Shown here: piece after piece, positions 1 to 45,060 of the stretch
Numbering within the stretch: the first letter of the stretch is position 1
Layout of the letters: each line of letters opens with the position of its first letter
Assembly: GCA_003695105.1 (NCBI GenBank)
Contig: RFIZ01000017.1
Span: forward strand, 1 to 45,060
From: Fidelibacterota bacterium
GTDB taxonomy: Bacteria > Fidelibacterota > Marinisomatia > Marinisomatales > J089
Length of the DNA stretch: 45,060 nt
Direction of reading: 5' to 3'
Program-made: the position numbers and the translations under genes
Notes under the pieces: generated by a model
What the model saw: only the letters and a program-made list of their open reading frames with translations
The model's database searches: none
What the model was told of the DNA's origin: nothing

Positions 1-1798
1 GGTCCGTGGATCCGCGATGCACCAGAATGCAATAGCCTTTTTCCCGGCCTCGCCCCACCCGGCCCCGCAATTGATGCAACTGGGTCAGGCCGAAGCGTTC
101 CGCATGTTCGATCAACATCACCGTGGCATTGGGGACATCGATCCCCACCTCGATCACGGTGGTCGCCACCAGCACAGCCACTTCGTTGCGGGCGAAGGCC
201 TCCATGACGGCGTCTTTGTCCGGTTTTTTCATTTTCCCGTGCAGCAAACCTACTGATAAACCCCGAAACACGCCGGACTGTAATTCTTCCCGGGCGGCCA
301 CGGCGGCTTTCAAATCCGATTTTTCCGACTCCTCCACCAGCGGATAGACCACCATGCACTGACGGCCCTTCCGGATTTCTTCCCGCATGAACTGGTAAAC
401 CTTCGGCAGGCGTTCGGCCGGAACGACCCGGGTAACTACCGGTTGCCGATCCCGAGGCAGTTCATCGATGATCGAAACCTCCATATCGCCGTGATAGGTC
501 AGAGCCAATGTTCGGGGAATAGGCGTGGCCGTCATGGCCAATACATGGGGATGATACCCTTTTTCCAGCAGGGTCCCCCGCTGCAACACCCCAAACCGAT
601 GTTGTTCATCGATAATCACCAATCCCAGTCGGGCAAATTCCACATCCTCCTGGATCAGGGCATGGGTTCCCACGATCACCTGCAGTCGTTGGTGACGGAG
701 AGCCTGAAGGATCTTTTCCCGCTCGGCGACGGGCGTCTTCCCCAACAGCAGGGCGCAGGAAATCTGAACCGAATCCAGAAAGGGACGGAAAGTCCGGTAA
801 TGCTGCTGCGCCAAAATTTCGGTGGGAGCCATGACCGCTACCTGGGCGCCGTTTTCCACGGCGATGGCCGCCGCCACCAGGGCCACCACGGTTTTGCCCG
901 ACCCCACATCTCCCTGGAGCAGCCGGTTCATGGGGTTGGGCCGGGCCAGATCCTGGCGGATTTCCCGCAGGACCCTTTTCTGGGCGTCGCTCAACTCAAA
1001 GGGGATCTGACGATATACCTTTCGCACCAGGTCCCCAACCTGATCGAGGGGCCGGGTTGTTTCCTCCCGGACCATGCGACGACGGAGTGCCATCAACAGT
1101 TGGAGGAAAAAATGTTCTTCGAATTTGAAGCGAAAAACCGCCCGGGTGAGTTGATCTTCTCTCTCCGGGAAATGGACCCAACGAAAAGCGTCTTCCCGCG
1201 GCACCAGGTGATAAGCCGCTCGCACGGAAGGGGGAAAGATGTCTGGTGCCGTTTCCGCGGCTTCCAAGATGGTGTGGATGATTTTTCGCAGCGCCCGTTG
1301 TTCCAATCGAACCTGTTTCCAGGCGCCGGTCAGGGGATAGATGGGCAGGATACGCCCGGTGCTGAGAGGATCCTCCTTTTCGTTTAGCTTATCATATTCC
1401 GGGTGGACCAGTTGATAGCCGTTGTAAAACTCCACCTTGCCATAGACCGCCAGACGATCGCCCACTTTCAGACTTTTCTTCACGTAGGGAATGCCCTGGA
1501 ACCACACCAGCTTCAAATTGCCGGTGCCGTCGCTCAACACCGCCTGGTACAGTTTCCGGCGGCGGGTGGGCCGTTCGCCGCAGACTTGCAGTGTACCTAC
1601 CACGGTCGCCACTTCTCCCACCTGGAGGGCCCGGATAGGGGTGATACGGGTTCGATCCAGATATCGACGGGGAAAGTGGGACAGAAGATCTTCTACGGTC
1701 TCGATACCGGCTGCCTGAAACGCCCGGGCCCGGGCGGGACCCACACCGGGGACATACTGAATGGAAGTGGAAAAGGCTAACCCAGAAGCGGCCGTCAA
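1..1798 (-). CDS. recG: ATP-dependent DNA helicase RecG (3' end truncated by the window edge; about 599 codons present)
   Basis: Absent from the ORF track because no stop codon lies in the window. My reverse-complement translation from TTG at 1798 gives LTAASGLAFSTSIQYVPGVGPARARAFQAAGIETVEDLLSHFPRRYLDRT, a typical RecG N-terminus. Walker A LLQGDVGSGKTVVA (first codon at 922-920) and motif VI TQLHQLRGR (from 85) are both in frame with 1798. The TTG start is inferred; there is no in-frame ATG nearby. Confidence 0.9.
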   Translation of the reverse strand, partial: MTAASGLAFSTSIQYVPGVGPARARAFQAAGIETVEDLLSHFPRRYLDRTRITPIRALQVGEVATVVGTLQVCGERPTRRRKLYQAVLSDGTGNLKLVWFQGIPYVKKSLKVGDRLAVYGKVEFYNGYQLVHPEYDKLNEKEDPLSTGRILPIYPLTGAWKQVRLEQRALRKIIHTILEAAETAPDIFPPSVRAAYHLVPREDAFRWVHFPEREDQLTRAVFRFKFEEHFFLQLLMALRRRMVREETTRPLDQVGDLVRKVYRQIPFELSDAQKRVLREIRQDLARPNPMNRLLQGDVGSGKTVVALVAAAIAVENGAQVAVMAPTEILAQQHYRTFRPFLDSVQISCALLLGKTPVAEREKILQALRHQRLQVIVGTHALIQEDVEFARLGLVIIDEQHRFGVLQRGTLLEKGYHPHVLAMTATPIPRTLALTYHGDMEVSIIDELPRDRQPVVTRVVPAERLPKVYQFMREEIRKGRQCMVVYPLVEESEKSDLKAAVAAREELQSGVFRGLSVGLLHGKMKKPDKDAVMEAFARNEVAVLVATTVIEVGIDVPNATVMLIEHAERFGLTQLHQLRGRVGRGREKGYCILVHRGSTD

Positions 1799-1800
1799 AT

Positions 1801-3141
1801 TCAGTTCCAGGACTTCCGGTAGGTATAGGTGATTACCTGAGAAGTGTTGGGCTCCAGCGTGGAAGGAAAGTAGATCGTATTGGCGTCCTGTTTGATGTAC
1901 ATCGCCGATTCGTCCCGAATGACCCAGTTGCCGGTGATGGTTTCTACCACTTTGACCTGGATCGACTCCTCCCGATGATTCGTAATCGTGATCTCGATGC
2001 TGGCTTCGGCACTTTTTCGCTGCTGGCTGTAATTCAAAATCCTGCGCTTCCCGATCACATCGAAGGCCCGGCCGCCTTCCAGTTTGACCGTCTCCCCTTT
2101 GGGCACCGGCCGGAACTGGTCTTCTCCAAGAAATTCCAGCCCCGTTTCCGTTTCCAGAAACAGTTGGATCACTCCGGCCGGAAGCGGCAGGTTGAGATGG
2201 TTCTCGGCGCTATTGTCCAGCTCCAACTCCAGTTTCAGGGGTTCTTCCTTGCTGGACCGTTCCGAACTGGCGAAGACATAGGTCTTTCGATAGGTCACGT
2301 CCCGGGGGGCATACAACGGCACCGACACCAGATCACCCGGCGTCAGGTCGTAGGTCCGGTCCAGGCGATAGATGTGAAAATCACCCAGAGATTTTTCGGC
2401 GGGATAGCCGGCACTTTCCACGTCCAGCGCTTTGGCCCGCATCCCCATGGGCTGGGGCTGGACCGGAGGGGAGGTAGGACGCTGCAGCTTCCCCTCTACC
2501 AACTGAAGATGGGTGCCCGGATACGTCGCTTGAGAATGGTTGGCCACCTGAGCATCTACCTCCAGACGGGCAGCGGTTCCGCTGCTTTCCATCAGGAGGC
2601 GGTAGTTCGCCTTCCACTCGAAACCACTGGAAAAATACAACAATGTTCCCCGGACCGTATCCTCCGCGGCGGACTGCAGGTGCCAGATCAATTCCGGAGA
2701 AGTGGGATGGGCGGTGACGGTGCCATCAGTCAGGATGTAATCGATTTTGTCCCGGGTAATGACCCGAATTTCTTCTTTTTCCTGTAGGGTGATCGAAGCT
2801 GCACCCACCTCCACCAAACGACCGGTATGTGATTTTTCATTGGTGATCCGGACTTCCACCTCCTGGCCGATCAGATGTTCCAGGCGGGTCCATCCCTGAG
2901 ATCGATCCCGTTTGAGTGTCTGGTCCAGAACGCGACCGTTGGTCAACTGTAAAAAGGGTGAAGTATCCAAAATTCCAGATGGGAGATTTCCCAGACGGAC
3001 TGTATTTCCAGGGGTGGGAAATGCCCATTTTACATCCGATTTGACCAGGGCATAGCCGTCTTTGTAAATCGTCATCACCACCCCGGGGTGGGATTGGGCT
3101 CCCAGGAAGGCGCCCAACAGAAAAAGGAGAACAGCTCTCAT
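1801..3141 (-). CDS. Secreted hypothetical protein, DUF4139/DUF4140-like (MuiA-type family); function unknown
   Basis: 446-aa ORF with signal peptide MRAVLLFLLGAFLGAQS. The N-terminal pattern (TIYKDGYALVKSDV...VRLGNLPSGILDTSPFLQL) resembles the DUF4140/DUF4139 architecture from memory. Its start overlaps the valS stop by 4 nt (ATGA). Confidence 0.45.
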   Translation of the reverse strand: MRAVLLFLLGAFLGAQSHPGVVMTIYKDGYALVKSDVKWAFPTPGNTVRLGNLPSGILDTSPFLQLTNGRVLDQTLKRDRSQGWTRLEHLIGQEVEVRITNEKSHTGRLVEVGAASITLQEKEEIRVITRDKIDYILTDGTVTAHPTSPELIWHLQSAAEDTVRGTLLYFSSGFEWKANYRLLMESSGTAARLEVDAQVANHSQATYPGTHLQLVEGKLQRPTSPPVQPQPMGMRAKALDVESAGYPAEKSLGDFHIYRLDRTYDLTPGDLVSVPLYAPRDVTYRKTYVFASSERSSKEEPLKLELELDNSAENHLNLPLPAGVIQLFLETETGLEFLGEDQFRPVPKGETVKLEGGRAFDVIGKRRILNYSQQRKSAEASIEITITNHREESIQVKVVETITGNWVIRDESAMYIKQDANTIYFPSTLEPNTSQVITYTYRKSWN

Positions 3142-5759
3142 TCCAACAGCTCCAGATTGTGGGCGAGTTTACTCAATTCCTCGGTCATTTCGGTCAATTT
3201 TTGTCTTTCTTTCGCCACCACCGCTTCCGGCGCCCGGGTCAGGAACTGATCATTGTCCAGTTTCCGCCGCAGGGATTGGACATGCCCCTCCAGCTCCCGT
3301 TTCCGTTTTTCCAGCCGCTTCTTTTCCACGGCGATATCGATCAAACCTTCCAGCGGGAGAAACAATTCCATGCCCTGAACCACCGCCGTGGCGGCCTGAG
3401 GGGGACGTTCCATCTGGGGATCCATGGCGACGCCGTCCACGCTGCCCAGAAACCGGATCATGTCCAATTGTCCCTCTAACAGAGCAATCTGGGATGCATT
3501 CGCCCGAATCGCCAGCCGGCCTTTCTTCTGGGGAGGCACATTCATCTGACCCCGGATGGTACGGATGGAAGTGATCGTTTCCTGGATCAGCGCCAGGTCC
3601 CGTTCCCCCTGATCATCCACCCGGGAAGGATCCACCTGCGGCCAGGGAGCCACGATCAGATCGGGTTCATCGGGTTGTTTCAGATGACTCCACAATTCTT
3701 CGGTAATGAAGGGGGCATAGGGATGCAGCAGAGCCGCGATTCCCCGGAGGACGACCACGGCCACTTTCCGGGCTGTTTCGGCGGCGGAGCTGTCAGGATC
3801 CCGGAAGCGCGTCTTGGCGATTTCCACATACCAGTCACAGAAGTCATTCCAGGTGAACTCATAAATCACCTTGGCCCCTTCATTGAAATGGAACCGCTCC
3901 AGGTTCCGGTTCAGGCGTTGAATCGCCCGCTGGAACCGGCTGAGAATCCAGCGTTCCGGCAGATCCAATTCCTCCGACGGCGGCAGGTCCAGGGGCCAGG
4001 GAAGGCCGTCCGGAAGATTCATGAGCACGAACCGGGAGGCGTTCCAGAGTTTGTTCATGAAATTCCGGCCCACTTCCAGCCGGGAATGGGTGAACAAGAC
4101 ATCCAGTCCCTGGGGCGCCATGAGCATGATGCCGAACCGGACTGCATCGGTCCCATACTGGTCGAACAGGTCGAACGGATTGGGTGAATTGCCCAGGGAT
4201 TTGCTGAATTTTCGCCCCTGTTCGTCCCGCAGGATCGATGTGAAATACACATCCCGGAAGGGAATGTCCTGCCGGAATTCCAGCCCGGCCATGATCATTC
4301 GCGCCACCCAGAAAAAGATGATATCCGGTCCGGTCACCAGGGTGTCGGTGGGGTAAAAATAACTCAAATCGTCCGATTCCTCCGGCCAATCATGGACACC
4401 CAGCGGCCACAGCCAGGAACTGGCCCACGTATCCAGGACATCCGGATCCTGCTCCCAGCCTTCGCCTACCGGCGGTTCCACGCCGCAGTACACCTCCTCC
4501 CCGCGATACCAGACCGGGATGCGGTGCCCCCACCAGAGCTGACGGCTGATGCACCAGTCTCGGATATTCTCCATCCAGTGGTTGAAGGTCTTGACCCAAT
4601 GGTCGGGATGAAATCGAATCCGGCCCGAATTGACCGCCTCCAGCGCCGGGCGGGCCAGCTCTTCCATCCGAAGAAACCATTGTTCGGTAAAATAATATTC
4701 GATGGGGACCTGACCCCGTTCCGAAAATCCGACCTTGTGGGTATAATCTTCGATTTTCAGGATCCGTCCTTCCCGCTGCAGGTCTTCCACCACCTGCTTC
4801 CGGGCCTCTTCCCGGCTCAAGCCCCGATAGGGCTCGGGCACATTGTCATTCAAGGTGGCATCTTCATTCAGGATCTGGACGAATTCAAGGTCATGGGTTT
4901 CGCCCATGGCAAAATCATTGGGATCGTGGGCCGGTGTCACTTTGACACAACCGGTCCCGAATTCGGGATCCACAAAGGAATCGGCGATCACCGGTATCAG
5001 CCGACCCACCAGCGGGAGCCGTACCGTTTTCCCCACCAGGTGCCGAAAGCGATCGTCGTCCGGATGTACGGCAATGGCCGTATCGCCCAGCATGGTTTCC
5101 GGACGGGTGGTGGCCACAGTGACCTTTTCCTCCGAATCCACCACGTCATACTGGAGATACCAGAGATGGCCCTGAACTTCCCGGTGAATCACCTCTTCGT
5201 CACTGATGGCAGACCGGGAAACGGGACACCAGTTCACCAGCCGGTGGCCCCGGTAAATCCACCCTTTGTGGTACAGGCGGACAAAGGCTTCCAGGACGGC
5301 CCGGCTGTAACCCGGATCCATGGTAAACCGTTCCCGGTCCCAGTCACAGGAGCACCCCAGTTTCTTGAGCTGGCTGATGATGATGCCGCCGTATTTTTCT
5401 TTCCATTCCCAGGCATGCTTCAGGAATTCTTCCCGGGACAAATCCTCTTTGGCAATGCCCTGTTCCGCCAGCATTTTTACCACTTTGGCTTCGGTGGCAA
5501 TGGAGGCGTGATCCGTGCCCGGAATCCAGCAGGCTTCTTTTCCTTCCATGCGGGCCTTCCGGATCAGGATGTCCTGGATGGTATTATTCAGGACGTGCCC
5601 CATGGTCAGCATTCCGGTGACATTGGGAGGAGGAATCACAATGGTATAGGGAGTCTTGTGTGGATTGGGCCGGGCGGAGAAATAGCCCTTTTCCAGCCAG
5701 GTGGCGTACCAGCGGTCTTCAATCTGAGCCGGTCGATATACTTTTTCTAACTCGGGCAT
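3138..5759 (-). CDS. valS: Valine--tRNA ligase
   Basis: 873 aa. HIGH-type motif PPPNVTGMLTMGHVLN, KMSKS-type motif KFSKSLGN and a C-terminal coiled-coil tail. Length and N-terminus (YRPAQIEDRWYATWLEKGYF) are typical of bacterial ValRS. Confidence 0.95.
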   Translation of the reverse strand: MPELEKVYRPAQIEDRWYATWLEKGYFSARPNPHKTPYTIVIPPPNVTGMLTMGHVLNNTIQDILIRKARMEGKEACWIPGTDHASIATEAKVVKMLAEQGIAKEDLSREEFLKHAWEWKEKYGGIIISQLKKLGCSCDWDRERFTMDPGYSRAVLEAFVRLYHKGWIYRGHRLVNWCPVSRSAISDEEVIHREVQGHLWYLQYDVVDSEEKVTVATTRPETMLGDTAIAVHPDDDRFRHLVGKTVRLPLVGRLIPVIADSFVDPEFGTGCVKVTPAHDPNDFAMGETHDLEFVQILNEDATLNDNVPEPYRGLSREEARKQVVEDLQREGRILKIEDYTHKVGFSERGQVPIEYYFTEQWFLRMEELARPALEAVNSGRIRFHPDHWVKTFNHWMENIRDWCISRQLWWGHRIPVWYRGEEVYCGVEPPVGEGWEQDPDVLDTWASSWLWPLGVHDWPEESDDLSYFYPTDTLVTGPDIIFFWVARMIMAGLEFRQDIPFRDVYFTSILRDEQGRKFSKSLGNSPNPFDLFDQYGTDAVRFGIMLMAPQGLDVLFTHSRLEVGRNFMNKLWNASRFVLMNLPDGLPWPLDLPPSEELDLPERWILSRFQRAIQRLNRNLERFHFNEGAKVIYEFTWNDFCDWYVEIAKTRFRDPDSSAAETARKVAVVVLRGIAALLHPYAPFITEELWSHLKQPDEPDLIVAPWPQVDPSRVDDQGERDLALIQETITSIRTIRGQMNVPPQKKGRLAIRANASQIALLEGQLDMIRFLGSVDGVAMDPQMERPPQAATAVVQGMELFLPLEGLIDIAVEKKRLEKRKRELEGHVQSLRRKLDNDQFLTRAPEAVVAKERQKLTEMTEELSKLAHNLELLE

Positions 5760-5789
5760 GCGTCTTTCCGTAGTACAGGGTTTCTGGTA

Positions 5790-6293
5790 TCAGCGTTCCA
5801 GGGCCAGGCTGAAGGCGGTGGTCAATTTCAGAACATTCTGATTGGCCTTCACCAGATTGGTGCACAGAATCTGACACAGGTTCTGCATCACCTTATAGCC
5901 CAGGTCCGGATGGGCATCACAGATGGCAAACAAATCTTTTTTCATCAGTTTGGCCAGGGAACACTCCGTGATCGCCCGGACGGTGGCGGTGCGGCGATCA
6001 TTTTCATTGAACAGGGACATTTCGCCAAACAGCGGCCGGAGATCACTGGACAACTTGATGATGGCTTTCTCCCGGGTATCCCCTCCCGATTTGGACAGGG
6101 GCAGGGTCAGATTCTGAGTGATTTCCACCGTCCCGTTCAATAACAGGTAAATGGAATCACCCACGTCGCCTTCCTTGATGAATTCCGTGCCTTCCGGTAC
6201 CGTAATCTCTTTGAATGATCCTTGAAACAGGTGCAATTCTTCTTCCGTCAAATGGGCGAAAATGGAATATTTTTCCAGACGTTTTACATCCAT
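5790..6293 (-). CDS. Stand-alone cyclic-nucleotide-binding domain protein (no DNA-binding domain recognised)
   Basis: cNMP-binding fold motifs: GDVGDSIYLLLNGTVEI and phosphate-binding cassette FGEMSLFNENDRRTATVRA. I prefer the start at M19 (ATG 6293-6291). It removes a 47-nt overlap with the channel gene and has GAGG 7 nt upstream. Confidence 0.8.
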   Translation of the reverse strand: MDVKRLEKYSIFAHLTEEELHLFQGSFKEITVPEGTEFIKEGDVGDSIYLLLNGTVEITQNLTLPLSKSGGDTREKAIIKLSSDLRPLFGEMSLFNENDRRTATVRAITECSLAKLMKKDLFAICDAHPDLGYKVMQNLCQILCTNLVKANQNVLKLTTAFSLALER

Positions 6294-6300
6294 ACCGACC

Positions 6301-7425
6301 TCATGGGATGACGATGGCGCGTTCGTTTTCCTGGATGATGTATTCATCCGGAGGATTGATTACCGTGCGGACTTTGCTCTCTTCCTGGAGTGAGATTCCG
6401 CCTTCCTTCAATTTCCGTTCGATGAACGCATCCAGAGCTGACGTGTCCGCCGAAAGAATTTCACCGATCCCCAGGCTTTCATCTTCCGAAAAGACCCCCA
6501 CCAGCACCCAGTGTTTCTTACGGCGGAAATAATCGAATAATTCATCGTAGGATTTGCCGACGAACTCCTTGGGGATGGACACCCGCAGAAAACGGTTTTG
6601 GGTCCGGTTGTTCAACAGGGCATTCAGGGTTTGAGGAACACCCGGACTGACCACATGGGAGGCCACCAGAAAGGCGCCGAAATCATCGCTCATGACCACT
6701 TCGTCCACATTCGCCCGCCGGATATGTTTCAGGTTTTCCCGGTCGATCATATAGGCGATGACCCGAACCTTGGGCGCCAGGGACTTGATGGTCAGGGTGG
6801 CGAAAATGGTCTTTTCATCCGGACTCACAACGCCGGGATCCGTCTGGTTGGGAATGACGACCACCGTATCGGCCCGTTCCAGGGAAGCCCGTTCCAGAAT
6901 CCTTTCACTGGTGAAATCACCGGCCACGTAATGGAGCCGCAGGTTGCGAAACTTGTTCTTGAGGCTGTTGATCTCATCCTCCGACAGGTCATTCACCAGG
7001 ACAATGTCACGGGGACGATCTCCCAGCAGGAACTGGATGGAATCCAGGATCTGTTCCCCGTTCCGGTTCCAGCCGCAGAGAATGATGTGATCTTTAATGT
7101 CCACTTTTTCCAAGCCCTTCCCCTCCCGGATTTTTTTCGCCACAAAAATGGAGGAAATCGATGCTGTCAACAGTGAAACCAGGGAAATGCCGGCGAACAT
7201 GACGAACACGGCAAAGATCCTTCCCTGGGGAGACTGGGGAACGTAATCCCCGTACCCGACGGTGGTCATGGTGACAATCGCCCACCAGAAGGGGGTTTCG
7301 CCCTGGGTGATTTCTCCCGTCTCGAACAGTTTCAGAATCCAGCCTCCGAGAAACATCACCAGCAGGAGTCCCATGCCCACCTGAAAAAAGGTATTGCGTA
7401 TGACAGCTCGAAACCAGTACTGCAT
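6301..7425 (-). CDS. Two-TM potassium channel with cytoplasmic RCK/TrkA-N and TrkA-C domains (MthK-like)
   Basis: K+ selectivity filter TMTTVGYGDYVP flanked by two hydrophobic helices. Followed by a Rossmann-type RCK start (HIILCGWNRNGEQIL) and a TrkA-C-like tail. Confidence 0.88.
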   Translation of the reverse strand: MQYWFRAVIRNTFFQVGMGLLLVMFLGGWILKLFETGEITQGETPFWWAIVTMTTVGYGDYVPQSPQGRIFAVFVMFAGISLVSLLTASISSIFVAKKIREGKGLEKVDIKDHIILCGWNRNGEQILDSIQFLLGDRPRDIVLVNDLSEDEINSLKNKFRNLRLHYVAGDFTSERILERASLERADTVVVIPNQTDPGVVSPDEKTIFATLTIKSLAPKVRVIAYMIDRENLKHIRRANVDEVVMSDDFGAFLVASHVVSPGVPQTLNALLNNRTQNRFLRVSIPKEFVGKSYDELFDYFRRKKHWVLVGVFSEDESLGIGEILSADTSALDAFIERKLKEGGISLQEESKVRTVINPPDEYIIQENERAIVIP

Positions 7426-7585
7426 CGGGCAAAATTACCGCTTTAGCGAGGGAAAAACTACGATGGAGTTCCCCGGCCGTACGTAGAGGGCTCTGGCTGC
7501 GGTTTCCCTGTTTTCAGGGTCATCGGAACAGGTGCGCCATTCCCCGGGGATAACGTAAATTGCCTTGTCATTCGGTGTTCATTTT

Positions 7586-10500
7586 ATGACTGAGGGGAAA
7601 GTAGTTGGACTGTTGTGTCTGGTGAGTGCCACCTGCCTGTTTTCCCAACACCCGGGTCCCAGGGCAGCCGTGCACTGGAAACGAAGCGACACCCAATTGA
7701 CGGTCGAAGTGAACCTGGATACGGTCTGGCTGACTCCTGATCAGCAGCTCCGCTGTCGTCCCCGCCTTCCCTCGCTACTGCCCCGGACCCGTCCCGCTTT
7801 GCCCTGTGTCCGGGAAGCCTTTCCCCGCCTGACCTCCTCCACCCGACTGCATGTGTTTCCGGGACCGGTACACCGGATTCCCTGGAACCGGAGCACCGGT
7901 GTCCGCAGCGAAGTGGCCAAGGGCCTGAACCTGACCCGGACATCCGACCGGGTTTCTCCGCCTTCAAAATGGGCGACCTGGCAGCCGGCGGTGAATACGG
8001 ACGGGTACGTGTTGGAGGTGCACCCCATCCGGTTCACGGCCCGCGGATGGGAATGGACGCCCACGCTGACGGTCATCCTGACCCAGCCGGCGCACGATTC
8101 GACGGCCTTCCTCTCCCTGTCCCGGCAGCGGCTTTCGTCTCTGTGGCCGCACGCGGCGGGCAGTCGCCAAGTTGAAACCCAGATACCGGCCGTCCAGTTT
8201 GCCTCTCCCCTGGTACGGATCGACATCGATTCGGAGGGCTGGTTCGAGATTCCGGCGGAAAGCCTGGCCGATTCCGGGTTCGCTCTGACCGCCATTGATC
8301 CCGCCACCTTTCAACTCTGGGAACAAAACCGGGAAGTGCCTCTCTGGGTGGAATGCGCCACACCCGGCGAATTCCAGGCGGGCGACCGCATCCTCTTTCA
8401 CGGCCGGTTGCCCCGCCCGCCGGTCTATGCCACCTATCGCCACCCATTCTATACATCTACCAATCACTACTGGCTCACCTGGGGCGGAGCTCCCGGGATA
8501 CGGTACGCCACGGAAAGCGGCTATCCCAACCTGCCGCCGGATCAGGTTTTGGAGGAGGACAGTTTTTTGGATACGCTTCATTGGGAGCAGGATGACGTGT
8601 TCGCCCGCCTGGGATCCCGGCACCTGCACCAGGAGTGGGACCGCTTCGATCATTTTTTCATAGACCCGCCGATTCAGGGAGGAACCGCAGTGGATTTTAC
8701 GCTCCCCGTTCCCGCTCCCAGCCCGTCTTCGACCCATCCGGTCTCTGTTCAGGCAGAATTTCAGGGCATCACTTCCGTTACTCATGATTTGCAATTGACG
8801 CTGAACCACGTGATCCTGGGATCCGACCGCTGGATAGGACAGGAAACGCTTTTATTCAGCACCGATGCTCGTCCGCCCCTGACCGGTGACCTCCTGGTTC
8901 CGGGAGATAACATACTCACCGTGTATCTGGCCGGATCCTCTCCTAATAACCGCTACGACCAGGTCTATCTGAACTGGGTGGATATTTGCTACTACCATCA
9001 GTTCCAGACAGAGAACAACACCCTGCGCTTCCGGCGCAACAGTACCCTGGCGCTGACAAACCAGTTCACGATTTCCGGCCTGACGTCTCCGGAAGTCTAT
9101 CTCTTCAAGGAAGGCCAGTCCCGCATTACTGATTTTCAACTGCTTCCGGATGGGAATACCTTTCAGATCCGTTTCCAGGATTTCACCGGCTCGGAACGAC
9201 CCGTCTACACGCTGTTCACCTCCGACCAGATTCGGCCGGTGCTTCATCTGCAACCCGTGGATCCGCTGCAACCCCCTGCCCAGGGAGTCCATTCGTCTTA
9301 CCTTATTTTGGCTCCCGACTCCTTTCGCACGGTTCTGGAACCCCTGGCAGCCTTTCACCAGGCTCAAATACTGTCCCCGAATGACATTTACCGGGCCTAT
9401 TCCGGTGGTGTGATCGATCCTCATGCTCTGAAAACTTTTTTCCGGGAGGTGGCTGCCCGGGGATCTCCACCGCTCCGCTATGTCCTCCTGGCCCAACAAG
9501 GGCGCTGGTTCGGCTGGGAGCATCCCTCCGGTCCGGACCGGGGGTTCATCCCGGCTATGAAAATGCAGACCTATGGTTTTGGGGCCGTAGCTTCTGACGC
9601 CTGGTATACTTTGCTGGATGAGGATCTGATTCCGGATTTTGCCATCGGGCGGTTTCCGGCGGCCACCCGGGAAGACCTGGAGGCAATGGTGGCCAAAACC
9701 CTGGCCGACCTGGACGGTCCCCTCACCAGCGCCCACAACCGCCTCCTGATGATCGGCGGCTATGAGCACACCTTCAAAGAGCAGACAGAAGCCCTGATTC
9801 CCGCCATCGTGGATCGGGGCTATTTCCCGCGACGATTGTACATCGACCGCTATTCGGAAGGCGGACCTTTTTTCGGGAATACCGATACCCTGATTCAGTC
9901 CGTAAACCGGGGACTATGGTACATCAATTTCCTGGGACATGGCGGCGGGGCCGTCTGGGGAGATCGATCGCTGTTGACTCTGGATGATATCGACGGTTTC
10001 CACAATTCTGTGTATCCGTTCGTCACCAGCATGACCTGCTTCACCGGTGATGTGACCAACCCCGACGCGCTGGGTCGCCGTCTCATGGAGCGGTCCGGCA
10101 GCGGAGTTGCGGCCTGGTTCGGCAGCGCCGGCGTGGGCTGGATCATTAACGACTATCTGCTGCTGGAACCATTGCATCACCATCTGTTCTCCGCTGAAAG
10201 CTGGACTCTGGGTGAGCTCATCAATCAGGCCAAGGTGGAAAACCTGGCCACCAACACCGGCTTTCCGACCCTCGCCATCACCCAACTGTACCAGTTCAAT
10301 CTCACCGGTGACCCGGCTCTGCCCATTCGTTCTCCCGGCACCGGGACTCTCACTCCCCATCCGGTGGAGGCCGAACCCGGAACAGAAATCATCCTCACCG
10401 GCTTTCCTCCGGGAAGTGATTCCCTGGACATTCACCTCCTGGATCAAAATTATCTTCCCCGGGCCGAAGTCCGGGGACCGTCCCTGACTATCCCCGACGA

Positions 10501-12163
10501 TACCCCGGCGGGAGTGCTGACCCTGCCCGTTTTGTGGCGCACGGGAGACGTCTGGGGCCATACCGCTGCCTATGTGGGTTGTCAGGGGGCGCTGATCCGG
10601 GTGACGGGGGTGTCTCCCGCCGCACTCACGGAAACGGACAGTCTGACGGTACAACTGGAAGGGCGGGACCCGGCCGGAATCGATTCGGTCGGGGTGAGGA
10701 TTAACGGGATCCGCTACCGCGCCCGGGCGGAGGGCGCCCCCGGGTATTATGCTACGACCCATCCTCCTTTCCCGGCGGGAGCCACCGTTTACTTGGAACC
10801 CTTTCTCCGGAATCTCAACGGCCGGCTTACCTGGGGACCGTCCCGGACACTGACCGTATCTCCCGGCATCGCGCCCCGTCTGGAAGAGATCCGGTTGCTC
10901 AGCCAGGGAACGATCGGTCTGGACGTTTTTCTCTCGAACCCCAACACCGGAATCGGAACCGTCCAAGTGGCATTGTCTCGTTTCACCGGCAGCGCCTGGC
11001 CCGAGCTGGGGCGGCAGTCCGCCACCGTCCACGGTGTCCAGACTACCTGTGTCCGGTTTGAACTTCCGCTGGAGCCCACCGATACCCTGTTTCGGGCTCT
11101 GCTGGAACCGGGGGCAACTTTCGCCGCCGACACCCTGGAAGCGGTTCTCCACCCCACTGCCTTTTGGGTCACACCCGGCCTGGGTACTACCGGGAACCTG
11201 ACTACACACCAATCCGTGGGTCTGGGAGACTACCGGATCTCCATCGACCCGGGATGCGTCTCCGCGCCGGAAATCCTGCGGGTCTCCCTGCTCCCGCCCG
11301 ACAGTCTGCCGGCCACTCCGGGTCTCCGCTGGTCCGCAGACACGTCGGCCCGCGCCTTCCGTTGGAGCATGGCTTCCCCCTCTCCGGTAACGATTCCCGT
11401 CTATCCACACTACCCCGGGGCACCCTTCATCTATTCCCTGTCCCATGCGGTGTGGCAGCGGATCGATCTCCAGGCAGCGAAATCGTGGACGGGCAGCGGT
11501 CTCCTGGGATGGTTCAACCCCGAGGATCAGACTCCCCCGCGCCTGGAAGTGAATATCAACGGGCAGGCGGTCCTGCACCATCAATACCTCAGTTCTCATC
11601 CCCGCTTCACCCTTCAGGCCCAGGATGACCGGGGGATGGATTTTCGGCCGGAAGCCCTTCACCTGTGGCTGAATGGCCGGGACCTCCTGCCGGAATTACC
11701 CGTCATGATCACCGGTCGCGGCGCGCACGCCGTCTACCAGTTCACACCTGCACTCACCGAAACCGATTCCCTGCTGCGTTGTTCGGTTCAGGATGCGGCC
11801 GGAAACCGGTCCGATACTCTGGCCATTTCCTTCATCGTCCGCAGCCAACTGGATCTCCTGGATTATGGCAATTATCCCAACCCCTTCCGTTCCACCACAC
11901 GGTTCGTCTACGAACTCACGGACAACGTCGATCGGTTCCAACTGGACATTTACACGGTGTCCGGGCATCCCGTCAAACATTTCGATGCCCACACAACCGT
12001 GACCGGCCTGGATCCCCGTACGGGAGCTTACCATGAAATTGTCTGGGACGGGACGGACGCCGACGGAGCCTTCGTCGCCAACGGTGTGTACTTTTATCGC
12101 TATCTGGTGAAACGGGGAAATCGCACGGTGATACGTCAGGGAAAGGTAGCCAAAATCCGATGA
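7586..12163 (+). CDS. PorU-like peptidase C25 (gingipain-family) protein with T9SS C-terminal domain; candidate T9SS sortase
   Basis: Signal peptide MTEGKVVGLLCLVSATCLFSQ. The track's TTG at 7565 is an alternative start. C25-type catalytic His/Cys context: YINFLGHGGGAVWGD and FVTSMTCFTGD, preceded by LILAPDSF...LAAFHQ. C-terminal GNYPNPFRSTTRFVYEL...GVYFYRYLVK is a T9SS type-A CTD. A PorV-like barrel gene follows, as in Bacteroidetes porU-porV. Confidence 0.7.
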   Translation: MTEGKVVGLLCLVSATCLFSQHPGPRAAVHWKRSDTQLTVEVNLDTVWLTPDQQLRCRPRLPSLLPRTRPALPCVREAFPRLTSSTRLHVFPGPVHRIPWNRSTGVRSEVAKGLNLTRTSDRVSPPSKWATWQPAVNTDGYVLEVHPIRFTARGWEWTPTLTVILTQPAHDSTAFLSLSRQRLSSLWPHAAGSRQVETQIPAVQFASPLVRIDIDSEGWFEIPAESLADSGFALTAIDPATFQLWEQNREVPLWVECATPGEFQAGDRILFHGRLPRPPVYATYRHPFYTSTNHYWLTWGGAPGIRYATESGYPNLPPDQVLEEDSFLDTLHWEQDDVFARLGSRHLHQEWDRFDHFFIDPPIQGGTAVDFTLPVPAPSPSSTHPVSVQAEFQGITSVTHDLQLTLNHVILGSDRWIGQETLLFSTDARPPLTGDLLVPGDNILTVYLAGSSPNNRYDQVYLNWVDICYYHQFQTENNTLRFRRNSTLALTNQFTISGLTSPEVYLFKEGQSRITDFQLLPDGNTFQIRFQDFTGSERPVYTLFTSDQIRPVLHLQPVDPLQPPAQGVHSSYLILAPDSFRTVLEPLAAFHQAQILSPNDIYRAYSGGVIDPHALKTFFREVAARGSPPLRYVLLAQQGRWFGWEHPSGPDRGFIPAMKMQTYGFGAVASDAWYTLLDEDLIPDFAIGRFPAATREDLEAMVAKTLADLDGPLTSAHNRLLMIGGYEHTFKEQTEALIPAIVDRGYFPRRLYIDRYSEGGPFFGNTDTLIQSVNRGLWYINFLGHGGGAVWGDRSLLTLDDIDGFHNSVYPFVTSMTCFTGDVTNPDALGRRLMERSGSGVAAWFGSAGVGWIINDYLLLEPLHHHLFSAESWTLGELINQAKVENLATNTGFPTLAITQLYQFNLTGDPALPIRSPGTGTLTPHPVEAEPGTEIILTGFPPGSDSLDIHLLDQNYLPRAEVRGPSLTIPDDTPAGVLTLPVLWRTGDVWGHTAAYVGCQGALIRVTGVSPAALTETDSLTVQLEGRDPAGIDSVGVRINGIRYRARAEGAPGYYATTHPPFPAGATVYLEPFLRNLNGRLTWGPSRTLTVSPGIAPRLEEIRLLSQGTIGLDVFLSNPNTGIGTVQVALSRFTGSAWPELGRQSATVHGVQTTCVRFELPLEPTDTLFRALLEPGATFAADTLEAVLHPTAFWVTPGLGTTGNLTTHQSVGLGDYRISIDPGCVSAPEILRVSLLPPDSLPATPGLRWSADTSARAFRWSMASPSPVTIPVYPHYPGAPFIYSLSHAVWQRIDLQAAKSWTGSGLLGWFNPEDQTPPRLEVNINGQAVLHHQYLSSHPRFTLQAQDDRGMDFRPEALHLWLNGRDLLPELPVMITGRGAHAVYQFTPALTETDSLLRCSVQDAAGNRSDTLAISFIVRSQLDLLDYGNYPNPFRSTTRFVYELTDNVDRFQLDIYTVSGHPVKHFDAHTTVTGLDPRTGAYHEIVWDGTDADGAFVANGVYFYRYLVKRGNRTVIRQGKVAKIR

Positions 12164-13164
12164 AGTGTCTCGGATATCTGGTGATGGCCCTGGGGCTGGT
12201 CAACAGCCTCTGGTGTCAGTCAGCCGCCCCGGATGCCGTTCTGGATCTGGGTCTATCGGCCCGGACCTTCAGCCTGGGCCGGGCGGCCGTGGCCCTGTCT
12301 TCCGGGTCCAATGGTATCGATGAAAACCCGGCCGTGTCGGCCTATGCGCGGCAAGTCGGACTGAACGGAATGGGCGTGAATGTCTTCGGTCTGGCGTCCT
12401 ACTGGACCGCCGGCGCGACCCTGCCTCTGGTCCCTCTCTGGTGCGCTTCCTTCCAGGTGTCCGTCTTCTCCGTACCAGGAATTCCCCGGCATCCGGATCT
12501 GGCTTCGATCCCTGGACAGGAAGCGCGGCGGGATTCGATCCGTGCCTGGGTCGCCCGGGGATTCTCCACTTTTCAGGATCGCCAGACCGTGCTGTTTCTG
12601 AACCTGTCCCGCCGCTGGCGTCCCCTGGTGGATCTGGGTTGGCAGATCTCCCCCTTTTCCGTGGACATCCCCCTGGGGATGAATCTCCGTTGGTTGAATC
12701 ATACCCTGGATCGGGAACGAGGCACCGGCTACGCTCTGGATGTGGGATTGCAACTGCGACTCCCGGTCAGCGAAGTGTTCGCCCGGCCCGGCCTGGGGCA
12801 CTTGACACTGGGACTGTTGGTCCGCAACGGGGCCGGCTCCCGCATGTTCTGGACCACCCGGAAAGTCGAAACCCTGCCGACCGAATGGGTGCAGGGCATC
12901 GGGTACGAACTTCCGCTCCAACGGGTGCCAGTCCGACTACGGGCGTTGCTGGAATCCTCCTCCCGGATTTCCACCCGCCGCGCGGGCCTGGAAGTGGAAC
13001 TGGCCGATCACCTCGCCTTTCGTCTGGGAACGGACGCAGGGCAGCGGCAGGTGGGAGGGGGGCTCCGGGTATCCGCCTTTCACCAAATCTGGATCATCGA
13101 TTATACCTTTTCCAGTCATCCGTTGGGCGCCTTGCATCATCTCGGGCTGGAGATCACCCCATGA
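12160..13164 (+). CDS. PorV/PorQ-family-like outer-membrane beta-barrel (divergent)
   Basis: 334 aa with a signal peptide. N-terminal LDLGLSARTFSLGRAAVALSSGSNGIDENPAVSA matches the PorV/PorQ pattern (G-A-R-x-x-G-M-G-x-A...NPA). Alternating beta-strand-like sequence throughout. ATGA overlap with the PorU-like gene. Confidence 0.45.
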   Translation: MKCLGYLVMALGLVNSLWCQSAAPDAVLDLGLSARTFSLGRAAVALSSGSNGIDENPAVSAYARQVGLNGMGVNVFGLASYWTAGATLPLVPLWCASFQVSVFSVPGIPRHPDLASIPGQEARRDSIRAWVARGFSTFQDRQTVLFLNLSRRWRPLVDLGWQISPFSVDIPLGMNLRWLNHTLDRERGTGYALDVGLQLRLPVSEVFARPGLGHLTLGLLVRNGAGSRMFWTTRKVETLPTEWVQGIGYELPLQRVPVRLRALLESSSRISTRRAGLEVELADHLAFRLGTDAGQRQVGGGLRVSAFHQIWIIDYTFSSHPLGALHHLGLEITP

Positions 13165-13982
13165 GTATTCGCCGGCGCCTTCGTTCCACCGCCCTCCTGG
13201 GACTGGTGTTGTGGATGGCCTGTCAGCCGGCGCAGGAGGACCCCTTCCCTCCGGACGCTCCCCGCTGGGTCACGAAATCGGATCCCGTCGCCTGGACGGA
13301 GTCGGGCATCGATGCTACCTATGAAAACGGACGGGTTGCGGTGCAACTCATGTGGCATCCCAATTTGGAAGACGACCTGCACGGGTACCGCCTCTACCGC
13401 TCCGATTCGGCCCGGAGTGGTCCCTACGAATGGATACAGGAGATCCGTCCCGATCTCACACCCGGAGCCGACACGGCCTGGATCGACGTAACGGCTCCCC
13501 AGTACCGGAAACTCTATTATTACCTGACGGCGGTAGACTGGGCCCACAACGAAAGTTCCCCCAGCGACACGCTTACGTACCGTTTGCTGGCCGCACCCCT
13601 TCCGCTGGGGCCCTCCGATCAATCGGTCCAGCGGGATACTCTGGCTTTCCGCTGGATCGACCGTCTCCAGGCCCATACTTACACGCAGGAATACGTTTTG
13701 CGGGTGGATGTTTTATCCACTCCGCCCCGCACGGTCTGGGTCGTTCGCTTCACCCAGCAGTGGTACGAAGCGCAGACCAACGGCGCTCCCATCCGTTTTC
13801 CCTGGTTTGCCCCGGGACAGTCCTGGCCCGAGAACGTACTGGCCCTCCTGGCGGAAAGCGACTCGCTGGAACCCGGACTGTATCGCTGGAAGGTGAAAAA
13901 CATCAGCGAAATCAACAATGCCACCGGTCTGGATGAAGCCAGCGGTGAATCCGACTGGGCTTTTTTTGAATTGCTGCCCTAG
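13161..13982 (+). CDS. Lipoprotein with FN3-like domain; function unknown
   Basis: Internal start MSIRRRLRSTALLGLVLWMAC (lipobox) at ATG 13161, overlapping the previous stop as ATGA. FN3-like signature HGYRLYRS...YYYLTAVDWAHNESSPSD. The longer 513-aa track ORF (from 12441) overlaps the barrel gene in another frame and I reject it. Confidence 0.65.
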   Translation: MSIRRRLRSTALLGLVLWMACQPAQEDPFPPDAPRWVTKSDPVAWTESGIDATYENGRVAVQLMWHPNLEDDLHGYRLYRSDSARSGPYEWIQEIRPDLTPGADTAWIDVTAPQYRKLYYYLTAVDWAHNESSPSDTLTYRLLAAPLPLGPSDQSVQRDTLAFRWIDRLQAHTYTQEYVLRVDVLSTPPRTVWVVRFTQQWYEAQTNGAPIRFPWFAPGQSWPENVLALLAESDSLEPGLYRWKVKNISEINNATGLDEASGESDWAFFELLP

Positions 13983-14674
13983 CGGCGGGAACCCAGCCGT
14001 CCGGGCTCATCAGGATACAGGTCCGTCACCCAATCCGACTGCCAGTACTCCAAACTGTCGGCGTCCATCAGGGTGAGTTTCCCGTCCCAGCCGGCTCCCT
14101 GGTCCAGATTGATCAGATTGCCCCAGATCAGCGGGCGGGCGGAGGAATCATACCGCAACGTCGGGGTATGGCCGATAAAGACGCGATCGTATTCCCGAAT
14201 GTGGAACTGTTCCCGGTGGAGGGCGGCGGCCATGAACAGGGAACGGTCCCAGGTGAAGACCGACAGCTGCTGTTGCTCGAGAGGAATGTCCGGTTCAAAC
14301 CCGGCATGGAGATAGAGGCGGTTCTTTTCATCCAGGAAATAGGGTTTTGCCTTCTGAAAAAAAGACAGGTGCTCCGCCGGGATCCCTTCCCGATAACTGG
14401 CCACGGTGGCCTGCCCGCCCTGCACGGCGTGAATTGGCTGTACTTCACCGGATTCCATCCATCGGGCCGTCCATTCGTCGTGATTGCCCGCCAGGAGAAT
14501 GACCCCGGGGAACGTCAACAGCAGAGACACCGCTTCCCGGGTCTGGGACCAACCGTCGCTCACATCCCCCAGGACGATGAGGCGATCTTCCTCGGGATGA
14601 ATGGGGGCGCGCTCCACCACCTGCTCCAGGGCCCGGTAGGCACCGTGAATATCGCCTACCACGTAGGTTTTCAT
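13979..14674 (-). CDS. Metallophosphoesterase (PPP-family Ser/Thr phosphatase / ApaH-like)
   Basis: MKTYVVGDIHG...LIVLGDVSDGW...LAGNHDEW are calcineurin-like phosphoesterase motifs. Start taken at M67 of the track ORF (ATG 14674-14672), which forms an ATGA overlap with the upstream YhhN stop. Confidence 0.85.
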   Translation of the reverse strand: MKTYVVGDIHGAYRALEQVVERAPIHPEEDRLIVLGDVSDGWSQTREAVSLLLTFPGVILLAGNHDEWTARWMESGEVQPIHAVQGGQATVASYREGIPAEHLSFFQKAKPYFLDEKNRLYLHAGFEPDIPLEQQQLSVFTWDRSLFMAAALHREQFHIREYDRVFIGHTPTLRYDSSARPLIWGNLINLDQGAGWDGKLTLMDADSLEYWQSDWVTDLYPDEPGRLGSRR

Positions 14675-15342
14675 CCCGCCGTTTCCCGGGACAGGTTCGC
14701 CTCCCGGCGCACGGACAGCGCCAGCAGAGTTTGGGCGAGATAATAAGTTCCCAACACCAGTAGAGGAGCCACCGGCAAGGGTGACCGAAACCGGTTCCAG
14801 GCCAGACAGGAATCGGATACCACGAAGAGCAGGGCGCCCAGCGCCGCCCAGGAGCCCACTTCCGGCCGCCACCGCTTGCGTTCCAGCGCCTGCCAGGCCA
14901 TGAAGAGGATCACCAGGACGTACCCCAGCACGGGCCAGCGGAGACCCCCCAGGCCCGGAAACAACAGCCCGTAGATCACTCCGCCATAGATCAGATAGGG
15001 TATGACCGTGCCCCGTACCCGGACTTTCCGCCCGGTTAGAAAGGCCAGACTATACAGGATGTGCGCCAGGAGAAAACTCACCAGTCCCGGCAGGAAAAAC
15101 CGGTCCTTCCACAACAGAAAGATGTCTCCGGCCAGCGAGCAGATCAATCCCAGACAGAGGAGATTTCGGTAGCGATCCGTTACCGGACCGCCCATCCAGG
15201 CCAGCAACAGGATCAACACGGTGGTGAGGGGTTTATAGATCAGCAACAAACGAAAATCCCCCTTCAGGTCCGCCAGAATGGTAATCAGGGCACCGATCCC
15301 AATGAGAAACACTACCATCCAATAGGATTGATTCCGTCGCAT
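14671..15342 (-). CDS. YhhN-family (lysoplasmalogenase-like) integral membrane protein
   Basis: 223 aa and multi-TM. The LLLIYKPLTTVLILLLAW motif is characteristic of the YhhN/TMEM86 family. Confidence 0.65.
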   Translation of the reverse strand: MRRNQSYWMVVFLIGIGALITILADLKGDFRLLLIYKPLTTVLILLLAWMGGPVTDRYRNLLCLGLICSLAGDIFLLWKDRFFLPGLVSFLLAHILYSLAFLTGRKVRVRGTVIPYLIYGGVIYGLLFPGLGGLRWPVLGYVLVILFMAWQALERKRWRPEVGSWAALGALLFVVSDSCLAWNRFRSPLPVAPLLVLGTYYLAQTLLALSVRREANLSRETAG

Positions 15343-15468
15343 ACTTCCTCCAGACAGTCCAGAATGTCGCGGGAACTTACGATGCCTGTCACTTCTCCGG
15401 CGGAATTTCTTTCATTGAACCGGGACGGCGGCAGTGCCTAATTTTTAACGGAGTTTTTCCTCCCGAAT

Positions 15469-15544
15469 GCGCCAGTAGCTCAATTGGTAGAGCAGTGGAC
15501 TCTTAATCCATTGGTTGGGGGTTCGATTCCTCCCTGGCGTACCA
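15469..15544 (+). tRNA. tRNA-Lys (anticodon CUU), CCA encoded
   Basis: Hand-folded 76-nt cloverleaf. Acceptor GCGCCAG/CTGGCGT (G1-U72 wobble); D arm GCTC-AATTGGTA-GAGC; anticodon stem GTGGA/TCCAT with loop CTCTTAA; variable loop TGGTT; T arm GGGGG-TTCGATT-CCTCC; then ACCA. Confidence 0.9.
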
Positions 15545-15816
15545 TGGGCCTCCCCCTCCCTGCTCATCCGACAGCGACGGGGAGGCATCTGGACTGCCAG
15601 CCACGGAAACCCCGGCTGGATCCGGGGTGGGTACGGTCTATGATCCACCGGTTTTCTGGCCACATCCGGTTACAATCTACGCCCTGGTTTCGGTCAGACA
15701 CCCGGGATGCGAATAGTGGTGAATTATATCGGCTACAAATTACGGGTGTTTTTCGGTTATGACCTGCACTCTCTCCGAGCTGAAGGAAGCGGCAGGCTCC
15801 TGTCCAGAGGGATGAT

Positions 15817-16287
15817 TTACCTGATTCCCTGTTTCCGTCCTTTCCGCGCCGATCCGGCCTGTTGCACCCGGTCCACAAACTCCCGGGTGGTCATGGAGGC
15901 AATCGTCTCGCCGATGAGGTCAAGGGGCAGATCATCCAGTTTCCGAAAGCGGACGCAGGATTTGCCCACGTCGTAGCGTTTGCCTGTGGCCCGGTACGCT
16001 TCCTCAAACCGCCGGCCCAAATCCGGATCCAGATAGATCGGCGTCAGATAGACGGCCATATAGTTTTTCTGGGAGGCCAGAGCCGCATACAGGAGAGGTT
16101 GCTTGTTGTAGGTATCCGGACAGATCTCCAGGGGAACCTGGTAGGCGATCATACCCCAGTTCATCGCTTCTTCCAATCCGTCCGGCAGATGGTCCAAAAT
16201 GACCTGCCGCACCTGACGGAGAGCTTTCCGCCGGTTTTCCGGCAGAGATTCCAAGTAGTCGCCGACAGTGGTGGCTTTCGATCGCAT
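15817..16287 (-). CDS. DUF1801 (YdhG-like) domain protein
   Basis: 156 aa. TVGDYLESLPENRRKALRQVRQVILDHLP...QKNYMAVYL pattern is typical of the DUF1801 family (recalled, not searched). Confidence 0.55.
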   Translation of the reverse strand: MRSKATTVGDYLESLPENRRKALRQVRQVILDHLPDGLEEAMNWGMIAYQVPLEICPDTYNKQPLLYAALASQKNYMAVYLTPIYLDPDLGRRFEEAYRATGKRYDVGKSCVRFRKLDDLPLDLIGETIASMTTREFVDRVQQAGSARKGRKQGIR

Positions 16288-16428
16288 GCGGTCCTCCTGA
16301 ACCTGGTGAGGGAAATGATACCAGGTAAATTTACGGAATCCGTCCCGGGATTCGTTCCTGATTCGGAAAGGATCTCCCTTTTCGTCTAGATTTCATGGAC
16401 TGAATTGATCACTGAACGAAAGGATACT

Positions 16429-16746
16429 ATGGAATTAGTAAACGAACCGCACCCGCTGGGGAGCCTGCTGGCCTACCAGTCCGGGGCCGTGGTGAGCAAA
16501 ACCCTGCTCAAACAAGACACGGGCACGGTAACTCTCTTTGCCTTTGATCGCGGTGAAGGGTTGAGCGAACATACCGCTCCCTTCGACGCCCTGGTGGTGA
16601 TGGTGGAGGGGACCGCCGATATCACCGTCGCCGGAGAGACGCACCGTTGCGTTGCCGGGGACCTCCTCCGTCTGCCTGCCCGTCAACCCCATCAGGTGTT
16701 CGCGGCCGAACGGTTTCAGATGCTCCTGATCATGATCAGGTCCTGA
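16429..16746 (+). CDS. Cupin-domain protein
   Basis: Small beta-barrel protein with GEGLSEHTAPFDALVVMVEGTADITVAGETHRCVAGDLLRLPARQPHQV (cupin motifs 1 and 2). ATG at 16429 with GAAAGGA upstream is preferred over the track's TTG at 16405. Confidence 0.7.
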   Translation: MELVNEPHPLGSLLAYQSGAVVSKTLLKQDTGTVTLFAFDRGEGLSEHTAPFDALVVMVEGTADITVAGETHRCVAGDLLRLPARQPHQVFAAERFQMLLIMIRS

Positions 16747-16754
16747 ACCGGGCT

Positions 16755-19700
16755 TCAGGGAGACGCCGGGCCTGAGCCGCTGAAGGACAGGGATCGCCGG
16801 TCGGTCGCCCCCTGAAACCGACGCATGACGGCGTGCATTCGTTTGGCCTGGAGGATGAACGTCTCCAGCCGGGCTTCGATCACCTGGGGAAATGGATTCC
16901 CGTCGCTTTCGATGGCCAGGAAAGGCAGATGGGGCTGGTCCGCCAGCAATCGGCGGGTATGGGCGTCCGACCGCACCGCCAGAACGTGGTCCCGGTCCAT
17001 CCCCAGATTCAACAGAGCTTCACTCAGACGGTTGGGCATACAGCCGAAAGGACCGATGGCGATGGCACCACAAAATTCATCTCCCACTTCGGCGACGGGG
17101 CCGCCGGTGGTCAGGATGGCTTCACCTGTCAGATTCCGGGTGAGAAACTGTTCTCCGGTCCGTACCACCCGGGGGATGGAAATATAGCGCGGAACCAGCC
17201 ACCCCGATTTGGACAGGAGGGTCTTCAGACGGCGCTGAACCGCGATCTTCAACTGGCGCTCGATCCCCTTTCCCACCCGTTGCCATCCCCGGGGCGGCCG
17301 CGAAACCAGATTGTGCTGGTAAAGCCAGTCCACATACATCCCCCATTCGTGAATGGGGGCGACAAAGGGAATGATGCCGGCCTCGATCAATCGTTCCGGC
17401 AGCCAGCGTCGGGAGATTCCTTCCTTCCGGACGTAGATCTCACCCACGATGAGGACCTGCGGGAAATCTTCCAAAGCCTGCCGTTTCGGGATCCCGGCCA
17501 ACAGATCAGCCGCCTCCATCACGGCCCGGTTCAGGTGGGCGTAGTCCCGGCTCAATCCCGCTTTGATCCGGGACCAGGCCGCTTCGAATGTCTCCAGAGC
17601 CGCCTCCCGGTCCACTGCCGCCACCTGGAGGGTATGGAAGATGTCTTCGAACAGATCCGCCAGAATGAGGGCTTTCCAGATGCGCAGAGTGAACCGGGTT
17701 CCCAGACCTCCGTAGCCGTCATCGGCGGACATGGTGAAAAAGGTTACGTCGGGGATGCCTTTCTTCCGAATATAATCCCGGGAAAAATCCAGGTATTGAC
17801 CGAACCGGCACGGTCCGTCTGCCGTGGGCATGAAATAGACGGTAATTTCCTCCGGTTCCCGATCCTGTTCCAGGTAGCGGATCAGCCCGCCCAGGGTTAG
17901 TTGGAGGGGCAGGCATTCTTTGCAGGACGTCTGGCCCCGGCCTCGTTTCAGTTCTTCTTCCGTCAATTCAGGGAGGACGTGGGTACGGATGCCCATGCCC
18001 CGGTAGGTGGCGGCAATGCTTTCGGCGCTGAAACGGCCCATGGAACAAAACACCAGCTTTACCCGGGGATCCCAGAGATCGGTGATTTCACCGTCAGAAG
18101 TGTAGATTGTGTACACCCCGTCCTTGAGCCGGGAGCGGGCCGGCCGGAAGGTCGATCGTTTCACCACGGGGGCCAGGTCTTTCTCCAGTTTCCGGTACCG
18201 CACCACGATGTCCAGAAAGGCTTCGATGCGGGTCTCCAGCCCGGCATCGGCGGTGTGATTATCCAGTTCGAGCGTGAGGGAGGGCTTTTTGCCCAGGATA
18301 TCCCGGAAATACCCCACGATGAAGGAGTCGGGGCCGCAGGAAAAATTGGTGATGTAGGTGCCAAACAGCTGGGGATGGCGACGAATGAATTCCGCCCCTT
18401 TGAGATTGATCTGTCCCATGGCCCAGTACATATGCTCCCGCACCGGCTCCGTCTCCAGATCCAGACAATCCACCGGGATCACGGTGATTCCCCGGCTGGC
18501 AAATTTATGGGGAATGCCCTTGTTCGCTTCCGGAGCACAAGCATTGTAGGGCCGCCCGAACAAGATCACGCCCAGGCGTTCCGGGTCGGCTTCGACGAAA
18601 CGCAAAGCCCGCTGCCCCAGGGCCTGGAGCCGCGCCCGGACCTGCTCCTGCACGGCAGTGGCCCGGGTGTAGGCCTCCCGGATTCGTTTCTCCGGAACGC
18701 CCAGGGGAACGGACAGACGTTCCATCGCCTTCAGTTGTTCATCCAAAGCGGCACCCAGATCCAGGGTTGGCGTCAATACCGGAGGGGCATCCTCCCGCTG
18801 GAACAGGAAGGTATTTTTCAGGTAGAAGGGCTCTCCCTGCACCAGGGGGCAGGTGCGGGAGGGCTGGGTTCCGCCGGGTACCAGAAGACCCTTGATGTGC
18901 GGCAGGAAGATGAAATCCGGTTTCTGGCGGACCAAATGGTGAAAATATCCATGGGCGATCTCGCAGGGAAAACAGAAGGCGGCGGCGCACTGGTCCACGC
19001 CCTCGGGGTCCACCGCCTCCGCCAGCACCGGCCGGAATCCCAGTTCCGCGAAAAAGTGGGCGAAAAGGGGATAGAACGTGTTCATCAGGAGGGAGCGGGA
19101 CAGGCCCACCCGGGGGGCCGTATCCGGCAGAGTCTCCAAAGGCGGCGCCATTTCTTCAAAAATGATGCGCTGCCGTTGCAGGACGAAGTCATATTCTCCG
19201 GGTTCGATACGAAGCTTTTGCCGCAGGTTGTAGAACCGGTTACAGGCTCCTCCGAAGGGAATGGTTTTGTCATCGATCACCACCCGGGTGATTTCGCAAC
19301 TGAGGTCGCACTTTTCTTTTCCACCCCGGCAAATAATGGGATCTTTATAGGCCACCTCCCGGCCGGCCAGGACTGTCAGATCAAAAGACTGGGCTTTCAT
19401 CAGTCCGGTCCGAATCCGGTTCAGGACTTCCAGGGCCACCCCGTAGGCGCCCATGAGGCCCGGTTCCGGCGGTACGATGATTTCCTTGCCGGAGAGGGCG
19501 GCCATGGCCACGGGTACCGCCCGATTGTAACAGACGCCCCCCTGCATAAAGACTTTCCGGCCCACCGGCCGGGCGCCCTTGACCCGGTTCACGTAGTTTA
19601 GACAGATGGAATACACCAGGCCCGCCACGATGTCTTCCCGGGGAATGCCCTCCTGAGAAGTACTTTTGATGTCGGAGGCAATGAATGCGGCACACTGGTC

Positions 19701-21098
19701 GTTGAAATTGGGGGGACGTTTTCCCTGCAGCGCCCAGTCGGCAATCTCCTCCACCGGAATTCCCAGGGTTTCCCAGGCCGATTCTTCCAGAAAAGATCCC
19801 GTGCCGGCGGAACAGGCTTCGTTCATGGCGTAATCGCTGGCCACTCCGTTGGTGATGTACGTGTATTTGGCATCCTGACCTCCGATCTCAAAGATCGTGT
19901 CCACCTCCGGATCGAAATGAATGGCGGCTTCGGCGTGGGCGATGATTTCGTTGATCACCCCGTCCGTCTGGGCATGAAGGCCGGCGATTTTCCGGCCGGA
20001 ACCGGTCACCCCGCAGCCAAATATGTCCACCGGTACACCCTGCAACTGGTTCGCCAGAGCCCGGTAACAATTCCGGGCGGCGGTGACGGGATCGCCGTTG
20101 GTCCGGAGATATTCAGCGGCGATGATTTTCAAATCATCAGCCCGGAGGAGGACGGCCTTGGTGGTGGTGGAGCCCACGTCCAGACCCAGCACACAACGAT
20201 CCCCGGCCCGGGGAATGCCCCGGGGCTGGGATTTGAAGGTCACCCGGTCCATCCATTCCTGTAGTGGCGGATGAAAATCGAAGCGGGTCCTTCGGGATCG
20301 GAACAACCGGTTCCGCACCTGGCCCCAGGGCCGACAGTCGTTGGTCAGGGCGTACAGGGCCGATCCCAGAGCTTCGAAATAGGTCGCCTCTTCCGGAATG
20401 GTCAGGGACTCGATCTCCTCCTCCAACACTTTCACCATGGCCGTGATGCGGGTCGTTCCGCCAATCAACATCACCCGCCGGAGCGGTGTCGCCTTGGCCA
20501 GTTCCAGCACCTTCTGGGCCATCATCCGACTCAATCCGGCCAGGACCTGTCCCTTGGGAATACCTATATTGGTGGCATGGGTGCAATCACTCTTACAGAA
20601 CACGGAACAACGTCCGGAGACGGGGAAGGGTTTTTCGTCCCGGCTGATGCGGTCGGCTTCTTCCAGCGGAACATCCAGGCGGCGGATCTGCTGGAGAAAA
20701 AATTCCCCCGTCCCGGAGGCACACTTGTTTCCCGTGTAGACCCGGGTGACGCGTCCCCGGCTGTCCAACTGGTATAAAATAAAGGTTTCGGCACCGGCGC
20801 TGATGACGGCTTCAGGAAAGGGACCGTGGCCGTTCACATGTTTCAGTGCCAGTTCCACCGCCTGCGGTTCGGCAATCTGATCCAGCGCCACCAGGTCCTT
20901 GAAGCGTCGACCCGTGACGGCCAGCGGCATCTGCTCCGGCAGATTCAGGGACGCCAGCAAAGATTGGAAGACTGCCCTGGGATTCCCATCATGGGGTTGA
21001 GAATGGACCGATTGGATTTCAGCGCGCCCCCCCGCGGCTCGAACTCGTACACAGGAAATCGTCGAAGCTCCAACACAAATTCCGACTGCTTCCTTCAT
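16755..21098 (-). CDS. Fused 2x BcrAD/BadFG-type ATPase (CoA-enzyme activase) plus dehydratase/DUF2229-like Cys-rich domain protein
   Basis: 1447 aa. Two ASKHA ATPase modules (VGICVGASTISCVRV... and CVLGLDVGSTTTKAVLL...EIGGQDAKY). The C-terminal half has conserved-looking Cys motifs (FCFPCEIAHG, RTCPLVQGEP, NFSCGPDSF, DGPCRFGQY, GPFGCMPN). AGGAGG lies 7 nt upstream of the ATG. Confidence 0.75.
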   Translation of the reverse strand: MKEAVGICVGASTISCVRVRAAGGRAEIQSVHSQPHDGNPRAVFQSLLASLNLPEQMPLAVTGRRFKDLVALDQIAEPQAVELALKHVNGHGPFPEAVISAGAETFILYQLDSRGRVTRVYTGNKCASGTGEFFLQQIRRLDVPLEEADRISRDEKPFPVSGRCSVFCKSDCTHATNIGIPKGQVLAGLSRMMAQKVLELAKATPLRRVMLIGGTTRITAMVKVLEEEIESLTIPEEATYFEALGSALYALTNDCRPWGQVRNRLFRSRRTRFDFHPPLQEWMDRVTFKSQPRGIPRAGDRCVLGLDVGSTTTKAVLLRADDLKIIAAEYLRTNGDPVTAARNCYRALANQLQGVPVDIFGCGVTGSGRKIAGLHAQTDGVINEIIAHAEAAIHFDPEVDTIFEIGGQDAKYTYITNGVASDYAMNEACSAGTGSFLEESAWETLGIPVEEIADWALQGKRPPNFNDQCAAFIASDIKSTSQEGIPREDIVAGLVYSICLNYVNRVKGARPVGRKVFMQGGVCYNRAVPVAMAALSGKEIIVPPEPGLMGAYGVALEVLNRIRTGLMKAQSFDLTVLAGREVAYKDPIICRGGKEKCDLSCEITRVVIDDKTIPFGGACNRFYNLRQKLRIEPGEYDFVLQRQRIIFEEMAPPLETLPDTAPRVGLSRSLLMNTFYPLFAHFFAELGFRPVLAEAVDPEGVDQCAAAFCFPCEIAHGYFHHLVRQKPDFIFLPHIKGLLVPGGTQPSRTCPLVQGEPFYLKNTFLFQREDAPPVLTPTLDLGAALDEQLKAMERLSVPLGVPEKRIREAYTRATAVQEQVRARLQALGQRALRFVEADPERLGVILFGRPYNACAPEANKGIPHKFASRGITVIPVDCLDLETEPVREHMYWAMGQINLKGAEFIRRHPQLFGTYITNFSCGPDSFIVGYFRDILGKKPSLTLELDNHTADAGLETRIEAFLDIVVRYRKLEKDLAPVVKRSTFRPARSRLKDGVYTIYTSDGEITDLWDPRVKLVFCSMGRFSAESIAATYRGMGIRTHVLPELTEEELKRGRGQTSCKECLPLQLTLGGLIRYLEQDREPEEITVYFMPTADGPCRFGQYLDFSRDYIRKKGIPDVTFFTMSADDGYGGLGTRFTLRIWKALILADLFEDIFHTLQVAAVDREAALETFEAAWSRIKAGLSRDYAHLNRAVMEAADLLAGIPKRQALEDFPQVLIVGEIYVRKEGISRRWLPERLIEAGIIPFVAPIHEWGMYVDWLYQHNLVSRPPRGWQRVGKGIERQLKIAVQRRLKTLLSKSGWLVPRYISIPRVVRTGEQFLTRNLTGEAILTTGGPVAEVGDEFCGAIAIGPFGCMPNRLSEALLNLGMDRDHVLAVRSDAHTRRLLADQPHLPFLAIESDGNPFPQVIEARLETFILQAKRMHAVMRRFQGATDRRSLSFSGSGPASP

Positions 21099-21263
21099 GA
21101 CGGCACCTCCTGATTGGGTGGTGAGTAAAATCGTGAAGGAAAATATACAGGAATACTACTATCAAAACCGGAGGAAGGAGTCAGGATTCCTTCACTGAAC
21201 CGGAAGAAATATACTATGATGAACTGCCCATCACCTACCCTCTTTTCGGGTACGGGTGGAAGC

Positions 21264-23249
21264 TTATTTAACCCGGGTCACTTTCCCGGTAAAATCTTTT
21301 GGTCCGGCTTCGATGCGGTAGAGGTAGGTTCCCGAACCGACCAGCTGACCCCGATCATTGCGGCCGGTCCACACGATAGAAGTCAATCCCGGAGACAGGG
21401 TCCGGATCGGCCAGGTTCGGACCCGGCGACCGTTCAGATCCCAGATGGAAACGGATACGGCCTGCTCCCGGTTCGTCAGAATAGGAATGGTCAGCGTGTC
21501 ATGAAAGGGATTGGGAAATTGTTGTCCGACGTAGAGGTCCGATGTCAATGCTTTATAACTTGAATCGGGGATGGCAGTAAAACGCAGGGCCTGGAGATTG
21601 GCTCCCGGTGCCACGACTGAGATTTGCAGCCATACCTGCCCGGCCGGCAAATCCGTTTCCTGGCGAACCACCTTCCAGTCATCCCAGCCCCCGGTGGCGG
21701 TACTCTCCACCAGGGGAATCACCGTTTCTCCGTTGGCATATAAGCGGAAGGCACCGCTGCCGTCCGGACTGGCGAGGGTCCATTCCACGGCATAGTGTCC
21801 CCCATAGGAGATTTCCACCGTGTACCCCAGCCATTCCTGGGCATTCATCCAACCCACATAATAGGGAAAACCGGTTAGCGTGGCCGATTTCCCGATATCC
21901 ACTCCGTCATTGCGATAGACCCAGCCCTGATTGCCCACATTGTTGGGGGCCGAGCCGGTATTTTGATATTCATGATCGCTGTACGCCACACCATTGGCAC
22001 CCAGATCGTACTGGGCGGCATAAAGAGTTCCGGGTAAAACATGGTCGGTGAACGCGTGGGGAGTGCGGAAAAAATCCTCCCGGAAGAGGGCATCTGCCAT
22101 ATCCGGGCGATAGGTGCAACTATCCACATTGAGGTTGTCCGCCATCCGGAACAGGGCGCTTCGGGCCGATTCGTGGGAAGGCCGCGGTCCGGTGTGATTG
22201 AAATAATCCAGCACTGCCTGATAGTCCGGGTATAAAGGCGCCGAATAGAAGCAGGAAATGCTGCGGAGTTTTTTATAGGTCCACACATTCCAGCCCACGC
22301 CGTTGTCTTCCATCAGACGAATGGCTGACCGAATCCAATGGGTGGAATTTTCCCCGAACTCTCCCATCCAGAGGGGAACCCGGTAGGCTTGCCGGAAATT
22401 GAGTAAATATTGGAGTCCACTCTGAACATTGGGGCGCCAGTACCAGTGGAAAGCATACCCCATGTTGGTATCGAAAGGCGGGGTCAATCCGGCAAAATCA
22501 GTGGCGTACCAATTACCTTCCACCCACAGCAAATGATGGGTGTCCACCTCCCGGATGGCGTTGGTGATCCGCATGTACAAGGCCCGCATCTGTCCCGTGG
22601 TGACGCCGCTCGGCAGGACCGGTTCATTGATCAGGTCATAGCCGCCGATCCAGGTTTCGTCGCGGTACCGCCGGGCCAGAGCCCGCCAGAGAGCCACGGT
22701 CAGGTCCTGGTCATCAGAATTTAACCACAGTTCCGCCGTGCCGGGACTGTCACTGATCGGTCCCGGATTTTGACTCCCCGGCGCCGCATGGAGATCCAAA
22801 ATCAGATAAAGCCGATTGGACCGGCACCAGGCCAGGACCGAATCGATGACCGCAAATCCGTAGCTGGTGGTATCTATCTGACCCTGGGCATCCAGGAAAA
22901 ACCGGTAATGCATCGGCAGCCGAACCGAATTGAATCCCATGGCCGCAATCCGGTCGATATCCTGCCGCCGGACGTAATTCGATCGATACCGTTGAAAAAA
23001 TTCCTCCGTTTCCGCTTCCGTCAACAGTTTTCGGATCGAATCACGAATGGCCGTTGCGGAACCGAAACCGGGGAAATTCAACATATAGCCTTCGGGAACC
23101 AGCCAGCCTCCCAGTCCGATGCCCCGGAGGAGGACCGGTGTCCCATTGCCGTCCACTACCTGACCGTCCAGGTTATGAAGATAGCCCGTCTGGCCGCCCA
23201 GAAGGGATACGAGAACGCCTGCAGTCAGGATGCGGACCGGCAGGTTCAT
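21264..23249 (-). CDS. Glycoside hydrolase family 5 (exo/endo-beta-glucanase-like) + CBM6/35-like module + T9SS CTD
   Basis: Start at M36 of the track ORF (ATG 23249-23247, ATGA overlap with the GH16 stop), giving MNLPVRILTAGVLVSLLGG. GH5 motifs GIGLGGWLVPEGYM, acid/base DLINEP, nucleophile WMGEFGEN. CBM-like block YAAQYDLGANGVAYSD...GGWDDWKVV. CTD QQFPNPFHDTLTIPI...GTYLYRIEA. Confidence 0.85.
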   Translation of the reverse strand: MNLPVRILTAGVLVSLLGGQTGYLHNLDGQVVDGNGTPVLLRGIGLGGWLVPEGYMLNFPGFGSATAIRDSIRKLLTEAETEEFFQRYRSNYVRRQDIDRIAAMGFNSVRLPMHYRFFLDAQGQIDTTSYGFAVIDSVLAWCRSNRLYLILDLHAAPGSQNPGPISDSPGTAELWLNSDDQDLTVALWRALARRYRDETWIGGYDLINEPVLPSGVTTGQMRALYMRITNAIREVDTHHLLWVEGNWYATDFAGLTPPFDTNMGYAFHWYWRPNVQSGLQYLLNFRQAYRVPLWMGEFGENSTHWIRSAIRLMEDNGVGWNVWTYKKLRSISCFYSAPLYPDYQAVLDYFNHTGPRPSHESARSALFRMADNLNVDSCTYRPDMADALFREDFFRTPHAFTDHVLPGTLYAAQYDLGANGVAYSDHEYQNTGSAPNNVGNQGWVYRNDGVDIGKSATLTGFPYYVGWMNAQEWLGYTVEISYGGHYAVEWTLASPDGSGAFRLYANGETVIPLVESTATGGWDDWKVVRQETDLPAGQVWLQISVVAPGANLQALRFTAIPDSSYKALTSDLYVGQQFPNPFHDTLTIPILTNREQAVSVSIWDLNGRRVRTWPIRTLSPGLTSIVWTGRNDRGQLVGSGTYLYRIEAGPKDFTGKVTRVK

Positions 23250-24286
23250 TTCAGTAACAGAACCGGTACAGTGGGACCGGAAAGGCGGGATCCGTAGCGG
23301 AGGAGGTAGATTCCGCTCTCCAGCGGGCGACCGAACCGGTCGGTCCCGTCCCACCGGATCAGGGGCGCTTCGGTGGACAGAGCCGTGACCGATTTTCCCA
23401 ACAGATTGTAAATGGTGACCGTCCCCTCCCTGCCCGTGACCGGAATGGTCAGGGAGCGATTGAACGGATTCGGATAGGGGGGCGAAAGTCGATCCGGGAG
23501 CAGCAGACCCGAATCCTCACTCTTCAGGGGACCCCCCGAATACCCCGTGTTGACCGGATCGGTCAGACACAGGATCATCTGGCCATCCTGGAAAACCACA
23601 TTTTCCGGAATAAAATCACAATTATTCCCATCCCAGGTGTGGGTGGCCTTTTGCCAGCGCATGATGTCGAAATAATCGAACGGGTCCTCCCAGGCCAAAC
23701 GAAACTGGTTGGCGGATCCTGCATTTCCACTGTCCGGATCATAGGTGTAATAGCGGACCCAGTCGTAGAAGGCATAGACGGGCAGGATGGAATCGTTGAA
23801 GGTCCCGGCCCAATTGACGTCGGCCGGTTGCCAGATATTCATCATCAGTTTTTGACTGTACACCAGTTCCCCGACGTGGGATCCCACCTGAACCGCCACC
23901 TGAGCACTGTCGATGAACCAGGCCACATAATAGGGCGTCCATTCAATGGCATATACATGGTAGGAATCGCTGGGATTGAAATCAGTGGTGGTGGTGGCCA
24001 CGTGGTGAACCTGTCCCGGCGTGATCACATTCCACTGAATCTGGTGGTCGTACCTTCCCAGGTATTCGATATCAATTTCGTTCCAGTGTCCGATCCAGTC
24101 CGGGTCGTTGTCATGATAGGTGAAAAAAGACGACACCACTCCGCTCCCCGGAGCAAACCGGCAGCGCACTTCAAACCGACCGTATAGAAAAGACTCCATC
24201 GTTCGCAGTTCTCCCCCCCGATAGGGCTTGGCCCCGAGACCGGTTGCCAGCCAGATCACCAGGAACCCGAGGAATTTCTTTTTCAT
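23246..24286 (-). CDS. Glycoside hydrolase family 16 (laminarinase/lichenase-type beta-glucanase) + T9SS CTD
   Basis: Signal peptide MKKKFLGFLVIWLATGLGA. GH16 catalytic motif WNEIDIEYLG (E-x-D-x-E). YHVYAIEWTPYYVAWFID is typical of the family. CTD PPYPNPFNRSLTIPV...GIYLLRY. Confidence 0.88.
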   Translation of the reverse strand: MKKKFLGFLVIWLATGLGAKPYRGGELRTMESFLYGRFEVRCRFAPGSGVVSSFFTYHDNDPDWIGHWNEIDIEYLGRYDHQIQWNVITPGQVHHVATTTTDFNPSDSYHVYAIEWTPYYVAWFIDSAQVAVQVGSHVGELVYSQKLMMNIWQPADVNWAGTFNDSILPVYAFYDWVRYYTYDPDSGNAGSANQFRLAWEDPFDYFDIMRWQKATHTWDGNNCDFIPENVVFQDGQMILCLTDPVNTGYSGGPLKSEDSGLLLPDRLSPPYPNPFNRSLTIPVTGREGTVTIYNLLGKSVTALSTEAPLIRWDGTDRFGRPLESGIYLLRYGSRLSGPTVPVLLLK

Positions 24287-25749
24287 GGATTCATCCTCCG
24301 ACCGTAGTTGAGACGATGGTCATCCGTCAATTGCGGAAAGGACGGTGTCACCACAGGATAGGGGGCGTACTGTTCCGTGACCATCATGGGAATTCCGGTA
24401 ATGGAAAGTTGATTGAATTTACTCACATCGATTTCAATCTGGTCCGAATATCGTTCCTGGAGGCTGTCAATGACAGCCGTAAAAAACCGCAGATCACTGA
24501 GCTTCGGGTCTTTTCGTTGCCGGAGAGACGCTTTCATCCATTGGGCCCGGTAAAAATCACGCCACATGGCCTCGTTTTGGACCACACTGGGGTGCCGGTC
24601 CAGGCCTTCGCGGTAGGCCGCCTGTGTAAGAAAATAATCCCGAATCAGATCGGCGACGGCGTCCCGGAATTCTTCCGCAAAATGACCGGCAGGAATGTTT
24701 TTGGAACGGAATACCAGAGGATGGGTACGGATCAGCTCCCGGTAGCGGCCCACGGTCCAGGGTTCACCATCCAGGGTAAAAAAGATCTCCTCCGCTCCCA
24801 CTTCCGGCAGATCCTGTACCGAGGGGGGCGGCTGGAGTTCGGCGTCCAGATTCCAGAGAGATTGTTGTAACGCCTGCTGTTTTTCTTGCGCACTACGCAG
24901 GTAAAGTTTCTGGGCCCGGCGGGCCATCCGGAAAAAGGTTTCCGGCTGAAACTCCAGCCGGTGTCCGGACATGATCTCTCCGGCGAAGGATTCATAGGCC
25001 CGCTGAGCCGCCTGGTCCTCCAGGTATCGCCGGGCCGTCTCCCACCGTTCCTGCCGCTGGGATTCGGTGACTGCCAGTCGTTCCGTCCAGCCCGCCACTT
25101 CCAGGACCAGATAGCGCTGATCCCCGGTTACCAGCGGACCCAGGATCGCTCCCTGGTGCCAGGGAACGGAATACAGGGTATCCCGAAGGCCCCGGGTATT
25201 CAGGTCTTCCCAGCGGATGATCTTGGTGGGAACCGTATCGCCCGGATAGGCTTCAGCGTAGAGATCCGCCAGGGTTCGATGACGGTTGAGGGTCTGATCC
25301 AACACCCACAAAGCCGCTGTATCCGAGGGCAGGGACAGGTAATGGAGCCGGTAGGTGCGGCCCATGAGGTCCGCCAGTTGCCCGATCGCGGCCGAGTCCA
25401 CCCTGACCGCCCGGGTCCCGTGCCGGTGATACAACCACGCCCGCATGGCCTGTTCTTTACGGCCCTGAAGGGTTGCCTCCACCACCGCCGGCAGCCGGAT
25501 CGTATCACCGGCAAGAGACAGCAGTTTTTCCCCAATCAGGGAATTGAGGATAATGGTTTTGGAGACCGGGGTATTGGTACGGCAATAGGCGGGACGAGGG
25601 GTGTATTCCGCCCGGAAAAGGAAATCCTGGGTGGTGATGATACGGTCACCCACCCGGGCCAGTACATCCAGTTCCAGATCAGGGCGGGAACAGGCCGTGA
25701 ACCAGAGGGCCAGAATTCCGGCCAGCCGAATTATTTGAGGTAGACGCAT
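24283..25749 (-). CDS. Lipoprotein, SurA/PpiD N-terminal chaperone-like (no rotamase motif seen); function unknown
   Basis: Lipobox LALWFTAC. VLARVGDRIITTQDFLFRAEY...IILNSLIGEKLL resembles the SurA_N-type chaperone domain. The rest is helical-looking with no recognisable catalytic motif. ATGA overlap with the GH16 start. Confidence 0.35.
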   Translation of the reverse strand: MRLPQIIRLAGILALWFTACSRPDLELDVLARVGDRIITTQDFLFRAEYTPRPAYCRTNTPVSKTIILNSLIGEKLLSLAGDTIRLPAVVEATLQGRKEQAMRAWLYHRHGTRAVRVDSAAIGQLADLMGRTYRLHYLSLPSDTAALWVLDQTLNRHRTLADLYAEAYPGDTVPTKIIRWEDLNTRGLRDTLYSVPWHQGAILGPLVTGDQRYLVLEVAGWTERLAVTESQRQERWETARRYLEDQAAQRAYESFAGEIMSGHRLEFQPETFFRMARRAQKLYLRSAQEKQQALQQSLWNLDAELQPPPSVQDLPEVGAEEIFFTLDGEPWTVGRYRELIRTHPLVFRSKNIPAGHFAEEFRDAVADLIRDYFLTQAAYREGLDRHPSVVQNEAMWRDFYRAQWMKASLRQRKDPKLSDLRFFTAVIDSLQERYSDQIEIDVSKFNQLSITGIPMMVTEQYAPYPVVTPSFPQLTDDHRLNYGRRMNP

Positions 25750-27761
25750 TTGGCGGAAGTTACTTGATCGGCGGTCGCCAGACGAATAAAATAGAGACCG
25801 GAACCGATGGCCCCGGGCGACCAGGTGATTTCCAGTTCCTCCCCAGGGCTGATGCCTGTCTGAAGTTGGTCCACCAATTTCCCCCGGAGGTCATACACTG
25901 CCAGATGATAGGGGCTGCCCGGTCGCACCTCCATCCGGATAGTGGTCCTCCCGTTGAAGGGATTGGGATACACTCCCAGGCGAAACGATTCCGGCAGCCA
26001 GCTGCCTCTTCCCGGTTGAAGGCCCAGGGAGTGTCCCTCCTGGTACACCTCCAACCCGATCGTCAGGTAGACCAGGGGGGCATTCCAGTTGATGGCGATT
26101 TCATTGGAGGCATAACTGCAGAAATCATCCACGTAGGACAGGGGTGGTCGATCGGAGGGATAGGTACAACCGTCCTGCTGCCCGGGGTTGGGTCCGCCCA
26201 CCAGCAAGCCCGGGACCGGTTCGGGAACGACATCGGCTTCCGATTGATTGTGGTGGGGGTGCTGGGGCGAAAAGGAGCCTATTCCCGTGACAAAGCAATA
26301 GCCCGTGGGGTTACGCCCCAACAGATAATCCAGATTGGCCTGAGCCGCTTCGGCATAAACCGGATCGCCCGAAACGGCGTAGGCATTGAGCAGGACCATA
26401 CCCTGGTTGGCGGCGACGGCATTACTGCCCCAGACGAAATCACTCGCCTGTCCTCCCATGGGACATCCATAGGGCGAAGATTCCATCCGGGTCACCAGAG
26501 TCGTGCCCAGAGCCAGAAGGCGTTCCCGCACCCAGGCCGTATCGACGGCACCTGCCACCTGGGTACGGTGACGGGCCAGGGAGAGTACCCCCAGTGTCCG
26601 GACATCGCCCCACCAGGGAACGGTGAGGGAAGGATGGTTGGCGGGCGCTCCGGTGAGAGTCAAAAAGCTATCCTGCCCGGTGGTTATAAACAGCTCCATG
26701 GCCGCCCAGTCCCTTTCATCGGTGGCATCGTTGTCGCCGTATTCACCGGTGTGGATATCGGGATCGAATTGTTGATTGAGAGCGGTCTGGTTGTAGAGAC
26801 TGTCCGGATAGTGCCGTCCCCAACGCCAGGCAGCCAGAGCCGCCGTCAGACAGGAATCGGCCAGCCCCGGCAGAGCTGTCGGAAACCGGCCGACAACCCG
26901 GGAAGCCACCGCCATGACGGCGGCAAAATCCAGGGTGGCCGGCGTACTTTTCTGGACCACGTACCGGTCCTGGGCCGCTTCAGCCGGCATCATCACCGAT
27001 TCGAATTCGGGGTTGGTCAGTTTGTGATACACCCCACCGTCATCGGGATCCTGCATGGCCAGCATCCACCGCAGGTTCCAGAGAGTTTCATCCAGAAGGT
27101 CGGGCAGGTTGTTGTCCGTTTCGGGAATGGGAACGGTGAGAGTATCCACGTAGTCGGGATAATGTTCCAGCGCCGCCAACAGAGTGTAAGTCGATATACC
27201 GGAATTGACCACATATTTATTGAAGTCACCGGCATCATACCATCCCCGGGGAGCCTGAATCACCGTGCCTTCCGGTCGGGCGGCGGTGGCGGCCGAAGCG
27301 TGGACATACACGGTTGTATCGGGGTGTCCCTCGGCCCGGAACCAGAGTCCGGCATAAGCGGGTTCCAGCGGAGTGGAGGCTCGTTGGTAATAATAGCCCT
27401 TGATCACCGTGCGCAGCAAATTCCAGTAGCGGTGCGCACTAATTGACACCGGCCAAGACGTTTCCCCGTTGGCCAGTACCAGATAGTCACCCGGTTGGGT
27501 CCAGGCGGAAAAATCCAGTTTATGGGTGATGGAACCGGTCAGATTCCAGTACTCGGCTCCCCCGGCCGTACCCGTCCAGACCGTGTCTCCCCCGGACGTG
27601 ACCAGGTAGAAATTCGAAACCGTCGGAGTGGTAATCACGGCTATTTTGGCCTGGCCGGGATAGAATCCCACCTGGTTCACGGCGATGGCGGGAACCTGGG
27701 AATACAGAACCACCGAACAGCAAATCACCCAGGCAGGGAACAGCAAATACGACCACCTCAT
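25731..27761 (-). CDS. Glycoside hydrolase family 9 endo-beta-1,4-glucanase with N-terminal Ig-like (CelD_N) domain + T9SS CTD
   Basis: IAVNQVGFYPGQAKIAV (CelD_N-like). GH9 motifs GWYDAGDFNKY, WMLAMQDPDDGGVYHKL, DFVWGSN, HHNQS, LVGGPN, YASNEIAINWNAPLVY. CTD GVYPNPFNGRTTIRM...GLYFIRL. Confidence 0.9.
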   Translation of the reverse strand: MRWSYLLFPAWVICCSVVLYSQVPAIAVNQVGFYPGQAKIAVITTPTVSNFYLVTSGGDTVWTGTAGGAEYWNLTGSITHKLDFSAWTQPGDYLVLANGETSWPVSISAHRYWNLLRTVIKGYYYQRASTPLEPAYAGLWFRAEGHPDTTVYVHASAATAARPEGTVIQAPRGWYDAGDFNKYVVNSGISTYTLLAALEHYPDYVDTLTVPIPETDNNLPDLLDETLWNLRWMLAMQDPDDGGVYHKLTNPEFESVMMPAEAAQDRYVVQKSTPATLDFAAVMAVASRVVGRFPTALPGLADSCLTAALAAWRWGRHYPDSLYNQTALNQQFDPDIHTGEYGDNDATDERDWAAMELFITTGQDSFLTLTGAPANHPSLTVPWWGDVRTLGVLSLARHRTQVAGAVDTAWVRERLLALGTTLVTRMESSPYGCPMGGQASDFVWGSNAVAANQGMVLLNAYAVSGDPVYAEAAQANLDYLLGRNPTGYCFVTGIGSFSPQHPHHNQSEADVVPEPVPGLLVGGPNPGQQDGCTYPSDRPPLSYVDDFCSYASNEIAINWNAPLVYLTIGLEVYQEGHSLGLQPGRGSWLPESFRLGVYPNPFNGRTTIRMEVRPGSPYHLAVYDLRGKLVDQLQTGISPGEELEITWSPGAIGSGLYFIRLATADQVTSAKCVYLK

Positions 27762-27782
27762 TCCCGTACTCCGGGAGGCGGG

Positions 27783-28832
27783 TTAAAAGGACAGACCGAC
27801 GGTGTAGGCGTGGGTGTTCCCGATGATGCCAATATCCTTGAAGGCATAATCGATCCGGACACTGCGGTTTCCAAAGAGAAACCATTCCAGCCCGACCCCG
27901 AAGGTGGGCCCGTATTCGGAGCGGTCCATGAACAGGGCTTTGGCCCCGGCCCGGACAGACAAAACGGCCTGCCCCGGAATCCGGATGGAATATTCCCCAC
28001 CCACATTCACCGATTCGGAGTTGTTGTTGGGATGGAGGGCGTCCACGGCCAGGGTGAGGGTTTGAAAATCGGAATAGACGGGCTGGACCGAAACCCCGAT
28101 GCGGAACATCAACGGCAATTCCCAGGCCTGGAGTCGGAACTGACCCGGAACATCGGAAAAGTTTCCGTTTTCGTTCTGTTTGATGTCAATCGGGACCAGG
28201 AGATCGATGCCGTCATATTTCATCCGGGTACCGTAGTTGGAGATGCTCATGCCGATTTTCAGGCCGTGGCTCTGATCTCCGTGAGGTGCGAAAAACCGGG
28301 TGGTGACCAGCACACCCAAATCCAACGCCAGGGCCCGGGCCTGGGACCGCCAGATGCGGGAGGAAATGTATTTGACGGAACTGCCGAAGGCAAACCAGGG
28401 CGCCAGTTTGCGGGCAAAGGACAAATTGACTGCATATTCATTGGCCGTGAATTGTTCTCCCGTTCCCTCCTGGCTTTCCAGAGACGTCACTTCCATATTG
28501 CCGTAACTGATCTGGCTCATACCCACTCCCAGGGTACCGATCCCGGTCAAATGAGTCGCCACCCCGGTGAAGGACGTGTTGATATCGATGAACCAGGGTT
28601 GATAAACGAACTGAGCTTCACTCCGGCGGATGTACGCCAATCCGGCCGTGTTCCAGTACATGGAGGACAGGTCGTGGGCCACGCTGACGTAAGCATCTCC
28701 CATGGCCGAAGCGGCGCTTCCCATACCGATCTCAAGGAAGTTGGCCGCAGTGGTCCCCACCCGGTACGGGCGCTGGGACCAAACCGGAGCCGTCAGGAGG
28801 AAGATCAGGATGAGGGAACACAGTTTTTTCAT
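27783..28832 (-). CDS. PorV/PorQ-family outer-membrane beta-barrel (second copy in the window, inside the glycan operon)
   Basis: Start at M38 of the track ORF (ATG 28832-28830, ATGA overlap with the upstream stop), giving MKKLCSLILIFLLTAPVWSQ. Strong PorV-type N-terminus GTTAANFLEIGMGSAASAMGDAYVSVAHDLSSMYWNTAGLA. Ends in an OMP-type terminal ...YTVGLSF. Confidence 0.75.
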   Translation of the reverse strand: MKKLCSLILIFLLTAPVWSQRPYRVGTTAANFLEIGMGSAASAMGDAYVSVAHDLSSMYWNTAGLAYIRRSEAQFVYQPWFIDINTSFTGVATHLTGIGTLGVGMSQISYGNMEVTSLESQEGTGEQFTANEYAVNLSFARKLAPWFAFGSSVKYISSRIWRSQARALALDLGVLVTTRFFAPHGDQSHGLKIGMSISNYGTRMKYDGIDLLVPIDIKQNENGNFSDVPGQFRLQAWELPLMFRIGVSVQPVYSDFQTLTLAVDALHPNNNSESVNVGGEYSIRIPGQAVLSVRAGAKALFMDRSEYGPTFGVGLEWFLFGNRSVRIDYAFKDIGIIGNTHAYTVGLSF

Positions 28833-31800
28833 TTGATCACCGCAAATTTTCCAAGTTTCTCTTTCCCGGTCCGCCACGATTTCACATGGTAGAGGTACAT
28901 TCCCGCGGCGATCTCCAGGTTTTCCCGGGTCAGGAGGTCCCAATGAACCAGGCCGTTGTCGGGAGGATTGTCCACCTGAATTTCATCTACCAGCACACCG
29001 CTGACGGTAAAGATTTTGATCGTACATTGGGCCGGTATATGCGTAAAAATCAGACGCCGCCGCTGGTTGAGAGAGGCATTGGCCAGGGCGGGTTCCATGG
29101 CGTTGGTGGCAATGTAGGGATTGGGAACCACCTTGATCCGGTCCATTTCGTCGTTCAGAGAAGATTCATCGACGGAATCGGTGGCATGGACGGTGAAGCG
29201 GAGGGTGTCCGTCACCCAGAAGGGACGTTTGAAATCGACCTGGTATTGATCGCCCGGCCGGGGATAATTGAGCGTGTCGATATTGGTGAAATCGATGATG
29301 AAGGCTGTCCCGCCCCAGCGACCGTTCGTGGTCAGGGGACCCACCAGGACCCGGTCGATGAATCGATCATACACGCCATTGCGATTGACGTCGTGAACCA
29401 TGATATCCATGAGTTCGTAATTCCCGGACGAATCCACAAAGGACTGATTCTGTACGTAGAAGTCCACCGAGGCCCCCGGAAGCAGTTCCGTGTAACTCAA
29501 CCGGTGGTCGTTTTCATCCCGGACGTTGGACCGGTTGGTAATCTGACCGGTGTAGGCAGCCGGATCACTGGAAAAAATAATGGCATACCGCCAGGGCAGG
29601 AGGTTCGATTCGCGTACCGTGGGTGTCACATGGATATCACCGCTCCCGACAACCCAGCCGGAATGGGCATAATCGAAGATGGGCGTTTCCACCGGCAGGT
29701 CCAACTCCAGCCGGATGCCATCAAACACATCCGTGGCTACACCGTTCCGGTTGAGGGCATAATAATCGAGCGTGTCATCGTAGACTATATTTTCTCCCAC
29801 ATAGCGATCCCGGTCTTCGTGGTATACTACCGAGCTGTCCATTTCATCAAATACGGTGAAACTGTCATTGGTGTAGGACAGGCCGTGGGCGTAGTTCGAC
29901 AGGGTGGCCACCGTGTCCAGGCCGAAAGTCAGGCGGTAGCGGTGATTTGGTTTCAGGGAACCCCGGGCCAGAATTTCGGCCGTATAGGTCCCGCTTCCGA
30001 TCAGGTCCGGATTGTCTTCCGGAACGATTTCCGGCGGGATATAGCCGGCAGCCGGAGGATGGGGCACCACGATCGCCACGTTTTTCCCGTAGCCGATGAC
30101 ATTTTCATTCTCATCCAGTTCGATGACCACGTTGTTTTCGGACGGAGCAATGCCCGGTCCAATATCCGGTGCACCGTAGTCGTAGGCCACCACGGCATAG
30201 TAATAGGTGCGGCCGTTTTGCACCGACCGGTCGATGAAATGGTGTGTGATTCCGGTTTCGGTCCCCAGGTTGTAGCCCACCCCGTTGACCAGACCGAAGT
30301 CGGTGAATCCGAAGATGTCATCCTTTAAATCACACTGGTAGATGGGCAATTTATAGGTCGGGGTGCCATACAGATCCGTAATGATCTCCGGATCGGACAT
30401 TTTTTTATCCGTTGACCGGTAGACTTTATAGCCTTCGAAATCATTCACATTACCCACGAAAGGATCGCGGGTTTTGGTGTCGGCAATGTCATCCCAGGTG
30501 AGAATGACCTCACCGTCCCCTTCCGTGGCGGTCAGGGTCGGCATCCGCGGCGGCTGGGCGAAGCGGTAATCCTTTTCATAGATGACCTGCACGATTCGTT
30601 TCAGTTCGAACAGGGCCGGCGCGGTATGGTCCTCGGAATTCAGCCCCGGCAGTTGATCATAGGAATGCAGTTCCGACATGGATATCCGTTCCGTCTGCCC
30701 CTGATACAGGGGAAAGGGACCGGAGGCAAAGACTTCAATCAGGTTGGTGATACTGCCGGAGTAGTCTTCCAGCGAATCGATTCCGATCAATTCCCACATG
30801 GATTCATCCCCCCGGAACCAGTGTTGATCCGAACTGTGACTGGGGACGGCAAAGAGTCGGAAGGAAGTCAACCCCACCATGTCGGATTCGGACACGTCTG
30901 TCCAGGCAAAGTTGGGTTCACTGCCGACTCCTTCGACAAAATCCGGTTTGTGGTTCCCCTCACCCTCATCGGGCCCGGTGTAATTGATATCCCCCGGGGC
31001 AACCCCATCCAGACCGACGTCATCGCCGGCATATTCAGAAATCTGATAGATGCCATCTCCATTGATATCTTCCCCGTCTTCCCAGTCCTGATCCTCATCG
31101 GCATCCCAGTGCTCATGCAGGTCCTCTTCGGTCAACTTATAGACATCCAAAAATTGCTGCAGATCGGAATAGCCGTCGGTGGGGCCTACCAGAGTTTGGG
31201 CGACGTTATCCCGCTTCTCATCGGTAATTCCGTCCTCATCGTTATCTATTCCGTCGTAGGGCAACCCCGGACTTTCCAGGTAGGCAAAGCCCATGGTGCC
31301 GGGAGTCAATCCGGCGGCTCCCAGACCATTGACGTCCCATGAATAGGCCAGGTCGATCTGGGTGTCGAAAAAACCCAATTCATCATTGGCGCCGTCGCCG
31401 CCGATGGCATTGTCCACCCAGTAGCCAAAAGCTGCATCCCGGATATCGTAATCCGATACATTGGCGATGGTGTATTCCCAGAAGATGGCATCCCGGGCCT
31501 GGGGATTGTTCCACTGAAAACCGCGGGTCTCCACCCGGATACCCAGCCCCCCCCAGGGTTTGCCGCGCTGGATGGTGACATCGGGTTTTAAATCACCGAT
31601 ATATCGACCGGGACGTGGATAGTAGCGGACAAAATCTTCCGGTCCCAGATATTCCTGGTCCTGGGCGTCATTGACCACAAAATAGGTTTCCAGATCGGCA
31701 TACCTCACTCCCCGACCAAACCGGCCGTCCCATTCTCCGGGCCACTTTTTGGTGAATCCCGCCGCCGGCCAGCCCCCTACGGGCCAGGAATCGGGTTTGT

Positions 31801-32290
31801 TGCTCATGGCCGGATATTCCCCGTTTTCGTTGAAGTACCCGAATACGGGATAAAAGCCCCATTCCACGGTTCCGGTGGGATCCCGGTCCATTTCTTCCCG
31901 GTAACTGGTTTGGAGGTAGTAGAGGGTGTGGGTATTGGGATCGGTATAGATATCCAGCAAATCTGTGGTGGGGATCGTGTCCACCGTCGTGGCGTCCCCG
32001 TCGCCTTTGATATACACTTTGGCTCCCACCAGCAGGGCCACGCCGTCCAACATCTTGGTGCCTTCGTACGTGTTAGGCCAACGGGACACGTCTTCCCGGG
32101 GCCAGTCGGACAACTCGGTGGTATTCCGAAAATAGAGAAATACCCGGTTCCCGGTCATGTATCCTTCCCGTTCGGCGGCGATGTCACCGGCGGGGTCATC
32201 CGGACCTTCATACGGTCGTCCCTGACCCCAGAGCCCCGTCAGGAACAGGAGACCGGATAGCAATGCTGCAAAGGATGTGAGTTTCTTCAT
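28829..32290 (-). CDS. Large secreted protein with acidic DxDxDG Ca-binding-type repeats and a variant T9SS CTD; function unknown
   Basis: 1153 aa with signal peptide MKKLTSFAALLSGLLFLTGLWGQ. Central acidic block DGIDNDEDGITDEKRDN ... DADEDQDWEDGEDINGDGIYQ ... DDVGLDG (about nt 30910-31255). C-terminus VVPNPYIATN...GMYLYHVKS...KFAVIK. Starts 3 nt after the TonB-dependent transporter stop. Confidence 0.6.
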   Translation of the reverse strand: MKKLTSFAALLSGLLFLTGLWGQGRPYEGPDDPAGDIAAEREGYMTGNRVFLYFRNTTELSDWPREDVSRWPNTYEGTKMLDGVALLVGAKVYIKGDGDATTVDTIPTTDLLDIYTDPNTHTLYYLQTSYREEMDRDPTGTVEWGFYPVFGYFNENGEYPAMSNKPDSWPVGGWPAAGFTKKWPGEWDGRFGRGVRYADLETYFVVNDAQDQEYLGPEDFVRYYPRPGRYIGDLKPDVTIQRGKPWGGLGIRVETRGFQWNNPQARDAIFWEYTIANVSDYDIRDAAFGYWVDNAIGGDGANDELGFFDTQIDLAYSWDVNGLGAAGLTPGTMGFAYLESPGLPYDGIDNDEDGITDEKRDNVAQTLVGPTDGYSDLQQFLDVYKLTEEDLHEHWDADEDQDWEDGEDINGDGIYQISEYAGDDVGLDGVAPGDINYTGPDEGEGNHKPDFVEGVGSEPNFAWTDVSESDMVGLTSFRLFAVPSHSSDQHWFRGDESMWELIGIDSLEDYSGSITNLIEVFASGPFPLYQGQTERISMSELHSYDQLPGLNSEDHTAPALFELKRIVQVIYEKDYRFAQPPRMPTLTATEGDGEVILTWDDIADTKTRDPFVGNVNDFEGYKVYRSTDKKMSDPEIITDLYGTPTYKLPIYQCDLKDDIFGFTDFGLVNGVGYNLGTETGITHHFIDRSVQNGRTYYYAVVAYDYGAPDIGPGIAPSENNVVIELDENENVIGYGKNVAIVVPHPPAAGYIPPEIVPEDNPDLIGSGTYTAEILARGSLKPNHRYRLTFGLDTVATLSNYAHGLSYTNDSFTVFDEMDSSVVYHEDRDRYVGENIVYDDTLDYYALNRNGVATDVFDGIRLELDLPVETPIFDYAHSGWVVGSGDIHVTPTVRESNLLPWRYAIIFSSDPAAYTGQITNRSNVRDENDHRLSYTELLPGASVDFYVQNQSFVDSSGNYELMDIMVHDVNRNGVYDRFIDRVLVGPLTTNGRWGGTAFIIDFTNIDTLNYPRPGDQYQVDFKRPFWVTDTLRFTVHATDSVDESSLNDEMDRIKVVPNPYIATNAMEPALANASLNQRRRLIFTHIPAQCTIKIFTVSGVLVDEIQVDNPPDNGLVHWDLLTRENLEIAAGMYLYHVKSWRTGKEKLGKFAVIK

Positions 32291-32293
32291 GCG

Positions 32294-34972
32294 TTAAAAT
32301 TCCACTCCCACACTCAGTTTAATACTCCTTGGGGCGGAGTAGGCGGACGGATCGTGAATCCGGTCCTCATAGGTGTTGAAATTGCTGCGATGACCGGCCA
32401 GATCCGTGTCCTGAATGATGGCCGTATACGCCCTGCCGGTCTGACCGTTGACGTTGATTTCGTTTAAGCGGTCGAACAGGTTCCGTACCAGCAACTCAAA
32501 TTTCAGCCTGAAGTGACTGCCCAGGGTTAGTGCATAATGGGCGGTCATATCTACCGTATATCGGGTCGGGCGATAATCATTGTTGGGATACAGGTTGATC
32601 CGGCTGATGAGCCGTTCACCCAATGGCGTGTATGTATAGGGCATGCCCGAATTGTAATAGCCCGTAATGGAAACACCCCCGCGGCCCCGCTCATAGCTGA
32701 CCGTCGCATTGAAGGTATTCCGCTGGTCCCAGTTCAGCGGTATCAGACGATTCACCGGGTCCGTCTGGCTGCCTTCGCGATCAAAGGCCTCCCGGGGATA
32801 ATCCGCATTCCCGCGGGTGTACTGAAGCGTGTAATTCACAAAAATGGCCAGCGGACGCCGGGTGAAATCATATTTTACCTCCAGACCCCGTACATTGCCG
32901 TAATCCTTGTTGGTGTATAACCCGTACTCGATTTGATTGAAAGTGCTGATGATCTTCGTGCTCAACAGATCGTAAATATCCCGGTAGAACAACGAGACCT
33001 CCAGTCCCATTCCCCGGGACAGTTCCTGCCACAGACCGATTTCGTAGGAGACTGTTTTTTCGGCTTTGACCTGAGGATTGCCCATGACGGTGGAATAATC
33101 ATCCGGCCCGACCCGCAGGCTGTGATTCTGATACAGCGCGTAAAAAGGCGGCATCTGGAAAAAATGGCCGTAGCTGAAATGGAGCACAGCCGCATTCCCC
33201 AGCTGGTAGGCCAGACCGAATCGGGGCGACCACTGGAATTTGGGGTCGGCAGGGACCGGATGGGACATGGAATCGGGATTGTCGAATATTTGTTGATTGC
33301 CGGGATTTCGCCGTTGGGACGGATATGTGGCGGCCGGATCGAAATAATCGTACCGCAGCCCCAGATTGATCACCATATCGTCGAATTCCATCTTGTCCTG
33401 GATATACGCCGACTGTTCCACCGGTTTCACATGATAGATATCGGCGTAGATGGTGCTGTCCGGCAGGATGATCGGCTCGTAGAGGTCGAATTCGTTGGAG
33501 GTGCCATAATATTTATTGCGGATTTGGTGCCAGGTATTGGTGATGTCATGGTGGATTCCCAGATATCCCGCCTTCAAACTGTGGCGGGGATTGGCCTGCC
33601 AATTGAGGTCGAACTTCACCGTGGCATCCCGGGTCTCCCGGTAGCTGTGATCCTTGCTTTGCCCACCAGTCAGAAAACCCGGTCCATAGCTGTTGAAATA
33701 TTTATCGTGGACATACCGCGCATCCATGGGATCCTTGTATACATAGGTGCCGCCGTAGTTATAGGTCTGGGAAAATTTGAATTCGTAGAACAGGGCGTTG
33801 GACAGCATGTGATTGACCTGCACGGCCAGCATATGAGCATCCCGAACCGAATGGGGACGCCCGTTGGGATTGTACTTGTAAAAATGATCGTACCACCGCC
33901 AGATGTCGTTGTTGCGGGTATAGAGCAGGTTCCAGCGGAAATGTTTCCACAGATTGAAACTCAGCTTTCCCATCAGAGATTGATTCTGAGTCACGTTCAT
34001 GGGGACCAGGTTTCCGCTGCCATTATGTTCGGAAATCCAATCCAGGGAATCGGGAGAAGTGAAATCACTGTAATCATCGACCAGAAAGCGTTCAATACCA
34101 TTCAGATGTCCCTGATTGTCCTGCAACCGGGAATTGATAAAAAAGGTTATCTTGTCACCCCAAACCGGTCCGCTCAACTGAAACTTCACATCCGTATTCC
34201 GGTTGATATCCGGCTGATCAATTCCGATGAAAATATCTTTATGCGGTGTAAAATAATTCTCTACGGCACCGGAAACGGATCCGTGGAACTCCCGGGAACC
34301 GCTTTTGGTTACCTGATTCACAATGCCGCTCATGGCCCGGCCGTATTCAGCATTGAAGGTTCCGGTGATGACTTCCAGATCCTGGACGGCGTCCGCTTCC
34401 AGATCAACGGTGGACCCGGTACCGCCTACGACTTCATCCACCACCAGACCATCGATCATATAGGAAACTTCCGTGTTGCGACCGCCCCGGAAATGGCCTT
34501 CCACCACGCCCGCCTGCATCTGGATGATTTCACCGATATTTTCCACCGGCAGGACATCCATTTGATCCGCGGAGATATTCTTCGTGGTACCCGTCTGGTC
34601 TTTCTTTTGGGAAATGGCACTGGCCGTCACCACCACTTCCTGCCCTTCCAGAACGGTGGGCTCCAGTTCGGCTTTGAGATAGGCCGTCCGGTTGACGGAG
34701 ACTTTGATCCCTTCCATCCGCAGTTCGGTGTAGCCGATCATCTGGGCGATGACCGTATACGTCCCCGGGGCGACATTGAGGATGAAGAAGGAGCCGTTTT
34801 CGTCGGTGGCAGCCCCGATTCCCATGCCTTCCAGAAATACATTGACGCCCGGCAGGGGTTCCTGGGTATCCTTATCCACTACCGTACCGGCAATCTTGCC
34901 GGTGGTCTGTCCCGCCAGGGGTACCAGAACCAGGGCCAGGAGCAAACTAAAAAACGAGATTCTGTATTTCAT
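32294..34972 (-). CDS. TonB-dependent outer-membrane transporter with N-terminal carboxypeptidase-regulatory-like domain
   Basis: 892 aa. Signal peptide, then GKIAGTVVDKDTQEPLPGVNVFLEG...GSFFILNVAPGTYTV (CarboxypepD_reg). Plug region ISADQMDVLPVENIGEIIQMQAGVV. Beta-barrel ends in ...IKLSVGVEF with terminal Phe. Confidence 0.9.
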   Translation of the reverse strand: MKYRISFFSLLLALVLVPLAGQTTGKIAGTVVDKDTQEPLPGVNVFLEGMGIGAATDENGSFFILNVAPGTYTVIAQMIGYTELRMEGIKVSVNRTAYLKAELEPTVLEGQEVVVTASAISQKKDQTGTTKNISADQMDVLPVENIGEIIQMQAGVVEGHFRGGRNTEVSYMIDGLVVDEVVGGTGSTVDLEADAVQDLEVITGTFNAEYGRAMSGIVNQVTKSGSREFHGSVSGAVENYFTPHKDIFIGIDQPDINRNTDVKFQLSGPVWGDKITFFINSRLQDNQGHLNGIERFLVDDYSDFTSPDSLDWISEHNGSGNLVPMNVTQNQSLMGKLSFNLWKHFRWNLLYTRNNDIWRWYDHFYKYNPNGRPHSVRDAHMLAVQVNHMLSNALFYEFKFSQTYNYGGTYVYKDPMDARYVHDKYFNSYGPGFLTGGQSKDHSYRETRDATVKFDLNWQANPRHSLKAGYLGIHHDITNTWHQIRNKYYGTSNEFDLYEPIILPDSTIYADIYHVKPVEQSAYIQDKMEFDDMVINLGLRYDYFDPAATYPSQRRNPGNQQIFDNPDSMSHPVPADPKFQWSPRFGLAYQLGNAAVLHFSYGHFFQMPPFYALYQNHSLRVGPDDYSTVMGNPQVKAEKTVSYEIGLWQELSRGMGLEVSLFYRDIYDLLSTKIISTFNQIEYGLYTNKDYGNVRGLEVKYDFTRRPLAIFVNYTLQYTRGNADYPREAFDREGSQTDPVNRLIPLNWDQRNTFNATVSYERGRGGVSITGYYNSGMPYTYTPLGERLISRINLYPNNDYRPTRYTVDMTAHYALTLGSHFRLKFELLVRNLFDRLNEINVNGQTGRAYTAIIQDTDLAGHRSNFNTYEDRIHDPSAYSAPRSIKLSVGVEF

Positions 34973-34998
34973 GTGACTGTTGAGTAAAGCGTGATAAG

Positions 34999-35024
34999 GA
35001 GGAGGGAAGCCGCAGCTTCCCTCC
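34999..35024 (-). promoter_or_regulatory. Perfect 11-bp GC-rich stem with tetraloop between the CBM-protein stop and the TBDT start (intra-operon attenuator or RNA-stability element candidate)
   Basis: Plus strand AGGAGGGAAGC-CGCA-GCTTCCCTCCT, arms hand-checked as exact reverse complements. No U-tract follows on the minus-strand transcript. Confidence 0.4.
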
Positions 35025-35049
35025 TTCTCTACCTGATTAATCTGTCGGA

Positions 35050-37659
35050 TTATTTCATCAGTATCATCTTTTTCGTCTGGACGAAATCACCGGCGCGCAA
35101 CTGATAGAAATACACTCCGGAAGCTGCCTGGGAACCATTCCATTTCACGGTGTAGGTGCCCGCCTTCTGGACATGATTCACCAGTTGATCCACTTCCTGT
35201 CCCATCAGGTTGTAGATGGTGAGAGTGACCTCTCCCGCCCGGGGAACCACATACTCGATACTGGTGGTCGGGTTAAAGGGGTTCGGGTAGTTGTTCCGCA
35301 GGGCGTACTGTTGCGGCTGGAGCGTTTCATTGCCCGTGGAAAGAGCCACGTCAGTCGTATCTCCGATCCAGGTGTAGGCCCATTCTTCCGGCGTCTGCCA
35401 CTGATGGTCCGTGCTGAACGAGGAGAAACCGACATTTCCTTCCCAACCGGCGCCGTCGTTGTCATGGAAGTACAGGTCGATCGGAACCCGCATGCCATTC
35501 TGAGGATGGAAACGTGGATCACCTCCGGCGGCGGCAATGGCATCCAGGGGTACGCGCACTTCGAAGACGTAGTCCGGATTGAATCCTTCGAAGTAATAGT
35601 CGGCGGAATCCGGAGTGTAGAGGGCGTATCCACCCGGATTATCGAACTGGAAGACCTGTTCATTGGCATACATGATGTAGTCCGGTTCATCGCCCCGCAG
35701 GATGGAGGTGTGTTTGGGACCGCGCCAGTCATAGAGACCGATGAAGAGCTGGAAGGCATCCTGGTCCCACCAGTTTCCGGCGCCAAAGGAATAAACATTA
35801 TCCACAACATCTCCGGCCAGATAGAGATAGTCATCATCGATGGCCATAAATACCGTTCCGGTCAGGTCATTGTCATCATCCACCGATCCCACGGGAACAA
35901 ATCCGTTGGAAGGCGAGATGGTGAAGGGCATGATGCCGCTGCTGTACCATTCGGTCAAATCGCCATCGGCGGCAAAGGAAGCCGGAGGATTGAGGGAAAT
36001 GGTGGGAATGCCCCGGGCCGTATTGGTCACGGGAGAGGCCGAAACGCCCGGCTCACTCACATTGGCAAATTCATCGGCACAGGTCACGGCATAGTAGTAG
36101 GTGAGGTCGGTATCCACCAGTGGATAATTCAACCAGTGGATGACGGTCTGAATATCTTCACCCACACCCGATTCCACCAGTTCCACACCCGGCGCCGACA
36201 CATCGGTGATGGGAGACTGACTGGCATAGACATTATACGTCTCTCCCGATTCTCCGGGTACGTCCTGCCAGATCACCAGGTTGTAGTAGGTGCCTACCAC
36301 GCCGGACACACCCTGAGGCGGAGCCGGAGCTTCCACATCGATGGCCAGCGGCATGGTGGCAATTTCATCCAGATCGATCGTCTGGTTTACGGCCGCGGTA
36401 CTGGCAATCAGCATTTTAAAGAATTTCACCCGGGAAGAGTCCATTTCACCGGGACGCATGCCCGTGCCGTCCCAGCCGCCGCTGAAACGGTCAAAACTGG
36501 ACAGGGGAATTTTGACTTCTTTCCAGGTTCCGTCATAGCCCACTTCCGTTTCGGTCAGGGTGTAGGCGGCTTCGAATTCGGAATCGGGGGTGTCATCAGC
36601 ACCGTCGCCGTCATTATCCACAAAGCCGTCGTCATCCGGATCGGCGAGGACCAGTTTCAGATCGCCAATCCCGGCCGGGGCCTTGATCTTGAACTGGAGA
36701 CTGTCATGGGACCAGCTGTACCAGAGATTCTGGGGCGCATCCAGCGTGAACACCAGCCCGTCCCAGACGGCCCAGTCATTCGGGGGTGTATGCCAGCGAA
36801 GGGCATTGGTATTGGGCGTATAGCCGGCGCCTTCAACGATTTCATAACTGCCGCCGCCCCAGCCGGCCCAGAGGTCGACATTGGAAGGAATAGCCATACT
36901 GTTGAAAAACACCAGCGGTACCGAAGATCCCCCGGTGGCTTCCAGGTCATCCAAAACAATGGTTCCCTGGGAATAGTCCCCTTCACCGGCACCATTGATG
37001 GAGAATTCGATGGAAAAACCTTTGATCTTATCCTTGTCCAGTTGGCCATTGCCCTGTATCCCGGCCCAGCCGGTGTGATTGAACCCTTCGCCGCCCCAGT
37101 AATCGCCGGCCTCGAGGGGTATGGCGATCCGGTGCCAGCCGGGGGCATCATCCAGAATGTAATGGAAGGAATAGTAGTATTCGACTTCATTCACATCGTA
37201 GGTGGCATTTCCGTTGGGGGAATCGCTCACTTCCTGGAGATTGAAGCGTAAATGCGTGCGGGTCGGCAGGGATTGGGGAACGGCATTGTAGTACCAGAAA
37301 GAAATGGTGTCATAGGCCGACAGGTCATAGACACCATTGCTGTCCGGATTCCAGTGCTCCAGTTTGGAATAGCCGCCCCAACTTTCCGTGTTGTGCGCAC
37401 TCCAATCCAGTTGCATGGCTCCCGTACCTTCATGCACCGGGCTGGAGACATAGGTGGGTATCACCCAGCCGTAGGCTGAATCGGCATGATCGCTGGTATT
37501 GTAATGGGCGCCGAAAGTACTGACACAGCAATTCACTGAATCAAACCAGGCCCAGTAATTCGTATCTGCGGGAGCCGAATCGAAGGAATTCCAGACATAT
37601 TGGCTGTATCCAAGCGAGAGCATGAATACGGTAGCCAAGATGGGTAACCTTGATTTCAT
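35050..37659 (-). CDS. Multi-domain surface glycan-binding-type protein: two CBM-like beta-sandwich modules + FN3 + CBM9-like module + T9SS CTD
   Basis: 869 aa with a signal peptide. Trp/Tyr/Gly-rich beta-sandwich-like N-terminal repeats. FN3-like PAPPQGVSGV...YNVYAS...YYYAVTCADEFANVSEPG. CBM9-like GTVFMAIDDDYLYLAGDVVDN...WWDQDAFQLFIG...LYFHDNDG. CTD NNYPNPFNPTTSIEYVV...GVYFYQLRA. AAGGAGGAAG lies 5 nt upstream of the ATG. Confidence 0.6.
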   Translation of the reverse strand: MKSRLPILATVFMLSLGYSQYVWNSFDSAPADTNYWAWFDSVNCCVSTFGAHYNTSDHADSAYGWVIPTYVSSPVHEGTGAMQLDWSAHNTESWGGYSKLEHWNPDSNGVYDLSAYDTISFWYYNAVPQSLPTRTHLRFNLQEVSDSPNGNATYDVNEVEYYYSFHYILDDAPGWHRIAIPLEAGDYWGGEGFNHTGWAGIQGNGQLDKDKIKGFSIEFSINGAGEGDYSQGTIVLDDLEATGGSSVPLVFFNSMAIPSNVDLWAGWGGGSYEIVEGAGYTPNTNALRWHTPPNDWAVWDGLVFTLDAPQNLWYSWSHDSLQFKIKAPAGIGDLKLVLADPDDDGFVDNDGDGADDTPDSEFEAAYTLTETEVGYDGTWKEVKIPLSSFDRFSGGWDGTGMRPGEMDSSRVKFFKMLIASTAAVNQTIDLDEIATMPLAIDVEAPAPPQGVSGVVGTYYNLVIWQDVPGESGETYNVYASQSPITDVSAPGVELVESGVGEDIQTVIHWLNYPLVDTDLTYYYAVTCADEFANVSEPGVSASPVTNTARGIPTISLNPPASFAADGDLTEWYSSGIMPFTISPSNGFVPVGSVDDDNDLTGTVFMAIDDDYLYLAGDVVDNVYSFGAGNWWDQDAFQLFIGLYDWRGPKHTSILRGDEPDYIMYANEQVFQFDNPGGYALYTPDSADYYFEGFNPDYVFEVRVPLDAIAAAGGDPRFHPQNGMRVPIDLYFHDNDGAGWEGNVGFSSFSTDHQWQTPEEWAYTWIGDTTDVALSTGNETLQPQQYALRNNYPNPFNPTTSIEYVVPRAGEVTLTIYNLMGQEVDQLVNHVQKAGTYTVKWNGSQAASGVYFYQLRAGDFVQTKKMILMK

Positions 37660-37682
37660 GTCTTCCTCCTTACGTTAATCAA

Positions 37683-39308
37683 TCAGAAGAATCGGATCCA
37701 TAATCCGATAATGGTTGCGGCCAGGATGACCGAGGCCCAAATGTTTATTTTGGTCCACACGGGGGATTTTTCTCCCATTTTCACCGCCAGTTCGGACTGG
37801 AGATCCTGAGCGGTGGCAAAGGTGAGTCCGGCGATTTGATCGCGGTCCGGTTCTTCACTCATCAGACTGACGACCACCAAAACGATTGTGGACACGAGAA
37901 ACAGGAAGAAAGCAAAATGTAAAAAATTCATGGAAGCATAGCCAGTCATAAATCCGAGATCGACTCCGTTTTTCTTGGAAACGATTTCCAGGATCAGCCG
38001 CAATGCTCCCAGAACGGCGCCAATCACCAGGGAATAGATGGCTCCTTTGCCGTTCACCCGCTTCCAGAACACCCCCAGGATGAAGACCGCCGCGATGGGG
38101 GGACTGATATAAGCTTGAACGCTTTGGAGATAAACGAAGAGCTGGGAAGAAATACTGCTGATGAGCGGGACCCAAAGAATCCCGAAAATGACCAGAACCG
38201 TGGTGGCCAGGCGTCCCACCAGCACCAGTTCCCGTTCGGACGCCTGGGGTTTAAAATGTTTGTAAAAATCCATGGTGAACAGGGTCGAACTGCTGTTGAA
38301 ACAGCTGGCCAGGGAAGACATGAGCGCCGCCAGGAGCGATGCAATGACCATGCCCTTGATGCCGATCGGCAGCAAATGACTGGATACCAGTCGCGGGTAG
38401 GCTTCATCGCCTTTGATGTCCGGAAACATGGCCACCGCAATCAGACCGGGCAGCACCAAAATAAACACCGGCAGAATTTTCAAAAAGCCGGCGAATATGG
38501 CGCCCGACTGGGCATGATTGACATTTTTGGCGCTCAGCACCCGCTGAACAATGAACTGGTCGGTACACCAGTACCAGATGCCCAGGATCGGCGCACCGAA
38601 GATGATGCCCGTCCAGGGAAAGTCCGGATGGTTGGCCGGTTTGAACATACTGAAGAAATCAGCCGGTAATTTGGCCTCCAATCCGCTGAAACCGCCCACT
38701 TCCCGCAACCCCAGGGTGGTCAACAATACGGCACCGAAAATCAGGACCACGGTTTGAATCAACTCGGTATAGATCACGGCGCTGAGTCCGCCGGCAATGG
38801 TATAGAGCCCGGTAATGATCACCAGAATGATGGCCGAGGTGATGATATCCCATCCCAGGATGGTGTGCAGGAGGAGTCCCCCGGCCAGGAGAGTGACAGA
38901 GATTTTGGTCAACACATAGGCCACGATGGAAACGGAGGTAAGGTACATCCGGCTGGAGGCATTGTAGCGTCGTTCCAGAAATTCGGGCATGGTAAACACA
39001 CCCGACTTCAGGTAAAAAGGCACAAACACCCAGGCCAGAATCATGACGATGAAAGCCGCCAGCCATTCAAAATGCCCTACGGCCAGTCCACTGGTTGCCC
39101 CGGAGCCGGCCAACCCGATGAAATGTTCGGAGGAGATGTTGGATGCAAACAGGGAAGCGCCGATCGCCACCCACCCCACATTCCGACCGGCCAGAAAGTA
39201 TTCCGTACTGGTATTTCCCCGTTTGGCGAAATAAAAGCCAATGCCCAGCACCAACAGGAAATAGGCCACAATCACCACACCATCTAAAGGGGCTATGTTT
39301 TGAAACAT
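37683..39308 (-). CDS. Sodium:solute symporter (SSS family, SGLT-type sugar transporter)
   Basis: 541 aa, multi-TM. N-terminus GVVIVAYFLLVLGIGFYFAKRGNTSTEYFLAGRNVGWVAIGASLFASNISSEHFIGLAGSG is typical of SGLT/SSS transporters. AAGGAG lies 8 nt upstream of the ATG. Confidence 0.9.
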   Translation of the reverse strand: MFQNIAPLDGVVIVAYFLLVLGIGFYFAKRGNTSTEYFLAGRNVGWVAIGASLFASNISSEHFIGLAGSGATSGLAVGHFEWLAAFIVMILAWVFVPFYLKSGVFTMPEFLERRYNASSRMYLTSVSIVAYVLTKISVTLLAGGLLLHTILGWDIITSAIILVIITGLYTIAGGLSAVIYTELIQTVVLIFGAVLLTTLGLREVGGFSGLEAKLPADFFSMFKPANHPDFPWTGIIFGAPILGIWYWCTDQFIVQRVLSAKNVNHAQSGAIFAGFLKILPVFILVLPGLIAVAMFPDIKGDEAYPRLVSSHLLPIGIKGMVIASLLAALMSSLASCFNSSSTLFTMDFYKHFKPQASERELVLVGRLATTVLVIFGILWVPLISSISSQLFVYLQSVQAYISPPIAAVFILGVFWKRVNGKGAIYSLVIGAVLGALRLILEIVSKKNGVDLGFMTGYASMNFLHFAFFLFLVSTIVLVVVSLMSEEPDRDQIAGLTFATAQDLQSELAVKMGEKSPVWTKINIWASVILAATIIGLWIRFF

Positions 39309-39354
39309 GAATGCTCTCCTTCTTACCTCTGCTCGTACTTCATCTCCCCGTCAG

Positions 39355-39371
39355 AAGCAAACATCAAGCCA
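39355..39371 (-). promoter_or_regulatory. Sigma-54 (-24/-12) promoter for the SGLT-to-GH5 operon
   Basis: Minus-strand sequence TGGCTTGATGTTTGCTT, i.e. TGGC-N7-TTGC with exact consensus spacing (TGGCAC-N5-TTGC). The GC of the -12 element is 49 nt upstream of the ATG at 39308. A sigma-54 enhancer-binding protein is encoded next door. Confidence 0.75.
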
Positions 39372-39426
39372 AAAGGAGTTTGGTCTCCGATCTGATGCTG
39401 CTCTCTCCCTTTTCCCGACAAGAACC

Positions 39427-39456
39427 ACCGGCGGGAAGCAGGCGGAGGCCGCCGGT
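39427..39456. repeat. Inverted repeat ACCGGCGG-N14-CCGCCGGT (terminator of the regulatory operon or protein-binding site)
   Basis: 8-bp perfect arms, hand-checked. An alternative inner hairpin GGCGG-AGG-CCGCC (39441-39453) competes for the right arm. Lies between the response-regulator stop and the sigma-54 promoter. Confidence 0.3.
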
Positions 39457-39471
39457 CCTTTCAGGCGGAAT

Positions 39472-39486
39472 TTATCATTTTGATAA
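39472..39486. promoter_or_regulatory. Candidate upstream activator site: palindrome TTATCA-TTT-TGATAA
   Basis: Perfect 6+6 palindrome about 110 nt upstream of the -24 GG of the 39355-39371 promoter. The same half-sites and spacing recur at 43752-43766. Confidence 0.6.
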
Positions 39487-39508
39487 TAACCGTTATAGAA
39501 ACGATAAG

Positions 39509-40957
39509 CTACTTCAGGGACAAATCTTTACACATGCGATGAAAATTGGAGGGAGCCAGGTTCAGTTTCTGAGCTGCTTCTGCGTCCGTCCGGCACTGGG
39601 AACGGACGTAGCGAAAATACGCCCGCCTGAATTTTCGGTCGGCTTCCTTCCAGGGCAGGATCTCCGCCGATTTCAGCAGTCCTCCGAAATCCGGATCAGG
39701 GGTTGATTTGGTCAGGGTGAGCACCCGCCGGACATCCTCTTCCCGAATGGTATCCGGAGCGATGATGATCAGGCGCTGGGCGATGTTTTTCAATTGACGC
39801 ACATTGCCGGGCCAGTCGTGTGTACTCAAGAGATCCAGCGCGCTCTGGCCCACTCGCGGCGGAATACGATTTTCTTCCCCGGCGAAATGATGGAGAAAAT
39901 AGGTCAACAACTCCGGAATGTCCTCCCGGTGTTCCCGGAGAGGAGGAGTCTTGATTTGCAAAATGTTCAGCCGATAAAACAGGTCTTCCCGGAACTGACC
40001 TTTGGCTACCCGTTTCCGAATATTCCGGTTGGTGGCGGCCAAAACCCGCAGGGAGACACGATAGGATTTGTTCCGGCCGATTTTATCGATTTCACCGGTT
40101 TCCAGAACCCGGAGCAGTTTGGCCTGGGCCGGAAGGGGTAGTTCGCAGATTTCATCCAGAAAAATTGTTCCGCCGTTGGCCTGTTCAAACAATCCTTTCT
40201 TGCCATCCCGGGCGCCGGTGAACGATCCCCGGACGAAGCCGAACAGTTCGCTCTCGATCAAATCCTTGGGAATGGCAGCACAGTTCACCGGAACGAAATT
40301 TTCATACTTGCGGGGGCTGTTGTAATGGAGGTGCAAGGCCACCAGTTCCTTTCCGGTTCCGCTTTCCCCGGTGATCAGCACATTGGCGGAGGCATGAGCG
40401 TACCGGGCGATGGCTTCCCGCAGATCGATCATCACGGACGATTGTCCCAGGAGGGGACGATCCTGGAGGATGGTCACAATCTTCCGATCGAATTTTCCCT
40501 GGGAGCGCCGCAGGCGTAATTCGGATTGACGCTGATTGTAGGCGTTCAGAATCAGCAGATTGAAATCGGTGGGTTGATAAATATAGTCTTCGATGTCGGC
40601 CGGATATTTGGTCCCGAACCAGTAGGCCCCCGTCTGAATCAGTTCGTTGGCAAACTGGATATTGCTTTTGTTGATCGTGCGTTTGGTGATGATAATGATC
40701 TTCAGGGTGGGATCGATGGCATGGATTTCCCGGATCAGGGCTTCCCCATACAATCCTCCGGAAATCTGGTAGTCCATTATGATGACATCACAGGCATGGT
40801 TCCGCTCCCGGAGAAATTCCAGGGCATCTTTCCCGTTGGAGACCACCGTTTCGACGGTGATGGTATCCCGGAACGGTTCTACGGTCCGCAAGATGCGTTG
40901 CACATCGTATTCTTCATCCTCGATGACCAAAACTTTAATTTCCATCACGTTCCTCAT
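39509..40957 (-). CDS. Sigma-54-dependent response regulator (NtrC family: receiver + AAA+ + Fis-type HTH)
   Basis: Receiver IKVLVIEDEE...DVIIMDYQISG. Walker A ITGESGTGKE, sigma-54 contact loop GSFTGA (GAFTGA variant), Walker B IFLDEI, WPGNVRQL. C-terminal HTH AEAAQKLNLAPSNFHRMCKDL. The start could be the second Met (40945). Confidence 0.92.
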   Translation of the reverse strand: MRNVMEIKVLVIEDEEYDVQRILRTVEPFRDTITVETVVSNGKDALEFLRERNHACDVIIMDYQISGGLYGEALIREIHAIDPTLKIIIITKRTINKSNIQFANELIQTGAYWFGTKYPADIEDYIYQPTDFNLLILNAYNQRQSELRLRRSQGKFDRKIVTILQDRPLLGQSSVMIDLREAIARYAHASANVLITGESGTGKELVALHLHYNSPRKYENFVPVNCAAIPKDLIESELFGFVRGSFTGARDGKKGLFEQANGGTIFLDEICELPLPAQAKLLRVLETGEIDKIGRNKSYRVSLRVLAATNRNIRKRVAKGQFREDLFYRLNILQIKTPPLREHREDIPELLTYFLHHFAGEENRIPPRVGQSALDLLSTHDWPGNVRQLKNIAQRLIIIAPDTIREEDVRRVLTLTKSTPDPDFGGLLKSAEILPWKEADRKFRRAYFRYVRSQCRTDAEAAQKLNLAPSNFHRMCKDLSLK

Positions 40958-42413
40958 AGGTTACATCGGTCAGGGTGATATGGAATCGGGCACCTCCCTC
41001 CGATAAATTTTCCGCTTCCAGGCGCCATCCGCAGCGTCGGGAATACTCATAGGCAATGTAACAACCGTACCCGGCCGTTTGCTTGTCCGCTTTGGTGGTT
41101 TCGTGTTCCTGAAACACCACCTGCCGCCCCCCCTTCCATTGGAGCAGATACTCCGGAAATCCCCGGCCGTCATCACGGATGAAGATCTCTCCCTGACCGG
41201 TGTCGGACTGGAAATGGGTCTGAATCACGATTCGCAGGGTACGGTCCGGATTGTGGTCGATACTGTTTTGAATCAAGGGTTCCAGAATACCCCAGATCAC
41301 ATATTCGTTCACCGGCACGATGAGCGGTTTTTCCGTCAGGTCCAAATCGATGGACAATTCCCGATTGGGCCGGGACACCCGGAGAAAAATCGCCTCCACC
41401 AGAAAGCGGATCACTTCATTGACGTCCGTGTGAAACAAGGGGCCGCGAATGATTTCCATGGGAGGTTCCACCGATTTCATATCGTAAATCACCCGGGCAA
41501 TGAAATTGGCATATTTCGTGATCCGGTATCGGATCTTGTCCAGATTGTCCGCCCTAAGCAGGCGCAGATCTTCCTTCACGAAACCCATGATTTTTTCGGC
41601 TTTGTGGTGGGCGTGATAGATCCGTTGGGTGAAATGCGCTTCTTTCTGGTGTTCGATCTGGGTTCGCAATTGGCGTTCCCGTTCCCGAAAGAGGGCTTCC
41701 TGGGCCCGGTCCCGTTCCTGAACCGAATAGTTGGAGATGTACAGCATGGCCAGAAGTCCCATCAGGACCAAGGCGGAAAAAAGGCCGGCCACTTCGTCAT
41801 AGGAAAAGTTGATCTGCCGGGTGATTTCACTCATGTCCGGCGCAATCCGCATATAAATTGCGCCCCGGAATTCCCCCTGGGGTACGAAGGGGACCAGTAC
41901 ATGAAAAGTAAATTCCTTTTCCAGCAGACTGTACAGGCGCTCTTCGGCTTTGACCCGATCGTAATACAATCGGTACAGGCGCAGGGCATCGGGATGGGCC
42001 CCGTGGGCCGATTCGTCATATTGTCCCCGGAAAAAATATTCGTATACAGCCTGCCCGTCGTCGAACTGGAGCACCCGACCCCTGGCCGGCATGAGAATCA
42101 CAATCTCCTCCACGTTCTTCTGGAGGGATTGTTGACTCAACATGATATTGAACTTCTGAATGACGGCTCGTTCTTCCACGGAACTGGCCGGGGGCTGGGC
42201 CAGACTCTGTTCCAGTAACAGTTCGATTGAGGTGGCCGTCAGATCAGCAATCCGTTCCACCGAATCCCGACGATATACATCCAGCGTCTGGGAAAGGAGA
42301 TTGGAGGTGGAAGTGGAATGAATGAAAGAAATAAAGATCTGGGAAAACACCAGTACGATGAACAATATCATCAGATGTTTGGTTTCGAAACGGAACGGGG
42401 GCCTGCGGGTCAC
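40935..42413 (-). CDS. Sensor histidine kinase with a periplasmic/extracytoplasmic sensor domain between two TM helices
   Basis: TM1 HLMILFIVLVFSQIFISFI, an approximately 170-aa extracytoplasmic region, then TM2 LFSALVLMGLLAMLYISNY. His-rich dimerisation region RIYHAHHKAEKIMGF. HATPase_c motifs EPLIQNSIDHN, IRDDGRGF, GYGCYIAYEY. GTG start at 42413 overlaps the SBP stop (GTGA). Confidence 0.8.
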   Translation of the reverse strand: MTRRPPFRFETKHLMILFIVLVFSQIFISFIHSTSTSNLLSQTLDVYRRDSVERIADLTATSIELLLEQSLAQPPASSVEERAVIQKFNIMLSQQSLQKNVEEIVILMPARGRVLQFDDGQAVYEYFFRGQYDESAHGAHPDALRLYRLYYDRVKAEERLYSLLEKEFTFHVLVPFVPQGEFRGAIYMRIAPDMSEITRQINFSYDEVAGLFSALVLMGLLAMLYISNYSVQERDRAQEALFRERERQLRTQIEHQKEAHFTQRIYHAHHKAEKIMGFVKEDLRLLRADNLDKIRYRITKYANFIARVIYDMKSVEPPMEIIRGPLFHTDVNEVIRFLVEAIFLRVSRPNRELSIDLDLTEKPLIVPVNEYVIWGILEPLIQNSIDHNPDRTLRIVIQTHFQSDTGQGEIFIRDDGRGFPEYLLQWKGGRQVVFQEHETTKADKQTAGYGCYIAYEYSRRCGWRLEAENLSEGGARFHITLTDVTYEERDGN

Positions 42414-43741
42414 GGCTGCCGTTCTCCCAGCAGGCGCCGGATTTCTTGTTCCATGGCCGACAGGGTGGAATCCACGTCTGCATTCCGACGGATGGTTTCA
42501 TTCAGGGCTTCTGACAGGACATCAGAAATCCGGGTGTAATTGACATGGGCGGGGCGATGAATCCCCTGGCGTAACAGTTGTTTGAGAAAGGCAATCCGGT
42601 CCGGATGAGAGAGACCGGCCTCCGGTTCGTACAATTCCGTCCGGACCGGTAAATAGTGGCCCGCTTCATAGAGAATCTGCTGAGAGTTCAGGGACAGCAG
42701 GTAACGAATGAAGGTAATGGCTTCCTCCTTGTGTTCGGAGAACCGGGAAACCATCAGGTTCCAGCCACCAAACACCGACGCCGGAGCCTCTCCGGCAAAG
42801 TGAGGCAGGGGCGCCAGACCCAGCCGGTTTACCTTACGGGCGGCGGAACCCAGGTAAGAAGTGTCCTGGGTCATACTGGGCCAACCCCGGATCAGGGGAA
42901 GATCGTGTTGCAATCCATAGAGATAACTCTCATTTTCATTAAAATGGGTCACTTCTTCCGGCACGGCGTGGTAGCGATGAACCAGATCCACCAGTAACTG
43001 ACAGGCGGCTTCCGCTCTGGGATCGGTGAGACGAAAGGCCCGGGAGGTGATGAGGTCTCCGCCGGCGGCTCCCATGACTTCCAGATAGTTACAGATCAAC
43101 CCTTCATAACCCGCCGCCTGCAGGGATAGCACCGGTTGTCCGGGATAGTATTTTCGCTGAAAATCAAGTAACTCCTGCCAGGTCAGGGACCGTTGAATTT
43201 TGCGCTCCCATTCGGCCCCGTCAGGCAGGGCTGAAATCAAATCCTTCCGATAGAACAGTACCCCGATATCGAGGTAGAGCGGGAGAGCCACCAGATCGCC
43301 TTCGTAGTAGCACGTTTCCAGGCCGTACCCTACCACGTTCCGTAATGTATCCGGAGGGAAATAAGGTTCCAGGCGTTCCCCCCAGCGGGCAAAGCGGGAC
43401 ACCCAGATCTGATCGACTGCAAAGACATCAATCTGGCTGTTTCCACTCCGGAGAGAGCGGGCCAGCAACTCCTTCCGTTCATTGGTGGTGAACCGGGTAA
43501 ACGGGAGATCGATCGGGACCACTTCGATCCGGCCGGCGTAGTCCCGGTTGAACCGGTCGATGATTTCCTGATGAGCGGGGGAAATATTGTCGGCGTAATA
43601 GATCCGCACCTGGCGGCGGTCCGATCGCAGGGCGGTCAAACGCTGGGGCAGGAGATTGATGCCAAAGATGATGACGATCGTCACGCCGATGACGGCAATA
43701 ATCCACAGGATCGCCGACCGGGACAGGGCTTGTCTGCTCAT
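42410..43741 (-). CDS. Membrane-anchored extracellular solute-binding protein (family 1 sugar-binding type) with no cognate ABC permease/ATPase; probable co-sensor
   Basis: 443 aa. N-terminal TM anchor AILWIIAVIGVTIVIIFGINLL, then VRIYYADNISPAHQEIIDRFNRDY...IDVFAVDQIWVSRFARWG, typical of sugar SBPs. It is the first gene of the SBP-HK-RR operon. Confidence 0.75.
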   Translation of the reverse strand: MSRQALSRSAILWIIAVIGVTIVIIFGINLLPQRLTALRSDRRQVRIYYADNISPAHQEIIDRFNRDYAGRIEVVPIDLPFTRFTTNERKELLARSLRSGNSQIDVFAVDQIWVSRFARWGERLEPYFPPDTLRNVVGYGLETCYYEGDLVALPLYLDIGVLFYRKDLISALPDGAEWERKIQRSLTWQELLDFQRKYYPGQPVLSLQAAGYEGLICNYLEVMGAAGGDLITSRAFRLTDPRAEAACQLLVDLVHRYHAVPEEVTHFNENESYLYGLQHDLPLIRGWPSMTQDTSYLGSAARKVNRLGLAPLPHFAGEAPASVFGGWNLMVSRFSEHKEEAITFIRYLLSLNSQQILYEAGHYLPVRTELYEPEAGLSHPDRIAFLKQLLRQGIHRPAHVNYTRISDVLSEALNETIRRNADVDSTLSAMEQEIRRLLGERQP

Positions 43742-43751
43742 GAACGGTCTT

Positions 43752-43766
43752 TTATCAATTTGATAA
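43752..43766. promoter_or_regulatory. Candidate upstream activator site: palindrome TTATCA-ATT-TGATAA
   Basis: Perfect 6+6 palindrome about 105 nt upstream of the -24 GG of the 43862-43877 promoter. It lies only 11 nt upstream of the divergent SBP ATG. Confidence 0.6.
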
Positions 43767-43861
43767 TCTTCCTCTCATTCCACGGGATAATTTAGGAGAC
43801 AAAGGCCATATCGGGTTATGAATTCTCGTCGTAGTAAGCCTGGCGGGGACCCGGCTCTGGT

Positions 43862-43877
43862 TTGGCATAGTCCTTGC
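43862..43877 (+). promoter_or_regulatory. Sigma-54 (-24/-12) promoter for the GH3 gene
   Basis: TGGCATAGTCCTTGCC, i.e. TGGCAT-N5-TTGC, a near-perfect consensus with exact spacing. The -12 GC is 55 nt upstream of the ATG at 43931. Confidence 0.8.
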
Positions 43878-43930
43878 CCCGGTCTGTTTTTGAAATCTCT
43901 CAATTGCAGTGTGAAAGAAAGGCGCTTTTT

Positions 43931-45060
43931 ATGATTCACCGAACGCTTGTGTGGAGCCTGTCACTGGCCTGTCTGTTCAATGGCTGCCAGGAACCCGATC
44001 ATTCTCTGGGATCGAATCCGGACATCGAACATAAAGTTCAGTCCCTCTTGTCCCGCATGACGCTGGCGGAAAAGATCGGGCAAATGACCCAGGTGAACAA
44101 AGATTACCTCCAGGATATTTCCGACATCAAAACGTATGCGCTGGGATCGATCCTCAGCGGGGGCGGAGCCGTACCCGCCGTAAACGACCCGGAACACTGG
44201 GCCGACATGGTGGACAGTTTTCAGGAACAGGCCCTGGCCACCCGGCTGCAGATACCCCTCATCTATGGCATCGACGCCGTCCACGGGCACAACAACGTGG
44301 TGGGAGCAACCATCTTTCCCCATAACATCGGTCTGGGCTGTGCCAACGATCCCGATTTAGTGCGACAGGTCGCCCGGGCCACGGCCGAAGAAGTGGCAGC
44401 CACGGGAATCCACTGGACATTCAGTCCCTGCATTGCCGTTCCCCGGGATGAACGCTGGGGTCGTCACTACGAAGGGTTTTCCGAATCGCCGGAGCGGGTA
44501 AAAGCACTGGGAGCCGCCGCCGTGGAAGGCTACCAGGGTCCTTCCCTGGAGGAAGCCACCTCCATCCTGGCGTGCGCCAAGCATTACGTGGGTGACGGCG
44601 GCGTGGTCTGGGGAACCGGACTCAACGGCAAGATCGACCGGGGCGATACCCGTCTGGACGAAAACGGGATTCGCCGACTGCATCTGCCGGGATATGTGTC
44701 CGCCATCCAGTCCGGTGTCGGGTCGATCATGGCTTCCTACAATTCCATCCAGGGCCAGAAAATGCATGGCAACCGGCATTACCTCACAGACATCCTGAAA
44801 GGGGAACTGGGTTTTGAGGGTTTTGTGGTATCCGATTGGGCGGGAATCGACGAAATCCCGGGTGATTACCGGAGCGATATCAAGACCGCCATCAATGCCG
44901 GGATCGACATGGTGATGGTGCCCGAACATTATCAGGAATTCATCCAGAACCTCACCGATCTGGTCCAGACGGGAGAAGTCCCCCTGGAACGCATCGATGA
45001 CGCCGTCACCCGTATTCTCCGGATCAAATATCTGCTGGGTCTGTTCGACCATCCTTACAC
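43931..45060 (+). CDS. Glycoside hydrolase family 3 beta-glucosidase / exo-beta-glucanase lipoprotein (3' end truncated by the window edge)
   Basis: Not in the ORF track (no stop in the window). My translation gives MIHRTLVWSLSLACLFNGC (lipobox) ...MTLAEKIGQMTQV...GSILSGGG...YGIDAVHGHNNV...TIFPHNIGLG...KHYVGDGG...GFEGFVVSDWAG (nucleophile Asp). The minus-strand ORFs 43961-44323 and 44357-45052 are antisense artefacts. Confidence 0.9.
   Translation, partial: MIHRTLVWSLSLACLFNGCQEPDHSLGSNPDIEHKVQSLLSRMTLAEKIGQMTQVNKDYLQDISDIKTYALGSILSGGGAVPAVNDPEHWADMVDSFQEQALATRLQIPLIYGIDAVHGHNNVVGATIFPHNIGLGCANDPDLVRQVARATAEEVAATGIHWTFSPCIAVPRDERWGRHYEGFSESPERVKALGAAAVEGYQGPSLEEATSILACAKHYVGDGGVVWGTGLNGKIDRGDTRLDENGIRRLHLPGYVSAIQSGVGSIMASYNSIQGQKMHGNRHYLTDILKGELGFEGFVVSDWAGIDEIPGDYRSDIKTAINAGIDMVMVPEHYQEFIQNLTDLVQTGEVPLERIDDAVTRILRIKYLLGLFDHPY

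What the first reader, a model, noticed from the sequence alone, without database searches (positions are those of the whole stretch)
21264..39371. Nine-gene, sigma-54-driven, SusD-less, T9SS-coupled beta-glucan utilisation operon
**Layout.** From the sigma-54 promoter at 39355-39371, nine minus-strand genes follow with gaps of -19 to +77 nt:
- SGLT-type symporter
- multi-CBM surface protein
- CarboxypepD_reg-type TonB-dependent transporter (TBDT)
- 1153-aa acidic-repeat protein
- PorV-like barrel
- GH9
- SurA-like lipoprotein
- GH16
- GH5

**Why it stands out.** Five of the nine proteins end in a T9SS C-terminal domain. Functionally this resembles a Bacteroidetes polysaccharide utilisation locus (PUL), but three defining features are replaced:
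- There is no SusD-like lipoprotein next to the TBDT.
- Regulation is by a sigma-54 enhancer-binding protein, not an HTCS, SusR or ECF-sigma system.
- The locus carries its own secretion/attachment component.

**Likely substrate.** The enzyme set (GH9, GH16, GH5 and the divergent GH3) points to beta-glucans: laminarin, mixed-linkage glucan or cellodextrins.

I do not recognise this combined architecture as a described system.
Basis: partly seen in the sequence, partly recalled or inferred. Interest (0 to 1): 0.78.

Follow-up and report, generated by a model that had tools for sequence, protein, structure and literature searches.

The report
SusD-less, T9SS-linked glycan uptake locus
This is a real beta-glucan utilisation operon from a Marinimicrobia (SAR406) genome, built around a gene trio (outer-membrane transporter, a 1153-residue secreted protein of unknown family, and a PorV-like barrel) that recurs in several phyla and that I could not find described.

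Summary
**Observation: confirmed.** Nine tightly packed minus-strand genes occupy 21264-39308. They sit behind a -24/-12 motif and an SBP-HK-NtrC-type activator module. No SusD homologue is present.

**Source.** The window is a Candidatus Neomarinimicrobiota contig.

**Main result.**
- The TBDT -> 1153-aa protein ("BIG") -> PorV/PorQ-family barrel trio is conserved.
- Across 122 BIG-containing loci from Marinimicrobia, KSB1/Zhuqueibacterota, Calditrichota (including cultured Caldithrix abyssi) and one Ignavibacteriaceae MAG, the TBDT lies upstream in 97/97 testable cases.
- The barrel lies directly downstream in 106/110.
- Close relatives also keep a CBM9 protein and a SurA/PrsA-like lipoprotein.
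- Flanking enzymes vary (GH16/GH5/GH9/GH3, GH13, GH130, GH43, GH32), and so do regulators (sigma-54 activator or LacI).

**BIG.**
- It has no Pfam domain.
- Its C-terminal domain is a distinct, highly conserved subclass. Its only PDB relatives are the C-terminal domains of PorZ and PorU, which PorQ and PorV anchor at the surface.

**Best explanation.** This is a PUL-like import machine. BIG is exported by the type IX secretion system, held at the surface by its own barrel, and partners the transporter where Bacteroidota use SusD.

**Status of the claims.**
- The anchoring and the partnership are inferred, not shown.
- I found no published description, but the literature search was limited.
- Sigma-54 control is lineage-specific and is not a defining feature.

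The parts
43873..45060 (+). Partial GH3 beta-glucosidase, divergently transcribed, runs off the window end
   Evidence: tblastn with the Caldithrix abyssi GH3 gives E 7e-65 over 44015-45058. The frame is open for 396 aa to the window end.
42410..43741 (-). Periplasmic solute-binding protein (SBP_bac_1), probable sugar sensor
   Evidence: PF01547/PF13416. The same SBP-HK-EBP order occurs in L080.
40935..42413 (-). Sensor histidine kinase
   Evidence: HATPase_c. It is conserved upstream of the cassette in L074, L077, L080, L081, L083 and L085.
39509..40957 (-). NtrC-type sigma-54 enhancer-binding response regulator
   Evidence: Response_reg + Sigma54_activat (224 bits) + AAA lid. TIGR01818 327 bits. 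It has Walker A, a GSFTGA loop and a C-terminal HTH.
39472..39486 (.). Palindrome TTATCAAAATGATAA, candidate activator-binding site about 108 nt upstream of the -24 element
   Evidence: Read from the sequence. Related loci carry a different palindrome at the same distance. Its function is inferred only.
39356..39371 (-). Sigma-54-type -24/-12 promoter motif TGGCTTGATGTTTGCT
   Evidence: One of 2 strict matches in 90 kb of both strands. It lies 63 nt upstream of the symporter ATG. A positionally equivalent TGG-N9-TTG motif occurs in L074, L077, L081, L083 and L085.
37683..39308 (-). Sodium:solute symporter (inner-membrane sugar uptake)
   Evidence: PF00474 330 bits; TIGR00813 394 bits.
35050..37659 (-). 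869-aa secreted protein: unassigned N-terminal region, CBM9 domain, T9SS CTD
   Evidence: PF06452 36.8 bits and PF18962 37 bits. Weak match to the CBM9 structure 1i82. A relative lies upstream in 55/57 close loci.
32294..34972 (-). TonB-dependent transporter with a CarboxypepD_reg N-terminal domain; not SusC/RagA family
   Evidence: PF13715, PF07715, PF00593, PF25183. TIGR04056 scores only 62.7 bits vs cutoff 368. No PDB relative at E<1e-5. It lies upstream of BIG in 97/97 testable loci.
28829..32290 (-). BIG: 1153-aa signal-peptide protein. It has a conserved N-terminal ~750 aa with Asp-rich Ca-binding-like loops and an FN3-like domain, variable Ig-like domains (~750-1040), and a PorZ/PorU-like CTD (~1050-1153).
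   Evidence: No Pfam domain. 3289 clusters at 50% identity match at E<=1e-3. The AF2 model has pLDDT 90.2. CTD hits to PorU 6za2 and PorZ 5m11. Block-wise conservation.
27783..28832 (-). PorV/PorQ-family 14-strand-type outer-membrane barrel. Its ATG overlaps the BIG stop codon (ATGA).
   Evidence: NF033709 199.6 bits vs cutoff 90. It is below the cutoffs of the PorV and PorQ equivalog models. F. johnsoniae PorV 6h3i matches at E 3.8e-12. The overlap is read. It lies directly downstream of BIG in 106/110 testable loci.
25731..27761 (-). GH9 endoglucanase/cellobiohydrolase-type enzyme with CelD_N and T9SS CTD
   Evidence: PF00759 283 bits, PF02927, PF18962.
24283..25749 (-). 488-aa lipoprotein of the SurA/PrsA/PpiD chaperone type
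   Evidence: Lipobox FTAC. The family profile hits PrsA 4wo7 at E 8.9e-6. SurA_N_2 occurs in 19/36, SurA_N_3 in 15/36 and Rotamase_2 in 12/36 homologues. A relative lies downstream in 66/69 close loci.
23246..24286 (-). GH16 beta-glucanase (lichenase/laminarinase type) with T9SS CTD
   Evidence: PF00722 93 bits; NF047856 BglS-type 151.8 bits (below cutoff); TIGR04183 24.7 vs 23. A signal peptide is present.
21264..23249 (-). GH5 + CBM6/35 + T9SS CTD. The likely start is the ATG at 23249, which overlaps the GH16 stop.
   Evidence: PF00150, PF03422; TIGR04183 27.6 vs 23. The start is inferred from the signal peptide MNLPVRILTAGVLVSLLGG.
7565..13164 (+). Context: PorU-like C25 sortase (7565-12163) plus a weak PorV/PorQ-family barrel (12160-13164). 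This is the likely housekeeping T9SS attachment pair of the same genome.
   Evidence: PF01364 191 bits. NF033707 199.9 bits and NF033709 32.6 bits, both below their cutoffs.

Best explanation
The locus is a polysaccharide-utilisation system of a non-Bacteroidota FCB bacterium (Marinimicrobia). Its outer-membrane core is a co-inherited trio.

**The trio.**
- A CarboxypepD_reg-type TonB-dependent transporter (TBDT).
- BIG, a 1153-aa protein that carries a signal peptide.
- A dedicated PorV/PorQ-family barrel.

**Proposed mechanism (steps marked shown or inferred).**
1. Oligosaccharide in the periplasm is sensed by the SBP-histidine kinase pair. This activates the NtrC-type regulator and a sigma-54 promoter upstream of the symporter gene. 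(Parts shown; signalling inferred.)
2. BIG, the CBM9 protein and the GH9, GH16 and GH5 enzymes are exported by Sec. They fold in the periplasm, possibly helped by the SurA/PrsA-like lipoprotein, and cross the outer membrane through the T9SS by way of their C-terminal domains. (Signal peptides and CTDs shown; export inferred.)
3. The enzymes behave as ordinary type-A cargo. BIG keeps its specialised, PorZ/PorU-like CTD and is held non-covalently at the surface by the co-translated PorV-like barrel, as PorQ holds PorZ and PorV holds PorU. (Inferred.)
4. Surface GH16, GH9 and GH5 cut beta-glucan. BIG, perhaps through its variable Ig-like domains, and the CBM9 protein capture the oligosaccharides and hand them to the TBDT. 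BIG therefore fills the role that the SusD lipoprotein fills in Bacteroidota, without being related to it. (Inferred.)
5. GH3 and the Na+ symporter complete breakdown and uptake. (Inferred from family functions.)

The same trio is reused with other enzyme sets, so it is a substrate-agnostic chassis.
For: **Gene content and tight packing.**

**The trio is conserved.**
- The TBDT lies upstream in 72/72 close loci and 25/25 distant loci.
- The barrel lies directly downstream in 78/80 close and 28/30 distant loci.
- The loci come from Marinimicrobia, KSB1/Zhuqueibacterota, Calditrichota and one Ignavibacteriaceae MAG. They include Caldithrix abyssi DSM 13497.
- Identities of BIG, TBDT and barrel to the window proteins fall together. 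Pearson r is 0.97 for BIG vs TBDT and 0.91 for BIG vs barrel.
- Some genomes carry several copies, and L095 has a tandem pair.

**Flanking genes vary.**
- They include GH16, GH5, GH9, GH3, GH13+CBM48/CBM20, GH130, GH43, GH32, GH30 and GH106.
- They also include SSF, MFS and ABC sugar importers. 18 of the 81 flanking ORFs scanned carry a T9SS CTD.

**BIG's CTD is a separate subclass.**
- The family profile's only informative PDB hits are the CTDs of PorU (E 0.0037) and PorZ (E 0.004).
- Foldseek ranks PorZ first (E 5e-8) and PorU fourth.
- An HMM of the BIG CTD gives 115/121 strong hits followed by a PorV-like gene within 600 nt. None of 93 weaker cargo-type hits is.
- In the window, that HMM's next-best hit is the PorU-like protein. 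The GH9, GH16 and GH5 CTDs do not score at all.
- BIG's CTD is more conserved than the rest of the protein (0.73 vs 0.65). The enzyme CTDs are less conserved than their catalytic domains: GH16 0.36 vs 0.53, GH5 0.32 vs 0.43.
- Unrelated proteins that share only this CTD are also followed by a PorV-like barrel.

**Published precedent for barrel anchoring.**
- PorU and PorZ are anchored by PorV and PorQ, and SprB by the PorP-like SprF (PMC7463736).
- Specialised shuttles for type B CTDs are described in PMC12618676.
Against: - Nothing here shows protein-protein contact, surface location, CTD retention or glycan binding by BIG.
- The sequence hits to the PorU and PorZ CTDs are marginal (E about 0.004). 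The Foldseek TM-scores are at most 0.12, so the similarity is local.
- BIG's N-terminal ~750 aa is far more conserved (about 0.7-0.8 identity) than expected for a substrate-specific binder. That fits a structural or mechanical role, or an unknown catalytic role, better than a SusD-like one.
- Synteny proves co-function but not the particular division of labour.
- The loci are not independent samples; some are near-duplicates. Neighbours were called by tblastn rather than by full annotation.
- Sigma-54 dependence rests on a motif, and related loci have a weaker -12 element.
Confidence: 0.6

Rival explanations
1. BIG plus the PorV-like barrel form a locus-specific T9SS attachment or shuttle module, a PorZ-PorQ analogue. 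Its job would be to collect, process or retain the locus's own CTD-bearing enzymes and the CBM9 protein next to the transporter. BIG would not bind glycan or work with the TBDT directly.
For: - The closest relatives of BIG's CTD are PorZ and PorU, both attachment-complex proteins.
- The barrel belongs to the PorV/PorQ family.
- Many flanking genes carry CTDs.
- The highly conserved, substrate-independent N-terminal region of BIG suits a machinery role.
Against: - The genome already encodes a PorU-like sortase with an adjacent barrel.
- BIG's body does not resemble the double beta-propeller of PorZ (TM <= 0.12).
- The invariant partner is the TBDT, in 97/97 loci. CTD-bearing enzymes are not always adjacent.
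Confidence: 0.2
2. BIG is itself an unrecognised carbohydrate-active or otherwise catalytic surface enzyme. The many invariant Asp and Glu residues would be catalytic or Ca-binding, and it would act on a feature common to many glycans. The barrel would serve only as its anchor.
For: - There are 39 invariant columns across 62 sequences, some as divergent as 30% identity to the window protein. Many of them are acidic residues: D349/D351/D353, E358, D398, D424/D428, E458, D465/E468/D470.
- There is no match to any known binding-protein family.
Against: - The same protein accompanies loci for chemically unrelated glycans: starch, mannan, fructan, beta-glucan and xylan-type esterases.
- The DxDxDG-type spacing looks like calcium-binding loops rather than a glycosidase active site.
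- There are no Pfam or PDB enzyme hits.
Confidence: 0.1
3. The TBDT works outward rather than inward. It would be an Oar-like CarboxypepD_reg TBDT needed for secretion of BIG or other proteins. In that case the cluster is a protein-export or surface-assembly locus that merely sits next to CAZyme genes.
For: - The TBDT has the CarboxypepD_reg + OMP_b-brl_4 architecture and is not SusC-like.
- A TBDT of Myxococcus (Oar) is reported to be required for protease secretion (PMC6434023, title and abstract seen).
Against: - BIG and the enzymes carry T9SS CTDs, and the genome has T9SS parts.
- The loci consistently include inner-membrane sugar importers and glycoside hydrolases, which fits import.
Confidence: 0.05

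Closest known systems
Bacteroidota polysaccharide utilisation loci (SusC/SusD paradigm)
   Same: - A TonB-dependent transporter is co-encoded with surface glycan-handling proteins, secreted glycoside hydrolases, an inner-membrane sugar importer and a dedicated sensor/regulator.
- There are several paralogous loci per genome, with swappable enzyme sets.
   Different: - There is no SusD/RagB homologue.
- The TBDT fails the SusC/RagA model.
- The partner protein is a beta-rich 1150-aa T9SS substrate rather than a helical lipoprotein.
- Surface display is by T9SS plus a dedicated barrel instead of lipoprotein export.
- Regulators are sigma-54 EBP or LacI type rather than HTCS, SusR or ECF.
T9SS attachment-complex pairs PorZ-PorQ and PorU-PorV (Porphyromonas gingivalis)
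   Same: - A CTD-bearing surface protein is paired with a PorV/PorQ-family barrel that anchors it (PMC7463736).
- The closest relatives of BIG's CTD by sequence and by fold are the PorU and PorZ CTDs.
   Different: - BIG's body is unrelated to the PorZ propellers or the PorU C25 peptidase.
- The barrel is below the equivalog cutoffs for PorV and PorQ.
- The pair is embedded in a nutrient-uptake locus, always next to a TBDT, and occurs in many copies.
Type B CTD proteins with cognate PorP/SprF-like shuttle/anchor barrels (Flavobacterium johnsoniae)
   Same: - A secreted protein is genetically linked to its own specialised outer-membrane barrel.
- The CTD carries targeting information beyond the secretion signal (PMC12618676; PMC9143113).
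   Different: - The barrel family differs: PorV/PorQ rather than PorP/SprF.
- The CTD class differs: only 2 of 22 family members give weak CHU_C hits.
- The known examples are adhesins and motility proteins, not transporter partners.
T9SS-secreted CAZymes in Bacteroidota glycan utilisation systems (e.g. secreted chitinase and cellulases of Flavobacterium and Cytophaga; own knowledge)
   Same: Glycoside hydrolases with type A CTDs are exported by the T9SS to feed TBDT-mediated uptake.
   Different: In those systems the transporter still pairs with SusD-like lipoproteins. No BIG-type protein or locus-encoded PorV-like barrel has been reported, as far as I could find.

Membership tests
Bacteroidota-type PUL (SusC/SusD pair) | SusD/RagB-family lipoprotein adjacent to the TBDT | tested here: not met
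   No SusD-family Pfam or NCBIfam hit among the nine proteins at E<=0.01. The genes abut, which leaves no room for another. None appears in the annotated related loci.
Bacteroidota-type PUL (SusC/SusD pair) | TBDT belongs to the SusC/RagA family (TIGR04056) | tested here: not met
   62.7 bits vs cutoff 368.25. Only residues 26-153 align.
PUL in the broad sense (co-localised CAZymes + transporter + regulator) | Glycoside hydrolases, an outer- and an inner-membrane transporter and a sensor/regulator in one cluster | tested here: met
   GH9, GH16, GH5 and GH3, a TBDT, an SSF symporter, and SBP-HK-EBP.
T9SS type A cargo | C-terminal sorting domain passing TIGR04183/PF18962, plus an N-terminal signal peptide | tested here: met
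   CBM9 protein 47.1 bits, GH9 37.9, GH5 27.6 and GH16 24.7, against a cutoff of 23. Signal peptides were read.
T9SS type A cargo (applied to BIG) | C-terminal sorting domain passing TIGR04183/PF18962 | tested here: not met
   No hit at E<=0.01. Only the C-terminus of the PorZ model matches, at E 0.0034. The family profile hits the PorU and PorZ CTDs. BIG therefore has a CTD-like beta-sandwich of a separate subclass.
PorV/PorQ family (NF033709) | Score above the curated subfamily cutoff | tested here: met
   199.6 bits vs 90. F. johnsoniae PorV 6h3i matches at E 3.8e-12.
PorV proper / PorQ proper | Score above the equivalog cutoffs NF033710 (250) or NF033711 (220) | tested here: not met
   93.9 and 89.5 bits. 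There is no detectable pairwise similarity to the barrel next to the PorU-like gene.
Sigma-54-dependent operon | Bacterial enhancer-binding protein with a sigma-54 interaction domain and a GAFTGA-type loop | tested here: met
   PF00158 224 bits. GSFTGA, Walker A and an HTH are present.
Sigma-54-dependent operon | -24 GG / -12 GC promoter at the right spacing upstream of the first gene | tested here: met
   TGGCTTGATGTTTGCT lies 63 nt upstream of the ATG. About 0.7 strict matches are expected per window, and this one falls in a 200-nt intergenic region. Homologous loci keep TGG-N9-TTG but vary the final C.
Sigma-54-dependent operon | rpoN present and transcription start mapped to the motif | not testable with these tools
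   The window holds no rpoN, and there are no expression data.
SurA/PrsA/PpiD periplasmic chaperones | SurA_N-type chaperone domain with or without a parvulin domain | tested here: inconclusive
   The window protein has no Pfam hit. Its family profile hits PrsA 4wo7 at E 8.9e-6. 19/36 homologues hit SurA_N_2 and 12/36 hit Rotamase_2.
PorP/SprF - type B CTD pairs | PorP/SprF-family barrel next to a type B (CHU_C/TIGR04131) CTD protein | tested here: not met
   The barrel hits PorV/PorQ models only. CHU_C matches only 2 of 22 BIG-family members, and weakly.

The most novel reading that the evidence does not exclude
TBDT-BIG-PorV-like barrel is a distinct, SusD-independent outer-membrane glycan-import machine.
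- It would be assembled by the type IX secretion system and anchored by a barrel instead of a lipid.
- It would be the general PUL chassis of Marinimicrobia (SAR406), Calditrichota, KSB1/Zhuqueibacterota and relatives.
- BIG would be a new protein family with a new N-terminal fold.
- If so, a large share of polysaccharide turnover by abundant ocean and sediment bacteria runs through a system that current PUL predictors, which key on SusC/SusD, cannot see.
Probability: 0.45. Interest if true: 0.85.

Novelty: new variant of a known kind. Interest (0 to 1): 0.76.

Why it matters
- **Detection gap.** PUL detection and much of marine carbon-cycle genomics rest on the SusC/SusD pair, which is largely a Bacteroidota feature. 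This cassette would be missed by such tools.
- **Breadth.**
  - BIG relatives fall into 3289 clusters at 50% identity.
  - 337 matching stretches were found in a collection of one genome per species.
  - Many homologues come from TARA and other ocean samples.
- **A marker.** A defined, conserved trio gives a searchable marker for glycan-uptake loci in SAR406, Calditrichota and KSB1.
- **New biology.** It suggests a new way of building a transporter-associated surface protein: T9SS export plus a dedicated PorV-like anchor. It also extends T9SS biology beyond Bacteroidota.
- **Testability.** Caldithrix abyssi, which is cultured and grows on cellobiose, glucomannan and xyloglucan (PMC5317091), carries the cassette. 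The idea can therefore be tested directly.

Tried and rejected
**Structure prediction.**
- The first AlphaFold run on BIG used 45 close homologues (about 68% identity) and failed: pLDDT 41.5. A 62-sequence alignment reaching down to 30% identity gave pLDDT 90.2.
- The whole-chain Foldseek search gave only local matches (TM <= 0.12). The fold of the N-terminal ~580 aa therefore stays unassigned.

**Look-ups that found nothing.**
- Exact-sequence look-ups of the window BIG and of Calab_3088 found nothing.
- Pfam scans of BIG and of 22 family members gave no domain beyond weak CTD-type hits.
- Pfam found nothing in the unrelated proteins that share the BIG-type CTD.

**Literature.**
- Ten full-text searches found no description of the cassette.
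- The searches covered Marinimicrobia, SAR406 and Marinisomatota with laminarin, TonB, T9SS and GH16. They also covered Caldithrix, Melioribacter, Zhuqueibacterota, KSB1 and Ignavibacteriota.
- The Caldithrix genome paper, the Zhuqueibacterota paper and the Guaymas Marinisomatota paper do not mention it.
- The library lacks most subscription journals, so absence is not proof.

**Readings considered and rejected.**
- SusD homology of any unknown gene: no hits, and BIG is beta-rich.
- Chance adjacency: near-invariant synteny argues against it.
- BIG's CTD as an ordinary cargo signal: the subclass HMM and the conservation pattern argue against it.
- Sigma-54 control as a defining feature: relatives use LacI.

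**Promoter and terminator scan.** The sigma-70 promoter and terminator scan of the operon was no better than shuffled sequence, so it does not help define transcript ends.

Full report
**1. What is in the window**

The 45,060-base window equals a whole contig of a Candidatus Neomarinimicrobiota (Marinimicrobia/SAR406) MAG. The 1153-aa protein is identical to NCBI record D6762_00610, whose longest contig is 45,060 bases.

Nine minus-strand genes fill 21264-39308.

| Order | Product | Features |
|---|---|---|
| 1 | SSF symporter | inner-membrane Na+:solute symporter |
| 2 | 869-aa protein | one CBM9 domain and a T9SS C-terminal domain (CTD) |
| 3 | 892-aa TonB-dependent transporter (TBDT) | CarboxypepD_reg N-terminal domain |
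| 4 | 1153-aa protein (BIG) | no Pfam domain |
| 5 | PorV/PorQ-family barrel | NF033709, 199.6 bits vs cutoff 90 |
| 6 | GH9 | CelD_N and CTD |
| 7 | 488-aa lipoprotein | no Pfam hit |
| 8 | GH16 | CTD |
| 9 | GH5 | CBM6 and CTD |

- The gaps run from -19 to +77 nt. Three junctions are ATGA overlaps: BIG/barrel, lipoprotein/GH16 and GH16/GH5.
- Upstream on the same strand lie a solute-binding protein, a histidine kinase and an NtrC-type enhancer-binding response regulator. The regulator has Walker A, a GSFTGA loop and an HTH.
- A partial GH3 gene is transcribed divergently at the right edge of the window.
- Elsewhere in the window there is a PorU-like C25 sortase followed by a weak PorV/PorQ-family barrel. 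The genome therefore has T9SS parts beyond this locus.

**2. The promoter**

- TGGCTTGATGTTTGCT (39371-39356) has the GG-N10-GC spacing of a sigma-54 promoter and lies 63 nt before the symporter ATG.
- Only two strict TGGC-N7-TTGCW matches occur in both strands of the window. This one sits in the 200-nt gap directly after the activator gene.
- Five related loci with the same HK-EBP-SSF arrangement carry TGG-N9-TTG at the equivalent place, but with GA or GT instead of GC. They also carry a conserved palindrome about 105 nt upstream.
- The window has a different palindrome at a similar distance.
- Sigma-54 control is therefore plausible but unproven.
- It is not a general property of the system. 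Marine relatives and Caldithrix abyssi have a LacI-type regulator instead.

**3. Conservation**

BIG family size.
- More than 2,500 homologues match at E<=0.001 among the scored candidates. Many come from TARA and other marine samples at 66-69% identity.
- In a library clustered at 50% identity, 3289 clusters match at E<=1e-3 and 432 at E<=1e-30.
- A scan of one genome per species returned 337 matching stretches. The best 80 come from Marinimicrobia, KSB1/Zhuqueibacterota, Calditrichota and one Ignavibacteriaceae MAG. Several MAGs contribute two loci.

Synteny, from tblastn with the window proteins.

| Neighbour of BIG | Close loci (87) | Distant loci (35, BIG 28-55% identical) |
|---|---|---|
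| TBDT upstream | 72/72 | 25/25 |
| PorV-like barrel directly downstream | 78/80 | 28/30 |
| SurA-like lipoprotein downstream | 66/69 | 8/18 |
| CBM9-type protein upstream | 55/57 | 4/18 |

- The distant loci came from a metagenome scan seeded with distant family members.
- Two of the distant loci have the permuted order TBDT-barrel-BIG, and one has two tandem cassettes.
- Identities of BIG, TBDT and barrel to the window proteins fall together: Pearson 0.97 for BIG vs TBDT and 0.91 for BIG vs barrel. The three genes are therefore inherited as a unit.

**4. A chassis with swappable enzymes**

- Close relatives mostly carry GH16, GH5-CBM6 and GH3. The window adds GH9.
- Other loci carry GH30 plus esterases and galactose-metabolism genes, or GH106.
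- The distant cassettes are flanked by a wider set:
  - GH13 with CBM48 or CBM20, plus GH130, GH43, GH32, GH3 and GH9;
  - ABC and MFS sugar importers;
  - 18 of the 81 flanking ORFs carry a T9SS CTD.
- This is the behaviour of a PUL core.
The set comprises a GH16 of BglS/lichenase type, GH9, GH5 and GH3. Substrate specificity is inferred from family membership only.

**5. The unknown proteins**

The 488-aa lipoprotein.
- It has the lipobox FTAC.
- It belongs to a family found in KSB1, Calditrichota and Marinimicrobia.
- The family profile matches the PrsA foldase (4wo7, E 8.9e-6). Its members often hit SurA_N and parvulin models.
- It is a SurA/PrsA-type chaperone. I infer that it helps the large exported proteins or the barrels to fold.

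BIG.
- It has a signal peptide.
- After the alignment was widened to sequences as low as 30% identical, AlphaFold gave a confident model: pLDDT 90.2, pTM 0.77.
- The model is beta-rich. Its parts are:
  - a large N-terminal region (~28-580) containing Asp-rich, Ca-binding-like loops;
  - an FN3-like domain;
  - two Ig-like sandwiches;
  - a short helix;
  - a C-terminal beta-sandwich.
- Residues 1-750 are 0.64-0.83 identical across loci, residues 750-1040 only 0.40-0.54, and the CTD 0.73.
- No SusD-like helical fold is present.

**6. The CTD-barrel link**

- BIG fails the standard type-A CTD models. Its family profile hits just two informative PDB entries, the C-terminal domains of PorU (6za2) and PorZ (5m11).
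- Foldseek ranks PorZ first and PorU fourth, though only as local matches.
- PorU and PorZ are the T9SS surface proteins anchored by the barrels PorV and PorQ (PMC7463736).
- An HMM of the BIG CTD finds 128 strong hits in the collected loci. Of the 121 testable ones, 115 are followed by a PorV-like gene within 600 nt. None of 93 weaker, cargo-type hits is.
- In the window, the next-best hit of that HMM is the PorU-like protein. The GH9, GH16 and GH5 CTDs do not score.
- Enzyme CTDs are less conserved than their catalytic domains, whereas BIG's CTD is more conserved than its body.
- Nine loci encode unrelated no-Pfam proteins of 333-1337 aa (the shortest lies at a contig edge and may be truncated). 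They share only this type of C-terminus, and each is followed by a PorV-like barrel.
- Together with the ATGA overlap, this supports a specific, stoichiometric CTD-barrel pairing. No physical evidence is available.

**7. Interpretation**

The most likely reading is a PUL-like import system. The T9SS exports the enzymes, the CBM9 protein and BIG. BIG stays on the surface bound to its own PorV-like barrel and works with the TBDT. It takes the place that SusD and other surface lipoproteins occupy in Bacteroidota.

The rivals are:
- a locus-specific attachment module;
- an unrecognised enzyme;
- an Oar-like export role for the TBDT.

The very high conservation of BIG's N-terminal region across substrates is the main observation that the SusD-analogue idea does not explain well.

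**8. Novelty**

- Ten full-text searches and four targeted readings found no description of this cassette.
- The pieces are known: TBDT-centred glycan loci, T9SS-secreted CAZymes, and barrel-anchored CTD proteins.
- The combination, the BIG family and the CTD subclass appear new. I therefore rate it a new variant of a known kind.
- The caveat is that the library omits most subscription journals.

Noticed in passing
window 7565-13164 (+): A 1532-aa PorU-like C25 peptidase (NF033707 199.9 bits, below its cutoff) is followed, with a 4-nt overlap, by a 334-aa weak PorV/PorQ-family barrel. This is probably the housekeeping T9SS sortase-anchor pair. The sortase C-terminus is the second-best match of the BIG-CTD HMM in the window.
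   Followed up: partly
window 44015-45058 (+): A partial GH3 gene runs off the right end of the contig. It is divergent from the SBP-HK-EBP genes and lies outside the finding's coordinates, but it is part of the same system.
   Followed up: yes
window 16755-21098 (-): A 1447-aa BcrAD_BadFG ATPase + DUF2229 (CoA-enzyme activase type) protein starts 165 nt downstream of the GH5 stop on the same strand. No terminator was detected between them. Any relation to the operon is unknown.
   Followed up: no
L125-L133 (e.g. L125:7262-10384, L130:1884-3890): These loci encode no-Pfam proteins of 333-1337 aa (the shortest lies at a contig edge and may be truncated). They are unrelated to BIG except for a BIG-type C-terminus (most end in ...VGKFVIIK or a close variant). 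Each is followed by a PorV-like barrel, and eight of the nine are preceded by a TBDT. This suggests a wider class of barrel-paired CTD proteins.
   Followed up: partly
L095:1345-14325; L100 and L103: L095 has two tandem TBDT-BIG-barrel cassettes. L100 and L103 have the permuted order TBDT-barrel-BIG-SurA-like.
   Followed up: no
L077, L081, L083, L085 intergenic regions upstream of the SSF gene: A conserved palindrome ATTTGTAAAC-N5-GTTATACAAAC lies about 105 nt upstream of a conserved TGGTCTGGTATTTGA motif. These are a candidate activator site and a sigma-54-type promoter with a non-canonical -12 (GA instead of GC).
   Followed up: partly
L088 (Caldithrix abyssi DSM 13497, CM001402.1:3990687-4014205): A cultured organism carries the full cassette: CBM9-TBDT-BIG(1172 aa)-barrel-SurA-like. 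It is flanked by GH9, GH18, LacI, GH3, SSF and GH5. The published genome paper does not mention it.
   Followed up: partly
window 28829-32290 vs 24283-25749: BIG orthologues stay 58-69% identical across phyla, while the co-encoded SurA-like lipoprotein drops to 30-38%. This is an unusually strong constraint on a 1153-aa surface protein, and no explanation so far accounts for it.
   Followed up: no

Follow-up and report, generated by a model that had tools for sequence, protein, structure and literature searches.

The region between positions 27783 and 28832 of the analysed DNA (the window, 45,060 nucleotides in all) is filled exactly by an open reading frame on the minus strand that encodes a 349-residue outer-membrane barrel of the PorV/PorQ family. 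The protein begins with MKKLCSLILIFLLTAPVWS followed by QRPYRVGTTAANFLEIGMGSAASAMGDAY...MYWNTAGLA; a signal peptide is predicted to be cleaved off behind VWS, which results in an N-terminal glutamine. Directly upstream lies the gene of a secreted protein of 1153 residues, here called BIG (28829-32290, minus strand). The two genes are coupled by an ATGA (28829-28832, minus strand), in which the ATG of the barrel gene (28832-28830) overlaps the TGA of BIG (28831-28829). Position and coupling are as described in an earlier, sequence-only reading of this stretch.

On the upstream side of the barrel, BIG is succeeded by a TonB-dependent transporter (TBDT; 892 residues, 32294-34972, minus strand), which combines an N-terminal CarboxypepD_reg domain with a plug and a barrel. 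Next to it an 869-residue protein with CBM9 and a CTD is encoded (35050-37659, minus strand), a probable T9SS-exported glycan binder; genes of this kind frequently precede the TBDT at other loci as well. The downstream side, also on the minus strand, comprises a GH9 cellulase with CelD_N and a T9SS CTD (25731-27761), a 488-residue lipoprotein of the PrsA/SurA type with the lipobox FTAC (24283-25749), a GH16 beta-glucanase with a T9SS CTD (23246-24286) and a GH5 cellulase with CBM6 and a T9SS CTD (21264-23354), whose real start codon is probably located downstream of the listed GTG. Beyond the CBM9 protein, and again on the minus strand, follow a sodium:solute symporter (SSF; 37683-39308), a sigma-54 response regulator (39509-40957), a histidine kinase (40935-42413) and a solute-binding protein (42410-43741). 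A strict search for sigma-54 promoters across the window found matches at no more than the chance level; visual inspection gave only one candidate, with two mismatches, ahead of the symporter gene.

With a TBDT next to CAZymes, a CBM9 glycan binder, regulators, an SSF symporter and a solute-binding protein, the locus has the traits of a PUL. None of its proteins matches the SusD family, and the TBDT reaches only 62.7 bits against the SusC model TIGR04056 (cutoff 368), with a match limited to the N-terminus, and is not SusC by this cutoff. At least five CTD-bearing proteins and a PorU-like C25 peptidase are encoded in the window, while the T9SS core genes SprA/Sov and PorKLMN are not among its genes.

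The barrel is a genuine PorV/PorQ-type outer-membrane protein, far beyond chance. NCBIfam PorV_fam (NF033709) matches it with 200.2 bits (cutoff 90, E 6e-59) over residues 27-349 and model positions 1-326, that is, over the full length, and Pfam PorV (PF19572) with 44.3 bits (cutoff 27); all 29 aligned relatives of the barrel match these family models too. The only PDB sequence match of the barrel-clade profile is F. johnsoniae PorV (6h3i_F, E 3e-16). In agreement with this, the AF2 model (pLDDT 79, pTM 0.74) shows 14 strands and an N-terminal hatch of short helices, and its best Foldseek matches are the PorV structures 8gl6_F and 6h3i_F, with an E-value of 2e-14 and a TM of 0.65 for F. johnsoniae PorV. 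TodX and FadL come next, and their TM values of 0.48-0.55 to the barrel model indicate a related fold. The FadL/Toluene_X model PF03349 yields 16.8 bits, and the PorP/SprF family (TIGR03519) gave no match from the barrel at E <= 0.01. As the barrel stays under the FadL gathering cutoff (29.7) while clearly matching the PorV family, a FadL-type transporter was rejected, which bears out the original assignment to the PorV/PorQ type and not to the FadL or OmpA type.

Within this family the barrel is neither PorV, PorQ nor PorV2 in the strict sense. The PorV equivalog NF033710 gives 94.4 bits (cutoff 250) and covers only the N-terminal 200 residues, the PorQ equivalog NF033711 gives 89.9 bits (cutoff 220) and the PorV2 equivalog NF052325 gives 57.8 bits (cutoff 325). 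The same pattern below all three cutoffs is common to all 29 members of the clade, among which the best E-value for NF033710 is 6e-30. The barrel and its relatives form a separate clade, a possibility that had been raised when the gene was first noticed.

A second barrel of the family is encoded elsewhere in the window, where the sequence-only reading had placed a canonical porU/PorV pair at 7586-13164. The pair exists. It consists of a PorU-like C25 peptidase (1532 residues, 7565-12163, plus strand), which carries a C-terminal CTD-like domain and scores 200 bits against the PorU model, under the cutoff of 420, and of a 334-residue barrel (12160-13164, plus strand), which is ATGA-coupled to the peptidase gene. 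Hence, two such couplings are present in the window, the PorU-like gene and BIG each being joined to a barrel of their own. The barrel of the pair is very divergent, however, and no textbook PorV: by itself it matches PorV_fam with only 32.6 bits, and its family matches the PorV2 model (NF052325) better than the 349-residue barrel does (26 of 30 members match, best E 2e-33). A single-sequence comparison with the family of the 349-residue barrel was uninformative (probability 1.4%). The family profile proved decisive, as hhalign aligned the two families over the full length (99.7%, E 3e-26), which upholds the view of the 349-residue barrel as a second family member besides the PorU-coupled one. 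The 334-residue barrel is likely the general T9SS partner barrel.

BIG is composed of a conserved region (residues 151-750), a variable beta-sandwich region (residues 751-1050) and a C-terminal CTD. No Pfam domain was found in it, NCBIfam models gave no match except a weak one to the PorZ CTD, and a sequence-profile search returned no PDB relative; its family contains more than 2500 large proteins, none of them with an annotated domain. The AF2 model, built from an alignment of 18 sequences that are 66-70% identical, has a pLDDT of 40.7 overall and is unreliable for residues 19-744, where the pLDDT is below 50. A Foldseek likeness of this model to PorZ and PorU was set aside (TM <0.13). Against the PorZ model NF052228 BIG scores 15.9 bits (cutoff 260), confined to the CTD region. 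Because BIG is multi-copy and TBDT-linked and the PorZ body is unmatched, it was rejected as the PorZ of the organism.

The C-terminal ~104 residues of BIG (28832-29143, minus strand) appear to form a T9SS type-A-like CTD with a conserved insert of 14 residues, for which the pattern MEPAxANxxLNQRRR is given; the last residues of the protein are GKFAVIK. With hhalign it aligns end to end with the window's own cargo CTDs (89% probability, E 2e-6), the 14-residue insert standing out. Direct matches to PF18962 or TIGR04183 were not obtained; weak ones were seen to FlgD_ig in 5 of 9 homologues and to CHU_C in 3 of 9. The modelled CTD matches that of NucA (8glk_D) with a TM of 0.66, normalised to the target.

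Relatives of the barrel form a large clade with 55-63% identity in Marinimicrobia, KSB1, Calditrichota and Ignavibacteriota. The linkage counts given here cover 80 retrieved loci, which are the closest relatives of the barrel and were found via two clade-specific motifs. A BIG homologue ends at most 400 bp upstream of the barrel gene in 75 of 81 loci, and a TBDT is part of the module in all 48 loci with at least 7 kb of upstream sequence (48/48). BIG and the barrel gene lie close together or overlap, with spacings from -38 to +195 bp among 43 related triads. The proposed linkage to a TBDT and a CTD protein in PUL-like loci of several phyla was thus found, and the triad is near-obligate. It is also multi-copy: eight genomes hold two to three of the retrieved barrel loci each, and at one locus two triads lie in tandem. 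Exceptions were observed as well. At some loci (L003, L004, L008) a single barrel accompanies two BIG paralogues in tandem, and therefore the pairing is not strictly 1:1; at another (L009) the barrel is found without BIG or TBDT upstream. A frequent fourth member is the PrsA/SurA-like lipoprotein: of 72 loci, 42 have its gene as the immediate downstream neighbour of the barrel gene and another 9 have it at a distance of up to 8 kb. A homologue of this lipoprotein is also encoded by the cultured Caldithrix abyssi. Regulator and symporter homologues recur beside the triads of four loci (L005, L016, L080, L084).

Across phyla the mean column identity of the barrel is 68%, and conservation includes its longest predicted loop (residues 200-240), which the model itself shows at low confidence. 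HPNNNSES is another conserved motif of the predicted extracellular loops. The TBDT and the barrel diverge in parallel (r = 0.81); correlated divergence of barrel, BIG and TBDT is expected for any operon neighbours.

The hydrolases, in contrast, change from locus to locus. Beside the triads we found sets of GH16/GH5/GH9, of GH92/GH125 and of GH47/GH130/fucosidase, that is, beta-glucan or mannan/N-glycan sets, and at L003 the GH125 and GH92 enzymes have no recognised CTD while BIG and the barrel are retained. The triad is thus a substrate-independent module. Pairwise identities of the CTDs differ. In BIG the CTD is the best-conserved part (0.69, versus 0.56 for the body), and across the different hydrolase sets its identity to the window's own copy holds at ~0.71, whereas the remainder of BIG drifts. 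For GH5 and GH16 the CTDs (0.32) are less conserved than the bodies (0.50-0.56), and the CBM9 protein has a CTD somewhat better conserved than its body (0.54 versus 0.45). The sequence-only reading had suggested a cargo shuttle or anchor dedicated to the substrate locus, pointing to the neighbouring CTD-bearing hydrolases. The hydrolases turned out to be exchangeable, with BIG as the constant partner. Of the proposed dedication one part stands: because the hydrolases vary by locus, their CTDs evolve faster than their catalytic parts and the CTD is the best-conserved part of BIG, the barrel appears dedicated to the transporter module and neither to a substrate nor to the cargo of the operon as a whole.

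Several known systems resemble this arrangement in part. In the attachment complex of Porphyromonas gingivalis, PorQ-PorZ and PorV-PorU likewise pair a barrel of the family with one CTD-bearing surface protein, whose CTD presumably stays in place as a handle for binding (PMC10202324). In contrast to them, the barrel of the window is multi-copy and occurs with a TBDT in glycan-utilisation loci; furthermore, BIG is not PorZ, and the barrel stays under the PorQ and PorV cutoffs. F. johnsoniae PorV (6h3i, 8gl6), the general carrier of type A cargo, shares the 14 strands and the N-terminal hatch. Its identity to the barrel is ~15%, however, the sequence match is limited to the N-terminal two thirds, and the barrel studied here is neither single-copy nor located beside porU. 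PorP/SprF barrels, such as SprF with SprB, show the same placement of a cognate barrel gene directly downstream of a large CTD protein (PMC10202324), but they belong to another barrel family, the CTD of BIG is type-A-like and not type B, and the present module includes a TBDT and is unlinked to gliding adhesins. A 14-stranded FadL-like barrel is also found in BamG-BamH of the Bacteroidota BAM, where BamG grips a surface protein by its extracellular loops (PMC12578637). BamG belongs to BAM and has no part in the T9SS or a nutrient transporter, and its structure 9hiv_F is only a distant match of the barrel model (Foldseek rank 30, TM 0.44).

A further parallel is provided by the SusC/SusD PULs of Bacteroidota. 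They share with the present locus a CarboxypepD_reg TBDT together with a large surface protein, secreted GHs, a CBM9 binder, an inner-membrane sugar symporter and a sensor/regulator, as well as the occurrence of several paralogous loci per genome with differing enzyme sets. The locus in the window differs by having no SusD and a TBDT below the SusC cutoff, and its surface partner would be a CTD protein, presumably exported by the T9SS, plus a barrel instead of a lipoprotein.

Rhodothermus marinus, a cultured and genetically tractable bacterium, has loci of similar layout. Its alginate PUL with alginate lyases, tonB-hypA-hypB-hypC (PMC9530828), and its xylan locus Rmar_1070-1073 (PMC6987092) comprise a TonB-dependent receptor, a T9SS type A sorting-domain protein, a PorV/PorQ protein (1056 nt) and a ~465-residue hypothetical protein, followed by the degradative enzymes. 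The CTD protein is shorter there (2181 nt), and the likeness is one of gene order and annotation. The published maps draw these genes as hypothetical and propose no function (PMC9530828, PMC6987092). Hence, the arrangement is not wholly unseen, having been drawn there without comment. A literature search that paired PorV with TonB-dependent receptors or with PULs, or that covered Marinimicrobia, Ignavibacteria, Calditrichota and KSB1, brought up no paper with an interpretation of the triad.

As the barrel sits together with BIG and a TBDT across several phyla, it probably keeps BIG attached to the cell surface within a machine for sugar import. We infer, with somewhat better than an even chance of being right, that it is a specialised cognate anchor which binds the CTD of BIG and places BIG beside the TBDT in a SusD-less uptake module. 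BIG would be carried across the inner membrane by Sec and exported over the outer membrane by the T9SS via its CTD. The cognate barrel would then receive it and remain bound to the retained CTD, comparable to PorZ on PorQ and PorU on PorV with their uncleaved CTDs, so that the ~125-kDa BIG would be fixed on the surface next to, and in contact with, the co-encoded TBDT. Its conserved core and variable beta-sandwich region may serve glycan capture or act as a lid, a role filled in Bacteroidota by SusD or surface glycan-binding lipoproteins. The PrsA/SurA-like lipoprotein might chaperone a component of the module in the periplasm. For cognate barrels holding uncleaved CTDs there is precedent (PMC10202324).

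The same genomic data also fit a transient, dedicated shuttle, given that F. johnsoniae PorV binds CTDs transiently. Here the barrel would take BIG from the translocon to the PorU-like sortase, where BIG would lose its CTD and be either anchored to lipid or set free; as PorV is for type A cargo, the barrel would be a carrier, here a private one for an unusually large or difficult substrate. PorV indeed works as a carrier, binding to CTDs within the translocon (PMC10994853), and cognate PorP/SprF-type barrels serve particular substrates (PMC10202324). Gene linkage and CTD conservation agree equally well with such a carrier, which also accounts more easily for the loci where two BIG genes share a barrel. 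It leaves unexplained, however, the constant presence of the TBDT (48/48) and the strong conservation of the barrel over its whole length, and the precedents for very conserved, protein-specific CTDs, PorZ and PorU, are retained CTDs. We regard a private shuttle for BIG as unlikely, and a shuttle serving the entire locus as improbable. The latter, with an export and attachment lane of its own for the GH9, GH16 and GH5 enzymes, the CBM9 protein and BIG, is suggested by the five CTD proteins encoded around the barrel in the window and by the CTD of the CBM9 protein, which is somewhat above its body in conservation (0.54 versus 0.45). Yet the barrel stays 55-62% identical while the hydrolases differ between loci, BIG and barrel are kept at L003 with GH125 and GH92 enzymes that have no recognised CTD, and the poorly conserved CTDs of GH5 and GH16 (0.32) are what is expected for substrates of a generic carrier; moreover, the PorU-like sortase is coupled to a separate barrel.

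Two further explanations give the barrel a different place altogether. It could be the main PorV of the organism, with the porU-side barrel as a PorQ- or PorV2-type accessory and the conserved TBDT adjacency functionally incidental, in line with its PorV/PorQ family score (200 bits versus 33 for the porU-side barrel) and with PorV as the nearest solved structure. This is very improbable for a barrel that occurs in several copies per genome, each within its own triad, that is equally far from the PorV and PorQ equivalogs and whose linkage to BIG and TBDT is near-obligate. We give hardly any credence to a barrel outside the T9SS, a FadL-like channel or transporter accessory for uptake or TBDT assembly. 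The fold of the FadL superfamily, the PrsA/SurA-like chaperone gene within the module and the precedent of BamG-BamH for a FadL-like barrel that holds a surface protein outside the T9SS (PMC12578637) would be compatible with it, but the PorV/PorQ family match is clear while FadL stays under cutoff, the adjacent upstream protein bears a probable T9SS CTD and a T9SS sortase-like gene shares the window.

Glycan capture in Bacteroidota is accounted for by SusC/SusD; to our knowledge, the sister phyla of Bacteroidota include very abundant SusD-less lineages of ocean and sediment. A triad that is near-obligate and multi-copy and that retains over 55% identity between phyla suggests a machine common to them. 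With the cognate anchor as the preferred reading, we tentatively propose, as something rather short of an even chance, that much of the FCB superphylum outside Bacteroidota uses a T9SS-exported lid or binder of ~1150 residues from a wholly unannotated family, held via its uncleaved CTD by a transporter-docked barrel and provided with a private chaperone. Such T9SS-aided import may extend to Marinimicrobia/SAR406, KSB1, Calditrichota, Ignavibacteriota and, probably, Rhodothermota. If true, SusCD would have a functional counterpart in which a barrel-plus-CTD anchor replaces the lipid anchor. If the barrel does anchor BIG beside the transporter, the T9SS would have a new role in assembling nutrient importers, beyond the secretion of enzymes and adhesins, and anchoring of the PorQ-PorZ kind would be a widely reused building block.

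The open reading frame that the sequence-only reading had placed at 27783-28832 was recovered at exactly these coordinates on the minus strand and encodes a 349-residue protein starting with MKKLCSLILIFLLTAPVWSQRPYRVGTTAANFLEIGMGSAASAMGDAY. In agreement with the suggested PorV/PorQ rather than FadL type, the NCBIfam PorV/PorQ family model NF033709 matches it over its full length with 200.2 bits (cutoff 90) and Pfam PorV with 44.3 bits (cutoff 27), while FadL/Toluene_X stays below its cutoff. With a profile of 29 relatives, F. johnsoniae PorV was the only meaningful sequence match in the PDB (E 3e-16). The AF2 model has 14 strands and an N-terminal hatch (pLDDT 79, pTM 0.74); its best structural matches are the PorV chains 8gl6_F and 6h3i_F (E 2e-14, TM 0.65), with TodX and FadL ranking behind. 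We regard the assignment to the PorV/PorQ family as secure. The models for PorV (94 bits, cutoff 250), PorQ (90 bits, cutoff 220) and PorV2 (58 bits, cutoff 325) were rejected, and all 29 relatives behave alike; judged by these profile scores, the barrel is none of the three named kinds. Its clade has over 2200 clusters at 90% identity; the 120 best are all 56-63% identical to the target barrel and stem from MAGs with the labels Marinimicrobia/Fidelibacterota, KSB1, Calditrichota and Ignavibacteriae. The mean column identity of the clade alignment, 68%, is more than outer-membrane barrels usually show, and the invariant motifs include RVGTTAANFLEIG, YWNPAGLA, QEGTGE, MSISNYG, WELPL and DALHPNNNSES.

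The barrel gene lies in a glycan locus with every gene on the minus strand, in the order solute-binding protein, histidine kinase, sigma-54 response regulator, sodium:solute symporter, a CBM9 protein with a T9SS C-terminal domain (CTD; 35050-37659), a TonB-dependent transporter (TBDT) with a CarboxypepD_reg N-terminal domain, a 1153-residue protein with a CTD-like C-terminus, termed BIG (28829-32290), the target barrel, GH9 with CTD, a 488-residue lipoprotein (24283-25749), GH16 with CTD, and GH5 with CBM6 and CTD (21264-23354). The proposed translational coupling is borne out, as the ATG of the barrel gene and the TGA of BIG overlap in an ATGA. The locus in the window contains no SusD-like gene, and its TBDT scores far below the SusC cutoff. 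As listed with a GTG start, the GH5 frame shares ~109 nt with the end of the GH16 gene, and translation probably begins at a codon further inside the frame. A sigma-54-like site, TGGCTTGATGTTTGC (39357-39371, minus strand), which precedes the symporter gene by ~50 bp and adjoins the gene for the sigma-54-dependent response regulator, keeps the GG and GC elements at the right spacing, with two mismatches to TGGCAC-N5-TTGC; a strict sigma-54 promoter search of the whole window gave matches no better than chance. Just downstream of the locus, and apparently unrelated to it, a gene at 16755-21098 (minus strand) encodes a 1447-residue fusion of two BcrAD/BadFG-type ATPase domains and a DUF2229 CoA-enzyme activase domain.

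With a single genome scanned for each species, 481 barrel relatives were found; the best 80 of these 481 loci were examined, and the window proteins were compared against these and five others. The anticipated linkage to the gene of a probable CTD protein was found: for 75 of the 81 barrel genes that have 600 bp or more of upstream sequence, a same-strand BIG homologue ends no further than 400 bp upstream, the gap between the two genes ranging from -38 to +195 bp. Of the remaining six, four retain BIG and a TBDT in another order or with an insertion, and one (L011) lies on a short contig whose edge shows no more than part of BIG. L009 is the only locus of the 81 with the barrel but without BIG and TBDT upstream; there (1-7766), molybdopterin oxidoreductase and glycine cleavage P-protein genes precede the barrel and two Uma2-family endonuclease genes follow it, which may reflect a rearrangement or MAG misassembly. 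Wherever 7 kb or more of upstream sequence is available (48 loci), the TBDT belongs to the module. Among the best 80 loci, eight genomes contribute two or three each. One locus (L072) carries two complete TBDT-BIG-barrel triads in tandem with differing gene orders (3461-18859), and in three others (L003, L004 and L008) BIG occurs as a tandem pair of paralogues whose CTDs hardly differ, followed by one barrel and the TBDT, a variant that spans ~2.7-13.9 kb in L003 and L004. The enzymes nearby vary: GH16, GH5, GH9 or GH2 in some loci, GH92 and GH125 in L003, with no CTD recognised on these, and GH130, GH47 and a fucosidase in another. Hence, the barrel is tied to the TBDT-BIG pair and not to a particular substrate or hydrolase set, so that the suggestion of a dedicated barrel holds for this module but not for the hydrolase cargo of the operon.

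The BIG family comprises more than 2500 clusters, all labelled hypothetical and many from marine metagenomes including Tara; none contains a Pfam domain, and a PDB search with the BIG profile gave no match. BIG begins with a Sec signal peptide, and the ~100 residues at its C-terminus look like a T9SS CTD (KVVPNPY…IKIFTVSGVLVDEI…GMYLYHVK…GKFAVIK). When BIG C-termini are combined into a profile, it matches the CTDs of the CBM9 protein, the PorU-like protein and the window hydrolases over the whole length (hhalign 89%, E 2e-6), with a conserved 14-residue insert in the BIG CTD; FlgD_ig and CHU_C match weakly. In the AF2 model, built from a shallow alignment, residues 19-744 are unreliable and residues 745-1153 form beta-sandwich domains and a CTD-like sandwich. 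Foldseek ranked PorZ and PorU first with negligible TM-scores, the NucA CTD (8glk_D) against the BIG CTD being the only structurally meaningful match. Acidic DxDxDG-like stretches occur at residues ~346-430.

Conservation along BIG is 0.69-0.83 for residues 151-750, 0.47-0.58 for the variable residues 751-1050 and 0.74-0.81 for the CTD. In pairwise identity the BIG CTD (0.69) exceeds the body (0.56), while the CTDs of GH5 and GH16 (0.32) fall below their bodies (0.50-0.56). The CBM9 protein, with homologues in 22 loci, is intermediate (CTD 0.54, body 0.45), and by this pattern its CTD might also be retained on a barrel and not cleaved. Whether or not a locus contains beta-glucanases, the BIG CTD is ~0.71 identical to the window copy; in loci lacking them the core is at 0.63 instead of 0.73 and the variable region at 0.36 instead of 0.42.

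A homologue of the 488-residue lipoprotein (lipobox FTAC) is the next gene after the barrel in 42 of 72 loci and is no more than 8 kb away in another 9; one occurs in cultured Caldithrix abyssi (P0281). A few relatives have SurA_N or rotamase Pfam matches and the family profile matches the PrsA foldase 4wo7 (E 3e-5); the protein appears to be a dedicated chaperone of the periplasm.

On the plus strand, a 1532-residue C25 peptidase has PorU as its best match, and its gene overlaps that of a 334-residue barrel (12160-13164) in an ATGA at 12160-12163, just as the BIG gene overlaps that of the target barrel. Each window barrel is coupled to an upstream protein with a CTD-like C-terminus. Alone, the porU-side barrel reached only 32.6 bits against PorV_fam, and a single-sequence PDB search gave no match. 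It belongs to a small, divergent family (198 representative clusters at E <= 1e-3), but a 30-member profile aligns with the target-barrel family over the full length (hhalign 99.7%, E 3e-26), and all 30 members match PorV_fam and 26 of 30 the 'PorV2' model, which fits better than PorV or PorQ. The window therefore holds two PorV/PorQ-family barrels, as the sequence-only reading had it; of its canonical porU-barrel pair the coupling to a family barrel stands, while the peptidase remains below the PorU cutoff (200 of 420 bits) and the barrel is nearer 'PorV2'. Signal-peptide cleavage is predicted to leave an N-terminal glutamine on the target barrel (VWS/Q), BIG (LWG/Q) and the porU-side barrel (LWC/Q). 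In Bacteroidota, such glutamines are cyclised to pyroglutamate.

A barrel acting as anchor has precedents. PorZ on PorQ and PorU on PorV are thought to be kept by uncleaved CTDs, and PorP/SprF-type barrel genes adjoin those of type B substrates (PMC10202324); PorV binds CTDs in the translocon (PMC10994853), and in the Bacteroidota BAM complex the FadL-like barrel BamG holds a surface protein (PMC12578637). In the literature we found no account of a PorV/PorQ-family clade as a standing part of SusD-less TonB-dependent glycan-uptake modules, although maps of Rhodothermus marinus PULs already draw the gene order without comment, the likeness being one of gene order and annotation. Its alginate PUL reads tonB-hypA-hypB-hypC, with hypA a T9SS type A sorting-domain protein, hypB a PorV/PorQ family protein (1056 nt) and hypC hypothetical (1398 nt) (PMC9530828); in its xylan locus the TBDT Rmar_1070 is followed by the hypotheticals Rmar_1071-1073, two with CTDs (PMC6987092).

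For a secretion signal that need only be recognised and then removed, one would not expect the tightest constraint along the protein; for a permanent binding handle, as the BIG CTD may be, one would. The main rival, a private but transient shuttle, would fit the gene pairing and the CTD conservation equally well; we consider it improbable, as it leaves unexplained the TBDT in all 48 modules and the strong conservation of the barrel over its whole length, and as the precedents for a very conserved, protein-specific CTD (PorZ and PorU) are retained CTDs. A shuttle serving the whole locus, where several enzymes do bear CTDs, is less likely with enzyme sets that change from locus to locus. Also less likely are that the target barrel, with its PorV-like fold, is the real PorV, for which its PorV score is low, and that it has a role outside the T9SS, its partner bearing a CTD-like domain. 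We lean, with little more than even confidence, towards a cognate barrel that retains its cargo: BIG would be exported by the T9SS via its own CTD, handed to the PorV-like barrel and remain bound, and would thereby be held at the surface next to the TBDT; there, the conserved core of BIG and its variable beta-sandwich region may join in glycan capture or serve as a lid.

Follow-up and report, generated by a model that had tools for sequence, protein, structure and literature searches.

Two −24/−12 elements that flank a three-gene sensor operon in a Fidelibacterota bacterium are, with a probability of roughly 0.85, genuine sigma-54 (RpoN) promoters, which together would define a compact two-promoter regulon. 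The operon encodes a solute-binding protein (SBP), a histidine kinase (HK) and an NtrC-type response regulator (RR), and it most likely switches on the neighbouring genes for beta-glucan uptake and digestion through both promoters. All positions refer to the window, i.e., the whole 45,060-nt stretch of DNA that was analysed, and the features under discussion are collected in Table 1.

Table 1. Sensor operon, predicted promoters, candidate activator sites and presumed target genes in the window
Feature	Position	Strand	Basis or remark
Presumed P_ssf-driven gene string	21264–39308	minus	Pfam; one strand, gaps of at most 77 nt
P_ssf, predicted sigma-54 promoter TGGCTTGATGTTTGC	39357–39371	minus	−24 GG 39370–39369, −12 GC 39358–39357
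UAS-1, perfect palindrome TTATCA-N3-TGATAA	39472–39486		centre 109 bp upstream of P_ssf −24 GG
Candidate weak second activator site TTATCGtttCTATAA	39493–39507	minus	degenerate (3 mismatches); start 21 bp upstream of that of UAS-1
NtrC-type response regulator (RR) / sigma-54 activator	39509–40957	minus	Pfam Response_reg, Sigma54_activat, AAA_lid_14
Histidine kinase (HK)	40935–42413	minus	Pfam HATPase_c
Solute-binding protein (SBP), family 1, membrane-anchored, presumed ligand sensor	42410–43741	minus	Pfam SBP_bac_1 and SBP_bac_8
UAS-2, perfect palindrome TTATCA-N3-TGATAA	43752–43766		centre 105 bp upstream of P_gh3 −24 GG
P_gh3, predicted sigma-54 promoter TGGCATAGTCCTTGC	43863–43877	plus	−24 GG 43864–43865, −12 GC 43876–43877
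GH3 beta-glucosidase-type gene, presumed P_gh3 target	43931–45058	plus	Pfam Glyco_hydro_3; runs off contig end

Two −24/−12 elements with consensus spacing

Both elements read TGGC-N7-TTGC, in a context resembling TGGCAC-N5-TTGCW, and exactly 10 nt separate the GG from the GC doublet (GG-N10-GC), in agreement with the consensus spacing claimed for them in the initial annotation. The coordinates given there for the minus-strand element are confirmed, as is its distance from the symporter gene, the final C lying 49 nt 5′ of the A of the ATG (39308). The plus-strand element is also present, but it had been placed at 43862–43876, which is 1 nt off; its final C lies 54 nt 5′ of the GH3 ATG (43931) and not 55 nt. 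Transcription would be predicted to start at ~39345 from P_ssf and at ~43889 from P_gh3.

A genome-wide scan, which had been suggested as a check of the two sites, placed P_ssf first (17.1 bits) and P_gh3 ninth (15.5 bits) among ~4 million positions; the sigma-54 matrix was a generic one, built from the published consensus and not from a curated file. With the extended matrix, the per-position p values are 4.6e-7 for P_ssf and 2.2e-6 for P_gh3. The chance of such scores in a 200-nt oriented promoter window is 9e-5 and 4e-4, respectively, and ~4e-8 for the two jointly. Of the 10 top matches in the genome, seven fall between genes, where 1.1 would be expected (binomial p = 2e-5). The total of genome matches with at least 15.5 bits is not above chance (9 observed, 9 expected), and it is their placement alone that is non-random. 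Within the window, the TGGC-N7-TTGC core occurs three times against 1.34 expected, a number reached by 16 of 100 shuffles. Motif count was dropped as evidence because by itself it is not significant; the case for the promoters is one of placement. The third copy of the core (20042–20056, minus strand) lies inside a BcrAD-type ORF and was taken as a chance match.

From these counts it could be argued that both motifs are chance matches and that transcription of the genes starts at housekeeping-sigma promoters that escaped recognition or continues into them from the regulatory operon, such read-through being possible because no terminator is predicted between the RR gene and the symporter gene. 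This is the least probable of the readings considered here, given the joint probability and the genome-wide ranks of the two sites, their conservation in relatives amid diverged spacers, and the de novo recovery of a sigma-54 motif (see below). In addition, no sigma-70-type promoter was found in either intergenic region (39250–39600 for P_ssf and 43650–43990 for P_gh3).

The sensor operon and RpoN

The three genes bracketed by the elements had been described as SBP, HK and RR genes, and all three assignments are confirmed by Pfam; the genes overlap or abut one another. The SBP carries an N-terminal hydrophobic anchor. No ABC permease or ATPase gene adjoins its gene, the Pfam assignments of the neighbours being SSF symporter and GH3, and the SBP gene lies instead next to those of the kinase and the regulator, as in an SBP-dependent three-component sensor. 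The RR contains a sigma-54 activator domain (Sigma54_activat, 224 bits) with Walker A and B motifs and the GSFTGA loop that had been noted earlier, and a receiver domain with a phospho-acceptor Asp (Response_reg, 43.8 bits against a cut-off of 30.2; DVIIMD motif). Its C-terminus, AEAAQKLNLAPSNFHRMCKDLSLK, fits by eye the pattern AAxxLG…RKLKxLG, is conserved in orthologues and is a putative Fis-like helix-turn-helix (HTH); Pfam HTH_8 gives no match to it at E ≤ 1. The recognition helix is likewise conserved in orthologues, and it differs from those of the four other full-length activators of the genome.

The presence of rpoN had been named as a prerequisite of sigma-54 control, and a full-length gene was found (C177:6459–7853), the product of which has the three domains AID, CBD and DBD as well as the RpoN box (ARRTVAKYR). 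All five close relatives with the locus have the gene as well. As for the transcription of the SBP–HK–RR operon itself, neither a sigma-70 consensus nor a Bacteroidetes-type TAnnTTTG box was detected upstream, and no sigma-54 site faces the SBP gene (best score, 8.8 bits).

The contig carries no sigma-54 activator gene other than that of the RR; the genome as a whole encodes ~7 such activators, which can act at a distance. Real sigma-54 promoters could thus be activated by another of these proteins, with the adjacent RR controlling something else. Such an arrangement is highly improbable, since promoters and palindromes flank the RR gene in dozens of genomes in which the intergenic DNA is otherwise unrelated, and the remaining full-length activators carry different recognition helices.

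A palindrome upstream of both predicted promoters

The exact 15-bp palindrome TTATCA-N3-TGATAA is present only twice in the 2.03-Mb assembly, against 0.044 copies expected, and both copies are those upstream of the two promoters. Their distances from the −24 elements are within the ~70–150 bp typical of an upstream activator sequence. This number and this placement make the palindrome the likely binding site of the adjacent activator. UAS-1 sits 23 nt past the RR stop codon, and UAS-2 precedes the start codon of the SBP gene by 10 nt. The palindromes of the window are single and strong, in contrast to the tandem sites 20–23 bp apart that are the rule in relatives; the degenerate copy next to UAS-1 may be a weak second activator site. 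No further palindrome–promoter pair of similar quality was found in the assembly, in which the pairing of palindromes with up to three mismatches and sigma-54 matches gave only noise apart from the two sites. The size of the regulon is a lower bound, as the assembly is only 81% complete.

Presumed target genes

The gene string on the P_ssf side comprises, as listed, an SSF symporter, a CBM9/T9SS-CTD protein, a TonB-dependent transporter (TBDT), a 1153-aa protein, a PorV-like barrel, a GH9, a 488-aa protein, a GH16 and a GH5-CBM6. The shared strand and the short gaps suggest that this 18-kb string may be a single operon. The counts of internal promoters and terminators within it equal those of shuffled sequence. 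Between UAS-1 and P_ssf, an inverted repeat, ACCGGCGG/CCGCCGGT (39427–39456), was considered as a terminator and rejected; it was missed by the terminator scan and its RNA fold is ordinary (z = 0.49). The 1153-aa gene, located after that of the TBDT, has no SusD-family or other Pfam match. On the opposite side, the target of P_gh3 had been called a periplasmic beta-glucosidase. Its assignment to GH3 holds, but the term periplasmic is loose, the N-terminus (…LFNGC) looking like a lipoprotein signal.

Conservation in related phyla

The SBP–HK–RR triad, with GH3/GH5 on one side and SSF–CBM9–TBDT–U1153 on the other, was found in ~70 syntenic loci from Ignavibacteriota (including Melioribacter roseus MAGs), Calditrichota and Neomarinimicrobiota. 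The order SSF–CBM9–TBDT–U1153 and the divergent GH3 are both conserved, and the locus of the window is most similar to those of Neomarinimicrobiota/Calditrichota/Ignavibacteriota MAGs. The source organism is uncultured; cultured carriers of the same locus exist, for example M. roseus.

The palindrome is found directly past the RR stop codon in most orthologous loci, and 7–17 nt before the SBP start codon in relatives. In close relatives the spacer DNA is unrelated, yet the palindrome and TGGC-N7-TTG(C/T) are retained: TGGCATAnTnCTTGC precedes GH3 in all seven close relatives with a divergent GH3, and the counterpart of P_ssf is also conserved. A Gibbs motif search on 81 palindrome-anchored segments, run with no sigma-54 prior, returned TTGGCAYAATTTTTG, a −24/−13 pattern with GG (0.89/0.93) and TG (0.95/0.98) at sigma-54 spacing and at offsets of 57/68/79–80, phased in steps of ~11 bp. 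The palindrome-to-promoter distances of more distant relatives form a phased series of 59/70/81 bp; the 105 and 109 bp of the window are longer than this series and off it. The −12 C is often replaced by T or A in relatives, which is atypical for sigma-54 promoters, while the two sites of the window are canonical. The exact palindrome occurs three times in a complete 4.7-Mb Calditrichales chromosome, where two copies belong to the locus and the third adjoins a GH9 gene, and once in a 3.6-Mb genome, at the locus; the reversed-pattern control gave 0.

These data also bear on the idea that the promoters are real but that some other factor, for instance a dimeric repressor, Fur-like or otherwise, binds the palindrome and the adjacent activator binds elsewhere. 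TBDTs are often under the control of Fur, the half-sites TGATAA/TTATCA resemble Fur-box hexamers, and Pfam fails to recognise the putative HTH of the RR. This idea is nevertheless very unlikely. The palindrome is located 60–110 bp upstream of the promoter, does not overlap it and is phased at ~11 bp, a geometry that points to an enhancer rather than to a repressor site. Furthermore, it brackets the SBP–HK–RR operon in ~50 loci across phyla, its half-site order is everted with respect to the 7-1-7 Fur box, and the recognition helix of the RR is co-conserved with it. A Fur regulon, moreover, would have many copies in the genome and not two exact ones.

Comparison with known systems

Sigma-54 control by two- or three-component systems is a known design, of which the circuit predicted here would be a new version, recurring in several related phyla. 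AioR belongs to the NtrC-type activators, depends on RpoN and acts on a neighbouring sigma-54 promoter. In the AioX–AioS–AioR system of Agrobacterium / Rhizobium NT-26, which senses arsenite, a periplasmic binding protein stimulates the sensor kinase (PMC8050422). The two circuits would be alike in joining a binding protein, a sensor kinase and an NtrC-type RpoN-dependent activator. They differ in the ligand (arsenite in AioXSR) and in the binding protein, which is of the phosphonate-bd family in AioXSR and of the sugar family 1 here; the output of the proteobacterial system is an oxidase under an unrelated operator, as opposed to a transporter/glycosidase locus. ChiS is a one-protein hybrid of sensor and DNA binder that is not known to be sigma-54 dependent, and the binding protein that partners it works for an ABC transporter as well. 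In this chitin sensor of Vibrio (CBP–ChiS), the periplasmic oligosaccharide-binding protein gates the membrane sensor kinase over a polysaccharide-degradation regulon (PMC8050422). The gating of a kinase by a binding protein would be common to both systems, unlike the single-protein design of ChiS.

In Ruminiclostridium cellulolyticum, a sugar-binding protein encoded beside a two-component system (CuaD–CuaS–CuaR) senses cellobiose and induces the cellodextrin uptake genes (PMC10384115). CuaDSR similarly leads from a beta-glucan product to uptake and catabolism, but it controls an ABC transporter, belongs to a Gram-positive bacterium and has neither a TBDT nor T9SS cargo. Sigma-54 is not known to be involved with CuaR. 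In the DctB–DctD and NtrB–NtrC systems, a REC–AAA+–HTH activator binds palindromic sites ~100 bp from the −24/−12 promoter of an operon for transport or catabolism. The REC and AAA+ domains of the activator, the upstream palindromes and the predicted type of promoter are features shared with the window; DctB–DctD and NtrB–NtrC are not known to have a co-encoded binding-protein partner, and they differ in the operator sequence and in the genes regulated.

The regulators of Bacteroidetes PULs, namely SusR, hybrid two-component systems (HTCS) and ECF sigma/anti-sigma pairs, also control glycan loci centred on a TBDT and respond to oligosaccharides. Unlike a canonical Bacteroidetes PUL, the present locus has no SusC/SusD-like pair, the transporter being present and a SusD-like gene absent by Pfam. 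In contrast to the HTCS, SusR and ECF/anti-sigma classes, the sensor is split in three proteins, with a separate kinase and a separate NtrC-type activator, and the output would proceed via RpoN and not via a housekeeping or ECF sigma factor. The initial annotation had held that such control differs from the known PUL regulator classes; this is supported by a non-exhaustive literature search, in which no report of sigma-54 control of TonB-dependent glycan loci, or of this circuit, was found.

Proposed mechanism and implications

In the proposed mechanism, the membrane-anchored SBP would capture a beta-glucan breakdown product (e.g., cellobiose, laminaribiose or a short oligomer) and signal to the HK, which would in turn phosphorylate the receiver domain of the RR. 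As expected from the activator family, RR dimers would bind TTATCA-N3-TGATAA ~105–109 bp upstream of each promoter, form an AAA+ ring and loop to the closed RpoN–polymerase complex, which would then be opened with ATP and the GSFTGA loop. The leftward output would consist of the symporter, the CBM protein, the TBDT, the PorV-like protein and the GH9–GH16–GH5 string, and the rightward output of the GH3 lipoprotein. The location of the GH3-side palindrome so close to the SBP start codon leads to the speculation that the RR might, in addition, dampen or adjust the expression of the operon that encodes it.

A broader proposal, which is tentative and, taken jointly, rather doubtful, is that SusD-less, T9SS-linked beta-glucan loci in the FCB phyla outside Bacteroidia (Ignavibacteriota, Calditrichota, Marinimicrobia and their allies) have as their principal class of regulator the SBP/HK/sigma-54-activator triad, with its TTATCA-N3-TGATAA enhancer and helically phased −24/−12 promoters. 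The triad would fill the place held in Bacteroidia by SusR, by hybrid two-component systems and by ECF sigma factors, and the frequent absence of the −12 C would point to a relaxed or altered RpoN −12 recognition in these lineages.

Since the combination of a two-component system with RpoN is classical, the finding would extend a known principle rather than introduce a new one. If true, a whole glycan-utilisation switch would be legible from sequence, from the sensor, the kinase and the activator to the 15-bp enhancer, both promoters and the genes under their control, and this would hold for a large and mostly uncultured group of polysaccharide-degrading organisms. The palindrome and the −24/−12 element would then provide a search key for beta-glucan regulons in metagenomes, and a sigma-54-based regulator class would be added to those of TonB-dependent glycan loci.

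Promoter elements and upstream palindromes

Two sigma-54 promoters facing outward from the genes of a binding protein (SBP), a histidine kinase and an NtrC-type response regulator had been proposed in the initial annotation of C268, the largest contig of the MAG (2.03 Mb in 306 contigs, 81% complete, 56% G+C), which the window covers entirely. The Pfam assignments agree with all three genes (see the table). Given the strands and positions of the genes, P_ssf, the predicted promoter before the symporter gene, lies downstream of the regulator gene and is co-directional with it, while P_gh3, before the GH3 gene, is divergent from the SBP gene. Both elements exist and share the GG-N10-GC spacing of RpoN promoters, as described originally, except that P_gh3 had been placed one base too far to the left. 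No sigma-70-type promoter was found in either intergenic region.

Genes, predicted promoters and upstream palindromes (UAS) of the locus
Feature	Position	Strand	Basis or remark
SBP (SBP_bac_1)	42410-43741	minus	Pfam
Histidine kinase	40935-42413	minus	Pfam
Regulator (Response_reg, Sigma54_activat, AAA_lid)	39509-40957	minus	Pfam
SSF symporter	37683-39308	minus	Pfam; predicted leftward target
CBM9/T9SS-CTD protein		minus	Pfam; predicted leftward target
TonB-dependent transporter (TBDT), CarboxypepD_reg-type		minus	Pfam; predicted leftward target
1153-aa protein (U1153)		minus	No Pfam match; predicted leftward target
PorV-like barrel		minus	Predicted leftward target
GH9-CTD protein		minus	Pfam; predicted leftward target
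488-aa protein		minus	Predicted leftward target
GH16-CTD protein		minus	Pfam; predicted leftward target
GH5-CBM6-CTD protein		minus	Pfam; predicted leftward target
GH3 gene	from 43931, past contig end	plus	Pfam; predicted rightward target
P_ssf, TGGCTTGATGTTTGC	39371-39357	minus	Last C 49 nt upstream of the start codon (A of ATG at 39308)
P_gh3, TGGCATAGTCCTTGC	43863-43877	plus	Last C 54 nt upstream of the start codon (ATG at 43931)
UAS-1, perfect TTATCA-N3-TGATAA	39472-39486		Centre 109 bp upstream of the P_ssf -24 GG
UAS-2, perfect TTATCA-N3-TGATAA	43752-43766		Centre 105 bp upstream of the P_gh3 -24 GG

The bare pattern TGGC-N7-TTGC is uninformative by its count, as the window holds 3 copies where 1.34 are expected, and at least 3 are seen in 16 of 100 shuffles. 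The genome was scanned at approximately 4 million positions with a 17-column sigma-54 matrix, built from the published consensus (YTGGCACGrNNNTTGCW), in which P_ssf (17.1 bits) ranks first and P_gh3 (15.5 bits) ninth. The exact score distribution gives per-position p values of 4.6e-7 and 2.2e-6, respectively, and the chance per 200-nt oriented promoter window is 9e-5 for P_ssf and 4e-4 for P_gh3. Strong matches occur genome-wide at chance level (9 observed, 9 expected); among the ten best, seven are intergenic, against 1.1 expected (p = 2e-5).

The exact palindrome is found only twice in the 2.03-Mb assembly, as UAS-1 and UAS-2, against 0.044 copies expected from composition. A point against the reading is that the window carries single strong palindromes and not tandem ones; a degenerate palindrome with three mismatches starts 21 bp upstream of the start of UAS-1. 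Nothing comparable was found elsewhere in the assembly when degenerate palindromes were paired with sigma-54 matches, which favors the compact two-promoter regulon postulated earlier; within the assembled sequence, the predicted regulon consists of P_ssf and P_gh3. Two further sigma-54-like sequences were taken as chance occurrences, both lacking a palindrome: the third TGGC-N7-TTGC copy (TGGCGAACCAGTTGC, 20042-20056, minus strand), within a BcrAD-type ORF, and the match of genome rank 16 (AGGGCATGGTCATTGCA, 38340-38356, minus strand), within the symporter gene.

UAS-2 ends 10 nt before the SBP start codon (7-17 nt in relatives), and this proximity suggests possible autoregulation of the SBP-HK-RR operon by the activator; no promoter of a recognised type was found for that operon. 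Between UAS-1 and P_ssf there is also a perfect 8-bp inverted repeat (ACCGGCGG / CCGCCGGT, 14-nt loop, 39427-39456), whose RNA fold is no better than that of shuffles (z = 0.49).

Conservation of the locus and its palindromes

Relatives of the regulator with 47-59% identity are encoded in MAGs labelled Ignavibacteriota (including Melioribacter roseus), Calditrichota, Neomarinimicrobiota and 'Bacteroidetes', and the SBP was found in five genomes that share genus or order with this MAG. In tblastn searches with the window proteins the recurring gene order is GH3/GH5 divergent from SBP-HK-RR, followed by (GH5/GH16) and SSF-CBM9-TBDT-U1153-PorV-like. The palindrome of these relatives is located just past the regulator stop and just ahead of the SBP start, often in tandem copies 20-23 bp apart, and AT-rich genomes contain TTATTA/TAATAA variants of it. 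Among the ten closest loci, spacer sequences are unalignable, yet the palindrome and the -24/-12 element are kept; the consensus is nTGGCATAnTnCTTGC ahead of GH3 and nTGGCTTAnTnTTTGT downstream of the regulator. The orthologues of the regulator share a conserved recognition helix, PxN[YF][YH]RMCK[ED]L, which differs from that of the four other full-length activators of the genome.

A complete 4.7-Mb Calditrichales chromosome contains three exact palindromes, two at the locus and one 3.1 Mb away, and a 3.6-Mb genome contains a single one, at the locus; the reversed pattern, used as a control, has zero matches. The distant Calditrichales copy (L100, G061:C1, approximately position 4,090,591) lies in a divergent region beside a homologue 52% identical to the GH9 of the window, which suggests a dispersed member of the regulon.

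A Gibbs sampler run without a sigma-54 prior on 120 nt either side of 81 tandem-palindrome anchors (orthologous loci L002-L081) returned TTGGCAYAATTTTTG, with G at 0.89/0.93 in positions -25/-24, T at 0.95 in -14 and G at 0.98 in -13. Between the proximal palindrome and the -24 element, distances of 57, 68 and 79-80 nt are preferred in these loci, in steps of about 11 bp or one helical turn. Such phasing is what one would expect if an enhancer has to face its promoter, and would imply face-of-helix dependence. The 105- and 109-bp distances of the window fall off this series of distant relatives. Regarding the -12 base, C accounts for 0.22, T for 0.37 and A for 0.31 of the 81 sites, and the promoter after the regulator is TGGCTTnnTnTTTGT, with T for C, in nine of ten close loci (L090-L094, L004, L013, L022, L044); the window is the exception, both of its promoters being canonical. 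Such frequent T or A at -12 is unusual among RpoN promoters, and is either a peculiarity of the lineage or a warning.

Sigma-54 machinery

The rpoN gene is present on contig C177, with the AID, CBD and DBD domains and an ORF ending with the RpoN box ARRTVAKYR, and was also found in each of the five close relatives with the locus. In the regulator, the GSFTGA loop noticed originally is accompanied by the Walker A (GESGTGKE) and Walker B (IFLDE) motifs; its C-terminus, AEAAQKLNLAPSNFHRMCKDLSLK, resembles by reading a Fis-type HTH, although Pfam HTH_8 gives no score. About seven true sigma-54 activators are encoded in the genome. The histidine kinase matches only HATPase_c in Pfam, with no HisKA or sensor domain found, which makes both its dimerisation/phosphotransfer part and its extracytoplasmic part atypical. 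The SBP has a hydrophobic N-terminus and no ABC partner nearby.

In a relative of the same genus, a distance of only about 9 kb separates rpoN from the SBP/kinase/activator locus on one contig (G002:C2, 11867-12343 and 21228-22529). Near-identical sigma-54-like sites, TTGGCACGGCT(T/C)TTGAA, with GA at -12, occur at C296:1070-1086 and C301:3167-3183 of the present assembly; the C296 copy directly follows a partial activator gene, so that activator and promoter are laid out there as in the window.

Proposed mechanism and relation to known systems

The evidence is best accounted for by a three-component switch. The membrane-anchored SBP would sense a beta-glucan product and the kinase would phosphorylate the regulator, which would then bind the palindromes, oligomerise and remodel the RpoN holoenzyme at both promoters, so that the uptake/degradation string and the GH3 gene would be induced. 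The promoter, enhancer and activator parts are drawn from the statistics and the conservation, and we infer how sensing proceeds and how far the operon extends. Judged from sequence, the twin elements are confirmed and their regulatory interpretation is supported, with a probability of about 0.85.

A canonical Bacteroidetes PUL is ruled out, since the locus lacks a SusD-like gene and an HTCS, SusR or ECF regulator. AioR is an RpoN-dependent activator. In architecture, the closest system is AioX-AioS-AioR, whose kinase is stimulated by the binding protein (PMC8050422), and in biology it is CuaD-CuaS-CuaR, with which Ruminiclostridium cellulolyticum senses cellobiose (PMC10384115). In the literature searched, sigma-54 was nowhere reported to control TonB-dependent glycan loci, and neither the Melioribacter nor the Caldithrix genome papers were found to treat the regulation of these loci. 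The proposed system is a variant that extends a known regulatory design, and not a wholly new design.
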